From: a virus
Taxonomy: Duplodnaviria > Caudoviricetes
Strand: one strand, 5' to 3'
IMG/VR virus record: IMGVR_UViG_3300048496_000021
Location: 31,911 to 95,910 of that record
DNA length: 64,000 bases
In this document: piece after piece, positions 1 to 64,000 of the stretch
How positions within the stretch are numbered: the stretch's first letter is position 1
Layout: the number at the start of each line of letters is the position of its first letter
Made by a program: the position numbers and the translations under genes
Notes under the pieces: generated by a model
The model's database searches: none
Told to the model about the DNA's origin: nothing
What the model saw: only the letters and a program-made list of their open reading frames with translations

Positions 1-9
1 AATGGTAGC

Positions 10-369
10 ATGACGAAAAATCAAAAAAAGATGAGTTCTACATCGGCCAAAGTAAAAAATAAGTACAAAAATACTTGTGTCCATTGCTGTTCAGACGAGC
101 GCCCATATCCCCTGAACGACTCTCATATACTCCAGAGAAGCGTATACCCGCAATTCAAATATCTAGTGTGCGCCCGGATACCACTCTGTCAAGACCATGA
201 CAGACAGCTTGAGTGGCTACCAGATGGCACCAGACGTCCGTTTTGGAGCAGAATGATCATGGCCTACCGGAAATCACCACGATGCAAGCAGGAGGTCAAG
301 GAGCAGATCAGAGAGCTCGCGGGGCATATGCGGGAGTTTAAGAAGGCGCATGGAGGGTATACACTATAG
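10..369 (+). CDS. HNH-like endonuclease / Zn-binding phage protein
   Basis: CxxC...SHI...IPLCxxH pattern resembling small phage HNH proteins. Confidence 0.45.
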   Translation: MTKNQKKMSSTSAKVKNKYKNTCVHCCSDERPYPLNDSHILQRSVYPQFKYLVCARIPLCQDHDRQLEWLPDGTRRPFWSRMIMAYRKSPRCKQEVKEQIRELAGHMREFKKAHGGYTL

Positions 370-427
370 GTGATTCAATTCGAAATAGGGATTACGAGCC
401 AAGGTAGATTATAGGGGAGGAAAGAAA

Positions 428-628
428 ATGAATAAAAAAGCAGTAATTAAAAAATGGCGATTTGCAAGAAATATAGCTCTTGTTTTTTTCTCAATAATAT
501 GTTCGATAGTATTTGCTTTCCATGACGATCTCGGACAAATAAGGGAATATACAATAATATTCCCCGTGCTTTATGGTCTCGACGTTTTAGTTGGTGTTTT
601 AAAGGGGGAACATGAAGAAAAAATTTAA
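428..628 (+). CDS. small membrane protein
   Basis: two hydrophobic segments; GGAGG RBS. Confidence 0.6.
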   Translation: MNKKAVIKKWRFARNIALVFFSIICSIVFAFHDDLGQIREYTIIFPVLYGLDVLVGVLKGEHEEKI

Positions 629-983
629 ATCACAATACATAAAGTATGACAAAGAGTATGATGTTAAAAAAGTGTTCTACAATGGATTTTGTAGATTGGT
701 GATATTTGGACTCTGGTTTGGGTGGACCGAGTTGATTATATGGGTATCTAATTGCCAATGCCTTCATGTGAATCATTGGTTTTTAATGGGTATTGGGCTT
801 GTCGTGAGTTTTGCAATACAGTTAATTTGGTTATTTTTATTAGCGTTGCTCTTTACTGGTCCATTTGGCGGGGCCCTTTCCAGCCTAATAGATAGAGCAT
901 CGGGAGTTCATGTAGGCCGCTCGTGGCCCTATCGTGGGTGGAGTCGATGGTATTACACCAGTGGAGTAGAAAAGATTTGGTAA
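612..983 (+). CDS. membrane protein
   Basis: two TM-like segments; overlaps upstream gene. Confidence 0.6.
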   Translation: MKKKFKSQYIKYDKEYDVKKVFYNGFCRLVIFGLWFGWTELIIWVSNCQCLHVNHWFLMGIGLVVSFAIQLIWLFLLALLFTGPFGGALSSLIDRASGVHVGRSWPYRGWSRWYYTSGVEKIW

Positions 984-1017
984 GTCGAAATAATAATTGT
1001 AAAACTAAGGAGAGAAA

Positions 1018-1245
1018 ATGTCTAATCCAAAAGCAACGAAACTTGAGCAGATCGCAAAAAAAATGAAGGATTTCAACCTTGAAACACTTGAGATGAAAAC
1101 CTTTGTGAATGTTGAACTACCTGGGGCCGATATGGATATGGGTGAAGATTATATGGAGTTAAATCTTGAAGCCATCGACCCTGATCAAGCTAGAGCCCTA
1201 GCCTCTGTTCTGAATACATGGGCTGATTGTGTTGAGCAACATTAA
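1018..1245 (+). CDS. hypothetical protein
   Basis: AAGGAG RBS, ORF. Confidence 0.65.
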   Translation: MSNPKATKLEQIAKKMKDFNLETLEMKTFVNVELPGADMDMGEDYMELNLEAIDPDQARALASVLNTWADCVEQH

Positions 1246-1460
1246 ATTCAAAAGTGACATGGATATACGAAATCTATTTCTTTACATGAGGGTGTGCGCT
1301 ATACAATTGAAAATAATTGCTCTTAAGATTATATCTGGCATTATTATGATTTTCAACGCACTTGCCGACTTAGTGGCATATGCTCCCGTGGTAGTATATT
1401 TCAACTTTTAAACCATGAGATAAAGATATAATTTACGACATACGAAAGGAAGAACCAATC

Positions 1461-2807
1461 ATGAGTAAACTAAAAACGGCTGGCATTAAGGGCCCATGGG
1501 GGATAGTTCAAAACGCCGCCGTATGTTCTAATCAGTTGTCTCGAAGCGCACGGCTGCTTTATGCTATTTTATGCTCTTACGCCGGATCTGATATCGATCG
1601 ATCAGCATTTCCAAGTATTAACACATTGAGAGATAACATGGGAGAGTCAGGCAAGAATGAGTTTAAACCAGCATCTAAAAGTGCAGTACTAAAGTGGTTA
1701 AATGAACTCTATGAGTCAGGATTGATTCGTAAAACCAAAAAGAAAAAAGCCTCCGGTGAATATGTAAATAACACCTACATGGTTATGTATGTACTCTCTA
1801 ATGACCAAGGAGAGCAGTATGCACCGAAAAATAAATTCAAAAATGAAGATTTCATTGAAGAGGGTGGTACTCTGGGGAGTACTACACAAGAGTCACATAG
1901 TACTCCCCAGAGTACCTCAAGTGGGGGGGGGTTGTACTCCCCAGAGTACCAGGGTAGTACTCCCCAGAGTACCCTAATAACACCATCTAATAACACCACA
2001 GGAGTGAATAATAATATTAATCAACCTTCGGTTGATCAAGTGGCGCTTAACACTGAAGCGATATCGAAAGCTGAAAAAAAAGAGCTTATGGATCGATACT
2101 ACGAAAGTGTCACTCAAGAGTTATCCAAGAAAATTGAAGTAAACCTACCAGCAAGAGCACAAAAATATATTTACGGAACTATTCAGCGAGAAGGGATTGA
2201 CAGAGTATTAATTGCTATTAGAAATTATTTAGCTGACCCTGAAAAGATATCAAAAGAATATGATGATATTGAGAAATTATTTTACAATGGATATATGATA
2301 GGTAGATATGTGGCCCGTGAACAAAATTCAAAAGTCAAACAACGGTGCTCAAAAATCATTGAGATTTACAGCGCAATTGCCCAAACCGATCATGATCCAG
2401 AAACTAGTTTTATCGTCGATGCCATTATCAATATGTCCAAAGCGGTAAACTCTCTGGAGACTGTTGGCATGGCTGTTATTGCCAGTGCTTATGATAAGTT
2501 CAACCAAGAAAAGGGCAATCTTGACATCATGAAGGTTTTAAAGTCACCACAATTAATTATTAAATATTCAGGACTATACAATCGAAATCAAGTAGATCGA
2601 TCCATTAAAAAAGCCGCCAAGAAAAACACAGCACCGGATATTAGAATGATGTCAGTAAATGAAATACAGCAACACAATTGGACCCAATACCCTAGTAGTG
2701 AATTAAAGAAATATTTATCCGAAGAACAATATAGTGAATTTATCCAGAATAACTATGATATACCATGGATTGTGAATATATTAACCGAACTCAAGGAATC
2801 CGTATGA
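1461..2807 (+). CDS. phage replication initiator (N-terminal winged HTH), lambda O-like
   Basis: LSRSARLLYAIL..AFPSINTL..LNELYESGLIRK HTH motif; iterons in the central linker. Confidence 0.8.
   Translation: MSKLKTAGIKGPWGIVQNAAVCSNQLSRSARLLYAILCSYAGSDIDRSAFPSINTLRDNMGESGKNEFKPASKSAVLKWLNELYESGLIRKTKKKKASGEYVNNTYMVMYVLSNDQGEQYAPKNKFKNEDFIEEGGTLGSTTQESHSTPQSTSSGGGLYSPEYQGSTPQSTLITPSNNTTGVNNNINQPSVDQVALNTEAISKAEKKELMDRYYESVTQELSKKIEVNLPARAQKYIYGTIQREGIDRVLIAIRNYLADPEKISKEYDDIEKLFYNGYMIGRYVAREQNSKVKQRCSKIIEIYSAIAQTDHDPETSFIVDAIINMSKAVNSLETVGMAVIASAYDKFNQEKGNLDIMKVLKSPQLIIKYSGLYNRNQVDRSIKKAAKKNTAPDIRMMSVNEIQQHNWTQYPSSELKKYLSEEQYSEFIQNNYDIPWIVNILTELKESV
1866..1973. repeat. iterons / putative replication origin: 4 x GTACTCCCCAGAGTACC
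   Basis: inverted copy 1866-1882; direct copies 1900-1916, 1934-1950, 1957-1973; AT-rich tract near 2005-2022. Confidence 0.85.
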
Positions 2808-3433
2808 ACTGCTCAGGAACAAAATTTAGAATCAATAATGTGACATATTACTGTACAGGGAATGGCGCTATGGTTACCGATCCAGATAGACCACTTAAGG
2901 CCTACCCATGTCAATGCACAGAGAGTTCAAAGATTGGTATAAGTAAAACCATATACTGGGTTCGACATATTAATCAGTTCACCAAAAAAGAATCAACAAG
3001 AGATTTATTCGAAACAGAAATAAACATGTTTCATAAATTAACAGTCAATAAATCATATTGGATCAGTGGCAATTTCGCCATGCTAATGTACCACTACATG
3101 ATTAAGTATCAAAAAAATATTTTATTTGCATGGGGAAGAGAGGTTGAGTATTCCGCAAATATGATTGGTGAGCTATGTAATATGTTAAGCAATGAGAGTG
3201 CTATGGAAAATTCTGGGAATAAAATCCTATCACCATATAATTGGTTTCCGGGGAAGGAAAATATCTCAATATCTTACAGTGCTCAAGATATCCAGCCGTC
3301 TGCCATGGAGTATATTAATCAATTTGCCACATCAAGAAAATTTATTCTTGTCAGTACAAATCGAATGCTATTATCAGAATACACCAAAAAACATAACATC
3401 ATCACTGATAATATTATTGAACTACATATTTAA
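2804..3433 (+). CDS. degenerate DnaC/IstB-like helicase loader
   Basis: follows the initiator (ATGA overlap); N-terminal Cys cluster CxGNG..PCQC; ILVSTN motif; no Walker A. Confidence 0.4.
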   Translation: MNCSGTKFRINNVTYYCTGNGAMVTDPDRPLKAYPCQCTESSKIGISKTIYWVRHINQFTKKESTRDLFETEINMFHKLTVNKSYWISGNFAMLMYHYMIKYQKNILFAWGREVEYSANMIGELCNMLSNESAMENSGNKILSPYNWFPGKENISISYSAQDIQPSAMEYINQFATSRKFILVSTNRMLLSEYTKKHNIITDNIIELHI

Positions 3434-3442
3434 GGAGAACAT

Positions 3443-4243
3443 ATGTCGAAAAATAAAAAACAAGCACACGAAGATAAAAAACCATCACGTCCATTGGATG
3501 TAATTAAAAAGGAGGTTGAAGCACTTGAAAATTCTCCAATATTGAAATTTATTATATTTCTATTGGTAGCCTCTGTTGTTCTTGAGATTGTTGTTATTTT
3601 ACTAAGCACGAAACATGTCGCCTATGTGATTAATACATTTGACATCAGTAATGTAGGTGTTACCCATAGAACTTCCATGTGGAAACAGTGGGGAACATAC
3701 GGAGCGGCCGCATTTGAACTTGCATTGGCGGTAGTTCTACTTGGAAGTATGATAGCAAAAAAATACAACATGTATACATGGAAACATACAATTGCTGTAA
3801 TTATTTTCTTAAGTGTAAATTTCATCGGAAATATGTATAATGCGATTATGTTGTATCCTCACCTTAAGCCATCGGTCGATATTGTCGTACAACAGGAGGA
3901 GCAAAGTACCCTCACAGTATCAAAAGGCACTATTAACTTAAAGCCAATATCTGAGGATACACTTAAGGAGGTTGATCTAATGTACTGGTTATTAAGTATT
4001 GCATTTTTTGGCGTACTGCCGTTTATGAGCTGGGTACTAATGAGTCAGTCATATTCATTTTTACTAGCCCACGGGCTTGCCAAACAAGAACTTGAAGATA
4101 GGTATGTCGAATTAATACGTGAGCAAGAACTGGAGATGGCCAGAATTAAAAAAAGTACATCTCAACAAGATCGCAGAAGTAAAGAAAAGCAAACATTGAC
4201 TTTCGGCGAGTATACACAACAGGAAACTGTTCCGGAAAAATAA
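3443..4243 (+). CDS. multi-pass membrane protein
   Basis: about 4 hydrophobic helices; RBS. Confidence 0.7.
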   Translation: MSKNKKQAHEDKKPSRPLDVIKKEVEALENSPILKFIIFLLVASVVLEIVVILLSTKHVAYVINTFDISNVGVTHRTSMWKQWGTYGAAAFELALAVVLLGSMIAKKYNMYTWKHTIAVIIFLSVNFIGNMYNAIMLYPHLKPSVDIVVQQEEQSTLTVSKGTINLKPISEDTLKEVDLMYWLLSIAFFGVLPFMSWVLMSQSYSFLLAHGLAKQELEDRYVELIREQELEMARIKKSTSQQDRRSKEKQTLTFGEYTQQETVPEK

Positions 4244-5674
4244 ATGCACGAAAACCGCCAAATAAAATACATTGAAGAGCTTTCAGATCAGTTCTTAAAG
4301 TATATTTATGCCCTGTATGTGAATGTCGTATCTGGGACCGAAGAGTCATTAACCGGTAAGAGGCGCCAGTATAACAATAATGCATTACTCAAGGCGGACA
4401 TTAAGACGATTTTTGGGAAAATTAAAGGATGGAAAAATATACTCGCCAGGAAAATTCTTTTCCCGTTTCGACCGTTTAAGTTGTTAAAACTGAAGATGTC
4501 AAAGAAAAATTTGTCCGAATCAGAATGGGATGAGTTTGATAGCCAGATTATGCAGTATGTCCGTCCGTATATCGAAAGTGCCTCTGAAGAACTCTCAGTT
4601 AAGTTAATTTTTATGGCTATGCACTATTCCAATGAAGAGCTAAAGGGAAATTCCTTGGACCATAAGAGTTATTCTGAGATTGAGAAAGAAAAATTCGGCG
4701 GAAATATTCCTGATACAATTAACGATGCAACAAAACGATATAACCTCAATGACACTATGCACTCAACAATGTTGTCTGCATACGATAGGGTGGCAGCTCA
4801 CGTCAAGACATCCTCAGACGATATGAGACAAGCAATCAGAACTATTGTTATCAACGGACACAAGAATAATAAAACAAAAGATCAAATCGCATCTGATCTA
4901 TATTGGCAAGTTGGCGATGAACTCAAGCATCAAGATTCTGTAAACAAGCAGATGACAAACTGGCAGCGGATCGCACATACGGAGATCGCCCAAATTCACG
5001 CAGATGGAAAACTGGCAGCGCTGGACGAACACGCTAAAAATGGAATCGATGGAGAGGGGAAGCGGATTTACCAAATTTTTATCGGAGGAACATGCCCATG
5101 GTGCCTCGCTCATCAGGGGTTTATTTTATTGCAAATACCAATATCTATAGCCAAAGGGAATACAGATCTTTTGTCTGATTATGGCATTAAAGATGAATAT
5201 ACAAGTCATGCAATATGGCCAGGTAAAAACAATGTTGGAAGAAAGCAGTCTGAGTGGTGGGTTTGTGTGCTGGCACATCCACACAATAGAGCCAGGCTCG
5301 TCACTTTTGACCCAAGTACGCAAACGTATAACAAAGAGAAGCGGCGCATTGTTTCCAAAACGAAAAACCCATTTGAGCAGTATGTTCCAAAGAAATACTT
5401 AGATGAGCGAGACACAAAGATCGCAAGAAATGTTGCCAGACAGCAACAACAAGAAAAGGATCGCGCTCAAGGAATTTACAAAAAGGACAGTGAATACAAG
5501 GAATTTGACAAGAAGAAACAGTCGGGCAATATCGTTGAAGCAAGCGGGAAAAAGTATAAATCCGTTTCCGCTGATTCATATGGCGCAGAACTTGAAAAAT
5601 GGAGAAATAATAAGTCGCTCCCGATACCGGTTTCACAGAGCCACAGAGAGCATCAGGAATTATTTAACAATTAA
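4244..5674 (+). CDS. MuF/SPP1 gp7-like head morphogenesis protein
   Basis: WQRIAHTE..TCPWC..AHPHNR motifs. Confidence 0.75.
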   Translation: MHENRQIKYIEELSDQFLKYIYALYVNVVSGTEESLTGKRRQYNNNALLKADIKTIFGKIKGWKNILARKILFPFRPFKLLKLKMSKKNLSESEWDEFDSQIMQYVRPYIESASEELSVKLIFMAMHYSNEELKGNSLDHKSYSEIEKEKFGGNIPDTINDATKRYNLNDTMHSTMLSAYDRVAAHVKTSSDDMRQAIRTIVINGHKNNKTKDQIASDLYWQVGDELKHQDSVNKQMTNWQRIAHTEIAQIHADGKLAALDEHAKNGIDGEGKRIYQIFIGGTCPWCLAHQGFILLQIPISIAKGNTDLLSDYGIKDEYTSHAIWPGKNNVGRKQSEWWVCVLAHPHNRARLVTFDPSTQTYNKEKRRIVSKTKNPFEQYVPKKYLDERDTKIARNVARQQQQEKDRAQGIYKKDSEYKEFDKKKQSGNIVEASGKKYKSVSADSYGAELEKWRNNKSLPIPVSQSHREHQELFNN

Positions 5675-5722
5675 AACACTAAAGAACTTGACACAGTGTG
5701 TCGCATGTGTCATACATGACAC

Positions 5723-5881
5723 ATGGCAGAAGTAAGATTTAGATGTGAAAAACAAACAAAAGAAAAATTCAATAAATTATTTATTCAGTGGCAGGCTGAC
5801 CATGGACAACTCAAGAGCCACAAGGACTTTATGGACCACCTGTTGAGTTTACATGAAGTAGGCGCAAATGTTCCAAGATAA
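5723..5881 (+). CDS. small ribbon-helix-helix-like regulator (not in ORF track)
   Basis: 52 aa MAEVRFRCEKQTKEKFNKL..; TTGACA at 5688; palindrome 5704-5725 over the start. Confidence 0.5.
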   Translation: MAEVRFRCEKQTKEKFNKLFIQWQADHGQLKSHKDFMDHLLSLHEVGANVPR

Positions 5882-7340
5882 TCCTGACCTATGGCCGACT
5901 CCACTATCGCTTCATCCAGAGATATTCTCTGAAATAGATAAACTTGGCATTGTCCTTGAGCCACAAGCGGGTTCAGGGAATTTAGCTAAGGCCGCCAAAT
6001 CTCACGGAGCAATGCGTGTCGACTGTATTGAAATTGACCCTCGCCTTCAAGAGATGTTAATCGGACAGGGGTTACGAATAATTGATGGTGACTTCCTTGG
6101 GTACGCCCCAACGACAATGTATGATACGATCCTGATGAATCCACCATTTAGAAATGGTGACAAACATCTCCTGAAGGCGATCGAGATCATGTACAATGGG
6201 CAAATTATTTGCATACTAAATGCCGAAACAATTAGAAATCCAAATACTGCAAATAGGCGACTTTTATCACAAAAGATTGAAGATCTTGGTGGTGTTATTA
6301 CATACAAGAAAGACGCCTTTATCGATGCCGAGAGAAAGACATCGGTAGAAATCGCCATCATAAAAATCAAGGTTAAGAAAAATGTTGAAGATCACTTTTT
6401 CGGCGGTATGAAAAAAGCTGATACGGGTGAAGAGCCAACATTCCATGGGTCAGATATCGCTATCCCTGATTCGCAGATTGAAAATTATGTTGCCGCCTAT
6501 AGTCAGGCATTGGAGATTAAAAAAGAAGCTATACTGAAAACGCAAGAGTCCGAATATTATGCCGGTATAATAGGCGCATCTTTTGAAGACAAAAATTATT
6601 ATCACGGAAGGACGATCACAGAAAAAGTTCAGGATGCATTCAATGGGCAGGTTGTATCGTTGCGCGAAACGGCGTGGCGGAATATAATGAATCTGGCCGA
6701 CTTCCATAAGCACTTAACGGAAAAAGTAAGAAACGATATCCAATCCCAGATGGATACCGTAAAAGACCTTGAGTTTACAGTCGAAAACATTAGGACATTT
6801 TTAATGAATTTGATCGGAGGTCGCAGGCAGATGATGAATGCATGTGTTCTTGAGGTTTTTGATAACATGACAACATTTTTCCATTGGGATAATTTTCATG
6901 AAACAAACCGCCGACATGTTGAGGGGTGGAAATCGAATGAAAGATATTTCGTGAACTGTCGTGTGGTGTTGCCGTATTTGCAAGAAGCTTCTTGGCGGGC
7001 AACCGGAGCAGTGGCCAGCCGAGACAAGTTGTGTGATATCGAAAAAGCTGTTCGTTATGTCATGGGGGAGCCGATAGCAGACGATTCCATTGAAAATGTT
7101 TTGTTTGAAAGAGAGTCGAGTGGGTATTTAAAGGCAAGAGAAATTCCATATGGACAGGCTGTTATGACGAAATATTTTAAAATCAGAATGTACAAAAAAG
7201 GCACGACTCATTTTTATTGGCGCGATAAAAAAGTGCTTGAGCGGTTCAATCTTTTCGTTGGTCGTCAGCGCCAATGGTTATCACAGGCTGATGAACAAAT
7301 CCCAAAAGAGTTTTGGTTGATGTGCAATAATAACCACTGA
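5868..7340 (+). CDS. N6-adenine DNA methyltransferase with DUF4942-like C-terminus
   Basis: VLEPQAGSG, NPPF; C-terminal WKSN and YKKGTTH motifs. Confidence 0.85.
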   Translation: MFQDNPDLWPTPLSLHPEIFSEIDKLGIVLEPQAGSGNLAKAAKSHGAMRVDCIEIDPRLQEMLIGQGLRIIDGDFLGYAPTTMYDTILMNPPFRNGDKHLLKAIEIMYNGQIICILNAETIRNPNTANRRLLSQKIEDLGGVITYKKDAFIDAERKTSVEIAIIKIKVKKNVEDHFFGGMKKADTGEEPTFHGSDIAIPDSQIENYVAAYSQALEIKKEAILKTQESEYYAGIIGASFEDKNYYHGRTITEKVQDAFNGQVVSLRETAWRNIMNLADFHKHLTEKVRNDIQSQMDTVKDLEFTVENIRTFLMNLIGGRRQMMNACVLEVFDNMTTFFHWDNFHETNRRHVEGWKSNERYFVNCRVVLPYLQEASWRATGAVASRDKLCDIEKAVRYVMGEPIADDSIENVLFERESSGYLKAREIPYGQAVMTKYFKIRMYKKGTTHFYWRDKKVLERFNLFVGRQRQWLSQADEQIPKEFWLMCNNNH

Positions 7341-7348
7341 GAAATAAA

Positions 7349-7876
7349 ATGCCTGTAGATATATTATTCCCAATAAAAATTAATTATACAACCGAGGCTA
7401 AGGTTGAAAAAAAGATTCTAGTTCCAGAGGCTACGAAAAAGAAAATATATCAGCATGTTCAAGGTATCGGCGTTGGTGATTATTATTTCATCATAAAGAA
7501 AATGGTAAATACTCGATCTGGTCGACAGAACAGATATTTTCATGGATACTTACTTGAGGAGATCAGAAAGAAGAAAGGATTTTTATTTATTGACCAAGCC
7601 AAGGATTTAATAAAAGAACTTTTTCTTGAGATCAAATTTGAAAAAGTAAAAGCTCGTGAAGACTCATATGATTATGTTTATATTCCGAGTAAGTACTTTA
7701 CGCTTGACGAGAGCATAATTAATGATGCAAAAATAGCCTTTACCGCAGGGCATAGAATGTTTTTTCCAACATCAGAACTTAAAACATCTGGCCAAGAGTT
7801 ACTAAATGCAGATGTCCGAATGTGGGCATCTCTGGAACTTGGACTTTACCTGAAGTTGCCCAATGAAACAGACTAA
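7349..7876 (+). CDS. NinB/Orf-like recombination protein
   Basis: RSxxQNRYFHG motif and C-terminal TSEL..L.LP. Confidence 0.55.
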   Translation: MPVDILFPIKINYTTEAKVEKKILVPEATKKKIYQHVQGIGVGDYYFIIKKMVNTRSGRQNRYFHGYLLEEIRKKKGFLFIDQAKDLIKELFLEIKFEKVKAREDSYDYVYIPSKYFTLDESIINDAKIAFTAGHRMFFPTSELKTSGQELLNADVRMWASLELGLYLKLPNETD

Positions 7877-7885
7877 GGAGGACAC

Positions 7886-8074
7886 ATGCACGTTGCCGAA
7901 TACAAGACTGTCACATGGCATACATTTACAGAGGGATACCGAGCCCGCATCGATGGAATCCCTAAGCCAAGAAATCCATATAAACTAATCAACCCAGAGA
8001 AGCCAGAATTACGAACATTGGACTGGCAGGAGTGGGACAACGGATGGAGCTTGGCCGATAAAGACCTGACTTAA
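7886..8074 (+). CDS. ribosome modulation factor (Rmf)-like small protein
   Basis: EGYRA..G....NPY....W..W..GW pattern like Rmf. Confidence 0.5.
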   Translation: MHVAEYKTVTWHTFTEGYRARIDGIPKPRNPYKLINPEKPELRTLDWQEWDNGWSLADKDLT

Positions 8075-8095
8075 TTTATAAAAGAGGAGAACAAT

Positions 8096-9334
8096 ATGAT
8101 TTTGACAATTGAAATCGAAAACCGTGGAGCAATCCGCGTATTTAAAAAGGAATTAAACGGGGCAAACCTGCACGTCGCTGGGCCAACTGGAACCGGGAAG
8201 ACAACTGCGATCGACACGCTGTTTCAAATTATGAAGCAACGCTCGGACCAGTCCGACTATTCAGGTGTTACTCATGGAGAGAACCGGTCAAAGGAGCGAG
8301 TAAAGTTAAAGGTTGCCGATTCGATCCTGATAGCACGGCGCATTATCAAAAAGGATAATGTAGAGATTAAGATCACAGATGAAGACCTGAAGCCAATCAA
8401 GCGGACTGATTTTGCGGCTATGATATCCGCCTTGGCAATAAATCCGCACAAAATTATGCAGATGAAGCCGACAGAGCGGACCAATACCCTCTTGAGCGCC
8501 GTGGAGCTATCGATTGATCTGAATGATACCGATAAGAAAATCCGACAAGCAGAAGAGGATCGACTTGTGAAGCACCGTGAGATCGATAACTGCAAACCCG
8601 GCGAAGAGCCGGACAAGGTTGACCAGATTAGTGTGTCGGAGCTGGTTGAGGGCAAAGAGCATCTTGAGTCCACTAATAGGGAGCGACAAGAAGCTCTTGA
8701 TAATATTGCTGAGTACAATAAAAAGATTCAGGGGGCAGCAATAAGTATTGGAAAAGTTGGACTCCATCAAGTGCCAGAGCAGTATCATGATTTACTTGCA
8801 GGTGCCCATCGGTGCCACGAAAAAGTGCTCCCTATTGAAATTCCGATGGAGGATCTAGCAGAGGTCAACAGGGCAATCGCAGATGCCGACGAAACAAACG
8901 AAGATGCACAGAAGTACAAAACATGGAAAGAGAAGTTTGATGAACTCGAAAGGCTCCAAGATGAGCACACCGAAATCCAAGAGGACATCAAAGAACTCCA
9001 GAGGGTCCGCAAAGAAGCCCTTGAAAGTGCAAAATGGCCAATTCCCGGATTATCCATTATTGATGGTTTTATTTACTATAACGATGTTCTTTTGGAAAAC
9101 TTGGGCGAATCAGAACAGATGTACGTATGTGCCGCTCTTGCCGTTAAAGACATCTGCAAGCACCCGATTCGAGTAGTGCGCATGGATGGTGTAGAGTCAA
9201 TGAGTCCAGAGGATTTTGCCAAGCTTGTGAGCTTGTTTAATAAGCATCAGGTTCAGGTTCTATCAACCCGCGTTGCCCGAGATGACGCCGAGCCAACAGA
9301 GATCACTATTGTGAACGGGGAATATACCGACTAA
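8096..9334 (+). CDS. SbcC/SMC-like ABC ATPase with coiled coil
   Basis: GPTGTGKT Walker A, coiled coil, LGESEQ signature, VVRMDGVE Walker B. Confidence 0.8.
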   Translation: MILTIEIENRGAIRVFKKELNGANLHVAGPTGTGKTTAIDTLFQIMKQRSDQSDYSGVTHGENRSKERVKLKVADSILIARRIIKKDNVEIKITDEDLKPIKRTDFAAMISALAINPHKIMQMKPTERTNTLLSAVELSIDLNDTDKKIRQAEEDRLVKHREIDNCKPGEEPDKVDQISVSELVEGKEHLESTNRERQEALDNIAEYNKKIQGAAISIGKVGLHQVPEQYHDLLAGAHRCHEKVLPIEIPMEDLAEVNRAIADADETNEDAQKYKTWKEKFDELERLQDEHTEIQEDIKELQRVRKEALESAKWPIPGLSIIDGFIYYNDVLLENLGESEQMYVCAALAVKDICKHPIRVVRMDGVESMSPEDFAKLVSLFNKHQVQVLSTRVARDDAEPTEITIVNGEYTD

Positions 9335-9422
9335 AATTTAGTCTTGTGTATGCGATGGGTGATGTCATCGCATACATATAAGACAAAATTAGTCATCTTG
9401 GCCGAGGATCAACACTTGACAT

Positions 9423-9638
9423 ATGAAACAATTAACATTATCAAAAACGACCCTTGAAACAAAGGATGAGCGCGGGCATGGTACGGAATGCACTATTTCC
9501 AACAATTGGTCGTCAGACAGTTTGACGCTTGAAATTGATTATGCAGACCATTATAATTCATCAAGTGCAAGTATAGATATCGACAAAGAAAGGGCGATTG
9601 AAATTATCAACTTTCTGCAAAGGTTTTATAAAATATAG
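9423..9638 (+). CDS. hypothetical protein
   Basis: ORF whose start lies in a junction motif. Confidence 0.55.
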   Translation: MKQLTLSKTTLETKDERGHGTECTISNNWSSDSLTLEIDYADHYNSSSASIDIDKERAIEIINFLQRFYKI

Positions 9639-9661
9639 CTATAGAATTTAAGGAGATTAAT

Positions 9662-10060
9662 ATGTTTTGGAAGCAGAAAAAATACGAAGGCCCGGACCCG
9701 TGTCCAATGATTCCCAACTACATGATAAAAGCGTGGAGTTGCAAGAGTTTTTCTAGCGGCGAATGCCTAGAGAAGGGACCATTGTGTAAATATAAGAATA
9801 AATTTAAGGTGAAATTTATCAAAGAACTTATCATCACAATAACAATGTTTTTATATGAATGGAAGCTGGAAAGCAATTGTGTATGTGCATGGGATATCCC
9901 AGATCACTCTGATTCGGGATGTTCTGGTAGCTATGGTTGTTATCTATTCCACGACCTCACTTGTGGCGAACATCTTAAGTGTTATGCACCAAGGGTGCTA
10001 AAAAAGAGATGGGTCAAAAAGGAGCAAGCCATTATAGATAAATTGGCAGATGATTTATAG
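9662..10060 (+). CDS. Cys-rich hypothetical protein
   Basis: AAGGAG RBS, many Cys. Confidence 0.6.
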   Translation: MFWKQKKYEGPDPCPMIPNYMIKAWSCKSFSSGECLEKGPLCKYKNKFKVKFIKELIITITMFLYEWKLESNCVCAWDIPDHSDSGCSGSYGCYLFHDLTCGEHLKCYAPRVLKKRWVKKEQAIIDKLADDL

Positions 10061-10078
10061 TCTGACAAAACTACGCAT

Positions 10079-10810
10079 ATGAAACAAAGGAGTAAAATAG
10101 TGAAGCAAAGCATGGATAAAAAAAGTTTAGGCAACAGAATGAAAGAAAATTATGAAAAAGTGTTTATGGCGCAACTGCCGTTACGTATGCCAGTCGTGTT
10201 AAGACTAGACGGGAGGGCCTTTCACACATTCACAAGAGGGTTAGCCAAGCCATACGATTTAGAATTTTGTAAGAAGATGGACAAAACGGCAAAATACTTA
10301 TGCGAAAACATACAGGGTGCTGAAATGGCATATGTTCAAAGCGACGAGATTTCTATACTATTACACAACTACAAAAGATTGAATTCGGAGGCATGGTTCA
10401 ATAATGAAATTCAGAAAATGGCAAGTATTTCCTCGGGGCTAGCTTCATCCTACTTCACGTTGAACGGATACGGAAAACTCGCACAATTTGATTCAAGATC
10501 ATTTGTGTTGCCAGAGAATGAAGTTTGTAACTACTTTATATGGAGACAACAAGACTGGGAACGCAATTCTATACAGATGTTAGCGCAAAGTCTCTATTCA
10601 CATAAGGAGTTGCACGGCAAAAATAATAACATCTTGCAAGGCATGTGTTTCGATAAAGGGGAGAACTGGAATGATCTTTCAACTTATTTGAGGAGAGGTA
10701 GAGCAGTCGTAAAAGATAGCGAAGGTGGATGGTGTGTAGATGCTGAAATTCCGAAATTTACGGCAGATAGAGCATATGTAGAAAAACTATTGAGTGTGAT
10801 AGAAGAATAG
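10079..10810 (+). CDS. tRNA(His) guanylyltransferase / Thg1-like 3'-5' polymerase (likely start 10100 or 10112)
   Basis: RMK.YE, RLDGRAFHTFT, YVQSDEIS, FDSR, YFIWRQQD..RNS motifs. Confidence 0.92.
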   Translation: MKQRSKIVKQSMDKKSLGNRMKENYEKVFMAQLPLRMPVVLRLDGRAFHTFTRGLAKPYDLEFCKKMDKTAKYLCENIQGAEMAYVQSDEISILLHNYKRLNSEAWFNNEIQKMASISSGLASSYFTLNGYGKLAQFDSRSFVLPENEVCNYFIWRQQDWERNSIQMLAQSLYSHKELHGKNNNILQGMCFDKGENWNDLSTYLRRGRAVVKDSEGGWCVDAEIPKFTADRAYVEKLLSVIEE

Positions 10811-10916
10811 CCAAACATACGATATTCGAATAGGTGGGGCATTAAAACCACCATCAAGTGTCCATCCCAGCCACCTTTTAGGTGTCGAAAGATGTGTTAC
10901 GAAAAAGCGAGAAGGC

Positions 10917-11168
10917 ATGAATAAAAAAGAACTGCACCTAGAAGATCTTACGGAAAAGGACAAAGAATACCTGTACAGTCACATTAAATTGAACAACTCG
11001 CAATTGTACAGTGATGTAGAAAATGGCTTAAAAAACGGAATGCCGCTGGGCTACATTATTGAGGCTCTCGAAGGAAGCTCTCTTCCTGATAATATAAAAA
11101 AAATATCAATAGATCTTTTAGAGTGGAAATATGATCAAATAATATCACATTCGAAACAGGCATTGTGA
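10917..11168 (+). CDS. hypothetical protein
   Basis: ORF between junction motifs. Confidence 0.55.
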   Translation: MNKKELHLEDLTEKDKEYLYSHIKLNNSQLYSDVENGLKNGMPLGYIIEALEGSSLPDNIKKISIDLLEWKYDQIISHSKQAL

Positions 11169-11183
11169 CAAAAGGAAAATCAA

Positions 11184-11372
11184 ATGAGCAATAAGAAGTA
11201 TAAAGTGATTATAACCTGTCCAGACTGTACAGGAGTAGACTTTCAGGGATGTGGAGATGGTTATCCATGGGAGCTGGATGAAACATTCGACACTATCGAA
11301 GAAGCCAATGATGCCGGAGACGAGGCAACTGGCGACACATGGGAATATGAAGTAGTTCCCGAAGAAATCTAG
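11184..11372 (+). CDS. small acidic Cys-containing protein
   Basis: CPDC..GC; RBS. Confidence 0.55.
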   Translation: MSNKKYKVIITCPDCTGVDFQGCGDGYPWELDETFDTIEEANDAGDEATGDTWEYEVVPEEI

Positions 11373-11670
11373 AAATAAAAGAAAGTTTATGCAAACAGAA
11401 TTAATCTTAAGGATATTAAAATGAAAGAAAAGATATTGCACCATCTTGGTTTTAAAACTGTAAAGTGGGCGATCGAAAACGGCTTCACGAATCACGGCAA
11501 ATATTATTTCGGAATTATCCCGCAAAGGACATTGGGGGTGCGAAATGTTGATTTTGCGTAGACTTTTGTCGTCAAGCGTTTGTACGCAATTTAAACGTAC
11601 ATCAAACCTATTTCGGTATATATTCTATATACCGTTTGACAAGATAAGATGGAAAATCAAAAAGCTCTTT

Positions 11671-12510
11671 ATGGGTGAACTTATTTTAGATAATGGCGTT
11701 GGTCGGCTATTAAATTTACTGATCAATGCAAAAGAACTAGAAGGCAATAGTAAAAGTCATCTTTGCTGGTGCTATTTATTAAACATTGATTTAGACAACT
11801 CAACAAAACCTGAGTTTTGGAAAAAATATAGTGAGGCGATGGAGTTACCGGATATTGCCAAATTACAAATTGAAACACATCTGAGCGGGACATATAATTA
11901 TAAGAAATATTTATCGTGGTATACAAATACAAGAAGCGCCTTTGATAATCATGAACTTAAAGGATCATGGGTTAGTTTTACAAATGGTATTACCAATGGC
12001 GACCTAGATTCTTTAGGCCATGCTATGAATATGTTAGCAACACAATTTAGTGAAGAAAAAATCAAAGTTAATGACATAAAAGAGATCAAAGATAATATAT
12101 TAATCTTAATTGAAGAAATAAGCGATTCAAAAATTGATCCAAAGCTGAAAAAATTCATACTGGAACAGTTGAATAACTTGCATTATTGTATACAAAATTA
12201 TCATATTAATGGCATAGATTTTGTTGAAAAAACAATGAAATTATTAATCGGCTCTTTCACTTCTGGAGCACAAGAAGTCAATGATCTAAATAAAAGTGAT
12301 ATAGGTAAAAAATGCACTTCATTTTTTGCAGAGTGTTTTAAAAAGTTAATACCAATAACCTTTAGAACTAGTGGTGAATATTTGGTTGCAAAAATAACTA
12401 TGATGTTATCTGGTGATGTTGAAATAATCGACGACATACAAGCAGAAAAAAATATTGTAGACGGCGATATTGTAGAACTAGAAATACCTAACCAACACAT
12501 CGATCCATAA
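11671..12510 (+). CDS. IS passenger protein, unknown function
   Basis: long AT-rich ORF; ATG 11671 is the likely start. Confidence 0.65.
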   Translation: MGELILDNGVGRLLNLLINAKELEGNSKSHLCWCYLLNIDLDNSTKPEFWKKYSEAMELPDIAKLQIETHLSGTYNYKKYLSWYTNTRSAFDNHELKGSWVSFTNGITNGDLDSLGHAMNMLATQFSEEKIKVNDIKEIKDNILILIEEISDSKIDPKLKKFILEQLNNLHYCIQNYHINGIDFVEKTMKLLIGSFTSGAQEVNDLNKSDIGKKCTSFFAECFKKLIPITFRTSGEYLVAKITMMLSGDVEIIDDIQAEKNIVDGDIVELEIPNQHIDP

Positions 12511-13477
12511 GTATTTCAAAGTTATCTTCATCAAACCGATGATTGTACCGAAAACAAAACTCATTCACATAAGCCTGTAGGTATTCAACCGATACATGAT
12601 GAAAACTCCCAATAATACCACGCTTTAAAATCGCCCAGAAGCTCTCTACTGTATTAACATGAGTATTCCCTCTAACATATTGCCCAGAGGAATGATTTAC
12701 AATTGAATGCTGATAACCATTTTTACCGAGAATCCGGTATGATCTAAACTCATCGGTGAAGATATTCGCTGACTTTGCGGCCACCTCTTCAATGATCAAG
12801 AGTAGTTGTTTTCCGGTAAGCTTTTTACTTTGCTTGTTTGGCAGAGCTACACGAGCATGAATCTTTTTGTTATCCCGGCCAAGAACACCGACAACTGGAG
12901 TTTTGCGAGTGCCGCGACCTCGCTTGTGAACTTTGCCATCACCCTTACGGGGCTTCCCGCCAACGTAAGTTTCATCTACCTCAATGATAGTTTCAAACTC
13001 TTCACGCTCTACAGTATCCCCCATTGCATTTCTAATCTCGTGCATCATGCGCCAAGCGGTCTTATATGATCCACCAATACCCCGGTGAAGTTGGCAAGCA
13101 GAGACGCCCTTCTTTGCGTTGATCATAAAGTGGAGAGCGTAAATCCATTTTCTGAGATCGATCTTTGTGTGGTGAAAGACACTTGATGTGAAGATAGAGA
13201 AAGAGTTGTTACATGCGTTACATTGGAACTTCTTTGGAGTTTTCTTTCTATGTGTGACCTGAACAGAGCCACAATGTGAGCAATAAACGCCATGTGGGTA
13301 TTTGCGTTCAATGAACTCTTTAATGAAAGTCATCTCGTCAGGGTATCGGGCGAATACTTCAAAGATACCGACACCAATTGATTTCGGGTCTTTCGGCTTT
13401 TTGCCTTCCTCCTTGAGCTTTCTTTCGAGTTCGTCGTTTTCTTTCTGGCAAGCTGTTCTGTTGTCTTGATTGATCAT
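12488..13477 (-). CDS. IS1595 family DDE transposase
   Basis: Zn ribbon CSHC/CNAC, EVDETYVGG, FTDE, VNHS, HVNTVESFW..LKR, YVNEFCFRYN. Confidence 0.96.
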   Translation of the reverse strand: MINQDNRTACQKENDELERKLKEEGKKPKDPKSIGVGIFEVFARYPDEMTFIKEFIERKYPHGVYCSHCGSVQVTHRKKTPKKFQCNACNNSFSIFTSSVFHHTKIDLRKWIYALHFMINAKKGVSACQLHRGIGGSYKTAWRMMHEIRNAMGDTVEREEFETIIEVDETYVGGKPRKGDGKVHKRGRGTRKTPVVGVLGRDNKKIHARVALPNKQSKKLTGKQLLLIIEEVAAKSANIFTDEFRSYRILGKNGYQHSIVNHSSGQYVRGNTHVNTVESFWAILKRGIIGSFHHVSVEYLQAYVNEFCFRYNHRFDEDNFEILMDRCVG

Positions 13478-13488
13478 GTGTATACAGT

Positions 13489-13534
13489 AACACACGGACG
13501 TGTGTTGTCAATTAAAAACACACAAAAGTGTGTT
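13489..13534. promoter_or_regulatory. two palindromic operators AACACAC-N4-GTGTGTT between the divergent transposase and XRE regulator
   Basis: 13489-13506 and 13517-13534, flanking minus-strand TTGACA at 13506-13511. Confidence 0.75.
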
Positions 13535-13575
13535 AAAAGTAGTCGTTTTACAGGAAAAATGTTACTTTTTTACTT

Positions 13576-13791
13576 ATGGAAACGAAAACCAAAGATGAAA
13601 TGCTGGATTATTTATATGAAACGCTGGAAAAAGTTAGATCCGAGAATAAATTAACCAAAAAAGAGTTTGCCGAAAAGGCCGGGTTTTCTCAGAACTGGTA
13701 TCAACAAGCTTTAAAGCAGAAGCGGGATATTTCCTATACAGATGTATCCCGCATGGCTGCTCACTATAAGATTAACTTACAGATTTTTTAA
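13576..13791 (+). CDS. XRE-family HTH regulator
   Basis: LTKKEFAEKAGFSQNW helix-turn-helix. Confidence 0.8.
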   Translation: METKTKDEMLDYLYETLEKVRSENKLTKKEFAEKAGFSQNWYQQALKQKRDISYTDVSRMAAHYKINLQIF

Positions 13792-14258
13792 GACGAATCT
13801 ACTTGAGCTTACGTCGCTCTTCATCGATCCGTGCTTGTTCTCGTCGTGCTTCTGCTTCGATCTTACGTAAATCTGACTTCAATCTCTGTTCGGCTTGACG
13901 AACTTTTGATTGAACCTGACGCATTTTCGATTTAAAAGCACTAGCGTTAAAACGTGGCATGTTGTGCCCTCTAGATAAATTTCCGATTTAGACTTGACAA
14001 TATTATGTCGATTATTAAACTTGGTTCCCTTTGGGGGGTCAGTTTTAGTCCTTGCGGATCGCATATCATTGAAACTTCAACTTCCAATGATATGCGCTGA
14101 CATCTCTATCAGATTAAATATTAGAGATCTTATGTCGCATCTTTACCAATATCTACATTTAGTTAACAAAAGTCACCTGCCTTGTCAACTCAATGTGGAT
14201 AACTTTTATCAAAAAGTTGAAGCTATATAATTTTAAGAAATTAATTGGATCTTTTATC

Positions 14259-14504
14259 TCACTTCAAATGTTCAGTAAACCACTCTAACGGCTTACCGTA
14301 AGCCTTAGCAAAGTCAGCCAGTTCTATGACATCGAGCCGTCTTTGCCTGTTCTCAAGCTTGGAAATATAGTCTTGACGCCAGCCTAACTTATCGGCTGCC
14401 TCTTCTTGAGTGAGATCAGCCTCTTTCCTTGCCTTGATTAGCTTTTCAATCAAGACTTTATACTCTGGACGGTGAATGGTATTGTATTTTTCCACTTTAC
14501 ACAT
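14259..14504 (-). CDS. XRE-family HTH regulator
   Basis: ARKEADLTQEEAADKLG..ISKLEN.QRRLDVIEL. Confidence 0.88.
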   Translation of the reverse strand: MCKVEKYNTIHRPEYKVLIEKLIKARKEADLTQEEAADKLGWRQDYISKLENRQRRLDVIELADFAKAYGKPLEWFTEHLK

Positions 14505-14557
14505 TATATGCGATAATTGAATATATGCAAAATTCGCATGACTAAAGAGGTGGGCAA

Positions 14558-14755
14558 GTGGAAAAGTCTTTAATGTATGAAGAAGCGAGACTTGAAAAAG
14601 CTCGCATAGAGGGCGTTATAACAGGTTTGACATTAGCAATGGAACTCAGCTTTGATCCGGGGTGTATCATTAAAGCAAAAGATGAATATGAAAGCCTGTT
14701 AAACAAAGTTTTAAATGATCCTGAAAAATACCTAGCGGGTAACAATGAGTGTTAA
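14558..14755 (+). CDS. IS passenger hypothetical protein
   Basis: GAGG RBS, ORF. Confidence 0.5.
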   Translation: MEKSLMYEEARLEKARIEGVITGLTLAMELSFDPGCIIKAKDEYESLLNKVLNDPEKYLAGNNEC

Positions 14756-15086
14756 AGTGGCTGATTACTGGATTGTAGCCGCGAAGATAAGCCCTAAAAA
14801 TAAAAACACATATAGCAGGCTTTATGTAAGGCCGTACATTAAAAACTACGGACTGGACAAAGTTGTTGAATTAACAAGAAAAGAATTCATGGCTTTATTA
14901 AAAAGCGGAAAATCATTCATTTGTGCAAGATATTTCCCCGAAACAAAGACTTACGAATATAGCGGTTCTGTCTTTATGCATTATAATGATGAACAACGGA
15001 AAGCTTATCTTTGGGAAATACCGTATACGTTTACAAAAGATTACATGGAAGACTTGCCGGAAAAAGTGCCTGACGATTGGGATTAG
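14745..15086 (+). CDS. DUF3892-like protein
   Basis: ADYWI.A..; C-terminal D.MEDLPE pattern. Confidence 0.5.
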   Translation: MSVKVADYWIVAAKISPKNKNTYSRLYVRPYIKNYGLDKVVELTRKEFMALLKSGKSFICARYFPETKTYEYSGSVFMHYNDEQRKAYLWEIPYTFTKDYMEDLPEKVPDDWD

Positions 15087-15310
15087 CTTGCCGATCTTTG
15101 ACATGAACCACTTTAATGAAGATAACTTTGAAATACTTATGGATCGGTGTGCTGGGGGGGGGGTAATAAGAAATATAAATATCGTTGACAATCTAAGTAT
15201 GTTATTTATATTTTCTTTGATTGTGTTATGTCACAATTAATTTTTAAAAGGTTTAAGTCACACAAAAATTGTGTTGACAATATGTTTTATATGTACGATA
15301 TTATTATTGA

Positions 15311-15416
15311 TACACTATGCAAAAAAGTTGCATTATTAACACTGCTCAAATATGAGCGAATAACACTGAGCCAAAGGCTCTAAATTCTCCTAAGCCACCC
15401 TTCGGGGTGGCTTTTT
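15311..15416 (+). ncRNA. candidate leader/antitoxin RNA: 3 x (ACACT + 5-6 bp hairpin) followed by an intrinsic terminator
   Basis: hairpins ATGCAA/TTGCAT, GCTCA/TGAGC, GAGCC/GGCTC; terminator AAGCCACCC-TTCG-GGGTGGCTT-TTT; TTGACA at 15274. Confidence 0.6.
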
Positions 15417-15419
15417 AAT

Positions 15420-16139
15420 ATGCTTATGAAAAAAAGAACTGTAATTTTAATTGATGGTCAAAACCTTTTTTACTCATTAAAAAGCCTAGGGATATATGAA
15501 AAAAATATCCACTGGTCAAAATTCTTTTCTGACTTAATTAGTGAAGAAGATGAGCTTGTTAGGAGTTACTGGTTTAGACCAGAAAAGATTCATGATTCCT
15601 ATTTAACACGAGATAATATTACTACCACTATAATTAAAAAACATTGCGGGAGTTATTTGGATGACTTCAAAAGAACAAAGCAGATACCAAGTCAACATGA
15701 ATCGACAATAAATGAAAAAATTGAAGAAGTTGAAAGATGGATAAATGATCAAAAGCGTAAATTTTCACAAATTGCCTATAATTATGATCAAATATCTCTC
15801 AATTATGGTGACATAGAAATTGTAAAAACAGGAATGGTTAAAATTGATCCCCATAAAAAAATGTATTTATCTGAAAAAGGTGTTGATATTGCGCTAGCTG
15901 TGAAAATGATTTCATTAAGTGTTGAAAACAAAGCAGATAAAATAATATTAGTTAGTGGAGATTATGATTACTCTGAAGCGATTAAATTTGTTAAAAATAA
16001 TATGACAAAATTACATATTGTAAAATTCCATAAGGGCTATCCTCCAACAAATAAAAATATGTCAAGAGATCTTTCTGTTTTAGCTGATAAAATAATTGAC
16101 ATTTACCAGTCTGACATTAGCGCTAAATATACTGTATAA
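15420..16139 (+). CDS. NYN-domain (PIN-like) ribonuclease
   Basis: IDGQNL, EKGVDIALA, LVSGDYDY catalytic motifs. Confidence 0.9.
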   Translation: MLMKKRTVILIDGQNLFYSLKSLGIYEKNIHWSKFFSDLISEEDELVRSYWFRPEKIHDSYLTRDNITTTIIKKHCGSYLDDFKRTKQIPSQHESTINEKIEEVERWINDQKRKFSQIAYNYDQISLNYGDIEIVKTGMVKIDPHKKMYLSEKGVDIALAVKMISLSVENKADKIILVSGDYDYSEAIKFVKNNMTKLHIVKFHKGYPPTNKNMSRDLSVLADKIIDIYQSDISAKYTV

Positions 16140-16693
16140 AATCCATGTCCTTTGCGGGATAATTCCGTATTATTTTGTTCCGATATATTTAAAAGATCCA
16201 GGCAACGGTATGGAAATTGTGGAAAAGCATATCCTCCTATACCCGCTTACGGCACTCTTGTCGTGGTGTGAGAATATTTTCAACGCTATAGAGTCAGTTC
16301 TATTCGGGGAGCCGAATGGTTTCAGGTTTAAAATCGGCGATAAGCTGAAGAGTGGCAAGCAATGAGAGATAGAAAAAATGAGATTTTATGGCTAAAATAA
16401 GCAAAATTAAAATATTACTATTCGGTCTTCAGGTAGTGTGCTTCATTGTCTCTGTAGTTATGATTGCAGATATGAATTTCTTTGGGATGCCGTTCGCCAT
16501 AATGTCTGCTATTCTTGCCTTTATTGTACCAAGAATCTAAGTCAAAAAATGAACAAATGGCAGGTTTCATAAAAACGCCCGCCATGGTTATTTTTTGGGG
16601 AACTTCCAAAAAATGTAATTAAAAAACCCTTTACATAACAATCGATACATTTTAATTATGTCCCATTAGTAGAGATAAGGACTCTAATAGGAC

Positions 16694-17026
16694 ATGCGAA
16701 CACCAATAACAATTGCCGGGGAGCAAATTTACCCGGATGAAGAATACTACATTTCTTATGTGGGCGAACAACGGCTATCCTCCAAGGAACGCAGTGAGTA
16801 TGACAAAATCATGCAATACCCTGGCGTCATGCAGCTCGAAGCGCTGTTTAAATTAAACCCCAAAAGCAACCCAAATATTGTACCTTTGAAGGGTATCAAA
16901 GTACTTCACTATATTTTTGAGCGCGACTATGTCCCTATTTTTGATTCTCATTTCAAAAATACACGCAAAATGACATTGATTAAAAAGGCCCACTATGATG
17001 CCATGGTGGATGCCAAGGAGAGTTAA
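16694..17026 (+). CDS. hypothetical protein
   Basis: ORF with an upstream promoter-like sequence. Confidence 0.6.
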   Translation: MRTPITIAGEQIYPDEEYYISYVGEQRLSSKERSEYDKIMQYPGVMQLEALFKLNPKSNPNIVPLKGIKVLHYIFERDYVPIFDSHFKNTRKMTLIKKAHYDAMVDAKES

Positions 17027-17821
17027 GTGAAATTTCAAAATTTTTTGGACAACATGGGGAAATTCGTTCCCAAAAACGCATATTCATGGACGTCGGCTGG
17101 ATTTCTACGGTTAGTAGAGATGTACAACACCGGGGCCATGCACAACCCTGACAGATACGAGGATCTGATTGTCTTCCCGGAGAATGCGAGTAGACCAAGT
17201 GTAATACCAAACCCATTTCGAGACAAAGCGGAAGATGCTGTGATAAATGCATTGAAGCATGGACATAAGATGGCCTTAGATGGGAAAACTGTCGAGGATG
17301 TGATTGCTGTCTACAAAAACAAGGGCAGCCTAACGGGGGAGCCGGCTGCTTCTGGTGCTGGCCCAGTGAAGACCACAGATGCACCCAAGTCGCAACAGAA
17401 AGGGGGGTCTAGCAAAAAAGGCTCCAAAAAGACAGGTGACCCCAAAGGGAAAAATGAGGGCAAAGAGGAAGAAGATAATAAAAACACGGACTCAGGCAAT
17501 GCCAATCAGGAGGTGGAACCAAGCACGCAAGAGGTGCCAAAATTGACATATGCACTCAAAAGCGGAGAGTTGATCGAATGCACCGACGATGACCCGGCGG
17601 CCGTCACATTGACTCACTTACGGGACATCGTATCTGTCAAAGAAAAGCACTTGTCGGAATCTAGGGTGCCGTATAAACCCTCTGAGTTATGGTTATATTT
17701 ATCAAAAGAAAATGAATACTTTGTCATGCTGACCACTGATCATGATGCCATAAGGTCGATTGATGTTGTCAGCGCATGTCCAATTGATAAGGTTTCGAAG
17801 CTCTTCGCGGCTTACCCATGA
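17027..17821 (+). CDS. hypothetical protein with low-complexity linker
   Basis: GGAG RBS, ORF. Confidence 0.65.
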   Translation: MKFQNFLDNMGKFVPKNAYSWTSAGFLRLVEMYNTGAMHNPDRYEDLIVFPENASRPSVIPNPFRDKAEDAVINALKHGHKMALDGKTVEDVIAVYKNKGSLTGEPAASGAGPVKTTDAPKSQQKGGSSKKGSKKTGDPKGKNEGKEEEDNKNTDSGNANQEVEPSTQEVPKLTYALKSGELIECTDDDPAAVTLTHLRDIVSVKEKHLSESRVPYKPSELWLYLSKENEYFVMLTTDHDAIRSIDVVSACPIDKVSKLFAAYP

Positions 17822-18564
17822 AAATCTCGCCAGACCAAATTGTACATGTTGTCGTAGATTACCTGTCTGGAATCGGGAGGAAAGAGCTCGCCAAGAAGTA
17901 TAATGTATCAGAAAGAACAATCGGTCAACTAATTGCCTCTGAGGACTTGGTTAAGGCGAAAAAAGAAATTGCCAAAAGTTGCACAAATATTGCCGCAAAA
18001 ACGACCTCTGAAAATATGGAAAAAAATGCAGCGGAAGTGTCAGGCCGGTACAATGAGGCTGTGCAACGGAACATTGAGCGACTAAGCACAATCAGCCAAG
18101 TTGCCGATGCGGCAGTTGAAAATGCCATGTATACCACCAAAGGGAAATTGAAAAAAAAACCTGACGTCAGCAAGGTTCTCCAGGTTATGGAGCTGCAACG
18201 CTTGGTGAAAAATGAATACCGAGATACAATCGCAGAGGGAAATTGGGCAAAAGTACAAACAGAATTCAGGGACGTACTCTCTCTTCATGGACTCATGGAG
18301 CGCCTCGTTAAACATGGGCCAAAGATATTCAATCATCCCGACAAAATGATCGGAAAGATAGTTGAGGTAATGTCAAAAAAAGAGCATGTTGAGGCCATGA
18401 AATACAACCGCGTTCCGTATCGAGTTGTAGATATGCTGATGGCTGTTCAGACTGATGTAGTCAAAAAATACGTGAACGAACAAGAAGATCCTGAGAAATT
18501 TGCTGAGGCCATGAAATATGTCGATGACCAAAACGCGAAAATTCAGCCTTTTATGGACAAGTAG
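17818..18564 (+). CDS. putative terminase small subunit (N-terminal HTH)
   Basis: KELAKKYNVSERTI HTH; directly upstream of the large terminase. Confidence 0.6.
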   Translation: MKISPDQIVHVVVDYLSGIGRKELAKKYNVSERTIGQLIASEDLVKAKKEIAKSCTNIAAKTTSENMEKNAAEVSGRYNEAVQRNIERLSTISQVADAAVENAMYTTKGKLKKKPDVSKVLQVMELQRLVKNEYRDTIAEGNWAKVQTEFRDVLSLHGLMERLVKHGPKIFNHPDKMIGKIVEVMSKKEHVEAMKYNRVPYRVVDMLMAVQTDVVKKYVNEQEDPEKFAEAMKYVDDQNAKIQPFMDK

Positions 18565-18566
18565 AT

Positions 18567-20369
18567 GTGCATAAATTCAGGAAAACAAACTACGATAGAT
18601 TTATTGAGTCCAGGCAGAGGCAAAAGCACCTACTGGAGACATACAAGAACCGACTTGATTCTGACCGTCTGGAATGGATGGAAGAAAATATCTATCTGGG
18701 AGGTAAAAGACTTTCATTTGAAAGTACGGGCCCACTCGTAGAGTATGGAGAATATGATATACCGAGCAAAGTGTTTAAGCGCCCATATGTGCCGCCATAT
18801 CTGAATGATAGAACAAGAGATAAGTCAGCAATAAAGTGCAGACAGGCAGAGTGGTCTGTCATGAGCACCAATGACAACCTGTATGACGGTGTTGTCCTTG
18901 ATATGCATATCTCTCATGTATTCCCGTCTGCAAAAGTGGCGCAAGGGTTTTCTCTTGAAAAGATATCAACGGCGATCGAGGGGTCTCCTGGGATCAAAGA
19001 AGTGCTATCTCACTCCCAAAGAAGTAGATTCATGTTTCTTGGAGGTGGAATTTATTATATCGGGGGCGTACTGGATCGGGCAGCAGGTCGAGCCCCATCG
19101 AGAGATAAGATTCTCTTTGACGAGTATGATTCAATTCCAGAGTCAATTGTGCCCGCCCTTCTCGGGTCATTGAAGCACTCTGCCCATCAATTGGCCGTAT
19201 ACATTGGAACCGGAACCGTTCCTGGGTATGGGATTGACAAGAAGGTCAAAGATGGGTGTGAATGGGAATGGGAATTTAAATGCCCAAAATGCGGAGTCTC
19301 TCAGAAATTCGAGTTCCCTGAAAACATAATCAATTACTTTGATGTGACGGACTTCGATAAGGACGATCCTGCATACCAAGAGCGCATTCATAAAGCGTAT
19401 ATTGGGTGTAAGATATGCAAAACGTATATCGACCGAAACTCTGATCATTATGTTGAACATTCAGGATATCAAACAGAAAAACTTCACCTGAAGGATGTAC
19501 GGTCATCATACTATATTAACGCAGGTATGCTGCCATGGAAAACCGGAAAGGGTGTTCTTCAGGTATACCACGCATACGAGTCTCAAGGGTATATCAGTCA
19601 GTTTTGGAATGAGGAGTGGGGCAAGGCTCATATCGCCGGAGGCTACCAGTTAACGGATGTCGAGCTTAACAACATTCAAATGCCTTATCATGCCATGGGC
19701 GTGCGCTCACATATGGTTGAGAACGTCTCTGTGGGGGTTGACTGGGGACAGCGTGAGTCATGGGTCATTATAAGCGCCCATATAACCGGGTACGACAATA
19801 AGAGGTCAATCATCGGGGCATACTTGGTCGATCATCGATTATTGTCGGACATGGGGCTATCTAACGACCCTGACAACCATGTAGATGCCGTAGCCATATT
19901 GATCGATCGATACAGGCCCGACATTTTTGTTCATGATGCCAACGGAATCGGAATACATCCACATTCAAGATTAAGAAGGATGTTTCCTGATATTGTATGG
20001 GGAGCCTTTTTTGATACACAAGAGATCAACAAGGAGAGTGAACAGTCAAAGATGGTAGAGCCAGTGTGGAGCGATACACAGCATCGAGTCACGTTCCCAA
20101 AGGTGAAGACAGTGAAGGATATCATGGGAGAGATTCGGAAAGGAAAATTAACTTTGCCAATTATGGATAACCCAGAGGTTGTAAAGAAGTTCGTTGCTCA
20201 CCACAAGAATCTCATCGTACAAGGCAGGTTGAACATAGAGAAGAACCGAGAGTATCAGGTGGTTGTCAAGTCGGGCCCAGACCATTTTTTTGATGCAGAT
20301 ATGTACTCCAAAATAGGGTTTGACAAAATCACAGGACATGGCAGTTTGCAACATGCCGGAGTCGCTTAA
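18567..20369 (+). CDS. terL: terminase large subunit (GpA-like ATPase + RNase H-like nuclease)
   Basis: KCRQ, LFDEYD, GTGT, CPKC/CKIC Zn finger, GVDWG, GPDHFFDA. Confidence 0.88.
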   Translation: MHKFRKTNYDRFIESRQRQKHLLETYKNRLDSDRLEWMEENIYLGGKRLSFESTGPLVEYGEYDIPSKVFKRPYVPPYLNDRTRDKSAIKCRQAEWSVMSTNDNLYDGVVLDMHISHVFPSAKVAQGFSLEKISTAIEGSPGIKEVLSHSQRSRFMFLGGGIYYIGGVLDRAAGRAPSRDKILFDEYDSIPESIVPALLGSLKHSAHQLAVYIGTGTVPGYGIDKKVKDGCEWEWEFKCPKCGVSQKFEFPENIINYFDVTDFDKDDPAYQERIHKAYIGCKICKTYIDRNSDHYVEHSGYQTEKLHLKDVRSSYYINAGMLPWKTGKGVLQVYHAYESQGYISQFWNEEWGKAHIAGGYQLTDVELNNIQMPYHAMGVRSHMVENVSVGVDWGQRESWVIISAHITGYDNKRSIIGAYLVDHRLLSDMGLSNDPDNHVDAVAILIDRYRPDIFVHDANGIGIHPHSRLRRMFPDIVWGAFFDTQEINKESEQSKMVEPVWSDTQHRVTFPKVKTVKDIMGEIRKGKLTLPIMDNPEVVKKFVAHHKNLIVQGRLNIEKNREYQVVVKSGPDHFFDADMYSKIGFDKITGHGSLQHAGVA

Positions 20370-20535
20370 AGATTTAATTGCATCATCCAGACGGCACATG
20401 GGGATAAAGACACACAAAGAGCTTATTGAGAAGCTGGAAGTGGATTCTGACATCAGACATCTGGAGCAAGTAGATCCGCGCGAAACCAAAGAGGAACGCG
20501 AAAAGCGAGAAAAGCAGCTCGGAATTATACGATAA
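20332..20535 (+). CDS. hypothetical protein
   Basis: short ORF between terL and portal. Confidence 0.45.
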   Translation, partial: QDMAVCNMPESLKDLIASSRRHMGIKTHKELIEKLEVDSDIRHLEQVDPRETKEEREKREKQLGIIR

Positions 20536-22148
20536 TGCCCAACAAAAAGAAAAAAAAGAATAAGAAAAATCAGCCCGCTGAACTATCATTTTCGCCTCAA
20601 GTTACCGAACTTCTCGGTGTCGGCAATGAAAAAGAAAGACGGAAAGAGGACTTATATTACAAGCACTTAAAGCTGGCTGAGAATCAACTCCTGAATTACT
20701 ACGGGGTTCTAGAGCCATACGGGGCGTTCAGTGATGACTTTAAGCGCCACATTGCAGATAGAGACCCATGTACACAGCTATGCATTAACGTTCGTCGTGC
20801 TCAAGTCAGGGAGTATGCCGAGAAGGTGGCCAGCGAAGATGAGGACATACCGGGATGGTGCGTTCGCATGTCAGGGGGAGTGTCGCCATCCAAGGAAGAC
20901 AAAGAAGCAATAAACAGGCTTACTGATTTCTTCACATGGAATGGAGTGAAGTATAACCCAGACTCAGACATCGATAACATATCTGACTTTATCGCAACCG
21001 TTATCGAGGAGCAGCATGTTCTTGATAAGTACGCAGTCGAGGTAAGATACACCGAGAAAACAAATACCCTGTACGATTATACATTAATGGATGCCGGCAC
21101 AATCAGGCCAGTAATTCCAGAGGGGTTCCAGGGGACTAAAGAGGACATTAAGATTCCGCGTTCATATCATCTATTGCGAAGAGATCAGGCTGAAGACTTG
21201 TACGACCACAGGAAAGCTTCTATACCAAACCCAGAAGACATTCGTTACGTGCAATTTATAGATGGAGAAGTAGTGGCCGGCTTTACATCTAGAGAGCTTG
21301 TGATGCCAATCGGAAATTTCACACTCAACCACAAGAAATACGGCCAAGCAGTTAGCCCGATTGATCAATCAATCATAATGATATCATCATTCATTCGAAG
21401 CCTTAAGTTCAATGCCAATGCGTTCGATGAGATGACCATCCCTCGCATTGCACTGGCATTTAAGAAAGGGGGAACTGACCCAAAGTCAATGCGATCAATG
21501 CAGAGAGAATTTGAGGCGAATTTTCGAGGCGAACGATCGGCATATAAGATACCCCTGTTCAATGGGGATGTAGATGTGCTCGACCTATACAGTAAATCGA
21601 GAGACATGGAGTACATTGATTATCTCACCTTTTGCGCATCATACATATTCGCAATGCATGGAGTTGACCCTGCGGAGGCCGGGCTCAAGCTAGATCGGTC
21701 ACAGGCTATGTTTAGCGAGAATCAAGATGCCAGGCTGAAGTTCTCTAAAAGTCGTGGGCTCAATGAGCGCCTCAAGAATATGCAAAGATTTTTCAACAAG
21801 CTTTTATGGATGGCAGGAGTCACTAAGTACGAATTTCACTTCACCGGACTTGATTCAATCGATCGTGAGGCTCGGGCCAAGCGCGACAAGGATCTCATTG
21901 AGACCAGAAAGACAATCAATGAGGTTCGGAAATCATACGGAGACCCACCGCAGCCAGGAGGGGACGTTATCGCCAACCAGTACTACCTTCAATCTCTTCA
22001 GATGGAACAGGCCAAGCAGGCGCAGGAGGCTATGGGCGAAGAAGAGGAGACTGGTCTCGATGAAAATATGATTGACGACGTGATGCAAGATGTTATGGGT
22101 GAGTTCGAAAAGGCAGATGGGAGAAGGAAATCGTTCTCACTGCTTTGA
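20535..22148 (+). CDS. portal protein
   Basis: DAGTIR, YVQ, YG.SP, RDMEY..Y, VDPAEAG, TINEVR..G.PP.PGGDVI motifs. Confidence 0.9.
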   Translation: MPNKKKKKNKKNQPAELSFSPQVTELLGVGNEKERRKEDLYYKHLKLAENQLLNYYGVLEPYGAFSDDFKRHIADRDPCTQLCINVRRAQVREYAEKVASEDEDIPGWCVRMSGGVSPSKEDKEAINRLTDFFTWNGVKYNPDSDIDNISDFIATVIEEQHVLDKYAVEVRYTEKTNTLYDYTLMDAGTIRPVIPEGFQGTKEDIKIPRSYHLLRRDQAEDLYDHRKASIPNPEDIRYVQFIDGEVVAGFTSRELVMPIGNFTLNHKKYGQAVSPIDQSIIMISSFIRSLKFNANAFDEMTIPRIALAFKKGGTDPKSMRSMQREFEANFRGERSAYKIPLFNGDVDVLDLYSKSRDMEYIDYLTFCASYIFAMHGVDPAEAGLKLDRSQAMFSENQDARLKFSKSRGLNERLKNMQRFFNKLLWMAGVTKYEFHFTGLDSIDREARAKRDKDLIETRKTINEVRKSYGDPPQPGGDVIANQYYLQSLQMEQAKQAQEAMGEEEETGLDENMIDDVMQDVMGEFEKADGRRKSFSLL

Positions 22149-22275
22149 TCATACAGCAAGGAGAACACCATGAAGATCATCAGGTTTGTCTTTTTAAAAA
22201 TCATCAAGCTCATCATGTATACTGATCCCGCAGGAAGGCATTATTATTTTTAAGATGCAAGTCAAGGAGAACACC

Positions 22276-22983
22276 ATGTTGAAAGCAATAATTAATTTCT
22301 TTAAAAGACTATTTTCCCGAGCACGCAAAAGTGAAGCAGTGCCCACTCCAGAGCTAAAGATAGTTCGCCCGAGAGACCCGGTAGAAAGTATTGCATCAGT
22401 ATTCCGTGAGAAATTGGAGACAGGGTGCACCGGAGATATAGATGCCTTTTTCTGTGACAACATTGCCACACAGAGGATTCCAGTTCTCACCATTCATCAG
22501 GATATCATCGCTCAAGAGGCAGAGAAGCTTTTTGGAGTAGAGGTCTTGGGGGTTATACTACAGATGGGCGATAAAACTGGAGATTATGAAATCCTTAGAA
22601 GGGACTATAAATATCGTCCAGAGTTCACGAATGAGATCAACTGCCTCATGCATATGTTATCAGAACATATAGACAATATTCCCAAAGGTTACGATATCGA
22701 AACAATATCAACGGTTGCATGGATGTATTGGCGCTCCGTAAAAAATCACTTTGAAGGAAAGATGTCTAAGACAAGCGGAAATACTCACGGGGTGCCTATT
22801 GAAGAGCTCGCAGCAGTTAACCGAATAACATATGGAGAAGATTTTTTCAAGGCATTGATATCGGCACAATGCAATCAGGTTGCCGGCTTAGATATGATCA
22901 GAAAGTGCGTCACAGGTGGATCAATTGTCGGCAGTGGTTCATCGATCTTGGAGGAGCTGAGCGAAAATGCAATTCACAATTGA
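22276..22983 (+). CDS. hypothetical protein
   Basis: AAGGAGAACACC-ATG start. Confidence 0.7.
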   Translation: MLKAIINFFKRLFSRARKSEAVPTPELKIVRPRDPVESIASVFREKLETGCTGDIDAFFCDNIATQRIPVLTIHQDIIAQEAEKLFGVEVLGVILQMGDKTGDYEILRRDYKYRPEFTNEINCLMHMLSEHIDNIPKGYDIETISTVAWMYWRSVKNHFEGKMSKTSGNTHGVPIEELAAVNRITYGEDFFKALISAQCNQVAGLDMIRKCVTGGSIVGSGSSILEELSENAIHN

Positions 22984-23452
22984 AGATTACATCCACATAC
23001 AAAAATGCTATCATCCACACAGAGCATCAGCAAAGCAGATCAACTATATTCAGGAGCTCAGGAATGGTGCAGGAAAAGAGGAGGAACTTAGGGATGCCTT
23101 GAATATGATAGAGAGCCATGAGTGTATTAAGATTGAGATGATTCATGATCAATCATTTACAGTAGCAATGGCCGCATTTATTATTAAGCTCCTATCTGGG
23201 GGACATTAGTGATTATATCCAAGATGTTCACTGCGTACAGCCACGCCCCCAATAAATACATCGTTCATATTGGCGACAAGGTTGTGAGCCTGAATGAGAT
23301 AATCTTATTGGCAAAATCATCAAATGGAGTTGTCGAAACACTTGGAACAACAACAGAAAAAAACCTTGGCAGCATAGTCCATGTATTGCATATGTGGGTA
23401 GCTGTCCCAAAAAATTCGGAACCAGCTAAATTATATTTTCAGGAGCATACCG

Positions 23453-23929
23453 ATGGATAATGACAACATAAAAAGAATCTCGAAGATCCAAATCAAAGAG
23501 GTTGCCGACTCAATACCCAGAGTGCAGTTGAAGTACATCGACACAGAGGGCACGGAGTACGATGTTAAGACAAAGAACGTCATACCGAGTACGACACTTG
23601 TTGGCATGTACAATGAGATCGGGTTTTTATTGGCAAAGCACTCTGAACTTCCATACGCAGAAGTGGGCGTTGAGTACATTAAAATCGATTACGATGATGA
23701 CGTCGGTGAAGGGTTGAGTGCCAAGATCGTGACGCGGAACTTTCGAGATATGTATATCGTGGCGAACGTCGGCCCCTTCTGGTCGGATACCGGGAACGAG
23801 AACACTCTTCTACCGGAAGACTTGGAGGTGCGACTCAGTGATCTGAAGATCGAAATCAAGCGACTCTTAAGCGGGCGTCGTGGACAAATGTCTTTATTTG
23901 ATAAAGAAGAAAGTGTAAAAGAGGAGTAA
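23453..23929 (+). CDS. hypothetical protein ending in a QMSLF beta-clamp-binding-like motif
   Basis: ORF; GQMSLF. Confidence 0.6.
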   Translation: MDNDNIKRISKIQIKEVADSIPRVQLKYIDTEGTEYDVKTKNVIPSTTLVGMYNEIGFLLAKHSELPYAEVGVEYIKIDYDDDVGEGLSAKIVTRNFRDMYIVANVGPFWSDTGNENTLLPEDLEVRLSDLKIEIKRLLSGRRGQMSLFDKEESVKEE

Positions 23930-23932
23930 ACC

Positions 23933-24532
23933 ATGAATGCTATCAAGAGATATTTTGTTATGCGAGTGAGTCAGTTGGACGTAAATAATGAACTCATTTT
24001 GCAGGCTATCCAGAAGGGTAAAATCATGCAGAAGACAATCTCCGGTGTGACAATTAAGTCCCTGCAAGATGAGTTACGCGAGACCAGGCAGTCTGAGGAG
24101 GATCGACGCAAAGACATGCACGATCGAATGCAAGATGCAATCGATGACCTAAAAGTCGAATTAGTGCTTGTGCAGGAAACCAGTAGCGCATCAATCAAGG
24201 CATCTGAGGCAGAGAAAAGGAGAACCATCGATTCATACACTGCCAAGATCAATACTTTAGAGTTGGAGAGAAAATCTTTCATCAGCATGTATCAACAAAA
24301 AGCGCAACGGCTAGATGAGCTATATGAGCAGGCAGAGGATGCATATGCATGGATCGAGGCCAACCGTAAGGTCCAAGAGAGAAGCATTGAACTTCAGCGC
24401 AAAAACGATGTCGCATTTCAGGCTGTCTCTGAGAACGCGGCCGGAGACTACTACGCAAAAATCAAAACAAAACTCAAAAAAGAGCGCCCATCACTATTGA
24501 GCGTTATTAACGACGAACAAGCGGTCGTATAA
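23933..24532 (+). CDS. coiled-coil protein
   Basis: heptad-rich; RBS. Confidence 0.65.
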   Translation: MNAIKRYFVMRVSQLDVNNELILQAIQKGKIMQKTISGVTIKSLQDELRETRQSEEDRRKDMHDRMQDAIDDLKVELVLVQETSSASIKASEAEKRRTIDSYTAKINTLELERKSFISMYQQKAQRLDELYEQAEDAYAWIEANRKVQERSIELQRKNDVAFQAVSENAAGDYYAKIKTKLKKERPSLLSVINDEQAVV

Positions 24533-24544
24533 AAAGGAGACTTA

Positions 24545-25009
24545 ATGAAAACACAAGTTTATATTACACAGATACATGAGAGTGACGATGGACTGTCAGT
24601 TGTGCCGATACCAATCAGCAATACCACGATAGTTGTTGCAGAGGCAGAACACATCAACATGAAGTTACTGCATGTATCTTATACTGACGAAGAGAAAGAA
24701 AAGCACCATGACAGTATCAGCAAGTGGACAGGGTTTCTTTTGCTTGACTCTTCGGTTGGTGTGGCCAGTCCCATTAAGACACTCTCAGATGCCTACAGGA
24801 CGTATGTGTCACTATCAAAGAGATACTGGGACCATGACACATTTATTAAAAGGTCTGGTGTGAAGTTGCCCACGGGTAAAGTCAACATAGCGGAACTTAC
24901 GTTCAATTTCAAAGATCAGGCAAAAGCGGCCTCCATAAAGAAGAGTGAAGCACTACAGGAAGAACAGATTGAAGAAGACATCGAAGAGCCTACCAAAGAA
25001 GAAGGGTAA
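24545..25009 (+). CDS. hypothetical protein
   Basis: AAGGAG RBS. Confidence 0.65.
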   Translation: MKTQVYITQIHESDDGLSVVPIPISNTTIVVAEAEHINMKLLHVSYTDEEKEKHHDSISKWTGFLLLDSSVGVASPIKTLSDAYRTYVSLSKRYWDHDTFIKRSGVKLPTGKVNIAELTFNFKDQAKAASIKKSEALQEEQIEEDIEEPTKEEG

Positions 25010-25532
25010 AGTTCGTGTCGGGAGAGAGGCTAATTTTTTAGCTCAACTCAAAAAGGATTTTAAACTCTATTATGGAGATCGGGGGTTCTGGTATAAGATC
25101 CCCGATGTGCCAGCAATGAGAATGAATGACGCAGGAGAGTACGAGCAAGTTGCCGCTACCCGAAAAAAGCCGTTCGATGTCCATGCGCTTGCCAATGGAA
25201 TGCCATATGCAATAGAGGGCAAGGCCCACGGAAACTCTCAGAGTTGGTACACAAAGACAGTTCAAGAGCACCAGATTGCCGCCCTGAAGGAATACAGAAG
25301 ATCCGAAGGATTTGCATATGTTGTCTTGGTTGTGCAATACAAAAGTGGCGACCAAAAGATTAACTTTGCCGTTATACTCACAATTGAAGAGGTGCTTGCC
25401 CGGAAATCCTATACTGTCGATGAGCTGAAGTCCATGAGGACATTCAAAAGAGATTTCTTGACAGTGAATGATGGAAGTTTAAAAAAGATTTGGGATGTGT
25501 CGAAGATTTTCGATGTATCCCATGGAGGTTGA
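24945..25532 (+). CDS. RecU-like Holliday junction resolvase (PD-(D/E)XK); start uncertain
   Basis: KPFDV..AIEGK..VQEHQIAAL..GFAYVV. Confidence 0.75.
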   Translation: MKHYRKNRLKKTSKSLPKKKGKVRVGREANFLAQLKKDFKLYYGDRGFWYKIPDVPAMRMNDAGEYEQVAATRKKPFDVHALANGMPYAIEGKAHGNSQSWYTKTVQEHQIAALKEYRRSEGFAYVVLVVQYKSGDQKINFAVILTIEEVLARKSYTVDELKSMRTFKRDFLTVNDGSLKKIWDVSKIFDVSHGG

Positions 25533-25534
25533 AA

Positions 25535-25792
25535 ATGAATAATAAACAAGAGTTACCACAGTACAAATGCCATAAACAGGTTGGCGCGTTAAGGATTGCA
25601 AACATCCAGGTCAATCCAGATGGGAGTGCCCTGTTGTCACCTGAAGAGACAGGGCATCATGCATTTCGCGTAAGTGCGGAGTATGTCAATAAGCATTCGC
25701 CCATTGTTGGCGGGTACTATGTTCGATATGATGGCGGATACGAGTCCTTCTCTCCGGAGACAGCATTTGAGGCAGGGTACTCGCCCTTATAG
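25535..25792 (+). CDS. conserved small phage protein (GYYVxYxxGYxSFSP family)
   Basis: YKCHK.V.A; GGYYVRYDGGYESFSPETAFEAGY. Confidence 0.7.
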   Translation: MNNKQELPQYKCHKQVGALRIANIQVNPDGSALLSPEETGHHAFRVSAEYVNKHSPIVGGYYVRYDGGYESFSPETAFEAGYSPL

Positions 25793-25803
25793 GAGATAAG
25801 TTC

Positions 25804-25920
25804 TTGACGATGTATCTATATTACACATACTGAGTCGTTCAACTTCGCTGTTCTCCAGTGAAAAAAACGGCACGGCGGGCGCCGCTTCTACGGAAGATGA
25901 CCCGCCCCCGAAAGGGTTGT
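25804..25920 (+). ncRNA. sigma70-like promoter and candidate ~85-nt sRNA
   Basis: TTGACG..CATACT; hairpin TTCGCTG-TTCTC-CAGTGAA; GC-rich stems; no RBS-linked ORF. Confidence 0.45.
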
Positions 25921-25982
25921 AATATTATAAAAAGTTACTTGACAATATGGATCAATAACGTATGGTCACACAGGAGAACACG

Positions 25983-26183
25983 ATGTCAATTAATACAATT
26001 ACAGCCTACAAGACGTCTGATGGAAAGATTTTCGAAAGTCAACCTGATGCAAGAGAGCATGAGTTAGATATTGATTTTGCCGTGTGGTATAATAAAGACC
26101 CCATAGGTAAAGACGTCGATGTCACTCAAGTACGTGATTGGCTAGATGATAACCGTGAACAAATTTTGGCATACTTAAAATGA
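25983..26183 (+). CDS. hypothetical protein
   Basis: TTGACA at 25939; GGAGAACA RBS; AYKTSDGKIFE motif. Confidence 0.7.
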   Translation: MSINTITAYKTSDGKIFESQPDAREHELDIDFAVWYNKDPIGKDVDVTQVRDWLDDNREQILAYLK

Positions 26184-26414
26184 TACCCGACCTGAATAAC
26201 TGCACCCTGCGCACATGGGAGCCAGCAAGCAAAAGACCGTGTGCGCTATTTTTGACTTATAAATTTTATCATATAAGTCGAGCTCTTGGCGTTATTGATG
26301 GAATGCCGCTAGGAGTACCGGACCAATAGTCTGGAATTTGGCGTGATGACTGCATAGGCTTTCATTGCGCCACTTTTGGATTCATAAGAATCAACCAATG
26401 AGTTCCCAACATTT

Positions 26415-26446
26415 CCCGCTCAGGCTTGGCTTGGGCGGGCTTTTTT
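26415..26446 (+). terminator. intrinsic terminator
   Basis: CCCGCTCAGGC/GCTTGGGCGGG + T6. Confidence 0.75.
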
Positions 26447-26699
26447 AAGAGGCTGATGATCGCGAAAGCGAAATACCAACATCAGTTAGGCCAGGAGGAC
26501 ACTATGAAGCGCGAGTTCCCCCCTTTTACATACAAGCAAGGGCGATAAATTTTCCGACAGGGTGCCATCGCACGAAAGACAGCGATACTGCGCCCGTGTC
26601 CCGGTAACACAGGTTGTCGGGGCGATTTGACAACGAGCAACTTTTTAAAATTGAGCGACTGGCCCGGTCGTAATAACGGGCAATTGGCCTTATGGGCAG

Positions 26700-26967
26700 C
26701 CGATGGTGGCGGAATAGGTAGACGCATGTAGTCAGAACAGAGAAGGAGAAGGACGTTGCTGCCCTTGCAGGAAATGGCAAGGTTCATTAGGCTTATGCCG
26801 TTGTAACAAGTAACGCAAATGATTCTCCAACTGAGCCGCAAGGTAAATTCTCATGCTGTGTGACTATACGAGTAAGCAAGACCTTTGTCAATGAGTTCAG
26901 GCAGACGAAAGGTAATAAACTCTAAGGAGATCGACCTGAATGTCTCGTCAAATCACAGCCCATCGGA
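26700..26967 (+). ncRNA. 268-nt tRNA-Leu-like RNA with large insertions
   Basis: acceptor CCGATGG/CCATCGG-A; Leu-type D arm TGGCGGAATAGGTAGACGC; T stem CTGTG/CACAG split by an ~90 nt insert. Confidence 0.65.
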
Positions 26968-26974
26968 TTTTTTC

Positions 26975-27046
26975 GGGCTTATAACTCAGCGGTAGAGGGC
27001 CGGACTCATAATCCGGTAGTCGTTGGTTCGAACCCAACTGGGCCCA
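26975..27046 (+). tRNA. tRNA-CAT (Ile2 or Met)
   Basis: canonical cloverleaf, anticodon loop CTCATAA, GGTTCGAACCC; no encoded CCA. Confidence 0.92.
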
Positions 27047-27132
27047 AAAGTCCACATCCCCGATTCCTCATTCCGTCGGATTAATCCACCGACTCATTTA
27101 CCTGCGTATTTCGTCGGGGGTGTGGCAATTTT

Positions 27133-27205
27133 GCCCTTGTAGCTCAGATGGTAGAGCAGCGACCTTGTAAGTCGCATGTCGCAGGTTCGAATCCTGTTGA
27201 GGGCT
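27133..27205 (+). tRNA. tRNA-Thr(TGT)
   Basis: canonical cloverleaf, GCGAC-CTTGTAA-GTCGC, GGTTCGAATCC. Confidence 0.93.
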
Positions 27206-27977
27206 AAGTGCCAGGGTACAAATTGTCCGTCTAACCTGGATACTGTGGACATGTGGGCACATCCGGCGATGAGTGTGTCAGAGTTGCCATTGGCAGCGCA
27301 CCATGTTTTGGGTGTCTCGCTATCGAGGAACAAAACAAGCTCCACTGTGATTCATAGTCTCGCAGTGGAGCAAAGTCTTGGGCTGTGTACGGTTCACCGG
27401 TGGATATTGCAAATACAGCGACATGCGCGATGGATTGTAATTGGTCCCGGTAGTCGATTGTGAGAGTATGGGTAAACCTGAATGAGTCCCAAAGGGTAGC
27501 AATCTGGGCGAAAAAACCATGAACCCCATGGGATGACTGTGACAACAGACAGTACACTGGGGCGTTTACCGAATCGTAAATCGGGAAGCCATCGTATGAT
27601 TCGCTTTGTACGATGGCGAATGCATTCTAGTTGAACGGCATATCTGTCATGTACTAGGCATTGTGACAGAAGAGAGGCAGTTTATTATTGGGACTGTGAG
27701 AGTGAATTGTGCAATCGAAGCATATGAAGCGATCGCATGAAATTTGTATACTTGGCCTCACTATTGCAATAGAAGTCCTTGCCCGTGCAGGTTAGGCACC
27801 GGAGCCCTTCCGGCGTTATGTCCTTTGGTGGCGGTGCGATAAGGGAAGCCATGCATCGATTCGTTTCGGTGCATGGCGAAAACTTGACTTAATGGCATGA
27901 GGTTTGATCACCGAAACATGAAGTTAGGGCCGCAGCCTTCGCTTGGAGCCAAGGAGGTTAGAGGGTTTACATGCGGA

Positions 27978-28066
27978 TGCACAGAGCCAAAACGGGACGC
28001 CGTGGAGGGGAAATGGTGAACAGGAGCGATAATGACTCCGTCCGGGTTCAAGTCCCGGCTGTGCGA
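27978..28066 (+). ncRNA. tRNA-like RNA with a hairpin inserted in the D loop and an aberrant anticodon arm
   Basis: TGCACAG/CTGTGCG acceptor; CCGGG-TTCAAGT-CCCGG T arm. Confidence 0.65.
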
Positions 28067-28111
28067 AGTGCCAAGAGGTACAAAGACTTTGAAAATTTAA
28101 AAGGAGCAACT

Positions 28112-28432
28112 ATGAAATTCGGAAAAAGCGAAAAGATCGATATATTGCGAAAAAATTATCAGTACAGAGGTGATCCAGAAAAATTTGAACCCGGCGATTT
28201 GATTATACAGCGAGATGGGACGTATCTGGGGACCACCGTCCCTGGGGCGAATGAGGTATGTATACTCATTGAATACAGGGAGACAGTCAGCACAGGTAAG
28301 GGTGATCTAGTCAGGGACCAAGACATAATTCTAGGTACTGTTGATAATGAAGGTGATTTCATGATCTTCCCACATGCATCATGGAAGTTTCGCAAGGCAA
28401 CCGACTCAGAAATCAATCCACCTGTAGAGTGA
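28112..28432 (+). CDS. hypothetical protein inside the RNA cluster
   Basis: AAGGAG RBS before ATG 28112. Confidence 0.7.
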   Translation: MKFGKSEKIDILRKNYQYRGDPEKFEPGDLIIQRDGTYLGTTVPGANEVCILIEYRETVSTGKGDLVRDQDIILGTVDNEGDFMIFPHASWKFRKATDSEINPPVE

Positions 28433-28586
28433 CGGTGAAATTCTCGTACTGATTCAAGTTTCGGCGCGGGATGAAGAGGTATGAAATGCGGATTCCAACC
28501 AATGAAGCACAACATTCCTTCGGTGAACGGGAATCAGAATCGCTCTCTGTGGTGGAGAGTAGATCGTGAACGTAATAGCCGTAAAA

Positions 28587-28670
28587 CCCCCGTTAAGCTC
28601 ATGGCAAAAGCCTTCAGGTAGAGCTCCTGACCTCGTTCAGGGTGTGCCAGTTCAAATCTGGCACGGGGGA
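28587..28670 (+). ncRNA. tRNA-like RNA with a 6-nt anticodon loop and D-loop hairpin insert
   Basis: CCCCCGT/ACGGGGG; GCTC..GAGC D stem; CCTGA-CCTCGT-TCAGG; GCCAG-TTCAAAT-CTGGC. Confidence 0.7.
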
Positions 28671-28826
28671 AAGGGTCAATTCATAATATTGTGAATTGTT
28701 CTCCGGTACCGCCGGACCTCCGGTGTAAAATATAGGGTAGGCATCTGAAATGATAGGATGCCGAGAACAGCTTCGGAGGGTTTCGCTCCACAAGGGTGAT
28801 CACGCGCCCGCCGGGGCTTTACTTTA

Positions 28827-28931
28827 GGGGATGTGGTGAAACGTGAGACACGCACAGGATGCTAGATCAAGGTCTTGTGTGCTTATTGGATGCCATCTGA
28901 TAAGTTGCGGGTTCGAATCCCGCCATTCTCA
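28827..28931 (+). ncRNA. tRNA-Leu-like RNA with an extended anticodon arm and long variable arm
   Basis: GGGGATG/CATTCTC-A; GCACAGGAT/GTCTTGTGT stem with 11-nt loop; GCGGG-TTCGAAT-CCCGC. Confidence 0.7.
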
Positions 28932-29009
28932 AAACCGGCTCAATACACCGGTCCCGATGGAAACCAGGACAGGCCCATCGGTATAGAGTTAAAGTTTATT
29001 TTTGTTTTA

Positions 29010-29034
29010 CCGGCCCCTTCGGGGGTCGGATTTT
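29010..29034 (+). terminator. intrinsic terminator closing the RNA cluster
   Basis: CCGGCCCC-TTCG-GGGGTCGG-ATTTT. Confidence 0.7.
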
Positions 29035-29047
29035 ACGGAGGTACTGT

Positions 29048-29332
29048 ATGCCAAGATACGCCAAGATTATAAAGTATAAAATTGCCCGTGACGGATTGAC
29101 GCCACTCACGCTATGCCCGTTTGATATTAGAAATGATCATTTGAGCGCTATACCATATGTTGGATGTGCCGGATGTAGTCGCGATTCACTCGTGACCACA
29201 GGGGGTCATATAGAAAAGTGTGAGCATTTCATATTGCAAGACAGGGCGCAGCAACTCGTATTATGCAAACATCCTGATGTAGGGACAAGTGTCACCATGC
29301 CCCCCCAAGAGCAACCCAAAGGGAGAACATGA
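29048..29332 (+). CDS. Cys-rich hypothetical protein
   Basis: GGAGG RBS; TLCPF..C..C..C.HF pattern similar to 48897-49289. Confidence 0.6.
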   Translation: MPRYAKIIKYKIARDGLTPLTLCPFDIRNDHLSAIPYVGCAGCSRDSLVTTGGHIEKCEHFILQDRAQQLVLCKHPDVGTSVTMPPQEQPKGRT

Positions 29333-29445
29333 ACAGTACGGTATTTGATATAATCGTTATCGCTGCATCTATCATGCTTTACATATTAACCGAAGAGAGC
29401 TGGATAAACGTTCTACACGGGCTACCGTGAACACACATACTGGAA

Positions 29446-29805
29446 GTGACGATGAATACCGAAGAGACAGAATCACTATTAGAATCTCCCCTCACACCAA
29501 TGCAGATATTAATGTATTACTCTATGTATACCCAGCATACAGATCAGGAGATCATTGATCATTTGCGGTCGGTCGGAGCTGTACAGCAACGCCGATACCA
29601 TGTTAGCGCGGGACATTATGATGCATATATTCTGAACTACATTAAGGGGAGCCCAGGGTGCAGGATGTCAGACATATGCAACCAATACAATCAAGACTTT
29701 AATTGCGTTAAGACACAGGGAGTCTCCAATGCGATACGTCGAATGATTGATCAAGACTCTATTCGCTCCAACCACAAGAGATTGTACAGCGCACGAACTT
29801 TATAA
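29446..29805 (+). CDS. winged-HTH-like protein
   Basis: ILNYIK..PG..MSDIC..VSNAIRRM. Confidence 0.45.
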   Translation: MTMNTEETESLLESPLTPMQILMYYSMYTQHTDQEIIDHLRSVGAVQQRRYHVSAGHYDAYILNYIKGSPGCRMSDICNQYNQDFNCVKTQGVSNAIRRMIDQDSIRSNHKRLYSARTL

Positions 29806-29813
29806 AATAATGC

Positions 29814-29900
29814 TTGACACTTGGTGGTTCTGTGGTATTATACATATGCAAATGAAACCTTTTTATTTTCCCGCCTCGGATTTTCGAGGCGGTTTTTTTT
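29814..29900 (+). promoter_or_regulatory. sigma70 promoter followed by a terminator just before the RBS (short RNA or attenuator)
   Basis: TTGACA..TATTAT; CCGCCTCG/CGAGGCGG + T-run. Confidence 0.65.
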
Positions 29901-29911
29901 GGAGAACATAA

Positions 29912-31726
29912 ATGTACAAAGAAGATCAAGCCAAGAGAGCCTTTGAAGATAATGGTGATGAATCATCTCGTGAAATTGTTATTCATGTCCCGCATCCTAT
30001 AGGAGTGATCGATTACGCGACATGCTCCAAGGTTCTCAGCAAAATAGCTCAAATGGTTGACGCAAGCACCCTGCGTCAAGTTGTCAATACTGATATGACC
30101 GAAAATGCAAGACGGTGGATTAATCAAGCAAGAGGGGTTCGTATCAGTGGTGACATGGTGGAGTTTTGTATATTACAGATTTCAGACCACTGTCGCTTGA
30201 ATTCATTTGCAGTAGTTGACGCGAAAGATATGCGTGAGGGCATGTCCGCAGATGAATTTCTTGCCGACCCATCCTTTTCGAAAGTTGACACAGTTCCCCA
30301 TTGTAAACTTGGTAAAGAAGCAGAGTATCAAAGGGCAGTCATTCATCCTGTATTGTGTATACCTATTGATGGTATAGTGGGTACTGACTCATTGAGACTT
30401 GCTGCCGCCCTTGATGAATTGCAAACACTGGGGTACACTATTCCTGACTTTGCAAAGGCAATCAATGAGGATCTGGAAAAAGTGTGGTTGGCTGTGTGTC
30501 AAAATACCAAGAAGGTGTATCTTTACGATAGGGCTTATTATGGTATTTATAGTAAAGTAATACCTCTAAATGATTTTCTCCAAGATGAGTTCTGTAAAAT
30601 AGTATCCAGAGAACGTGACTCCCGTGTTTCAACGGAAAGGGTATCATGGGCAGTAGGTGAGGTTATAGAATGTGCTGAAACCTCTCGCAGTGAGTGGGAA
30701 GAATTCCATAAGGCACAACGAAAAGCATATTTCAGGTCATTTGAAGAACGCCTTCCCCCTGAGCAAGATCGTCGAGACCGAGTATACCGCAAGGCTGCGG
30801 AGATGGGATTAAGTGAGGAGTTTATCGATGAGAAATGGAATGAGTATGTACGTCACCAGTTAGTAGCCTTTCACGTTCGTTATGATACTGGCAACGCTGA
30901 TCACAAACTTTTATTTGTCGAGAATCTCATACGGCAACACCAAGAAAGTCCACGTTTCAAATCCGATGTGCTCGGAGAACCATACCTGTCTTATGACAAC
31001 ACATCTAGGCGCCATAAATTTCTTGTCCCGAAAATGATGGATCCTAAATACAGTGAGGCCATCCGCAGTGATGACCACATGGATCATGCACGAATGTACA
31101 GTGGAATAAATGATTTCTTCGAAAAGACTTCAGATGTGTGGTGGAGTTCCATACAAAAAGCTCATGCAGTACGGTACAATGATCCAGACAGAGATGGGCA
31201 AGTGTTCGCGCCAGGCAGTATCGGCAAACTAAACCTGAAACGTGCGGCTCAAATACCGTCCAGCGCCGCCACATGGTCACGACGTGGACCTTCTCCGCTG
31301 TATGACTATATGCCTTTTCTCCGTCTATCATTATCATGTATAAAATCAAAAGCAGAAACTATCGAACCTAAGCACCTTATGAAGGGAGTCGACGACATAA
31401 AGTATCTGTCATTCCTCAAGGAATGCATGGGTGCAGCACTCGGGTTCACGGTTGCCGAACTCCAAGAAAACGGATTAATTTTAAATAAAAAGGAGAAAAC
31501 CATGCAAGTATTTATGGTCAAAATGGGCATTGCTCAATATTCTAAGGGAGATGGTCCCCGCCAAATAGTGGGGATAGACAAGGCCGAGGAAAAGCGCGTA
31601 CTGGCTAATTCGGTAGCCGCCGCACAAACAAAAGCCGATGTCAATGCGTATGCCCGAGAGAATAAGGTAGACATCGAGGACGTTTACGTTCAGGTTGAAG
31701 TTGAAACCTGGAATCGCGCCGTATAA
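29912..31726 (+). CDS. 604-aa mosaic hypothetical protein (internal RBS + ATG at 31502)
   Basis: long ORF; internal duplicated segments; AAGGAG before M at 31502. Confidence 0.7.
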   Translation: MYKEDQAKRAFEDNGDESSREIVIHVPHPIGVIDYATCSKVLSKIAQMVDASTLRQVVNTDMTENARRWINQARGVRISGDMVEFCILQISDHCRLNSFAVVDAKDMREGMSADEFLADPSFSKVDTVPHCKLGKEAEYQRAVIHPVLCIPIDGIVGTDSLRLAAALDELQTLGYTIPDFAKAINEDLEKVWLAVCQNTKKVYLYDRAYYGIYSKVIPLNDFLQDEFCKIVSRERDSRVSTERVSWAVGEVIECAETSRSEWEEFHKAQRKAYFRSFEERLPPEQDRRDRVYRKAAEMGLSEEFIDEKWNEYVRHQLVAFHVRYDTGNADHKLLFVENLIRQHQESPRFKSDVLGEPYLSYDNTSRRHKFLVPKMMDPKYSEAIRSDDHMDHARMYSGINDFFEKTSDVWWSSIQKAHAVRYNDPDRDGQVFAPGSIGKLNLKRAAQIPSSAATWSRRGPSPLYDYMPFLRLSLSCIKSKAETIEPKHLMKGVDDIKYLSFLKECMGAALGFTVAELQENGLILNKKEKTMQVFMVKMGIAQYSKGDGPRQIVGIDKAEEKRVLANSVAAAQTKADVNAYARENKVDIEDVYVQVEVETWNRAV

Positions 31727-31872
31727 GCTTTATACTAAGCAGTGGCCATGTGCTTTGGGTGCATGGGCATGTTTCAAGAGCTCAAGTAAGCTCAGTCGGT
31801 TACGCCTGCCGATGCTCCATTAAAATCTTTCACGAGGGGATAAGGCGGCCCCTCTTTTTGCAAGGAGGACAG

Positions 31873-32283
31873 ATGAAAAACCCAATTCAATATAAGCCAG
31901 ATGAGTTTATAGAGAACCTTTTTGAAAAAAGCCACTTACGCCGACTATGTGGTAGAACAAAAGAGCTGATTGTTCTGACGCCGCAGATCATCTCTATGAT
32001 CTCCGGGAGTGTGTGGCATGAAATCCAAGAGATGTTTCGATATAAGTCGACAATTCCGGCATCTGCTTTCGTAATATCTATTGTGCATATATTCACAATG
32101 GGGTGTGGCTTGAAAATATTTCCCCATGTTTCATTCTTTGGCGTGATCGGGGTTTTGTTTGTTGTCGGGCATGGTATTATTGATCAGTTTATTGTAAGCC
32201 AAAAAGAGCATGAGCGAACGCAAGAAAAATATTTACGCGCAAGTCATGGCAATACCAAAGGACAAGAGAGAGCCGGTGGGTAA
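31873..32283 (+). CDS. membrane protein
   Basis: AAGGAGG RBS; two TM segments. Confidence 0.6.
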   Translation: MKNPIQYKPDEFIENLFEKSHLRRLCGRTKELIVLTPQIISMISGSVWHEIQEMFRYKSTIPASAFVISIVHIFTMGCGLKIFPHVSFFGVIGVLFVVGHGIIDQFIVSQKEHERTQEKYLRASHGNTKGQERAGG

Positions 32284-32797
32284 AGAGTTGCATGATAGAC
32301 GCATGGGGCATTGCTGTGAGGACATCGGTCTTCCCGCATCACCACACCAACTAGAGGCATCGTATCGATTATGGCAAAATTCCTCATCACGGCCGCGTTC
32401 AAGCGCAGAGTTTCACTCTGGATGCAGTGGTCCACCGCGAGGAAACAATTGGGGTATTATTGACGATATTCATCTTTTATATCCAATGCTAAGATTCACC
32501 CATAAGGACGATCATCATCCAGAGACACCAAAGAAGAAATCCCCATTTCCAATATATCATTATTTCTGTGTTCATCTTAACAAGAAGACACGCCGCTGTG
32601 ATATTTACGCAATTCGCCCACACCTATGTATCACCTATCCGAACCATCGAACATTCTGCATGAATCCGAAGTGTCAATGGAAAGAGGCTGTTGAATTCCG
32701 ACCGGAGAACTACAAGCTCGGATATGGGGTTGTCGAGAAGATTCCACCGAGCGAGAGCGTGCAAGTAAAAGATATGGGAGACCCTGAGTGCAAATAG
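32210..32797 (+). CDS. YkgJ-family cysteine-cluster protein
   Basis: GHCC..CVHL..RCDIYAIRPHLCITYP. Confidence 0.7.
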   Translation: MSERKKNIYAQVMAIPKDKREPVGKELHDRRMGHCCEDIGLPASPHQLEASYRLWQNSSSRPRSSAEFHSGCSGPPRGNNWGIIDDIHLLYPMLRFTHKDDHHPETPKKKSPFPIYHYFCVHLNKKTRRCDIYAIRPHLCITYPNHRTFCMNPKCQWKEAVEFRPENYKLGYGVVEKIPPSESVQVKDMGDPECK

Positions 32798-33306
32798 AGC
32801 TTAGTGTCCAAGAGTACAAGTGCCTGATGGAGTTCTTTGGGATGCTCTCTGAGGCGGTAGTTGAAGAGGCAATGGTAAGTCCTGTAACATATCATCCTTG
32901 GCCGATATTGTATGCCACCAAAGAGGCACAAGAAAAAGCAATTGAATCTGCCAAGATGGATTCCATGGAAGTCAATGCGGTAGTAGACAGACTCTATCGG
33001 CAATATTCATGTACGCACAAGGATAAAAAAGAGAGAGGTATTAACCGATGAGAAAAGAGCTAGTAAGTAATCCGGACCAGGCTCTCGTCTATATGGTAGA
33101 GTGCACCTTAGCAACAGTTGAATACATGGCAGGCTTGAAGTCTAAATCAAAGTCAGAGTATGTACGACAGCAGGGCATAGCAAGGACCGGTATTGACTGG
33201 ATACGACGGTACAATCTAGGTGTTGAGCCAAGTAGCCGAGTAGCGAAAGTATGGTACAGCTTCAATGGGTCAGTGGATCAATGGGCAAGAAGCATGGAAA
33301 AGTGAT

Positions 33307-33723
33307 ATGGAAAGACTGAAGTATCGTACATGGACTCCAATGTTTGAGCAGTTTTGCATGTGGGGCATGATTGAGCCGAATGTATGGACCGGACCACCTG
33401 CTCTGGATGGCAACCATCCGGGGAATCTCTTGGAGTTGACAGACGAGGTGTGTCCATATCGCGGAACCAGATTTGATGGAGAGTCCGGAGATGAAGTCGA
33501 CTTATATGTTGGCGACATAGTTAAGATGCACTATACGCACTTTGGGGGACTTACTGGGACAGTGAAAAAAGAATTTATTGGAGTGCTTGCACTTGGAAGA
33601 TACGGGGTCAGAGTACAGGTCGATGGCACTGCACCCAGAGAGCTCGTGCGTTACAATGAGGAAGGTCTGATACTGCTCGGGAACCATCGAGAGCATAAGA
33701 TTGAAGATTTCATTAAGGGGTAA
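33307..33723 (+). CDS. YopX-family protein
   Basis: LKYRTW..LYVGDIV..LLGNHRE. Confidence 0.7.
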   Translation: MERLKYRTWTPMFEQFCMWGMIEPNVWTGPPALDGNHPGNLLELTDEVCPYRGTRFDGESGDEVDLYVGDIVKMHYTHFGGLTGTVKKEFIGVLALGRYGVRVQVDGTAPRELVRYNEEGLILLGNHREHKIEDFIKG

Positions 33724-34432
33724 CTATGTCAAAAGAATGCGTACTAAAATCAGGCGATAAGTTCTTCCTTCGATTCAAGGATGGTAAACCCATCATGACT
33801 GGAGACTACACGTCGGCAGCCAGGTATAACAATGTGGCGTCCATGAATGATGCCATCACCATGCTTCAGGGGGTCGGTATAAATGCAATCCCGCAGCGGC
33901 TTATGTTGGGCGATGAGGCTGATCCAGAGCAGGAGATATGATGCAAGGGCTTACCAGTAAATACCGGGATAAAGTTGAGGCATTCTTCAGGTGCCGAGAT
34001 GTCGATGAAATAAAAGGCATAGAGGCAAGGTGCTGCTACTGTGAGGACACACTGGGCGTTGTTGTGATAGAGTATGTAATGCGGAATAATAGGGTTTACG
34101 TTTTCCATCTTCCACACAATAGCGGCATGAAAAAGTTGATTCGTGTTGAGAGGGTTGAACCATTCGCGCCACCGCCAAAAGAGAATCAAGAACTTGGAAG
34201 TGAAATCCATGAACATAAGTGGTACATAATCCAGATACAGAGAATGTATGTGAAGCATTATTCACAGAGTGATGTGCATCTAGTTGCCGAGCGAAGCCGC
34301 GCTGTGAAATATGACGAAACGTGCGCCAGAGAAAGCGCGGATCGACTAGCGTCAATAGGGATGGCACCTAGGGTTGTAGAGGTACTGATATAATTTAACT
34401 TTACAATGTCGTTGAATAATAATAATTAAACC

Positions 34433-35917
34433 ATGAATGCCCGACAACTATTCCAGTACAGCACTTACTCCTACACCGCCCTGAAAAAATGTCTACCAGT
34501 TCTCGGGTATGACTGCAAAGAGTACCACGACATAGACTTTGATGCAATATACAGCTTTGGAGAGAGGGGCATGGTGCCGGTCGTTAAGTTGATTGGTGAC
34601 TCTGTAGTCGTAATTATCGAAGATGGTGTTGATAGTTCAAATACCCCATACCTCAAAGCTGTTTCTGGAGATACGGTTCACAAGCTATACGCCGCAGATC
34701 TAAACAATACATCCGCTATCGTTGTATCGGGAATCGCGCATAGCGGACAAAGGGATATTATTTTCGAAAGAGATAAGGTCGTTCCTTTAGGGTATGCAGA
34801 GCACATTATTGAACTACGCCACATTCTCGAAGGGTGCCATATTCCAAAATGGATGGTGCCATCCCTTCCGGTGCTGATATCATTTGGTACATCACTCAAG
34901 GACTCATCCGGAACAGAGGTGCGAGGTGAGTCGCACGGGCCCAATGTAATCATAAGAGACATCAAAGACCCGGTCACCGTACTACTCCATGAGATAGGTC
35001 ATATTTATCATGACACAGTGTTGACGAGCATCGAGCACCAGAAATTATCTACACTATTTATGGGCATCGACCAAGTGTCTCCCAATGGATTATTCCGCAC
35101 TAAATACGAGGCCAGTACAGAGAGGGAGTATTTCTCCACGATTTACATGTGGTATCTCAAGGGTATTATGCTGGCCGAGCAGTACCGGAATATTCTGGGT
35201 CAACTCGACCCCGCTGCGCTTTCGTTCATTGAGGATATATTCGAGAGAGTTCGTTCTTCTATGATCAATAGCTCTGTATACAATGCTATTCGCCCAAACA
35301 TTGAGTCGTTTGTGTTAAATGGACGCATGGAACTCATGAAGGCCAACCGATCCTATAATATGCCAACTAAAATCATCGACCAGGTAAGGCCCACATTTGA
35401 ATACAAGGAGCTTGCCAAGGCCAATAGTCTGGAGTGGATTGTCGCAACCACAGGGGCTCTCAGGGGCAAGGTGCTTGTCCTTAATGATGGATACATCGAC
35501 TTTAAATACATGAAGCGCGATAAATACTATATGGTTCCACGTAAAACCTTCAGACTCACAAAGGCCGGAGGTGAGTATCGGACAATCAAAAAGAATCCAT
35601 ACCTTGACCTTGTTCCGATCGCCATAGGGCAATGGAATAATGAAGGGGAGAGGTTATTGCTAAAGTCGGAGTTCTACGAAGGCGCTGAAGGCGGGCGCGA
35701 TACTATTGGAATAATATACGAACAATCAAAAGGGGATCTCTCCGGTGCATTACTAATGTACGAGGCATTGATCCAAGAAACTGAATGCGCACTCACTAAA
35801 GCGTCGGAAGCGACAATGGCGGAGCGTATAGGTGTTTTATTGCAGCGCCGGCGCATTGTTGAAGCAAAAAATATTTTGAATAAATTACAAAAGGAGTTAA
35901 GTAATGTCAGGAAATAA
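34433..35917 (+). CDS. zincin-like metallopeptidase domain protein
   Basis: VLLHEIGH + YEAS.EREYFS. Confidence 0.65.
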   Translation: MNARQLFQYSTYSYTALKKCLPVLGYDCKEYHDIDFDAIYSFGERGMVPVVKLIGDSVVVIIEDGVDSSNTPYLKAVSGDTVHKLYAADLNNTSAIVVSGIAHSGQRDIIFERDKVVPLGYAEHIIELRHILEGCHIPKWMVPSLPVLISFGTSLKDSSGTEVRGESHGPNVIIRDIKDPVTVLLHEIGHIYHDTVLTSIEHQKLSTLFMGIDQVSPNGLFRTKYEASTEREYFSTIYMWYLKGIMLAEQYRNILGQLDPAALSFIEDIFERVRSSMINSSVYNAIRPNIESFVLNGRMELMKANRSYNMPTKIIDQVRPTFEYKELAKANSLEWIVATTGALRGKVLVLNDGYIDFKYMKRDKYYMVPRKTFRLTKAGGEYRTIKKNPYLDLVPIAIGQWNNEGERLLLKSEFYEGAEGGRDTIGIIYEQSKGDLSGALLMYEALIQETECALTKASEATMAERIGVLLQRRRIVEAKNILNKLQKELSNVRK

Positions 35918-36395
35918 AAAACAAGAAGAGCCCATGGGCGATGAGGGCAAGGATGCGGAGTCTCAGGATGTTCCGAATCAGCCAGAGAGTGTCGATAAAG
36001 ACAAGCCAGATGCATTGAGTGTAGCACAGGAGACATCGGAGAGATTTGACGCTCACACAGAGCAAATGAAAGCCTATACCGAAGTCGTTGACAAGCGCAT
36101 TGAGTCCATGGAAGAACAGATTGGACACATGGCGGATGCCGATGGAGGCGTCTCTCAAGAGTCCATTGTGGAGGCCGTCAAAGAGTATCTTGATGGCACA
36201 AAGACTCCCACAGCTACGCTTTCCACTTTCGACAACTCAGAGGCAATCATCATGGAGTCAGCCACACGCATCCTGATTGAGATCGCCATCCGCACGGGCC
36301 CCGGCAATACCGCCAAAGTGGATATGTCCCCCGAGAGCATCAATCGCGCCGCCAATATGGCAAAACAACTGTACGACGCAGTACAAAGAGCGTAA
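35904..36395 (+). CDS. acidic hypothetical protein
   Basis: AAGGAG RBS. Confidence 0.65.
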   Translation: MSGNKKQEEPMGDEGKDAESQDVPNQPESVDKDKPDALSVAQETSERFDAHTEQMKAYTEVVDKRIESMEEQIGHMADADGGVSQESIVEAVKEYLDGTKTPTATLSTFDNSEAIIMESATRILIEIAIRTGPGNTAKVDMSPESINRAANMAKQLYDAVQRA

Positions 36396-36438
36396 TCTGG
36401 AGCCGGGTTTCGGCCCGGCAACTTTACAAGGAGAACAC

Positions 36439-37017
36439 ATGAAGCAAGATAAGGTTACACCATCCACACAAGAGGAAAGTCAAAGTGTCATTATTGACCA
36501 ATTGAGAATAGAGCTCGCCAAGTCGAAGGATGAACTAAGAAGATACAATTATTTTATATCTTACATACATCATTTTAGATTCCCATCACTGGCGCTATCG
36601 TTCGCGTATTTTCACTGGCGATGGCGCTCGCATCACCCAAGGCAGGAGCAGTATTTATATCCTGGATACCTTAAATTTGGAGTGATTTCAGACGCGAATG
36701 CATTATGTTCAAACGTCAAAAGCCGCGTGGATGATTCTTATGTGTGCGATGAGTGTCTCTTTGTCCACAGATGGAAGCCAGAGTCATTTATTGATCACAA
36801 AAGGATTGTTGATGGTATGTCCAAAAGAACATGGGGAAATGTGCGTCACTGCTCTGCGAGTTATTTTGGTAGAATATCTTTAGAGAACGACCCTGATATT
36901 CTGGCCACATTGTATTTAAAATTATCAGATATGGCTCACGAAGAGCTAAAGAAATATGATCCCGATGGAATGTCACTAAAGGTGGTTGCTGAACTTCTAG
37001 GAGAAAAGATTGCATGA
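36439..37017 (+). CDS. hypothetical protein
   Basis: AAGGAGAACAC-ATG start. Confidence 0.65.
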   Translation: MKQDKVTPSTQEESQSVIIDQLRIELAKSKDELRRYNYFISYIHHFRFPSLALSFAYFHWRWRSHHPRQEQYLYPGYLKFGVISDANALCSNVKSRVDDSYVCDECLFVHRWKPESFIDHKRIVDGMSKRTWGNVRHCSASYFGRISLENDPDILATLYLKLSDMAHEELKKYDPDGMSLKVVAELLGEKIA

Positions 37018-37535
37018 AACTCATGCACAAAAGAGACCTAAAAGGGTTCCATAAAATACCACAGAGACTCAAGAGTAGCAGAGAGCCGAAAGGCGCATGG
37101 AGTATTGTTGTTGCAGCATTCCCAGGAACCGGGAAAACACACTTTGCAGACCAAAATGAGTACACTGCAATCGATTTGGACAGCAGTGGATTTAGTAATA
37201 TAGGATTTCCAATTAATTACGTTGAGCAGATCGAAGAGAGTATCGGCAAGGCAAACTTTATACTGACCAGCACTCATGCTTCAGTCCGAACAGAGTTAAC
37301 TATAAGGAAAATACCATATGCCCTTATCTATCCTGATCACCGACTACGAGACGAGTATTTATACAGATGTCACCAGCGCGGAAGTTCTCTTTCATTTTTA
37401 AGAGAGCTGTCTACAAACTGGTCAAAGTATATTCGGGAATGTGAGAAGCAAAAGGACTGTCTTCCGATATGCTTGAGCCGTGGTCAGTACCTTTCTGATG
37501 CAATTGATTGGATGACGGAGCAACCATTTATATGA
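37014..37535 (+). CDS. P-loop nucleotide kinase-like protein
   Basis: AAFPGTGKT, IDLDSS, FPxNY. Confidence 0.75.
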   Translation: MKLMHKRDLKGFHKIPQRLKSSREPKGAWSIVVAAFPGTGKTHFADQNEYTAIDLDSSGFSNIGFPINYVEQIEESIGKANFILTSTHASVRTELTIRKIPYALIYPDHRLRDEYLYRCHQRGSSLSFLRELSTNWSKYIRECEKQKDCLPICLSRGQYLSDAIDWMTEQPFI

Positions 37536-38481
37536 AACGAAAGCGGACAGAAAAAGAAAGAAAATTTTGCCCACGGTCATGCCAGCACCTCAGTATGACC
37601 GAAGAAGAGCAGAGCCAATACAAAGTGAGTGACGACAAAAGATCTCAAAATAAACACTTATGTATGAAGTTCCAAGTTGCATATCAAACATGGATGACAT
37701 ATAGTCCGATCGATAGGAGCCCTATGAAAAATTGGGTATACACTCACCCTGTACTATTCCATAAGGATGCTCACCCCGAACTATACAGGTGTGAACTTTG
37801 TGACGAACCATGAACCATGAAATCGAACGACTCGTAAAAGAGATGCAGCTCAGGCTCGACTCAGTCAACCGCAATAATTATAAAGTAATTGACGAGACGT
37901 TCGGACGAGATTATCTTTCCATCGAAATACCTCTAGACATATTTAACCCTGACCGGTTCATCGAGATCGGTCAGGAACTTAAACGGCTCCATGATCAATA
38001 TGTTGAACTGAGATCAGAGGAGACCAAGAGAGGGCGCGAGAGTCGGCGCAATGCTGATTTGGCGAACGAGCTTTTCCCGGAGGATTTCGGATAAGGAGAA
38101 CACATGACCAGACAAATTTATCCAGAACACGAGATTATGAAAAAGCACTGTCCCGTAAAAAAGGACATTTCAGAAAAATGCGTTGGTCGCGAATGCGCAC
38201 TTTGGAGTCCACCACGTAATTACGTATACGTCTCCGAGGTTACCACGAGGCTCAAATGGAGAGCTAGACGGAGACTTAAGGGCACAGAAGATGCACCAGT
38301 AGAGTCAGATTTCAACAAGCCATCAGCAGTCACGGGCGACTTTCGATTTGCATCTTTTCACGAATATCCAGCCAATTCGCGCAGGGAGCCCAGAGGAGTA
38401 TGGAAAAATGTAGAGCCTGACATGCATTATGGGTACTGCTCAATGGGTCACGAAGATTTGTCATTATAGGGGATTACTATC

Positions 38482-38841
38482 ATGCGAGATGACAACCCGA
38501 AAGTCCAAGGAAATAAACTCGACCAAGACAAGGTACACATGGAACTACTTCCACCTGAATCACTCATAGGAACTGCACAAGTGCTGACCTTTGGTGCGAA
38601 AAAATATAAAGACCGTAATTGGGAGAAGGGAATTAATTACTCCCGAGTTTATGGCGCCCTCCAAAGACATCTCAATGCATGGTTCTCAGGAGAGGAGATC
38701 GACCCTGAGTCGGGCCTGAGTCATCTGCACCATGCCGGATGCTGTATGATGTTTTTGCAAACATATCACGAACGAAAGATGACCGAGTTTGACGACCGGC
38801 CAGGGATAAACAGGACTCATAAGTCAAAGGAGAAAGTATGA
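38482..38841 (+). CDS. dATP/dGTP diphosphohydrolase (DUF5664 family)
   Basis: K.D..K....LLP..V.TFGAKKY..RNWEKG..RH..DPESGLSHLHHA. Confidence 0.88.
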   Translation: MRDDNPKVQGNKLDQDKVHMELLPPESLIGTAQVLTFGAKKYKDRNWEKGINYSRVYGALQRHLNAWFSGEEIDPESGLSHLHHAGCCMMFLQTYHERKMTEFDDRPGINRTHKSKEKV

Positions 38842-39301
38842 ATGTAGTTTTACAATGTGCAGAGGTGACACCCAAGGAGGGTGGCTCACATGTTGCCGTA
38901 TTTCGCGCAAACGAGGGCGCTACGCACGGAGTGCAATGCATCACGCTACAAGTTGGTGATGAGCATGACTATAAAGTCGGCACCCCATATCATGTACAAG
39001 TTGGGGAATGGCCCACGGGAGCAGCCGGAAAGGGGCAAGACACTTCCATATCGATCGTGCTCGACACACAAGATCAGGGAGGCCAAAAATTTATTGATAT
39101 ACACGATTCGGATGGCAAGTCAATAAAAATTGGGAACAGAGCCGATGTGCCAGGTGGTTATTCTGAGATAAAAATTTCAGAATCAGACATTCGCAACCAT
39201 TATAGCGAGTGGACAAAGGGATATCAAGGCCAAGTAAAAGAATAGGTCATGTGAAGTCGCGGACCCTATACCGCGAGTCCGCGCAATAAAAGGAGAACAC
39301 A

Positions 39302-39862
39302 ATGAAGATACTATGGATTGACACAGAGACAACAGGATTTAGCTCAACAAAGAATGCCTTGATCGAGATATCACTCATATTCGAAGAGGATGGAGTGATC
39401 ACCCGGAGATATTATTCTCAGATCAAACCTTTCCCAGATGACGAGATTAAACAGGACGCAATGGATCTAAATCAGATCGATATTGAAAAGATCACAAAGG
39501 AGCCAATGACGGCCGCACAGGAGGTTATGCTGGTTCTGCTCTCATGTACTGTTGATAAAACTAAGCTTACCATGGGCGGACAAAATACTCCGTTTGATCG
39601 TAGATTTCTATTGCAATTTTTATTGAAATGTGGTTATTCAGAGAGTGGCTTCAATGAGATATTTTCTGATGAAATAATCGACACGCGCCGCAAAGCAGAG
39701 ACTTTCTTTAAGGGGCGAGACGATGCCCCGGAAAACATGAAGCTCGAAACTCTGGCAAAGCATTTTGGAATCCCACTAGAGAAGGCTCACAACGCAGAGC
39801 ACGATTGCCTTGCTACCATCGGAGTTCACGGGGCTCTTCTGGAAGCGCACCGAGAATCGTGA
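39302..39862 (+). CDS. DEDDh 3'-5' exonuclease (DnaQ-like)
   Basis: IDTETTG, N.PFD, IIDT, AHNAEHD. Confidence 0.9.
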   Translation: MKILWIDTETTGFSSTKNALIEISLIFEEDGVITRRYYSQIKPFPDDEIKQDAMDLNQIDIEKITKEPMTAAQEVMLVLLSCTVDKTKLTMGGQNTPFDRRFLLQFLLKCGYSESGFNEIFSDEIIDTRRKAETFFKGRDDAPENMKLETLAKHFGIPLEKAHNAEHDCLATIGVHGALLEAHRES

Positions 39863-40509
39863 ATGAAGTATCTCTGTTTACTGGTGCTGGCGGACAGATT
39901 CTTGCCTCAAGAGTTCGTGGATGGAGAACGATAGCCTATGTCGAACAAGATAAACACTGCTGCGAAGTCATTGAACAAAGAATCAAAGACGGGATTCTCG
40001 ACGATTCACCAATTTTCCAGGGTGATCTTCGAAGATGGATCGAGCTCGGTTACGCCGCAAGACTTCGGGGACTGGCTGATGTCCTTACCGCCGGCTTCCC
40101 ATGTCAACCCTACTCCGTTGCCGGTAAAAGGCTTGGAGAAGATGACCCTCGAAACCACTGGCCCACGGTCCTTGCCGCCATTCGCATCATTAGACCGAAA
40201 GAGGTCTATTTGGAAAACGTGCCAGGATTACTATCCGCAGGGCAAAGACTCACTGTTGTCGCTCTCGAAAAAATTCGGGAACTTAATCTTTTTGGCGCGA
40301 AAAATAACGAGTCGTTCACAGGGAGATTCATACGTCATGTCATCGAATCCATCACAGACCCATACTTTGGATCAATACTTAGAGACCTTTCCGAAAGCGG
40401 GTATAATGCAAAATGGAAAGTTGTATCGGCAGGAGAAATGGGAGGGGCGCATAAGCGAGATCGGCTCTGGATTGTGGCCTACGCCAAGGGCGGGGAAGGT
40501 AACGAATGA
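39859..40509 (+). CDS. C5-cytosine methyltransferase, catalytic polypeptide (motifs I-VIII)
   Basis: SLFTGAGG, AGFPCQPYS.AG, LENV, HKRDRLWIVA. Confidence 0.9.
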   Translation: MNEVSLFTGAGGQILASRVRGWRTIAYVEQDKHCCEVIEQRIKDGILDDSPIFQGDLRRWIELGYAARLRGLADVLTAGFPCQPYSVAGKRLGEDDPRNHWPTVLAAIRIIRPKEVYLENVPGLLSAGQRLTVVALEKIRELNLFGAKNNESFTGRFIRHVIESITDPYFGSILRDLSESGYNAKWKVVSAGEMGGAHKRDRLWIVAYAKGGEGNE

Positions 40510-41614
40510 AGAAGAGGAGACATGGTTGCTTCGGTATCATGATGGAAAAGTGAGTACACCACCACTAGCGTTAGCTGCAAAAATGTATCCAACACCGACG
40601 GTGGCAGCATCCAAGCAGGGTCAAAATGAGAGCGATGGGCGGCGCGGACAAACACTGGTGGGCGCAGCGCGAGGTCAAATGTGGCCTACCCCGAAAGCAA
40701 ATTCAAACACTGGACCATCAAATAATCCAAATCGACAAGGATCTCCAGATCTTCAGAGCGCCGTTAAGTGGCCAACACCAAAGGCAAATGACTCCAAAAA
40801 GGGCCCCAATTGTGACTCGAATAACAAAAGAAACGGGTTGCCGGCAGCCGTAAAAAAGTGGCCTACTCCGAACGTCAGAGGATTTACCAATGCAGGGTCA
40901 TTGAAGCTTTTGTCTGAATCGTGCGAGAGCTGGAATGAGTTTTCAAGAATGGCATATCGTGCAGGGGACAAGAAGAAAAAGGCCACATGGCCAACACCTA
41001 CAACAATGGATGCGAACGGATTTTGCGGGAAGCCGGACAAGGGAAGAACCGGCCCGAATTCGGGACGCACTCTAACCGGGAAAGTCCTAGAGGAGAACGG
41101 GCAAGGTCCACACGCAAAAAGCTTCCCAACTCCAACGAATTCAATGATGACCTGGGCGGATATAAATCAGGCGAAATATGCCGGCAATGGCGGGAAACGT
41201 CCGAAGTATAGCGATGTGAAGCTACCGACCCCAACAGCACAAGACGGGAAAAATTTTACCTTGCCACCATTCCAGAAGGAGAGGGATTCGATTCCTGGGT
41301 ATTTGTTGAGAAATTTTACCGCCTCATCTCCAAGCGCCAAACAAGGAGGGCAGCTTAATCCCGACTGGGTAGAGCTCCTTATGGGGTGGCCAAAGGGGTG
41401 GACCTCTCTAGAGCCAATGAGTAAAGAGCATTTTCAACAATGGCTTGACGATATGCATTCGGGGGCAATTATTCAAAAATTTCAAGATGGATCATGGGAA
41501 CATGAGACACCAAGAACGGGAACAAACATCAAAAACATAGGAGCCAGGCTTCGATCGATCGGTAACGGACAATATCCGTACAGTGAGATGGCCGGATGGG
41601 AGATATTAAGTTGA
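39938..41614 (+). CDS. C5-methyltransferase second polypeptide: 8 x (W)PTP repeats + motifs IX/X
   Basis: overlaps the catalytic ORF in another frame; LNPDWVELLMGWP.GWT and RLRSIGNG. Confidence 0.8.
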   Translation: MSNKINTAAKSLNKESKTGFSTIHQFSRVIFEDGSSSVTPQDFGDWLMSLPPASHVNPTPLPVKGLEKMTLETTGPRSLPPFASLDRKRSIWKTCQDYYPQGKDSLLSLSKKFGNLIFLARKITSRSQGDSYVMSSNPSQTHTLDQYLETFPKAGIMQNGKLYRQEKWEGRISEIGSGLWPTPRAGKVTNEEEETWLLRYHDGKVSTPPLALAAKMYPTPTVAASKQGQNESDGRRGQTLVGAARGQMWPTPKANSNTGPSNNPNRQGSPDLQSAVKWPTPKANDSKKGPNCDSNNKRNGLPAAVKKWPTPNVRGFTNAGSLKLLSESCESWNEFSRMAYRAGDKKKKATWPTPTTMDANGFCGKPDKGRTGPNSGRTLTGKVLEENGQGPHAKSFPTPTNSMMTWADINQAKYAGNGGKRPKYSDVKLPTPTAQDGKNFTLPPFQKERDSIPGYLLRNFTASSPSAKQGGQLNPDWVELLMGWPKGWTSLEPMSKEHFQQWLDDMHSGAIIQKFQDGSWEHETPRTGTNIKNIGARLRSIGNGQYPYSEMAGWEILS

Positions 41615-41620
41615 TACATT

Positions 41621-42004
41621 ATGGACAATAAAACACCAGGGCAACTCAAGTCCCTGCAAACGCAATTAAAGAAGTTGCGCAACAAAAGGGGTGAAGTGCT
41701 AACTTTACATAACGAATCGATGACGAGGATCAATGAGCAAATCATCAAGATAGAGGGACAAATACAAAATCTATCTAACGGTCAATTGATCGTATCAGAG
41801 CACGCTTTTGTGCGGTACATGGAGCGCAAATATAAAGTATCAACGGAAGATATTTACAAAGAGATCGTGTCCCCCATTGTGCAGCACGTTAAAACATTGG
41901 GAGATGGAGCATACCCCAATGGGGAAGGGTTAATTTGCATTGTGAAAAATAACGTTGTTGTTACAGTGAAGCCATCAAAAGGAAACATAGATGAAAACCA
42001 ATGA
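41621..42004 (+). CDS. coiled coil + small nuclease-like domain
   Basis: IVSEHAFVRYMER..IVKNNVVVTV. Confidence 0.5.
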   Translation: MDNKTPGQLKSLQTQLKKLRNKRGEVLTLHNESMTRINEQIIKIEGQIQNLSNGQLIVSEHAFVRYMERKYKVSTEDIYKEIVSPIVQHVKTLGDGAYPNGEGLICIVKNNVVVTVKPSKGNIDENQ

Positions 42005-42490
42005 TAAGAAGCAGCCCAAGAAGCCGGGGCCCAAGAGGAGAGTAGAAAATTCCGTACTTATGCCGATATGGATCAGTGAGGATGCCGAGAGGTACTTTAG
42101 GGAAAAATTCAGAGAGGCGCAGAATGGCACCAAGAGAAGATTGACGATCGGGCAGTACTTTGAGGAAGAGTACATTGAGCTCCATAAGAAGTACAGTGAT
42201 TTACACAAGAGATCTCGGGAGGGACAGAATAATGAAAGTAAAGGCGAGTAAAGAGGAGCGCGCGGCGTTTCGAAGGTTGATTACATTGTACCTTGCTGGC
42301 AAGCAGACTACTCTCTCCTTAGATGGGCGCATGAAGTCAAAGTTCAATACAGATACGCGGATGATTGACGATGAAGAGATATTCACAATTGTGGCATTTC
42401 AGAAAAATGGACCTGTTAAGGTTGTCAGTGAACATGGAAAGCATCACTCTGTGCCAGCACACATGGTGGACTATCTTGGAGATTTACTTA

Positions 42491-43147
42491 GTGTCAGATA
42501 ACTCAAAAATTGAATGGTGCGACATGACATGGAATCCGGTATGGGGGTGTGGGTTCAAATGCCCGTATTGTTATGCCAGGTCAATTTCAAGAAGATTTGG
42601 GGAGAAGATGGGTGCTCCAGACTTTAGTGAGCCAACATGGATTCAAAGGAACTTTGAGAAAAAATTTCCAAGAAAACCATCGAGAATATTTGTTAATTCC
42701 ATGAGTGATATTTCACACTGGAAAGACGAAATGCTCAGAAAGGTGAATGCCAGAATTCATGAGTCTCCTGAGCACACGTTTATATTCTTGAGTAAAGACC
42801 CAAGTGTATACTTTAGGCCATTTCCATGTAATGCAATTCGGGGCGTAACTGCAACAACACAAAATGAAATACAGGTATTCATTTCTTTAATTATGCGATA
42901 TGCCCCATATACAGGCAGAATGTTGCTTAACATTGAGCCAATGTGTCAACCTATTGTGCTCACTAATGAAATCAATAAAACATTTGACTGGATTATAGTT
43001 GGTGCCGAAACAGGGTACAGAAAAAACAGGCCAAAGCCAGAGTCACATTGGCTCACCGGAAAAATAACAACACCTCTTTTTCTGAAGGATAATATGCGCC
43101 CACATTTTGGAGATAAAATAGTCGATAAATTTCAGCAATTTCTGTAA
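42491..43147 (+). CDS. DUF5131 (phage gp37/gp68) radical-SAM-like protein
   Basis: SKIEWCD.TWNP..GC..KCPYCYA, FVNSMSD, WIIVGAETG. Confidence 0.88.
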   Translation: MSDNSKIEWCDMTWNPVWGCGFKCPYCYARSISRRFGEKMGAPDFSEPTWIQRNFEKKFPRKPSRIFVNSMSDISHWKDEMLRKVNARIHESPEHTFIFLSKDPSVYFRPFPCNAIRGVTATTQNEIQVFISLIMRYAPYTGRMLLNIEPMCQPIVLTNEINKTFDWIIVGAETGYRKNRPKPESHWLTGKITTPLFLKDNMRPHFGDKIVDKFQQFL

Positions 43148-43186
43148 AATTTTACCTAAAAAAGTTCCGTAATGCAACTATGAGGT

Positions 43187-43540
43187 ATGAAAAAGAAATT
43201 AATGATCATAGATGAATGTGCATCTATGCAGACACACTACCAAGCAGTATATGGAACGAAGTATGATATTGAATATCATATTAGCCCAGTAGACGCCATG
43301 AGGGCTCTATATGCCAGCCGTAACGCATACGATTTAATCATAACAGAGTATAGTGTATCCAACATCAGTGCGGAGCAAATATTAAAATTGGTTCGTGCAA
43401 ATAATATTGTAATCCCCATTGTATTGGCAACCAGAATTCCGGGCGTTGACAAGTCTCCTTTCGGGGGATTTATTGACAAATCCAAAGGGCTTGACTCATG
43501 CGTCATCGACTTATTACTTGAAGACCCCGGAACTTCATAA
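43187..43540 (+). CDS. stand-alone response-regulator receiver-like protein
   Basis: LMIIDE, YDLIITE, IPIVLAT, FIDK. Confidence 0.75.
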   Translation: MKKKLMIIDECASMQTHYQAVYGTKYDIEYHISPVDAMRALYASRNAYDLIITEYSVSNISAEQILKLVRANNIVIPIVLATRIPGVDKSPFGGFIDKSKGLDSCVIDLLLEDPGTS

Positions 43541-43611
43541 AAAGTTATTGACGCATAGATTGCACTATTTATAATACAATACCTGTTCACGACAGGGCGA
43601 AGGAGAACACA

Positions 43612-43839
43612 ATGAAGAAGAACACAATGAAGAAAGTGGTGTATGAGATCCGCATGAAGATGAAGGATCTTAAAAAATCACACGAAGAGATCATCGACAC
43701 AATCAGACAGCACGGCTCAATAAAGGCCGCATGGGGGCAAGATGGAGTTGCCAGCATCCGCGTATTGTGGCATGATGAAGTGGCAGCCGTTTCCGCCGAA
43801 AGAGCACTCCATGGAAAGTTCGGCGTAGATATTTGGTAA
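43612..43839 (+). CDS. hypothetical protein with its own sigma70 promoter
   Basis: TTGACG..TATAAT at 43548-43575; AAGGAGAACAC RBS. Confidence 0.7.
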   Translation: MKKNTMKKVVYEIRMKMKDLKKSHEEIIDTIRQHGSIKAAWGQDGVASIRVLWHDEVAAVSAERALHGKFGVDIW

Positions 43840-44690
43840 TTAACACAGGATGGCGCGACCCCGGACTTCTGGCATCCCCAGCTAGACGGGGTCGCGCCAT
43901 GGCTAAAAAACGCATAATAAATTGCAAGTTTAGTGAATAGCGGTTCTTGCCCCCATCGCGGGAATATCATCTCAACCCTTTGGGCGCCAGAGTTACAGAA
44001 TAAGACAGGAGAAACAATGAACACAAAAACCTATCCGATCAGAATTGAGCATTCCTTTAGTGCGACAAATGGTGTTGTTGGCATCATTCAGAAACAGTTG
44101 ATAGTATACAATATTCCACTGAACAGGGCTCCGCTAAAGTTGTCAGCTATGTTGGGCGCTGTCACCAATATTCAAGTCAGTGATAGCGAAGTCACAGGGA
44201 ATCTCATAACAAACAGTCAAGAGTTTATTGAGCTGTATTCTCGGCACAAGGATAAGATTCGGTTTATTATCCTCGGAGCTGTCATCCAGTATGGCGTCAT
44301 AGATGCGACATATATTCGGGCAGATATTAACGTAAGCGAAATCATAAATGAGGACGAGGGATGTTGCGCCGTGTGAGGCTGTGTCCACGGGGTCTTCCTA
44401 AAAAAGGCAAATAGAATGAAAGGGAAAAATTTTTTAAAACTAAGCCCTAAAAGGAAAGAGCGAATTTACGAATACGGAAGGAGGATGGGGTGGACGTATA
44501 CAAAGTTCACAAAGCATTACAGGCAACCCTCTTGGTGCAATTATCCAGATGCGATGTATGGGGCGATGGGATGCTGGTCTCTCATCGGGATGAATGGGTG
44601 TGACGCCCGGTATTTGTATAAAGAAAAATGCGCATCATGCGAATGTAGTCAGCACTGGAATGGTATTCCAGAAGCGCAAGGGAAAGTAAA

Positions 44691-44912
44691 ATGAAGAAAA
44701 AATCAACATATCTCACAGACGACCAGGGTAACCCATCATCGACACGCCTCAATATCGCAGTATCACTCGGGGTTGTGATTATGATGTCAGTGGCTACGGT
44801 TGCGGCCGTATTCATGGACAAAGACCCGATTCCGATTGTTGGAGTTATCACCTCGCTCCTATTGTACGCCGGTGGCACAAAGGTTGGGCAGAAAAAATAT
44901 GAGGCAAAGTGA
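44691..44912 (+). CDS. holin-like 2-TM protein
   Basis: LTDD.GNPSSTRL + two TM segments + basic tail. Confidence 0.55.
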   Translation: MKKKSTYLTDDQGNPSSTRLNIAVSLGVVIMMSVATVAAVFMDKDPIPIVGVITSLLLYAGGTKVGQKKYEAK

Positions 44913-45332
44913 ATTTTAAGGATACATTATGGTTGTAACAGAATTTGAGCTTTTGGCAATGGATAAAGAGACAGGAGAGCGAGTCGTATTTCAATTTTCA
45001 GATATGTACGTTAGTGCCTTTGGTGAAATCAAAATAGAAGACATGGAAAAATCTTTAACTGTTAAGGGTGGAGCAATGCACCCGGACATACAAATAGAGC
45101 TTCATTCACTTGGTCGCGGTCGCCCGGTGGTTGCAATCAAGGATATGTCGTCGGGAAATGATTCTGTAGGCGATATGTGGCAAGAGACAAAAGTCCTTCA
45201 ATCCAACCAGCCAATTGAAGACATTATGCAATGGGCATTTTCTGGAAAAGCCTATTCCGATAAACGCCTAACGATCACATTGCCTGATCCTCGCTAACGA
45301 CAAGAGGTTACTTGTAAAACTGGAGATAAGAA

Positions 45333-46328
45333 ATGGAAAAATACACACTACCTACCGGGCATTTAATCGTTGACGATTACAGCAAGGGGAAACTCGAAAC
45401 TTTATCAATTGGCGATTATGGCAAAAGTAAAAATGTAAAAGCCGACTTTCTCGGGTATAGGAACGAAATCAACGGAGTGCCAAGCGGTGACATTATGCCA
45501 TTGTCGGAAAAGTGGGTTATCACATTATCGACTCAATATGGGTGCCCAATGAAATGTAATTTTTGCGACGTACCGAAAATAGGTTTTAACGGTAACGCAA
45601 CACCTGCTGACATGAAAAAGCAGCTAATGGCCGGAATACGGGCAAACCCTGCGGTAAATTATACAGAGAGGCTGAATATTCATTTTGCCAGAATGGGTGA
45701 GCCATTATTCAACACAGAAGACGTCTATAATTTCACTGCCTATTTTCTAGGCCGAAAAGAAAAGTTTCAATCCGAAACAGGGCTCAGGGTGGAAGTAATA
45801 CACCCCGTCCTGACGTCCATGGTCCCACACTCCGCCTCCAGAATTGGTGAAAAGTTGCGAAGCTGGACGCATATGAAGAACGACAAGTTTAATGGGCAAG
45901 CTGGCCTACAGCTCTCTATAAATAGTACGAACGAAAAACAGCGCGATACAATGTTTGATGGAATGCAATTGTCTCTTGATAAACTCGGCGCTGTATGTGA
46001 GACATTGCCCATGCCACTTGGGCGTAAGTACTGCTTAAATTTTGCGTACTCTTTGGACTATGATATTGACGGAGAGATATTAAAAGAATTTTTTGACCCG
46101 GAAATGTTTATGTGCAAAATCACACCGATTCACAATAATTTATCATGCCGAGAAAGGGGCATTGGAACCATTGATGGATACAAATCATACAGCCCATACC
46201 GCGCCGCAGAGAGGTCTCTAAAAGATGCCGGATTTGATGTACTTGTCTTTGTGCCATCCATGGATGAGGAGAATGGGCTGATTACATGTGGAAATGCTAT
46301 ATTGAGCGGTTCAGAGATAAAGTGTTAA
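45333..46328 (+). CDS. RlmN/Cfr-like radical SAM enzyme
   Basis: STQYGCPMKCNFC, FARMGEP, LQLSINST, C-terminal TCG. Confidence 0.85.
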   Translation: MEKYTLPTGHLIVDDYSKGKLETLSIGDYGKSKNVKADFLGYRNEINGVPSGDIMPLSEKWVITLSTQYGCPMKCNFCDVPKIGFNGNATPADMKKQLMAGIRANPAVNYTERLNIHFARMGEPLFNTEDVYNFTAYFLGRKEKFQSETGLRVEVIHPVLTSMVPHSASRIGEKLRSWTHMKNDKFNGQAGLQLSINSTNEKQRDTMFDGMQLSLDKLGAVCETLPMPLGRKYCLNFAYSLDYDIDGEILKEFFDPEMFMCKITPIHNNLSCRERGIGTIDGYKSYSPYRAAERSLKDAGFDVLVFVPSMDEENGLITCGNAILSGSEIKC

Positions 46329-46664
46329 AGATTTCGAAGATGACTTTACGAAACTAAAGGAAAAGCAATGGAAGCAGGAAGGAATAACAAGCCATGTCTA
46401 GACTGCAAGTCGCCAACACCAATGCATCACGTTGACCCGTTCGACCTACCTCCAAGAGAGCGCCAAGAGCGCGGGGAATGTCCTTCCTGCGGATTACGCT
46501 TTGGGTTCGTAGTGGAGCTGGATATGTACGGCGATCACAATCGATATCCTGTACGAGAGGAAGAGAGTGAGGCGACACCTGTTCTATAAAAATGGTTGAC
46601 GCTGTGTATACGTGTGTATAAGCTTCTATCATGAGAGAAACTCATGGAAAACTGGAGCTTATAA

Positions 46665-46946
46665 ATGTCTGAAATAAAAAACAAAAAACCTATGTCAAAT
46701 CCACACCCGATTAGATTTGACGCACAACAGCGAGGGGAGATTGAATCTATTGCACATCGCGAACACCGCTCATACCCTGATATGATCCGGGAGCTATTGC
46801 GACGCGGTGCCGAAGCGACAAACACCTTCCGTCCAGATCAAATATCCAGCATCCGCAGTATCACCCAAGCAGATGGTCAAGACTTTAACACGGTCGTGCA
46901 GGAGTTAATCGACGCCGGCCTTGTCGACAGGGAGAGCAAGAAATGA
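46665..46946 (+). CDS. ribbon-helix-helix regulator
   Basis: PIRFD..IESIAHREHRSYPDMIRELL; TTGACG at 46596. Confidence 0.7.
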   Translation: MSEIKNKKPMSNPHPIRFDAQQRGEIESIAHREHRSYPDMIRELLRRGAEATNTFRPDQISSIRSITQADGQDFNTVVQELIDAGLVDRESKK

Positions 46947-47938
46947 AAAGGGAACACTTAGTGAATCGCAGCATACTCCTTATGTCGGTATGGATCATGG
47001 CAGCAATATTCCCATTTGTTTTGACTGTGTCGTATATTGCAGGGATTATCAAATGATCGACTTCAATTCACTTATAGAGCTAGAGTCGGCCAATGCTGTA
47101 TTACTAGAAAACTATTGCAGAGAAAATGGATTTGACCTAGTAGAGTCTTACCGGGACTTAGCTATCGCAATTTTTAATAGCAAGAATCGAGAGCGCCAAG
47201 ACACCCTTAATCAATTGCAATCTTGGATATCGCACCAGCGATCATACGTGACGGAGCCACAAATTAGAGAGGCACTGCTGGCCATGCAAGAGCGAGTCAA
47301 TGAAATGAAGAAGGCACCGGAGGCGAACCAGTGACAGAACTACAGGATGTGCTTGACTATTTCGATGGAGTTAATGAATTGAGTGCCGCTAAATCGATCG
47401 ATCTATTCACATGGCTCACTGATTACGACACACTATTTCCAGATCGCAACATTGCAGATGATATCAGACTGTGGATCAATCGCCAACGCCACAGTGAGAA
47501 AATAGAATACACTCAGGCTAAAGTGAAATTCTTTAATCGCTATTTACTTACCGCCCATGAGGTCTATTGGGAGCTTGAGGAAAGCGACCCCTTGGGAGAG
47601 GGGATCGACAGGAATTCTCAGCCGCTATATGAAGAATATAATCTTATCTTCCACGGGAATTCATGCGAGTTTCGCGATGATCTACGGGAGTGGGTGCAGA
47701 CAAAGGAGAAAAAATGAATTGGAAAGAAATACTTAGTGTAAGTGCACTAAAAATACTCGTGATGGTTATGATGTTATACTTGTGGAATATCCCATTGGCT
47801 GACAATTTTTCAGATGAGTCTCTTCAAAGGGTGAATTATTCCCTTTTCGGCTTCACCATGGGCGGGATAGTTGAATTATTCATATGGAAGAAGAAGAAAA
47901 ATATCAAGATATCATGAAGCCAGAGGAGGGGGGATTGA

Positions 47939-48688
47939 ATGATTAAAAAAACAGTTGAAATATCAAGCTTATCCGATCTTAAAAAAATGAAAGAAAGGAG
48001 CAATGAGAGCAGGGAAAGTAAGAAGCTTTTTGATGACAAAATAATTCTTGTTGACCCGAAAGCGCTCCACAAAAATCCACATCAGGATCGATGGTTTACA
48101 GACGAGTATGGTGATAAAAGAAAAAAAGAGCAGCTAGTTTCGTCCATTAAGAAGTACGGGGTAAAGACACCACTAAAAATCACAAAAAATAATATTATAA
48201 TCGGAGGCCATTCTCGATGTGCGATCGCGAGGCAGCTTGAAATGTCAAAAGTGCCCTGCCAAATTGCCAGATACGACCTGGAAGAAATTGAATTAAGGAT
48301 GCATCATATCGAGGATAATTATCTTCAGAGAGGTGATGAGGATAAGAAAAAGGAGGGTATGTATAAAGAATTACAAAATCTTGTCCGTAGCCAATATCCA
48401 AATTGGATGCAGATGGTTTCTGATGATAGTGTTGGCGCAGAAAAAGAATTAATAAAAATTGGAATGGATCAATCTACGGCAAGACGGATGACTAGTGCCG
48501 ACAAGAGGCTTGTCTCCCGATACCGGAATGACCTCAAAAAAGAGCCAATAAACGAACATGCGGAAATTGACTTATACATTTATAAGATTAAAGTCGCATA
48601 CAAAAAGATGGCGACCAAAGAGAGCAAAGAAGAGGCTTTAATAAAAATAAAATCCATACATGATGAGCTGATAAAAGTAACTTTATGA
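47939..48688 (+). CDS. ParB/Srx-like nuclease domain protein
   Basis: LVSSIKKYGVKTPL..IIGGHSRC.IAR.L. Confidence 0.85.
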   Translation: MIKKTVEISSLSDLKKMKERSNESRESKKLFDDKIILVDPKALHKNPHQDRWFTDEYGDKRKKEQLVSSIKKYGVKTPLKITKNNIIIGGHSRCAIARQLEMSKVPCQIARYDLEEIELRMHHIEDNYLQRGDEDKKKEGMYKELQNLVRSQYPNWMQMVSDDSVGAEKELIKIGMDQSTARRMTSADKRLVSRYRNDLKKEPINEHAEIDLYIYKIKVAYKKMATKESKEEALIKIKSIHDELIKVTL

Positions 48689-48706
48689 AACAATGGAGAC
48701 TTTAAA

Positions 48707-48859
48707 ATGAAAACAACCATTCCCATAGAGTACATTAAGAAGTGGAGAAATAACGATGAAATTATAGAGCACTGTCAACACATTATATCTCACTCAGAGC
48801 GATACGAAAAAGAGCGAGTATTTGAGGCAAAAACTGTAATACAGAAATTGAGCAAATGA
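48707..48859 (+). CDS. 50-aa protein between two junction motifs (not in ORF track)
   Basis: GGAG RBS; MKTTIPIEYIKKW..KLSK*. Confidence 0.6.
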   Translation: MKTTIPIEYIKKWRNNDEIIEHCQHIISHSERYEKERVFEAKTVIQKLSK

Positions 48860-48896
48860 TCCGTCAAAAGATTGCATATGAAACAAGGAGAAAGAA

Positions 48897-49289
48897 ATGT
48901 TAGAAATAAACTATAAAATGGAAGGGGTCAAATGTCTTACTTCGTGTCCATTCAAGAAAAACATTAAGGTCAACTCTGGTGCATGTCAGGGGTGCAGGCA
49001 TTTTCGTGGTGATTGGCGATTGAGTGGGTTTATCAAGTGCCTTGCAAACGAGAAACAAAGGAAAATTCCATCGATAGCCGCAGCAAAGAAAATTATCAGA
49101 GAGCAGAATGAGGAGATCGGTCGCCTGGTGCAAGAAAATTCACTCTTAGAGAGGGCATCTTATGCGAGAAAACAATGGACAAGAAGGGCAAAGGAAGATG
49201 CTGGATACCCTGATTCTGTAAGTTTCGATCATGTCTGGGTAGATGCTCTTGCAGCGTTAAACAAAGTACGCTCAAAAGACCGATTATGA
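48897..49289 (+). CDS. Cys-rich / coiled-coil hypothetical protein
   Basis: AAGGAG RBS. Confidence 0.65.
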   Translation: MLEINYKMEGVKCLTSCPFKKNIKVNSGACQGCRHFRGDWRLSGFIKCLANEKQRKIPSIAAAKKIIREQNEEIGRLVQENSLLERASYARKQWTRRAKEDAGYPDSVSFDHVWVDALAALNKVRSKDRL

Positions 49290-49305
49290 AACAAGAGGCA
49301 AGAAA

Positions 49306-49647
49306 ATGGACGATATAAAATATATTAAACGACGCTTCCCGGATTCCCACAAAATATTTCTCAAGCAATTCGGAGATGAGTGGATAATTCGACAATTCAG
49401 GGAGAACAGGCAAAAACTTGCCATAATAAAAAACACCGAGGTGATCGCTCCAGATCTGAGGTATAAGCCAGGAACTTATTTTTTATTTCATCGGTGCAAA
49501 GTGTTCGCCGAAGATCATGATGGCGGCAAATGGGATGGGACGTATAAAATAATTGCGACATTTAAGTGCCCAAAGGATTACACAAGTAGTGGTCACCATA
49601 CGTTTGAATTATTCAGCGATACTCAGTTCAAAGAAATCGTAAAGTGA
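49306..49647 (+). CDS. hypothetical protein
   Basis: ORF between junction motifs. Confidence 0.6.
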   Translation: MDDIKYIKRRFPDSHKIFLKQFGDEWIIRQFRENRQKLAIIKNTEVIAPDLRYKPGTYFLFHRCKVFAEDHDGGKWDGTYKIIATFKCPKDYTSSGHHTFELFSDTQFKEIVK

Positions 49648-49678
49648 CAAAAGATAGGTTATGAAACTGGAGACAAAT

Positions 49679-49918
49679 ATGAAAACATATGAGGGAGTAA
49701 TGACAATTAAATGGTATAAAAACGACAACGGTGGCGATAGGCGGCCACTGACAATTGATACACAGAACAAGGAGACACTTCGAGCTGAACTTAGTCGGAT
49801 AAAAAAAGATTTTATGACGAAAGGTGAAGTGAAAGATACTCTGGATGAACGCGGAATGCGCATCACAAAAGCGGTATTGCCGTATAGCATCAATATAGAG
49901 GTTACAGAAAGACTGTGA
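49679..49918 (+). CDS. hypothetical protein
   Basis: GGAG RBS. Confidence 0.6.
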   Translation: MKTYEGVMTIKWYKNDNGGDRRPLTIDTQNKETLRAELSRIKKDFMTKGEVKDTLDERGMRITKAVLPYSINIEVTERL

Positions 49919-49941
49919 TTACTGATTTCAAAAGTGACTTT

Positions 49942-50550
49942 ATGAAACTACAAATAGTCGTATCATACCATGATAATCGGTGGCAAGCGAGACCGAGAAT
50001 CTTGACGAACCCCGAGGCGAGAAAAAGACGGGTAGATTTTAAGGCTCAACATAGGCAATTTCTAGAGTGGGATATTTGCGACGCCCCAGAAGTTTTACTG
50101 GAGCATATCCGAAAATACTCTCTTGACCACCAAGTAATTATCTTGAATAGCAAAAAGAAGAAAAACTATAAGTTCTCAGAGATCATCTTAAATACGACCT
50201 ACCAAAAGTATCAAGATGACGTACCATATCTGGTCAAGGTCTGTCACTCTATCGATGGCGAGATATTCAAGGACGGAGCTCTTCTCGCTGTATTGCAGAA
50301 CATCGAAGATACGAGCGATGCCAAAAACGCAGCACATACCGCATTTGATCCAATATGGAAAAACGGACATATGACGCGAAGCGAGGCATATCGGTGGCTG
50401 TCATGGAAAATGAGAACCGAAAAACTATTTTGTCACATAAGCATGTTCGACCAACAGCAGTGTCAAGAGGCTATAGCGCATTGCAAGAGGTATTTTCAAG
50501 AACTATCAGAAAATCAACTTGCAAAAGTGCCCATACGAAATTATGATTGA
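49942..50550 (+). CDS. protein with DUF3268-like C-terminal domain
   Basis: AHTAFDPIWK..RSEAYRWL..HISMFD..C. Confidence 0.6.
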   Translation: MKLQIVVSYHDNRWQARPRILTNPEARKRRVDFKAQHRQFLEWDICDAPEVLLEHIRKYSLDHQVIILNSKKKKNYKFSEIILNTTYQKYQDDVPYLVKVCHSIDGEIFKDGALLAVLQNIEDTSDAKNAAHTAFDPIWKNGHMTRSEAYRWLSWKMRTEKLFCHISMFDQQQCQEAIAHCKRYFQELSENQLAKVPIRNYD

Positions 50551-51256
50551 AATGTTAAATATCGATTGCGTGGAGTACATGCGGACCTGCGAAGATAATA
50601 AATTCGACCTGGCAATTGTTGACCCACCATATGGGATAGGGCAAAACTGGAAAAAGGACCGGGGTGCGCAACATTATAAACATAGAAATAGCTTTAACGA
50701 TTCTCCGCCTGGCGATGACTACTTCAAGGAATTGTTCAGGGTATCAAAAAATCAAATAATATGGGGATGTAACTACTACTGGCAGCACTTGACACCGACA
50801 AATAATTTAATATTTTGGGACAAGGCGAGGGATGGATTGACTCAAAATGGATCTTCTGGCGAGCTGGCGTGGGTGTCATTTGGAAAGTATCCCCTATTTA
50901 CCATAAGGCTTCCATGGAACGGCGCTATTGTATGCGAGAAGGTCACCAAAATTCATCCACATCAAAAGCCAGTTGAACTATACCGGAAGACATTGGACTT
51001 ATTTGCGACCGATGGAGACCTGATCTTAGATACGCATTCAGGTAGTTTTTCGAGCGCAGTCGCATGTGTCGAAAAAGGCTTCTCCGGGGTATTTTGTGAG
51101 CTTGATCCTGATTACTACGGTCAGGGTAGAGGGCGAGTCAATAAGACAAGTCGCCAATATGAATTAATGAAACCAGATAAGCGCCCGACCCATGAGCAAG
51201 GAACACTTGAGGGCGGTTTCAGGGGTAATCCCATGAAGCCGGAGGGCAAACTATGA
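50543..51256 (+). CDS. N6-A/N4-C DNA methyltransferase (beta class)
   Basis: DLAIVDPPY, HPHQKPV.LY, ILDTHSGS. Confidence 0.9.
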   Translation: MIEMLNIDCVEYMRTCEDNKFDLAIVDPPYGIGQNWKKDRGAQHYKHRNSFNDSPPGDDYFKELFRVSKNQIIWGCNYYWQHLTPTNNLIFWDKARDGLTQNGSSGELAWVSFGKYPLFTIRLPWNGAIVCEKVTKIHPHQKPVELYRKTLDLFATDGDLILDTHSGSFSSAVACVEKGFSGVFCELDPDYYGQGRGRVNKTSRQYELMKPDKRPTHEQGTLEGGFRGNPMKPEGKL

Positions 51257-52164
51257 GCTTAATACTGGCAGAACTCGCGCAGATGCAAAAACTACCACTG
51301 CACGAGAAGGTGCGATTATCGATAGAAAAGATACGGACATACATTGATAATCGTGGCGATCTCTCCTATGTTGCGTTCTCTGGCGGGAAAGATTCAACAG
51401 TCTTATTGGACCTTGTCCGAAAGGTGAGCAAAACAACAACGGCCGTTTTCTGTAATACCGGTCTTGAGTTCCCAGAGATAGTGGAGTTCGCCAGAGAGCA
51501 GAGTAATGTTGTTACGATCCGCCCAAAGCTCCCATTCCAAAAAGTTCTCGAAAAATACGGATACCCCATAATCTCGAAACAGGTCTCAATGGGTATATCC
51601 CGGTATCGAAACACGAGTTGTGACATTCAAAAAGATCTTCGAAAAAACGGGGGAATCAATCCAACCAGCGGCAAAAAGCAAAGAAGATCGATACCACTCC
51701 GATATCAATATCTAATAGATGCACCATTTAAGATTTCCGAAGCGTGTTGCGATGTAATGAAAAAAGGTCCGATGAAAGCGTATGGAAGTGCGACCAAAAA
51801 GTCACCAATTATCGGGACGATGGCATCCGATAGTAGATTCCGAAAACTGTCAATAGAGAGGGCGGGATGCGTAACATATAACCACAAGTCACAAACTCTG
51901 ACACCGTTGGCATTCTGGACCGAGGCTGATATTTGGGAATATATCGAAGGGGAGCGGCTGCCATATAGTTCAATTTACGATATGGGATATTCTCGAACTG
52001 GGTGTATGTTTTGTATGTTTGGAATTATGGAAGAGAAATCTGATCGGTTCAAGATGATGAAAAATACACACCCCAGACAGTACGACTACTGCATGGATAA
52101 GCTCGGGGTACGTGGCGTTCTGGAATATATTGCAATAGGTAAAACTTCGGGGGTGAACACATGA
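51253..52164 (+). CDS. PAPS-reductase-family (PP-loop) protein
   Basis: VAFSGGKDSTVL, NTGLEFPE, CCDVMKK, RTGCMFC. Confidence 0.9.
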   Translation: MSLILAELAQMQKLPLHEKVRLSIEKIRTYIDNRGDLSYVAFSGGKDSTVLLDLVRKVSKTTTAVFCNTGLEFPEIVEFAREQSNVVTIRPKLPFQKVLEKYGYPIISKQVSMGISRYRNTSCDIQKDLRKNGGINPTSGKKQRRSIPLRYQYLIDAPFKISEACCDVMKKGPMKAYGSATKKSPIIGTMASDSRFRKLSIERAGCVTYNHKSQTLTPLAFWTEADIWEYIEGERLPYSSIYDMGYSRTGCMFCMFGIMEEKSDRFKMMKNTHPRQYDYCMDKLGVRGVLEYIAIGKTSGVNT

Positions 52165-52421
52165 AAGTAGTTGCAAAGCGACATGCAATGGATGCCATAC
52201 AATGGACAGGCAGTAACGCAGAAGAGTTATATCTTTTCACCGGCGGAAAATCCTGCCCATCTGAAGTCACAAGGAATCGACCCCATGAGGAGAGAGTTCT
52301 TGTGATACATTACATGGAAGATGTAACAATATCTTGCAAGGTTGGATGGTGGGTCATGAAGCCACCATGTATTCAGGTTGTGCCTCCTGATGTTTTCGAC
52401 GAGGAGTACATGGCAATATGA
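52161..52421 (+). CDS. conserved small phage protein (AIQWTG family)
   Basis: DAIQWTGSN..G.W....PDVF.EEY. Confidence 0.6.
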   Translation: MKVVAKRHAMDAIQWTGSNAEELYLFTGGKSCPSEVTRNRPHEERVLVIHYMEDVTISCKVGWWVMKPPCIQVVPPDVFDEEYMAI

Positions 52422-52586
52422 TAGAGTTTACACTGTTGGTTATATTGGCACTACTCGGATTTATTATGTATCAGCACGGTCAAATCAAGGAGCTAAAGCG
52501 GCAACGCGATACATATAAGGAAAAAGCGAAACCAACTAGAGTATAATATTGATTGACAAATAGACTATAATGCACAATCAAATATT

Positions 52587-53366
52587 ATGTCCCTTCGTGA
52601 TCTCACTGTATCTTTATTCAAGGAGTACACCCCGACTGGCTCGTATAGTGTTGAATTTCGCAACAGGAACAATCAAACAATAACCGAAGTATTTTTCGCG
52701 CGACCTCCGGTGCGATATGGGGTCAGAGAGTCTCAGAGGTCAGACCTACAAAAGACAATGCATGGCGGACACATCGGGGATGCCGGAAACGATTTTAAGA
52801 CAATCTCCATAACGGGGGAACTGTATGAATATGGAGTCGTAAATCCGGACAACCCACTTGGTGTTTTTTTTCGCCCATCCCCCCGGAACTCTACCGGACT
52901 AGAGGAGTTCTTCAAGTTGCGGTATATGCTCATGCGGTATCGAGATTACACCATGACTCGCAAGGGCAAGTTGCTTGCTCCGAACTTCAATACACCTGCA
53001 ACCAGATCGGTGAACGCCCTTCAGAAGTATGTATCCAAGCAAATAGAAAACCAGCTTGGTGCCTTGGCGGACGAAATACGAACCGTATGGCATTGTGAGG
53101 ATAAGGGAGATCACTTTTTTGTTAAAATATCGGAGTTCAGTTATGATGTGTCTGCCGATAAACAATTCACCATTATATTCAATGCTACACTTGAGGCATA
53201 TGAGGTGGATAATCTGTATTCCGGAAAGGTGAATACCGGCAAAATCAAAGAGCGCCCGGTCGAGGCGCTGGGTCGCGTAACAGACCAAATGAAATTTGTT
53301 GGTCAAGATAGCTTGCCAGATCAATTGGTCGCCTCTAACTCTCCAAGTGGGGTGATTGCATTATGA
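52587..53366 (+). CDS. putative tail/baseplate structural protein
   Basis: first gene of the baseplate operon; TISITG motif. Confidence 0.55.
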   Translation: MSLRDLTVSLFKEYTPTGSYSVEFRNRNNQTITEVFFARPPVRYGVRESQRSDLQKTMHGGHIGDAGNDFKTISITGELYEYGVVNPDNPLGVFFRPSPRNSTGLEEFFKLRYMLMRYRDYTMTRKGKLLAPNFNTPATRSVNALQKYVSKQIENQLGALADEIRTVWHCEDKGDHFFVKISEFSYDVSADKQFTIIFNATLEAYEVDNLYSGKVNTGKIKERPVEALGRVTDQMKFVGQDSLPDQLVASNSPSGVIAL

Positions 53367-54439
53367 TACCACTGGAGATTCAATCAGATCAGGAGCTATA
53401 CTCTATTCATCTCAGGATACAGGGCTTGCGTGGCAAACTGCACGCCCAGCTAGAAGAGATACGGACCGGGATATATTCGTCAAAGCGCATCGCTCTCAAT
53501 ATTATTTCAGATCTTTTATCTACAACATCGGCTATGCGCCGATCCATTGAAAGATATGTAATACCGTCAGATCAAATGGATGATTTCATATTGGGACTTG
53601 AATCACTGGATTCATACATCAGTGATGCCCTATACACATATTATAACGACACTAAAAAGCTCGACCTCTATCTCCAGATGATACAACTACACCTAAATGA
53701 AATCTCATCATATCAAACAATCAATTTATCGGCAGTCTCTCCGAATCAATCAGAGTACACAGATGGAATCAGTGAGGACGACTTTATAACGCAAGGAGCC
53801 AGTTCTCCAACATCTGAGGCGATCACCCACTACGTTTACCATACTATCGGATCGAATGACACTCTGCAAGATATCGCAGATTATTATTATGCAGACCGAA
53901 CGCGATATCGGGAAATCATGGAGGTCAATGATATTCGCCCTTCAGATTTGATCGACGGCATTGCAACGGGGAAGTCGATTAAAATACCCATGCCTCAAGG
54001 CGGGTTATCTCAGGTCGGAAATAATCGCGTACATGAAAAGCAGCCAATCAAAAATGATAGAAAGTCCATTGAAAAATTCATGTACGGTGTTGATATTCGT
54101 ATGTCCAATAATAGAATTATCATTAATGGAAATTCAACTGCAAATATAACTGGAGTAGATGTGGTGGCCCAAAATATTCGCCACAGATTATCGTCCAGTA
54201 AAATCGGAATTAGCTCTGATCCAACATGGGGAATCGGGGCGATTAACCGGCTTGGCAACGTTCCATATCTTGTGTCTCTTGAAAGACATATTCAGCGTGC
54301 TGAGTCACAATGTCTTGATGATCCTAGGGTTACATCCGCATCAGCGCCGAGAGCAAGGGTGAAGGTTGCCGATGAGATACTGAAATATGAAATCGATCTG
54401 AACCTGATTGGAGCAGATGAGGTGAAGGTGAAATTATAA
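53363..54439 (+). CDS. LysM-domain + gp25-like baseplate protein
   Basis: DTLQDIA..YY....YREI..VN LysM; C-terminal DDPRV. Confidence 0.75.
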   Translation: MIPLEIQSDQELYSIHLRIQGLRGKLHAQLEEIRTGIYSSKRIALNIISDLLSTTSAMRRSIERYVIPSDQMDDFILGLESLDSYISDALYTYYNDTKKLDLYLQMIQLHLNEISSYQTINLSAVSPNQSEYTDGISEDDFITQGASSPTSEAITHYVYHTIGSNDTLQDIADYYYADRTRYREIMEVNDIRPSDLIDGIATGKSIKIPMPQGGLSQVGNNRVHEKQPIKNDRKSIEKFMYGVDIRMSNNRIIINGNSTANITGVDVVAQNIRHRLSSSKIGISSDPTWGIGAINRLGNVPYLVSLERHIQRAESQCLDDPRVTSASAPRARVKVADEILKYEIDLNLIGADEVKVKL

Positions 54440-55833
54440 TGGCTGAATTCTTAAAAGCATACACGAAAGAGCAACTGATCAATTTTATCATTGCGCCAAT
54501 TGTCAATAAGGCTGGAATAACCGCCATGAATTCAGGCGATGCCTTCTATGAATTGATCGACTCTCTGGCGGATATACTGGAGACAATACAGGCAGATACA
54601 GTCAAGGAGGCCAAACAGCTCATAGAGATCGCGTTGTTTACCGGGATGGATTTCAATAGGAAGCCGGCGCAGCCAGCAGCAGGTCAAATTCGCGCGTACA
54701 GAATCCCTGCAATGACACTGACATACTCCGGGGCATCTGCATTTGCCCGAGTGACCAACAATGGGGCAACATTTAGCATCAACACCAGCGACGCAGGTGA
54801 CAATTTTACGGTTAATGTTTCCAGCTATCCAACCATTCAGGACTTGTGTGTCTACATTGGGTCGCTTCCTTCGTATACATGCCAAGCCGTCAAGGGATCT
54901 GAAGATACAGCAGACCTATTCTATTATACAGACAAAGACATAGTTGGCAAGATTGATTATTTGAACCAGAGCGGATGTGATCTGACGCTCAATACAGATG
55001 GAGAAGTGCAAATTATTGCCCCGTTCATATTTACTGCGAATGATCATTCATGCAGGACTGAAAGTGATTATATTCTATTGGCTGGCGAGTCAAGCGTCTC
55101 TGGTATTGCATCCGAATCTCAAGAGACGGGCAATATACAAATTGGAGCCCTCGCCCTAGACACATTTAACGGCAAGGGTGTCGTCAGTGGCGCATTTCCT
55201 GGAATATTCTGGATCAACGATAATACATTTACACCGGGAACTGAAGAGGAGACAAATGAAGAACGCAAGGACCGGTGGAGAGTTCAGATTTTCGGAGCTT
55301 CAAAGCATAACAGGTTCGGCATCGAATCGGCAATATTGAACTTAGATCAAGTGCGCTCAGTAACACTACTGGAGAGCACACCGAAGAGGGGATACAATAC
55401 GGTAGTGGTAGACGATGGAACCGGCACAATATCGGATACATTGCGGGCAGAAGTGCAAAAGGTTTTCGATGGTGATCCTAATGATCCCGAGAAATACCCT
55501 GGAGTAATTATACCAGGAATGACAGGCTTTATTCAGGCTCCAGATATAATTGGGGTAGATGTTAATATGACAATCTACAAAACTGACGCCAGCATAGATG
55601 ATACGGAAATCATCTCATCTGTGCAGAGCGCTGTAATTCAGTACATCAATAGACTGCGCTTGGGGTATGACGTGGTAGACTCAGCACTGACAACGACAGC
55701 CACCAATGCCCATCCATCCGTATTTCGGGCAGTGCTAAACAGTGGAGCAACATCTATCGGCGAGACTGAAATTGCACGAACAAATGGAACATTCGGAACG
55801 GTCACGATAACAGTGGTCCAGACAGCGCCATGA
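54439..55833 (+). CDS. baseplate J-like protein
   Basis: RKPA.PA.G, GN, G.EEETNEE...R, VDDGTG. Confidence 0.85.
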   Translation: MAEFLKAYTKEQLINFIIAPIVNKAGITAMNSGDAFYELIDSLADILETIQADTVKEAKQLIEIALFTGMDFNRKPAQPAAGQIRAYRIPAMTLTYSGASAFARVTNNGATFSINTSDAGDNFTVNVSSYPTIQDLCVYIGSLPSYTCQAVKGSEDTADLFYYTDKDIVGKIDYLNQSGCDLTLNTDGEVQIIAPFIFTANDHSCRTESDYILLAGESSVSGIASESQETGNIQIGALALDTFNGKGVVSGAFPGIFWINDNTFTPGTEEETNEERKDRWRVQIFGASKHNRFGIESAILNLDQVRSVTLLESTPKRGYNTVVVDDGTGTISDTLRAEVQKVFDGDPNDPEKYPGVIIPGMTGFIQAPDIIGVDVNMTIYKTDASIDDTEIISSVQSAVIQYINRLRLGYDVVDSALTTTATNAHPSVFRAVLNSGATSIGETEIARTNGTFGTVTITVVQTAP

Positions 55834-56474
55834 ATTTAGCAGAGATTATTAACGAGAAGCTAGAGGGAATCTACGATACGGGAGATGTAACGTATCGCGC
55901 CATTGTATCGGATGTAGATGGCATAAGCGGAGCCATCATCCAGAATCCAGCAGACATTAATCGTGGAGCATTGCATGACCTGATCGAATATTACAGGATA
56001 GCCTCTTCGTCATGGATAAGTCAAATGGACTACAATAATGCGTCCGGCCGTTATCTGGAGCATTTCAATAATCAATTATTCAAGCTACCCAGATTGGTCG
56101 GAGAGACAGAAGCGCAACAAAAAGAGCGGGTAAAATATTATGTTATTGGACCAAAAATTGGGCGAGCTGCCATCATAAATGCCATGCGCCAATTCTCATC
56201 AAGTGAGCCCAGGATAGAGGATGGAGGTTTGGATATAGCATTTGCGGACGTATCGTATGCAGATAACTACACATCATTTCAGCTTGACATGCCAGGTGAC
56301 AATAGCGATGGTCATTATGTGTATCCTGCAATAACAAGCCAGGGTGCAGATTCGGGAGTATTCTTTTTTACCATATTTTTAACTGATACGAGCGAAAATG
56401 ATATACCGAGATTATTGTCGTACCTACAAACGGCAGTGGCATCGGGAACAGAGTATGAGGTTGTAATAGAATGA
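55830..56474 (+). CDS. baseplate wedge (gpI-like) protein
   Basis: ASGRYLE..LPRL.GET....RV; follows baseplate J. Confidence 0.7.
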   Translation: MNLAEIINEKLEGIYDTGDVTYRAIVSDVDGISGAIIQNPADINRGALHDLIEYYRIASSSWISQMDYNNASGRYLEHFNNQLFKLPRLVGETEAQQKERVKYYVIGPKIGRAAIINAMRQFSSSEPRIEDGGLDIAFADVSYADNYTSFQLDMPGDNSDGHYVYPAITSQGADSGVFFFTIFLTDTSENDIPRLLSYLQTAVASGTEYEVVIE

Positions 56475-59400
56475 GATTAATTAAGTCAGAAGAACGAACA
56501 CAGATTGAAAGTGATCAGGTATTAACAGCAATCAGCCAAAAGCTGCTTCGCACAATTGAGGAGATACAACAAGCATCGTTTTATGATTCCGATAAGGATG
56601 CCGCTATATTGTCAGGGCTTGAAATTGCCCATGTCTCTGGAATGGATATTTCTATCTCCGGTCCAGCGGCGGTCATGCAGAACATCCCTGGGCATCTTAA
56701 GGTTGGAACCCAAGCATCATTTTCTAATCTGACTGTGCCGCCAGCAGACCCAGCGCACCCGCGTCTTGATGTAGTGGAGGCCAGAGTTAATATTGTATCC
56801 ACAAAGACTGATTCGGCTCTCAGGAAAATTGTAGATCCATCTCAGAAAAAATTCACTTATGTCACTGGGGACAGAGAGTACGAAATCATTATTGATGTTC
56901 GAATAAATTCTGGAACACCTGCGCCGTCTCCAGTGGCACCATCCCCAACAGCAGGAACGAGCGCCATCTTGCAAGGCACAATTGCACACCCGCCGACTCT
57001 AGATATGACGGACGATTATATTTTAGACTTGGCCAATGGTATAGATGGAGAATTTTCGGCTGTCAATCTTCGTGGAGCTGTTACCGAGGCAACAACATTG
57101 GCTGAAATAGAGAGTGCCATCAATAACGTATTTGGCTCAATCATGTCTGTGGATGGGTCAAATCAATTCGTTATAACCGACATCGAAACAGGAGAGGAGT
57201 CGTTTTTCCAGATTCGAGAATATGTCATGGATAATCTGGACGCCAGAGAGAAGTTGTTTGGTACTCCACAGATAGCAGGATATCGAGATGAGTATACTGG
57301 AGAAAATCCGTGGTTTAAAATTGGTGAAATTCTCGTTCCGAGTGGAGTTACCGTGTTGTCACCAGTAGACATATTGCCTATTTCAGGAAAGGTGGACTGG
57401 ACGGCAGATGACAACATAGAGATTGTACCGGCATACAATAATCACCGTGACTCTACCGACCTGGATCATCCGGATAAATCTATAAGATTGCGTCATTTGT
57501 CCGACGAAGTCGTTCGCTCCTTAGAGGCAAAGGATATCCGAGCTTCTGAATTGCGCTTACAGATGGATCAACAGAGTATTCAGATATTGGACTTAAAGTT
57601 GACACAGTCGTATTTATTGCAATTTCGATCTATTCAAAACAATCATATTATCGATGCGTATTTTGATTACTCCAGAGAGGGGCATTTTGACGAAGAAAAC
57701 ATTTTACCTGCAAAGGTTGTTACAGACAGATGGGAAGTGCGCGATGGAGATCCGCAATATAAGCCCGGAAAACTAAAGCCAAGAAGAAAATATTTCCACG
57801 GCGAATTTGTAGAAAAGATCAATATTGACACTTCTGGTTATCCATACAAGGGCGGGGAGTCATGGGATGCTGTCAATAATGTATATTGGAGAATTACAAA
57901 CAATGGAGATAATCAGACCGGAATACTGTTACGGATTTCTGAACATAGGCATCGAGGAAGGGAGGCAATCACAGGGCAATGGGTCTTGTCTTCTGGAGGT
58001 GTGGGTACATTCTGGTCCGGAATAGAGGTTGTCGCGAAAAGCGATACTGATAATCACATACATGCCGTGTTGCATGGAGATAGCGCGAATGGAGGCCTCG
58101 CTAAGATAAAAATTAATCAGGACGGAACGCTATCATTGCAAAATATTCCTTCCGGTGGAACAATTCCGCACGATACAATAGTTGACGGAACAAGCACATA
58201 CGCATATAGTGCTTTTCGACAAGGGCTTGCGCCTTACTGGTTTAATGATGTAGCATTGGCAAATGATACGGATTTATTGATCATAGCGTGTGATGACTCT
58301 GTTGACCCATCGCCAACAGTGCTGATACCAGTTAACGAAAGCGATGACGGAAATGGCAATTACAATAATCCAATAACGATCACCTCTAATCAGACAGGGC
58401 TTGAGAGATACATTCAGGGAAATGACATCAAGAATCGATCAATTACCATATTAATAGATACGCAAACAATTTATATCAAAATCCATGATAGCATAAGTTC
58501 CTCATATGCAATTTATGAGATGAAATTTGCAACGGATTTTTCTTCCAATCAGTTATACAGTGTGTCAGAAAAGTATCGAACCATCAGAGATACGCCATAT
58601 GATGCAACTGGAAACGGAGGTATCTTTATTGACCAAACAGGTGAGCTGACTGAGGTGATATCAACCAATGGCGGTACACAAGGGCGATTCATTAATCAGG
58701 CAGCGAGAAAATTCACGGATCACCCAGAGGGAACAGGTATTGTTGGAATCAGAAAAATAAGAGACGCCTCATGGAATGATTTAGTGTCACCAAGGGGATT
58801 GCACGAGAAGGATGATGGTACACTGTACACGTTTGATTTATCTGGAGGTACAGTATATCTACATCGGCAGAAGTCCGATGGTACTGTCAATGTGTCTATA
58901 GTGACTAACATTAATGAGGGCATAGATATCACTATGGATGCGGTAAATGATAAAATATGGTTTACCGTTATTGACGTAGGAGGTAAGCGCGAATTCTATT
59001 TTGGAACATTGAGCACTATAGATACACGACTTGATACAGATGTCAACATTGTTGGCGGGGTAGATATGAACGTAGTAACGGTAACAACCAACAATCTAGA
59101 TGTGATCACATGGATTGTTTATGTCGCCGAAGATGACCTTGTATACATGGTCAATGAGACCGACAATAAGCTAGATACCGTAGAGACGTCTGGCGTTGGT
59201 GCCGCATGGGTGCAAGGTGTTTTTGAACTTGGAGCCCCGATAACAGCATGGTATGGATTGACGTTTGCAAGTGGTAGATTTTATTTGATCAATCTCGATA
59301 GCGGCGACGGAGGGTCGTTTGTCGAAATGCTTAAGAAGTCAAAATTAACTGCATTAATCAAATATGTGGTTGGTTATATTAGACCAAATACTGATATATT

Positions 59401-62400
59401 TTCAGGTACAAATATTGGGCAAGGGTTGGATGTTACACCTGATGGAAATCTGGTGTTTATAGTAGGTAATGAGTATAGATATTGCCCAACTCAGGCCAAT
59501 CAAGATGCGCAAGCGTTGAATACATTCTTCTCTTCGGAGAACATCTTGCTATCCAATAACATATCTGGAGTTACAGATATCGTAAGTCGCCATTATGAGC
59601 CAGAGGAATATACCGATAGGCACAATGTTCCTGATGATTTCATTATGCTGATATCGTATGCAGATGATGGGTATACCGTTGTTCATATGGACGAATATCT
59701 ATCCGAAAAAACAGAGACAGGAAAGGATAAATTTGATCCTGCGGAATGTAGAACATGGCACGCCAAAAAGGGCGTTGATTATATGATCGAAAATAACAAC
59801 ACCTCAATAGTGGCAACAGATGACGATATGATATTTTCGGCCAATGACCAATTAAATGGAGTACTGTATTTTTCTGATCTTAAAACTTCCAGTAATCAAA
59901 AATTCCCAACAACTAATATTGGCCAGCGTGGAGCAAAATTCCAAGGAACATGGGGAGAGCGGAATGAGGCGAAGGGTTATGATGCATTTGACAATGAGCA
60001 GTTTGCATTAAGTCCAAATGATGGGATAGGGCGGTATATTAATAACATCGTAGTTCGCACATTTCGTTCAGATGATGCGTCAGACTATGACTTCGAAACA
60101 CCGGTGACGTATGTTGCTATCTCCGGAAATGATGGCGTTAATGCATATGTGGATGTAATGATTATCGGATGGGGTGAAATTGAGGGTGGAGATCGCATCG
60201 TTCAGGATGTGGTTAAGGACGTTTTCGGTCCAACCTCTCAATATGGGTATTACGGAGCAATTGATATATCAGACAATGGAGTATTGTTTGCCGGCAAAGG
60301 GAATGCGGATTCGCTCAACAGAATAGCATACAAAAGTCTCTTCGACATAGAGTTGAATCGTGACGCCAGGTATGCGTGGAATGATATTGGTACAGCCATA
60401 ATGAGCATTAAATCGTATGCATACAAGAGCTCGACAGGCTCATGGAGAAATTTTCTATACTTTGGAACATCGGACAATTCGACCACATTAGAGTATGAAT
60501 ATGGATGTGGGATTATCGATATCGATTCCGACAGTATAGAGTACATCGTAAAATCCTCTACTGGTGCAGTTGCAACTCACGATGGGTTCATCGATATCGA
60601 CTTTAGCGATGAATTTGTTTATGCGCTATATGAGGAAAATATTACATCAGGAGTGAGGCAGAATGGGCGGCCGTATATTCTGTATAGGGACTTTTTCGAT
60701 AGTGGCTCTCAGATTACAGCAACAGAAGGAGCGCCCGAGCTGCAAAGTGAGTGGACAGTGGACCAGGATATCATTCGCGCCGATGGGACAGGCTATCTGT
60801 ACACTAAGCTCTATGGAACAGGGAAAAGCACAAAATCAATTTTTAGTAAAACTATAAATGGATTAATCTTGGCAAATGACTCAGGCGTGCAAATTATGCA
60901 CTGGTTTTATTCGGACAATTGCACTCATGAGTCTATACAGTATGATCTAGACGCTAATCCAGTAAGGGCACACTATATTCAAACCAGAAACAAGCTGGTA
61001 AGTTTGCCAAAATACGTCCAGAAAATATCCAAAGAAGACAATGTATTACAGTGGGTTAACGGCAATACTGCCACATGGCAAGGGCTTGGTTCTGTGATTG
61101 TGTCAGCATTGGAAGTGGCGGATCCTGTACAACATGGCATGTATAAATTCAATGACGCATACCTTGTTGGACTAAAGAAATCAACTGGCGAGGCAATTGT
61201 CAATATCGTTGATTACACCTATGGATTTCTGCTAAGCGGAGGTGCCAATCCATCCGATGTAAACATATATGACCCCAATGACTCTGGGGCATTTGATTCA
61301 CTCAAGGAGTTTCGGGTTGTGCACGACGGAGTTAATGTGACAAACGGAGCAGGAATGAGCCTTGTGGTGAGGGCGCGGGAATTAAACAACATAACACCTC
61401 CAATAGCTGGAGAGGTCTCTGTAGACCCTGCACGAGGGATAGCGTCAATGCCATATCCATCATCCCACATGGCCACCTCTGGATTATTGCTGCCTGCCGA
61501 TAGTGTAGACAGCATACATCTATCTGAAAGCACAGCTTCGTATGTATTACAGGGCACTGGAGTCAGCTACGAACGATCAGGAGAATATTTTTTGCTCAAA
61601 TGCTTAAATACTCCACCTCTCAAGTCTTCCTACATGGTGATGGCAGATCACACATTGGGCAATATATCAACTATCAGCAATTATGCAATACAACATACCG
61701 CACATTTCACTGTTAATATTACAGAAGATGCAACAGGGAATACCAATTATGCAGAGTTGAGATATTATTTTGGAAATGCGTATATCTCTGTCCGATACTA
61801 CAACCCCGAAGGGAGTGGTTCGGTCAGTATATTTATAGACGGAGTATCGGTGTCTACATATTCGATTCCACTCGTTAATACAGGAGATCATAATTTTTGG
61901 ATGATAGCCGATCAGAATGGAGACCTGCCGGACTCAAAAAGTATTACAGTATACATTGATGGAATAGAGAGATTGGAGTATACGGGATTGTCGTTATCTA
62001 TGGATGGAGGAATCAACAAGACAGGAACATGGGCGCGAAACATTAGACGTCAAACTGGAGAACTTACAAAAACAGAAATAAAATTTAAAAATATTGTAAC
62101 ATGGAATCATTACTTTACTAACGATCCGACATGGTTTGCAAATGAAGATCAGCAGCATATCTTATATGGGATACCCAATGGATATAAGGTTGGTGCATTG
62201 GAGGTTGGATACCACTTCAGAAATGAATCGTCAATTGCATTCATTGATCGGGATGGAGTCACTGAGGGCAAAATGGTATGGGAGCCACCAGTTACGCCCA
62301 ATATGGTTGGCATACATTTTATAAAAAATAATAATGCCGGAGGGTGTAAAATAACAATAGAAAATAAAACATTGGCTACAACTTTGCCAAAATGGGATGC

Positions 62401-63043
62401 TCAGGAGTTCAACTGGTATTCTCTAGAGGAGGAGGATTATGATCAATGGATTAATCTTGACATAGATTATTTATACAAAATAGAGGTGGAGCACTCTGGA
62501 GTTGATAACCTAGGGGCAAACGATCGACTATACATACAACAGCCGTACTATAAGTTCAACATGGATAATGGAAATATTCGTCCGCACATTGTTGCCATAT
62601 TGAATGACGCCCGATTGAATGCATATTTATTGAAAAATAAGGATACAATAGAGCCATCCAATATTGCCACCTTTATTGCGTCCAGTGTTGATGAGCTCTT
62701 TATCCTACAAGATACTCATCAGGTATATGATATCGTAAGCGTTAGGGTGGCATATGATTCCACGGAATTATTGTATGATAAATTTGACCCAGAGATTACA
62801 TACGGATCAAATGCTCCAGACTATAATGATAATCTGACAAATGGGGATCATGAAATAACCGTAAAATTCACGGGAGGACCACCTGTACCTGACGGACTAA
62901 CGGGAACGGTTGATATTACATACATTACAGCATTTGATTCTATAGTTGTGCAACATACAACAGAACTGGCTAAGTATAATAATATTGCCGACAGGCGCCA
63001 GCCTCCAGAAATGGCAGACAATGGACTAGAGTTGGAGTATTAG
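56471..63043 (+). CDS. 2190-aa tail fibre / receptor-binding structural protein
   Basis: position after the baseplate; PADPAHPRLDVV motif; beta-rich body. Confidence 0.7.
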   Translation: MRLIKSEERTQIESDQVLTAISQKLLRTIEEIQQASFYDSDKDAAILSGLEIAHVSGMDISISGPAAVMQNIPGHLKVGTQASFSNLTVPPADPAHPRLDVVEARVNIVSTKTDSALRKIVDPSQKKFTYVTGDREYEIIIDVRINSGTPAPSPVAPSPTAGTSAILQGTIAHPPTLDMTDDYILDLANGIDGEFSAVNLRGAVTEATTLAEIESAINNVFGSIMSVDGSNQFVITDIETGEESFFQIREYVMDNLDAREKLFGTPQIAGYRDEYTGENPWFKIGEILVPSGVTVLSPVDILPISGKVDWTADDNIEIVPAYNNHRDSTDLDHPDKSIRLRHLSDEVVRSLEAKDIRASELRLQMDQQSIQILDLKLTQSYLLQFRSIQNNHIIDAYFDYSREGHFDEENILPAKVVTDRWEVRDGDPQYKPGKLKPRRKYFHGEFVEKINIDTSGYPYKGGESWDAVNNVYWRITNNGDNQTGILLRISEHRHRGREAITGQWVLSSGGVGTFWSGIEVVAKSDTDNHIHAVLHGDSANGGLAKIKINQDGTLSLQNIPSGGTIPHDTIVDGTSTYAYSAFRQGLAPYWFNDVALANDTDLLIIACDDSVDPSPTVLIPVNESDDGNGNYNNPITITSNQTGLERYIQGNDIKNRSITILIDTQTIYIKIHDSISSSYAIYEMKFATDFSSNQLYSVSEKYRTIRDTPYDATGNGGIFIDQTGELTEVISTNGGTQGRFINQAARKFTDHPEGTGIVGIRKIRDASWNDLVSPRGLHEKDDGTLYTFDLSGGTVYLHRQKSDGTVNVSIVTNINEGIDITMDAVNDKIWFTVIDVGGKREFYFGTLSTIDTRLDTDVNIVGGVDMNVVTVTTNNLDVITWIVYVAEDDLVYMVNETDNKLDTVETSGVGAAWVQGVFELGAPITAWYGLTFASGRFYLINLDSGDGGSFVEMLKKSKLTALIKYVVGYIRPNTDIFSGTNIGQGLDVTPDGNLVFIVGNEYRYCPTQANQDAQALNTFFSSENILLSNNISGVTDIVSRHYEPEEYTDRHNVPDDFIMLISYADDGYTVVHMDEYLSEKTETGKDKFDPAECRTWHAKKGVDYMIENNNTSIVATDDDMIFSANDQLNGVLYFSDLKTSSNQKFPTTNIGQRGAKFQGTWGERNEAKGYDAFDNEQFALSPNDGIGRYINNIVVRTFRSDDASDYDFETPVTYVAISGNDGVNAYVDVMIIGWGEIEGGDRIVQDVVKDVFGPTSQYGYYGAIDISDNGVLFAGKGNADSLNRIAYKSLFDIELNRDARYAWNDIGTAIMSIKSYAYKSSTGSWRNFLYFGTSDNSTTLEYEYGCGIIDIDSDSIEYIVKSSTGAVATHDGFIDIDFSDEFVYALYEENITSGVRQNGRPYILYRDFFDSGSQITATEGAPELQSEWTVDQDIIRADGTGYLYTKLYGTGKSTKSIFSKTINGLILANDSGVQIMHWFYSDNCTHESIQYDLDANPVRAHYIQTRNKLVSLPKYVQKISKEDNVLQWVNGNTATWQGLGSVIVSALEVADPVQHGMYKFNDAYLVGLKKSTGEAIVNIVDYTYGFLLSGGANPSDVNIYDPNDSGAFDSLKEFRVVHDGVNVTNGAGMSLVVRARELNNITPPIAGEVSVDPARGIASMPYPSSHMATSGLLLPADSVDSIHLSESTASYVLQGTGVSYERSGEYFLLKCLNTPPLKSSYMVMADHTLGNISTISNYAIQHTAHFTVNITEDATGNTNYAELRYYFGNAYISVRYYNPEGSGSVSIFIDGVSVSTYSIPLVNTGDHNFWMIADQNGDLPDSKSITVYIDGIERLEYTGLSLSMDGGINKTGTWARNIRRQTGELTKTEIKFKNIVTWNHYFTNDPTWFANEDQQHILYGIPNGYKVGALEVGYHFRNESSIAFIDRDGVTEGKMVWEPPVTPNMVGIHFIKNNNAGGCKITIENKTLATTLPKWDAQEFNWYSLEEEDYDQWINLDIDYLYKIEVEHSGVDNLGANDRLYIQQPYYKFNMDNGNIRPHIVAILNDARLNAYLLKNKDTIEPSNIATFIASSVDELFILQDTHQVYDIVSVRVAYDSTELLYDKFDPEITYGSNAPDYNDNLTNGDHEITVKFTGGPPVPDGLTGTVDITYITAFDSIVVQHTTELAKYNNIADRRQPPEMADNGLELEY

Positions 63044-63044
63044 G

Positions 63045-63224
63045 ATGCATCGATCAATAAAATTAGTAGAACTTTATAACCAAGTGAAATCTTCTCTCAA
63101 TAACCCGAGCCCCATGGAGGAGCTAATGATGGAGGTGGCCAGGCAGACTATAGCATCATGCAAAGAGTCGGAATATAAGAAAATGGAATCAGAGCGCAAG
63201 GTGCGTAAGAAGAAGAAGGAATGA
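63045..63224 (+). CDS. 59-aa hypothetical protein (not in ORF track)
   Basis: GGAG RBS; ATGA overlap with next gene. Confidence 0.5.
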   Translation: MHRSIKLVELYNQVKSSLNNPSPMEELMMEVARQTIASCKESEYKKMESERKVRKKKKE

Positions 63225-63799
63225 AAATGTTGGCATATTTTGCACAAGAGGCCATCAAGGCACTTGTGGGCATTGGCTCTAAGGCGTGCCTTCATAGGGC
63301 AAAGCATGGATTCGGCGAGAAAACAATTGCAAAAGAAAAAAACATCCGAGAAAAATTGATTGAGACTCGGGTCAAATATGGTGCCGCCAGGGCGTGGCTT
63401 GCGCGATTTCACAATGGCGGAAAGTATGCCGATGGCGACCATAGGGAATATTATTCAATCAATGATATTGTGGTGGACAGCGGAGTGTCCCGACCGATCG
63501 GAGAGCCGCATTATTATTCCAATATACCGATTCAGCTCGCGTATGAATTATTGAATCCACTGTTCGAGAAAAATGAACTATTAATGAATCCCGATGAGTT
63601 CACAAGCGGCGGATACTGGTATAATATGCTCACTATAAATCAGGTTGAGCATATTATGGTGGTTCTGGTTAGAGACACATCGAGGCGATATGGATTCATG
63701 GGGATTACATGGACAACCTTGAAGCCGCTACATGGAGAGCCCGATATGGAGTTTGCCCGGAATATCGCAACCGAACTTAGTGTAATGCTAAGGAAATAA
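63221..63799 (+). CDS. T4 holin-T-like GAF-domain protein
   Basis: A.RAW...FHNGG..G motif and C-terminal GFMGITW. Confidence 0.5.
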   Translation: MKMLAYFAQEAIKALVGIGSKACLHRAKHGFGEKTIAKEKNIREKLIETRVKYGAARAWLARFHNGGKYADGDHREYYSINDIVVDSGVSRPIGEPHYYSNIPIQLAYELLNPLFEKNELLMNPDEFTSGGYWYNMLTINQVEHIMVVLVRDTSRRYGFMGITWTTLKPLHGEPDMEFARNIATELSVMLRK

Positions 63800-64000
63800 T
63801 TGTTGGCAGAATGGGCGCATTAACAATAGAACTGATTGCAGACAGAAGCAGCAGTGGCCCAGTAATTGGAATCAAAAAAAAAGTTGCGAGGAAGGTAAAA
63901 AATAACGCTTTTTAGTTGACAGTACCAGTCCTGTATTGTATATTGAATCCATCAAAACGGAATGAGGTAAAAAACAATGGAGCAATTCACAGCAGCTCAC

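Follow-up and report, generated by a model that had tools for sequence, protein, structure and literature searches.

Our question was whether a short two-armed sequence that recurs at the gene junctions of an uncultured phage marks the borders of mobile single-gene cassettes, as the initial annotation had proposed with integrons in mind, or is a binding site for a phage regulator, which it had named as the alternative. The 64,000-nucleotide stretch of DNA in which the sequence was noticed (the window) belongs to a 95.9-kb genome that is complete by a 244-bp end overlap, and the 31.9 kb outside the window lies upstream of it. Our tentative answer is that the motif acts as an expression signal specific to this lineage, probably as a compact promoter or an element of the 5' end, and would also be a crossover point for slot-wise gene replacement; we put the probability of this combined reading at roughly 45%.

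Sequence and distribution of the motif

The motif is 20-24 bases long and has the consensus nnGWCAAAAG-N5-TTATGAAAC. Scanning the complete genome with a position matrix at a threshold of at least 13.5 bits gives 35 matches on the + strand and 0 on the - strand, while the same scan of 30 dinucleotide shuffles has means of 0.67 and 0.17, so the single orientation that had been claimed for all copies holds genome-wide. A matrix derived solely from 12 of the initially listed sites finds 14-16 additional sites on the + strand and 0 on the - strand in the 31.9 kb outside the window. Within the window, CAAAAG-N5-TTATGAAAC with at most 3 mismatches has 15 matches vs 3.4 expected, a number reached in 0 of 100 shuffles. 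All 16 of the sequences initially quoted are present at their coordinates, and 13 of the 14 main copies, as well as the supposedly weaker one at 11148, score 13.8-26.6 bits (Table 1). Two of the listed copies are degenerate, those at 377-400 (6.8 bits) and 1425-1448 (2.6 bits).

The motif does consist of two arms that enclose a 6-nt spacer. As had been described, the inner arms form an imperfect inverted repeat, TCAAAA-N6-TTATGA, which is complementary at 5/6 positions. The A at position 7 is invariant (35/36 sites) and disrupts the ATAA/TTAT dyad, and positions 6, 18 and 19 vary by transitions only. The motif fits no promoter consensus that we know of, be it sigma-70, ECF, sigma-54 or other. 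The phage has only one close relative, L125 (TerL 71% identical), where the motif occurs in an array located elsewhere in the genome; it is absent from the more distant relatives that were scanned.

Table 1. Copies of the motif in the window, with their matrix scores, core types and surroundings. Sites and partners marked genome are given in coordinates of the complete genome.
Position	Strand	Score (bits)	Core type	Surroundings
377..400	+	6.8	I' (ATAGGGAT)	Degenerate; before gene 428-628; core 6/7 identical to genome sites 3144 and 3478
982..1005	+	16.7	J	Upstream stop at motif start; ATG 12 nt past motif
9406..9429	+	16.7	L'	First site of array R4; after hairpin behind 412-aa gene; 71-aa ORF without SD is called from the ATG inside the motif
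10062..10085	+	24.9	D	Ahead of Thg1-like gene; positions 5-24 identical to genome site 28296
10882..10905	+	20.7	E	Core as genome site 28586
11148..11171	+	16.3	F	Core as genome site 29019; overlaps final 20 nt of upstream gene
11372..11395	+	14.5	G	Motif and 5'UTR 89% identical to genome site 27088 (37 nt, to ATG); coding sequences unrelated
45297..45320	+	13.8		Before radical-SAM (RlmN/Cfr-like) gene 45333-46328
46331..46354	+	14.5	K''	After radical-SAM gene
48668..48691	+	22.5	K (TAACTT)	Overlaps ParB-like gene end
48861..48884	+	26.6	A	Partner at genome 4052
49269..49292	+	25.6	B	Partner at genome 4320
49644..49667	+	26.5	C	Partner at genome 5390
49925..49948	+	25.7	K'	At start of 211-aa DUF3268 gene
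50518..50541	+	15.7		Inside DUF3268 gene 3' end; just ahead of called start of N6/N4 methyltransferase gene

Position relative to genes

About 30 small accessory genes are preceded by the motif, whose copies stand at the gene junctions of five arrays of small genes and reach a density of 12 sites in 3.2 kb, with a site at nearly every junction. The clustering in such arrays, the lack of copies in the operons for terminase, portal, head and baseplate, and the bracketing of single genes (five in a row at 48.7-50.5 kb, and also the radical-SAM and Thg1 genes) are as initially described. The claim that the motif lies mostly on or just after a stop codon is not, as the location of the upstream stop ranges from 44 nt ahead of the motif to motif position 21. 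The motif is tied instead to the start of the downstream gene, whose RBS follows it immediately. The distance from the end of the motif to the ATG peaks at 12-13 nt, and in this main class the SD lies within 0-3 nt after the motif; a second class, at 24-29 nt, has an AU-rich leader. The sequence upstream of the motif is without conservation. A regulatory site fits this tight link to the downstream RBS better than the integron-like reading does.

A sigma-70-like promoter is located 1-2 kb upstream of each array, so the motif could act inside a polycistronic RNA. The first site of array R4 directly follows a hairpin and has no such promoter in front of it. Neither intrinsic terminators nor regular hairpins were found in the arrays. 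The two boxes of the motif itself, which are about 13 nt apart, are too close for the -35/-10 geometry of the sigma-70 family, and no -10-like element was found 16-17 nt past TGAAAC.

Core types and their order

It had been stated that the core differs at every site. This is wrong, since 8 pairs of sites have identical 7-mer cores vs 0.33 expected, and the partners are mostly outside the window, at distant loci, in the same order and between unrelated genes. Identity in the same-core pairs is confined to motif positions 5-20. It reaches 0.98 over positions 10-16, compared with 0.36 in other pairs, and equals the background at positions 1-4 and 21-24. The 16-nt inner part thus defined comes in about a dozen discrete types, and these are colinear: arrays R1 and R5 share the order A-B-C, and R2 and R4 share L-D-E-F. 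In L125 a type C core (L125:1142) is followed by a type K core (TAACTT, L125:1435), which is the order of this phage, and the neighbouring genes are again unrelated. Because the order of the types persists although all that stands between them is replaced, the sites behave as fixed slot boundaries. To this extent the idea that they are borders of swappable accessory-gene units is borne out, both in the genome and in its one relative. The integron-like system that had been suggested is not, as the site has only 24 nt, the core accompanies neither neighbouring gene, and the tyrosine recombinase that was to be sought in the rest of the genome was not detected, nor was any serine recombinase, in six-frame searches of the complete genome.

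Comparison with gene-shuffling systems

Integron attC sites are folded palindromes of 57-141 nt that move together with the gene upstream of them and depend on an IntI integrase next to them. The motif shares with them a recombination-site-like appearance, a single orientation and a place at the junctions of single-gene units, but none of these defining attC features applies to it. By our analysis it rather resembles the repeat-mediated gene shuffling of T4-type phages. The PeSLs (promoter-early stem-loops) of these phages (Arbiol et al. 2010, PMC2839356; Comeau et al. 2014, PMC4122927) are likewise repeated regulatory elements that span the stop of one gene to the SD or start of the next, are concentrated in hyperplastic regions ahead of small ORFans, and are crossover points, proposed or shown, for gene insertion, deletion or replacement by homologous recombination. 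However, PeSLs are about 50-100 nt long and have a sigma-70 consensus promoter and a stem-loop terminator, whereas the motif has 20-24 nt and neither consensus nor hairpin, and its middle part, unlike theirs, occurs in discrete types of fixed order. Unlike the putative promoter function of the motif, the promoter activity of PeSLs has been shown, and so have their mini-circles.

Alternative explanations

The conserved spacers could also come from natural cassette exchange by a tyrosine recombinase that is not phage-encoded, such as a host Xer-type enzyme. The arms would then bind the enzyme and the 6-nt spacer would be the overlap region, which must match between partner sites, so that different spacers define the slots and an A-B gene is exchangeable only with another A-B gene. 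One mechanism would cover both the conserved arms and the conserved spacers, and it agrees with the 5/6 inverted repeat around the spacer and with discrete, colinear spacer types beside outer arm bases and flanks that vary with the neighbouring genes. The pdif sites of the dif modules on Acinetobacter plasmids, on which XerC/XerD act (PMC13141974, PMC7399989), also have two arms and a 6-nt spacer and flank accessory genes in large numbers; sites with the same spacer pair, and one module can take the place of another when the two have the same spacer on the left and the same on the right (PMC13141974). At 9/10 positions the inner core CAAAA-N6-TTATG agrees with the CATAA-N6-TTATG of dif/pdif, and the right arm of the motif is better conserved than the left, like the XerD side in the pdif table (PMC13141974). 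The likeness to recombinase sites noted at the outset is therefore sustained by the sharing of spacers, but it does not extend to the arms, which at about 9 nt look 2 bp shorter per side than the 11-bp arms of strong consensus in dif/pdif and are disturbed by the invariant A at position 7, or to the orientation, as all sites are direct repeats while pdif modules need adjacent sites that alternate. For pdif, recombination has been demonstrated and its enzymes, the host XerCD, are known, whereas for the phage motif neither a recombinase nor a recombination product was seen. Additionally, same-type direct repeats coexist in this genome 270 bp (H), 13.7 kb (D-G) and 76 kb (A-C) apart, and this counts against an active and efficient site-specific recombinase, which would delete the DNA between them, essential DNA included. 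The dif likeness was noticed only after comparison with many known sites. Overall we regard this explanation as unlikely.

Two other explanations keep the regulatory function and leave the conserved spacer types unexplained. The motif may be an RNA element in long early transcripts, either a cleavage site of a sequence-specific endoribonuclease or a translational operator, that would release or regulate the individual cistrons immediately ahead of their SD. The strand specificity, the direct abutment to the SD, the variation by transitions only and the arrays inside long terminator-free units behind sigma-70-like promoters are all consistent with this, and the phage has a gene for an NYN-domain (PIN-like nuclease) protein (15420-16139) as the candidate nuclease. 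The translational operator would have a counterpart in the start-associated sequences (SAS/ESAS) of cluster K mycobacteriophages, which are 13-nt asymmetric repeats of unknown function a few bases upstream of starts, conserved across related phages before unrelated genes (Pope et al. 2011, PMC3203893), although the SAS contains the SD itself and the motif is just upstream of a separate canonical SD. What makes the RNA element doubtful is that no stable or covarying structure of the motif was found (the covariation of positions 6 and 19 amounts to 3 sites, p ~0.04), nor an Rfam match, nor a RegA-like repressor in the genome. The two distinct motif-to-SD spacings argue against direct ribosome contact, and the first R4 site has no promoter in front that would supply the transcript. 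The sites could otherwise be operators at which a DNA-binding protein of the phage silences or times the arrays, and this regulator would be a dimeric HTH protein or else the 594-aa protein with its sigma-4-like HTH. About 33 asymmetric sites of one orientation, in short junctions overlapping stops and starts, with two conserved and partly dyad-symmetric boxes one helical turn apart, would suit such a regulator, and a roadblock could control arrays that lie behind sigma-70-like promoters without terminators. The parallel is the stoperators of cluster A mycobacteriophages, roughly 30 such sites at which a repressor, gp71 in L5, blocks elongating RNA polymerase (PMC9283540, PMC6550527). Stoperators, however, have 13 bp and occur in early as well as late operons of a temperate phage whose repressor is known, whereas here the structural operons are without sites and no repressor, integrase or other lysogeny gene was found in the genome. 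A site at nearly every junction far exceeds what a roadblock needs, and operators do not require a fixed abutment to the SD. We regard operators as unlikely too.

Proposed function and exchange

In our preferred reading, the motif would be a strand-specific signal that sets the 5' end of the message of each gene, most probably as a compact promoter with the start site in or adjoining TTATG. The late promoters of phiKZ (T-3ATG+1) and AR9 (A-11ACA-N6-T A/G+1), as well as the T7 type, are compact promoters of phage RNA polymerases (PMC7598289) that have at most about 20 nt, a conserved 4-nt box that precedes the conserved TATG or TA of the presumed start by about 10 nt, and a short leader to the SD, as the motif does. 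The resemblance is of geometry only, since those phages encode their own RNA polymerases and none is detectable here, by a search whose control was uninformative. It might instead be the host RNA polymerase that reads the motif, after redirection by a factor from the phage. A single candidate for this factor was seen, the 594-aa protein (genome 6939-8723), and its divergent ECF-like sigma domain would provide a putative link to the motif.

A plain promoter does not explain the conservation of the spacer between phages with 71% TerL identity. In our reading the sites are also the slot boundaries described above. Whole genes with their own RBS may be exchanged by crossovers inside an identical patch of 16-25 nt, the likely machinery being phage single-strand annealing. 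Genes for ERF and a YqaJ exonuclease are present, together with a weakly matching NinB/Orf-like protein. Short-homology recombination by ERF/YqaJ can explain the exchange, although an identity of 16 nt is short for annealing of the ERF type. Regulatory cassettes occur in duplicate in this genome: in pairs G and H the motif and the 5'UTR are shared as far as the ATG and the coding sequences are not. A 115-nt sigma-70 promoter with its UTR is also duplicated (90% identity) ahead of two unrelated genes. A point against our reading is the sole paralogous gene pair found, in which the homology stops at the stop codon, with a site at one copy only.

Motif and distribution

The junction element described in the initial annotation as a recurring two-armed 24-bp site is real and highly non-random. 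All the sequences quoted there are present in the DNA and most of the listed copies are sound, although those at 377 and 1425 of the window are degenerate. With an iterated position matrix we found 35 matches of at least 13.5 bits on the + strand of the genome and 0 on the - strand, against means of 0.67 (+) and 0.17 (-) matches in thirty dinucleotide shuffles. A genome-wide matrix scan had been suggested at the outset, and when only 12 of the window sites listed there were used as seed it gave 14-16 extra + sites outside the window, in 31.9 kb that had not been available to the initial annotation, and no - strand site. This prediction serves as an independent check of the motif.

The consensus is nnGWCAAAAG-N5-TTATGAAAC, and CAAAAG-N5-TTATGAAAC is found 15 times in the window at up to 3 mismatches, where 3.4 would be expected. 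Conservation is limited to positions 3-24, with about 19 bits in total, and there is none upstream of the motif. The two-arm layout is a fair description, since the inner arm TCAAAA is complementary to TTATGA at 5 of 6 positions, with 6 nt of spacer between the two, and the common orientation holds for every site (35/35 on the + strand). The clustering was also borne out, with the sites falling into five arrays (R1-R5) and the structural and replication operons having none. A literature search on the motif string returned noise only. Upstream of the window, at genome 26336-26380, two motif copies abut with a 21-nt offset (CCAAAACAAGAATAATGATAC / TCAAAACAATGATTATGCAAC), an arrangement that may reflect either a slot without a gene or tandem duplication.

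Features of the phage genome (genome coordinate = window coordinate + 31,910)
Feature	Location	Strand	Remarks
Array R1	genome 3144-5598
Array R2	genome 25806-29019
Array R3	genome 32287-32892
Array R4	genome 41316-43282
Array R5	genome 77207-82428
Paralogous 73-aa genes	window 44691-44912 and genome 2934-3155		81% identical in DNA
GpA-type terminase; portal			annotated genes
Major head protein; tail sheath	upstream of window
Baseplate genes; 2190-aa protein			2190-aa protein fibre-like by composition
594-aa protein	genome 6939-8723, upstream of window		head module; divergent ECF-like sigma-70 domain and InPase domain
ERF; YqaJ			recombination genes
NinB/Orf			weak match only
Several DNA methyltransferases; Thg1-like gene; NYN-domain gene
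IS1595-family DDE transposase	window 12488-13495	-	Pfam E=1.6e-36
Three tRNA genes (Met-CAT, Thr-TGT, Gly-GCC)	window 26975-28931		1.6-kb stretch, little coding
Radical-SAM (RlmN/Cfr-like) gene	window 45333-46328		one site on each side

Ordered core types

The core, the variable middle of the motif, had been described as different at every site, and this does not hold. Eight site pairs have an identical 7-nt core, where column shuffles give an expectation of 0.33 (maximum 3 pairs in 2000 shuffles). Naming the core types by letters, we found the partners of same-core pairs in different arrays, with the order of types preserved. The series A-B-C at genome 4052, 4320 and 5390 recurs at 80771, 81179 and 81554, and the series L-D-E-F at 25806, 28296, 28586 and 29019 recurs at 41316, 41972, 42792 and 43058. 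Type G is common to R2 and R4, with its position rotated.

In these same-type pairs identity is restricted to motif positions 5-20. It reaches 0.98 over positions 10-16 (0.36 in other pairs) and is 0.33 over positions 1-4, equal to other pairs, with little difference from other pairs over positions 21-24 (0.72 vs 0.71) or in the 12 nt after the motif (0.44 vs 0.40). Genes beside same-type sites are of different lengths, and neither tblastx nor blastp detected any similarity between them. Cores of 16 nt are kept in order and everything between them is replaced, thus the cores behave as slot boundaries.

Relation to gene starts

The initial annotation had placed most copies on or just after a stop codon as well as right before the next RBS or ATG, but the motif is linked to the start of the next gene and not to the stop codon of the previous one. 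The stop varies from 44 nt before the motif to motif position 21, whereas distances from the motif end to the ATG peak sharply at 12-13 nt, and here the SD comes straight after the motif. In a second spacing class, at 24-29 nt, the leader is AU-rich, with the form AATTAAATTTTAAGGA. The sites occupy the stretch from one gene's stop to the SD or start of the following gene and are concentrated in plastic regions before ORFans. The first site of array R4 comes right behind a hairpin, with no sigma-70-like promoter ahead of the array, and at this site the ATG within the motif is called as the start of an ORF that lacks an SD. Small upstream ORFs beginning at the motif's ATG were considered and rejected, as they have 1-18 codons and no conservation.

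In the site pairs G and H, the motif and the 5'UTR are common exactly up to the ATG. A 115-nt cassette of a sigma-70 consensus promoter (TTGACA-17-TATATT) and 5'UTR is found at genome 110-225 and 1870-1983, in copies 90% identical that stand before two unrelated genes with the homology stopping at the ATG; the first copy is repeated at window 63876-64000. Together, the G and H pairs and the duplicated sigma-70 cassette place the motif where the promoter stands in a portable regulatory cassette. For the 73-aa genes, the sole paralogous gene pair found in the genome, homology ends at the stop codon. Only the copy upstream of the window is followed by a site, whose left arm consists of the gene's last codons (E-S-K-stop).

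Comparison with relatives

A single close relative of the terminase was found, 71% identical and encoded on a Logan contig of 12.9 kb (L125). This contig has motif copies at 813, 1142 and 1435 and a weak copy at 438, in a small-gene array that occupies a different genomic place, upstream of a homologue of a 175-aa gene. The array is completely different from the phage arrays and has no genes in common with the phage. Its cores ATAGGT and TAACTT are types C and K, in the order seen at genome 81554 and 81835, and the genes between the C and K sites are unrelated in the two. A 7.3-kb block at window 9335-16693, between a 412-aa AAA-like gene and terminase-proximal genes, is absent from L125, which has only a hairpin and a sigma-70-like promoter in its place. 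The block contains R4, the Thg1 and NYN genes, the IS1595 element and several sigma-70-like promoters and terminators. Judged against this one relative contig, the left end of the insertion is just before the site at 9406 and the right end is not at a site.

The phage is rare. A 7-kb stretch had no DNA match in a set of 50,697 phage records, and a terminase peptide search in IMG/VR gave nothing. The motif is absent in relatives with terminase identity of 50% or less, and an alignment-based terminase search gave 17 loci at 30-39% identity with the motif in none. A generic motif scan of IMG/VR returned single chance matches only. When typed cores were used as queries (C, D and A against IMG/VR, C also against JGI metagenomes), the outcome was either nil or single chance matches, and core A matches a conserved stretch common to low-GC (~30%) contigs of ~95 kb. 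At the protein level, the ParB-like protein has no homologue above 54% local identity (44% for the best-scoring match) and the radical-SAM protein none above 66%. Ten array proteins are singletons at 90% identity, and the other contigs carrying them are 100% identical copies.

Function of the motif

The motif is best read as a lineage-specific expression signal tied to gene starts that is also the ordered boundary of swappable accessory-gene slots. Its abutment to the SD, the two discrete leader classes, the arrays without terminators or regular hairpins and the way in which R4 opens all favor an expression signal. So do the G, H and sigma-70 cassette pairs and the TATG at the presumed start, which with a 4-nt box about 10 nt upstream matches phiKZ/AR9 late promoters in geometry (PMC7598289). 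Against a promoter, no RNA polymerase is detectable in the phage: the large ORFs gave no such match in Pfam, PHROGs or PDB, the DxDGD-type polymerase motif is absent from the 2190-aa fibre-like protein, and the search for a T7-type enzyme (PF00940) had no match but is uninformative, as its control also matched nowhere. Phage-RNAP promoters of the T7-like or nvRNAP-like kind go with a phage-encoded polymerase. The genome does contain a sigma-like domain. Spacing between the two boxes is too short for -35/-10 recognition, with no -35/-10 hexamers at 16-18 nt spacing in the motif, and a sigma-70-like promoter already stands 1-2 kb upstream of each array. The sole sigma-like domain is ECF-like, but TGAAAC is not followed by a -10 element of the ECF type. 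We looked for a -35 GAAC-type box, a 16-17 nt spacer and a -10 CGT-type box, and rejected TGAAAC as the -35 box, as there is no conserved element 15-18 nt downstream and this position is already within the ORF. The genome yielded no set of ECF-type promoters. The motif also does not appear to fit sigma-54, sigma-H, TcdR-type sigma, CII, IHF, the Spo0A box, the LexA/Cheo box, the DnaA box or archaeal BRE/TATA, failing each on spacing or invariant positions.

The motif may instead act in the RNA, through processing by the NYN-domain protein or as a translational operator like the start-associated sequences of cluster K. RegA was looked for in the genome and not found. An RNA hairpin between the arms is weak, with the covariation of positions 6 and 19 resting on 3 sites, and a terminator hairpin upstream of the motif, as in the promoter-early stem-loops (PeSLs) of T4-type phages, was rejected on its folding energy (-8.8 vs -8.3 kcal/mol in random windows). 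A DNA roadblock like the stoperators, the repressor sites of L5, is another possible role. Stoperators belong with an immunity repressor and a temperate lifestyle. Here no integrase was found in the complete genome and no immunity repressor was recognised among the scanned ORFs, which include only part of the small ORFs. None of the expression, RNA-level or roadblock readings alone explains the conserved spacers.

Exchange of genes between sites

The pattern is compatible with two routes for the exchange of genes. The more conservative would be homologous recombination inside a 16-25-nt identical patch, and the phage has ERF, YqaJ and an Orf-like mediator that matches weakly. In T4-type phages, homologous recombination at PeSLs shuffles ORFans in this manner (PMC2839356, PMC4122927). 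PeSLs and our sites share the stop-to-SD/start location, the plastic regions and the position before ORFans, but PeSLs have a sigma-70 consensus promoter and a stable stem-loop, and neither is present here. We regard the element described here as a mobile regulatory junction akin to PeSLs, from which it differs in its small size, its lack of a known promoter consensus and its typed, ordered cores.

We consider it unlikely that the sites are instead dif-like targets with differing spacers for a host tyrosine recombinase, in a natural recombinase-mediated cassette exchange where the dozen or so spacer types would mark out ordered slots and co-infecting phages would swap genes slot-wise with no recombinase of their own. 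The inner core CAAAA-N6-TTATG, with its 6-nt spacer and TTATG, is close to the CATAA-N6-TTATG of dif/pdif, and conservation is stronger in the right arm than in the left. In addition, replacement of pdif modules takes place between sites whose spacers are identical (PMC13141974). In this genome, identical spacers recur in colinear pairs between unrelated genes. However, the arms of about 9 nt are shorter than the two 11-bp Xer arms (table of PMC13141974), the invariant A7 stands where dif has T and breaks the dyad, and the outer XerD arm is AAAC and not TTAAAT. Neighbouring pdif sites alternate in orientation (C and D modules), whereas all 35 sites here are direct repeats on the + strand. The genome also contains same-type direct repeats at distances of 270 bp, 13.7 kb and 76 kb, and their coexistence argues against site-specific recombination because an efficient recombinase would delete the intervening DNA. 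The 270-bp pair, of type H at genome 27409 and 27679, has an 86-aa gene between its sites. It had been suggested that a tyrosine recombinase might be encoded elsewhere in the genome, but none was found: PF00589 had no match at E<=1 in a six-frame search of the complete genome (the control was positive in 14/14 genomes) and Pfam and PHROG scans of the larger ORFs gave none. A six-frame search of the complete genome likewise found no serine recombinase.

An integron-type mechanism, one of two precedents named in the initial annotation for its single-gene cassettes, is not supported, because the core does not move together with the gene on either side. An integron needs an IntI-type tyrosine recombinase beside the array, and none was found in this genome. 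Its attC sites are 57-141 nt long, with paired R''/L''-L'/R' boxes, and are bound to the upstream cassette, whereas here only positions 3-24 are conserved and same-core sites have unrelated genes both upstream and downstream.

Phage accessory genes, such as those for anti-defence and host takeover, turn over very fast, and their exchange without breakage of the genome is only partly understood. In this phage, a very short, well-defined junction element with a typed, ordered middle gives each accessory gene a slot that can be addressed. Should the pattern prove general, it would provide a rule for locating mobile genes and points of exchange in the genomes of uncultured phages, as well as a natural template for slot-by-slot phage engineering. 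If the sites did turn out to be a dif-like system with differing spacers, this would be remarkable, and if the element were also a new type of compact promoter linked to a sigma-like protein of the virion, it would represent a new early-transcription strategy.

Genome and gene content

The window covers bases 31,911-95,910 of an IMG/VR virus record of 95,910 bp. The phage is present in samples IMG 3300060479 and SRR35513484, and its relative in SRR30410461. The last 243 nt of the record (window 63668-64000 region) repeat the first 244 nt (genome 1-244) with 99.6% identity, therefore the genome is complete, circular or terminally redundant, with a length of ~95.67 kb. The record is classed as 'linear' despite this end repeat. 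The phage is myovirus-like and nearly all its genes are on the + strand.

The sigma domain of the 594-aa protein covers residues ~95-300. ECF models align to it end to end at E ~1e-6, which is below cut-offs, its protein-atlas feature score is 0.96 and the top hits are all sigma factors. Its InPase domain is of a type known from virion-packaged polyvalent or 'minor head' proteins. The protein could be a sigma factor that enters together with the DNA.

The radical-SAM protein matches PHROG 24834 at 1.5e-110 and belongs to a very large family on phage-sized contigs, with 4412 homologues at E<1e-30, the best of them 60-66% identical. The IS1595 transposase is one of the few minus-strand genes and apparently part of an insertion sequence within the phage genome; its nearest genome match is only 41% identical. 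The tRNA genes, together with the Thg1-like and NYN-domain genes, hint at a tRNA repair or processing module.
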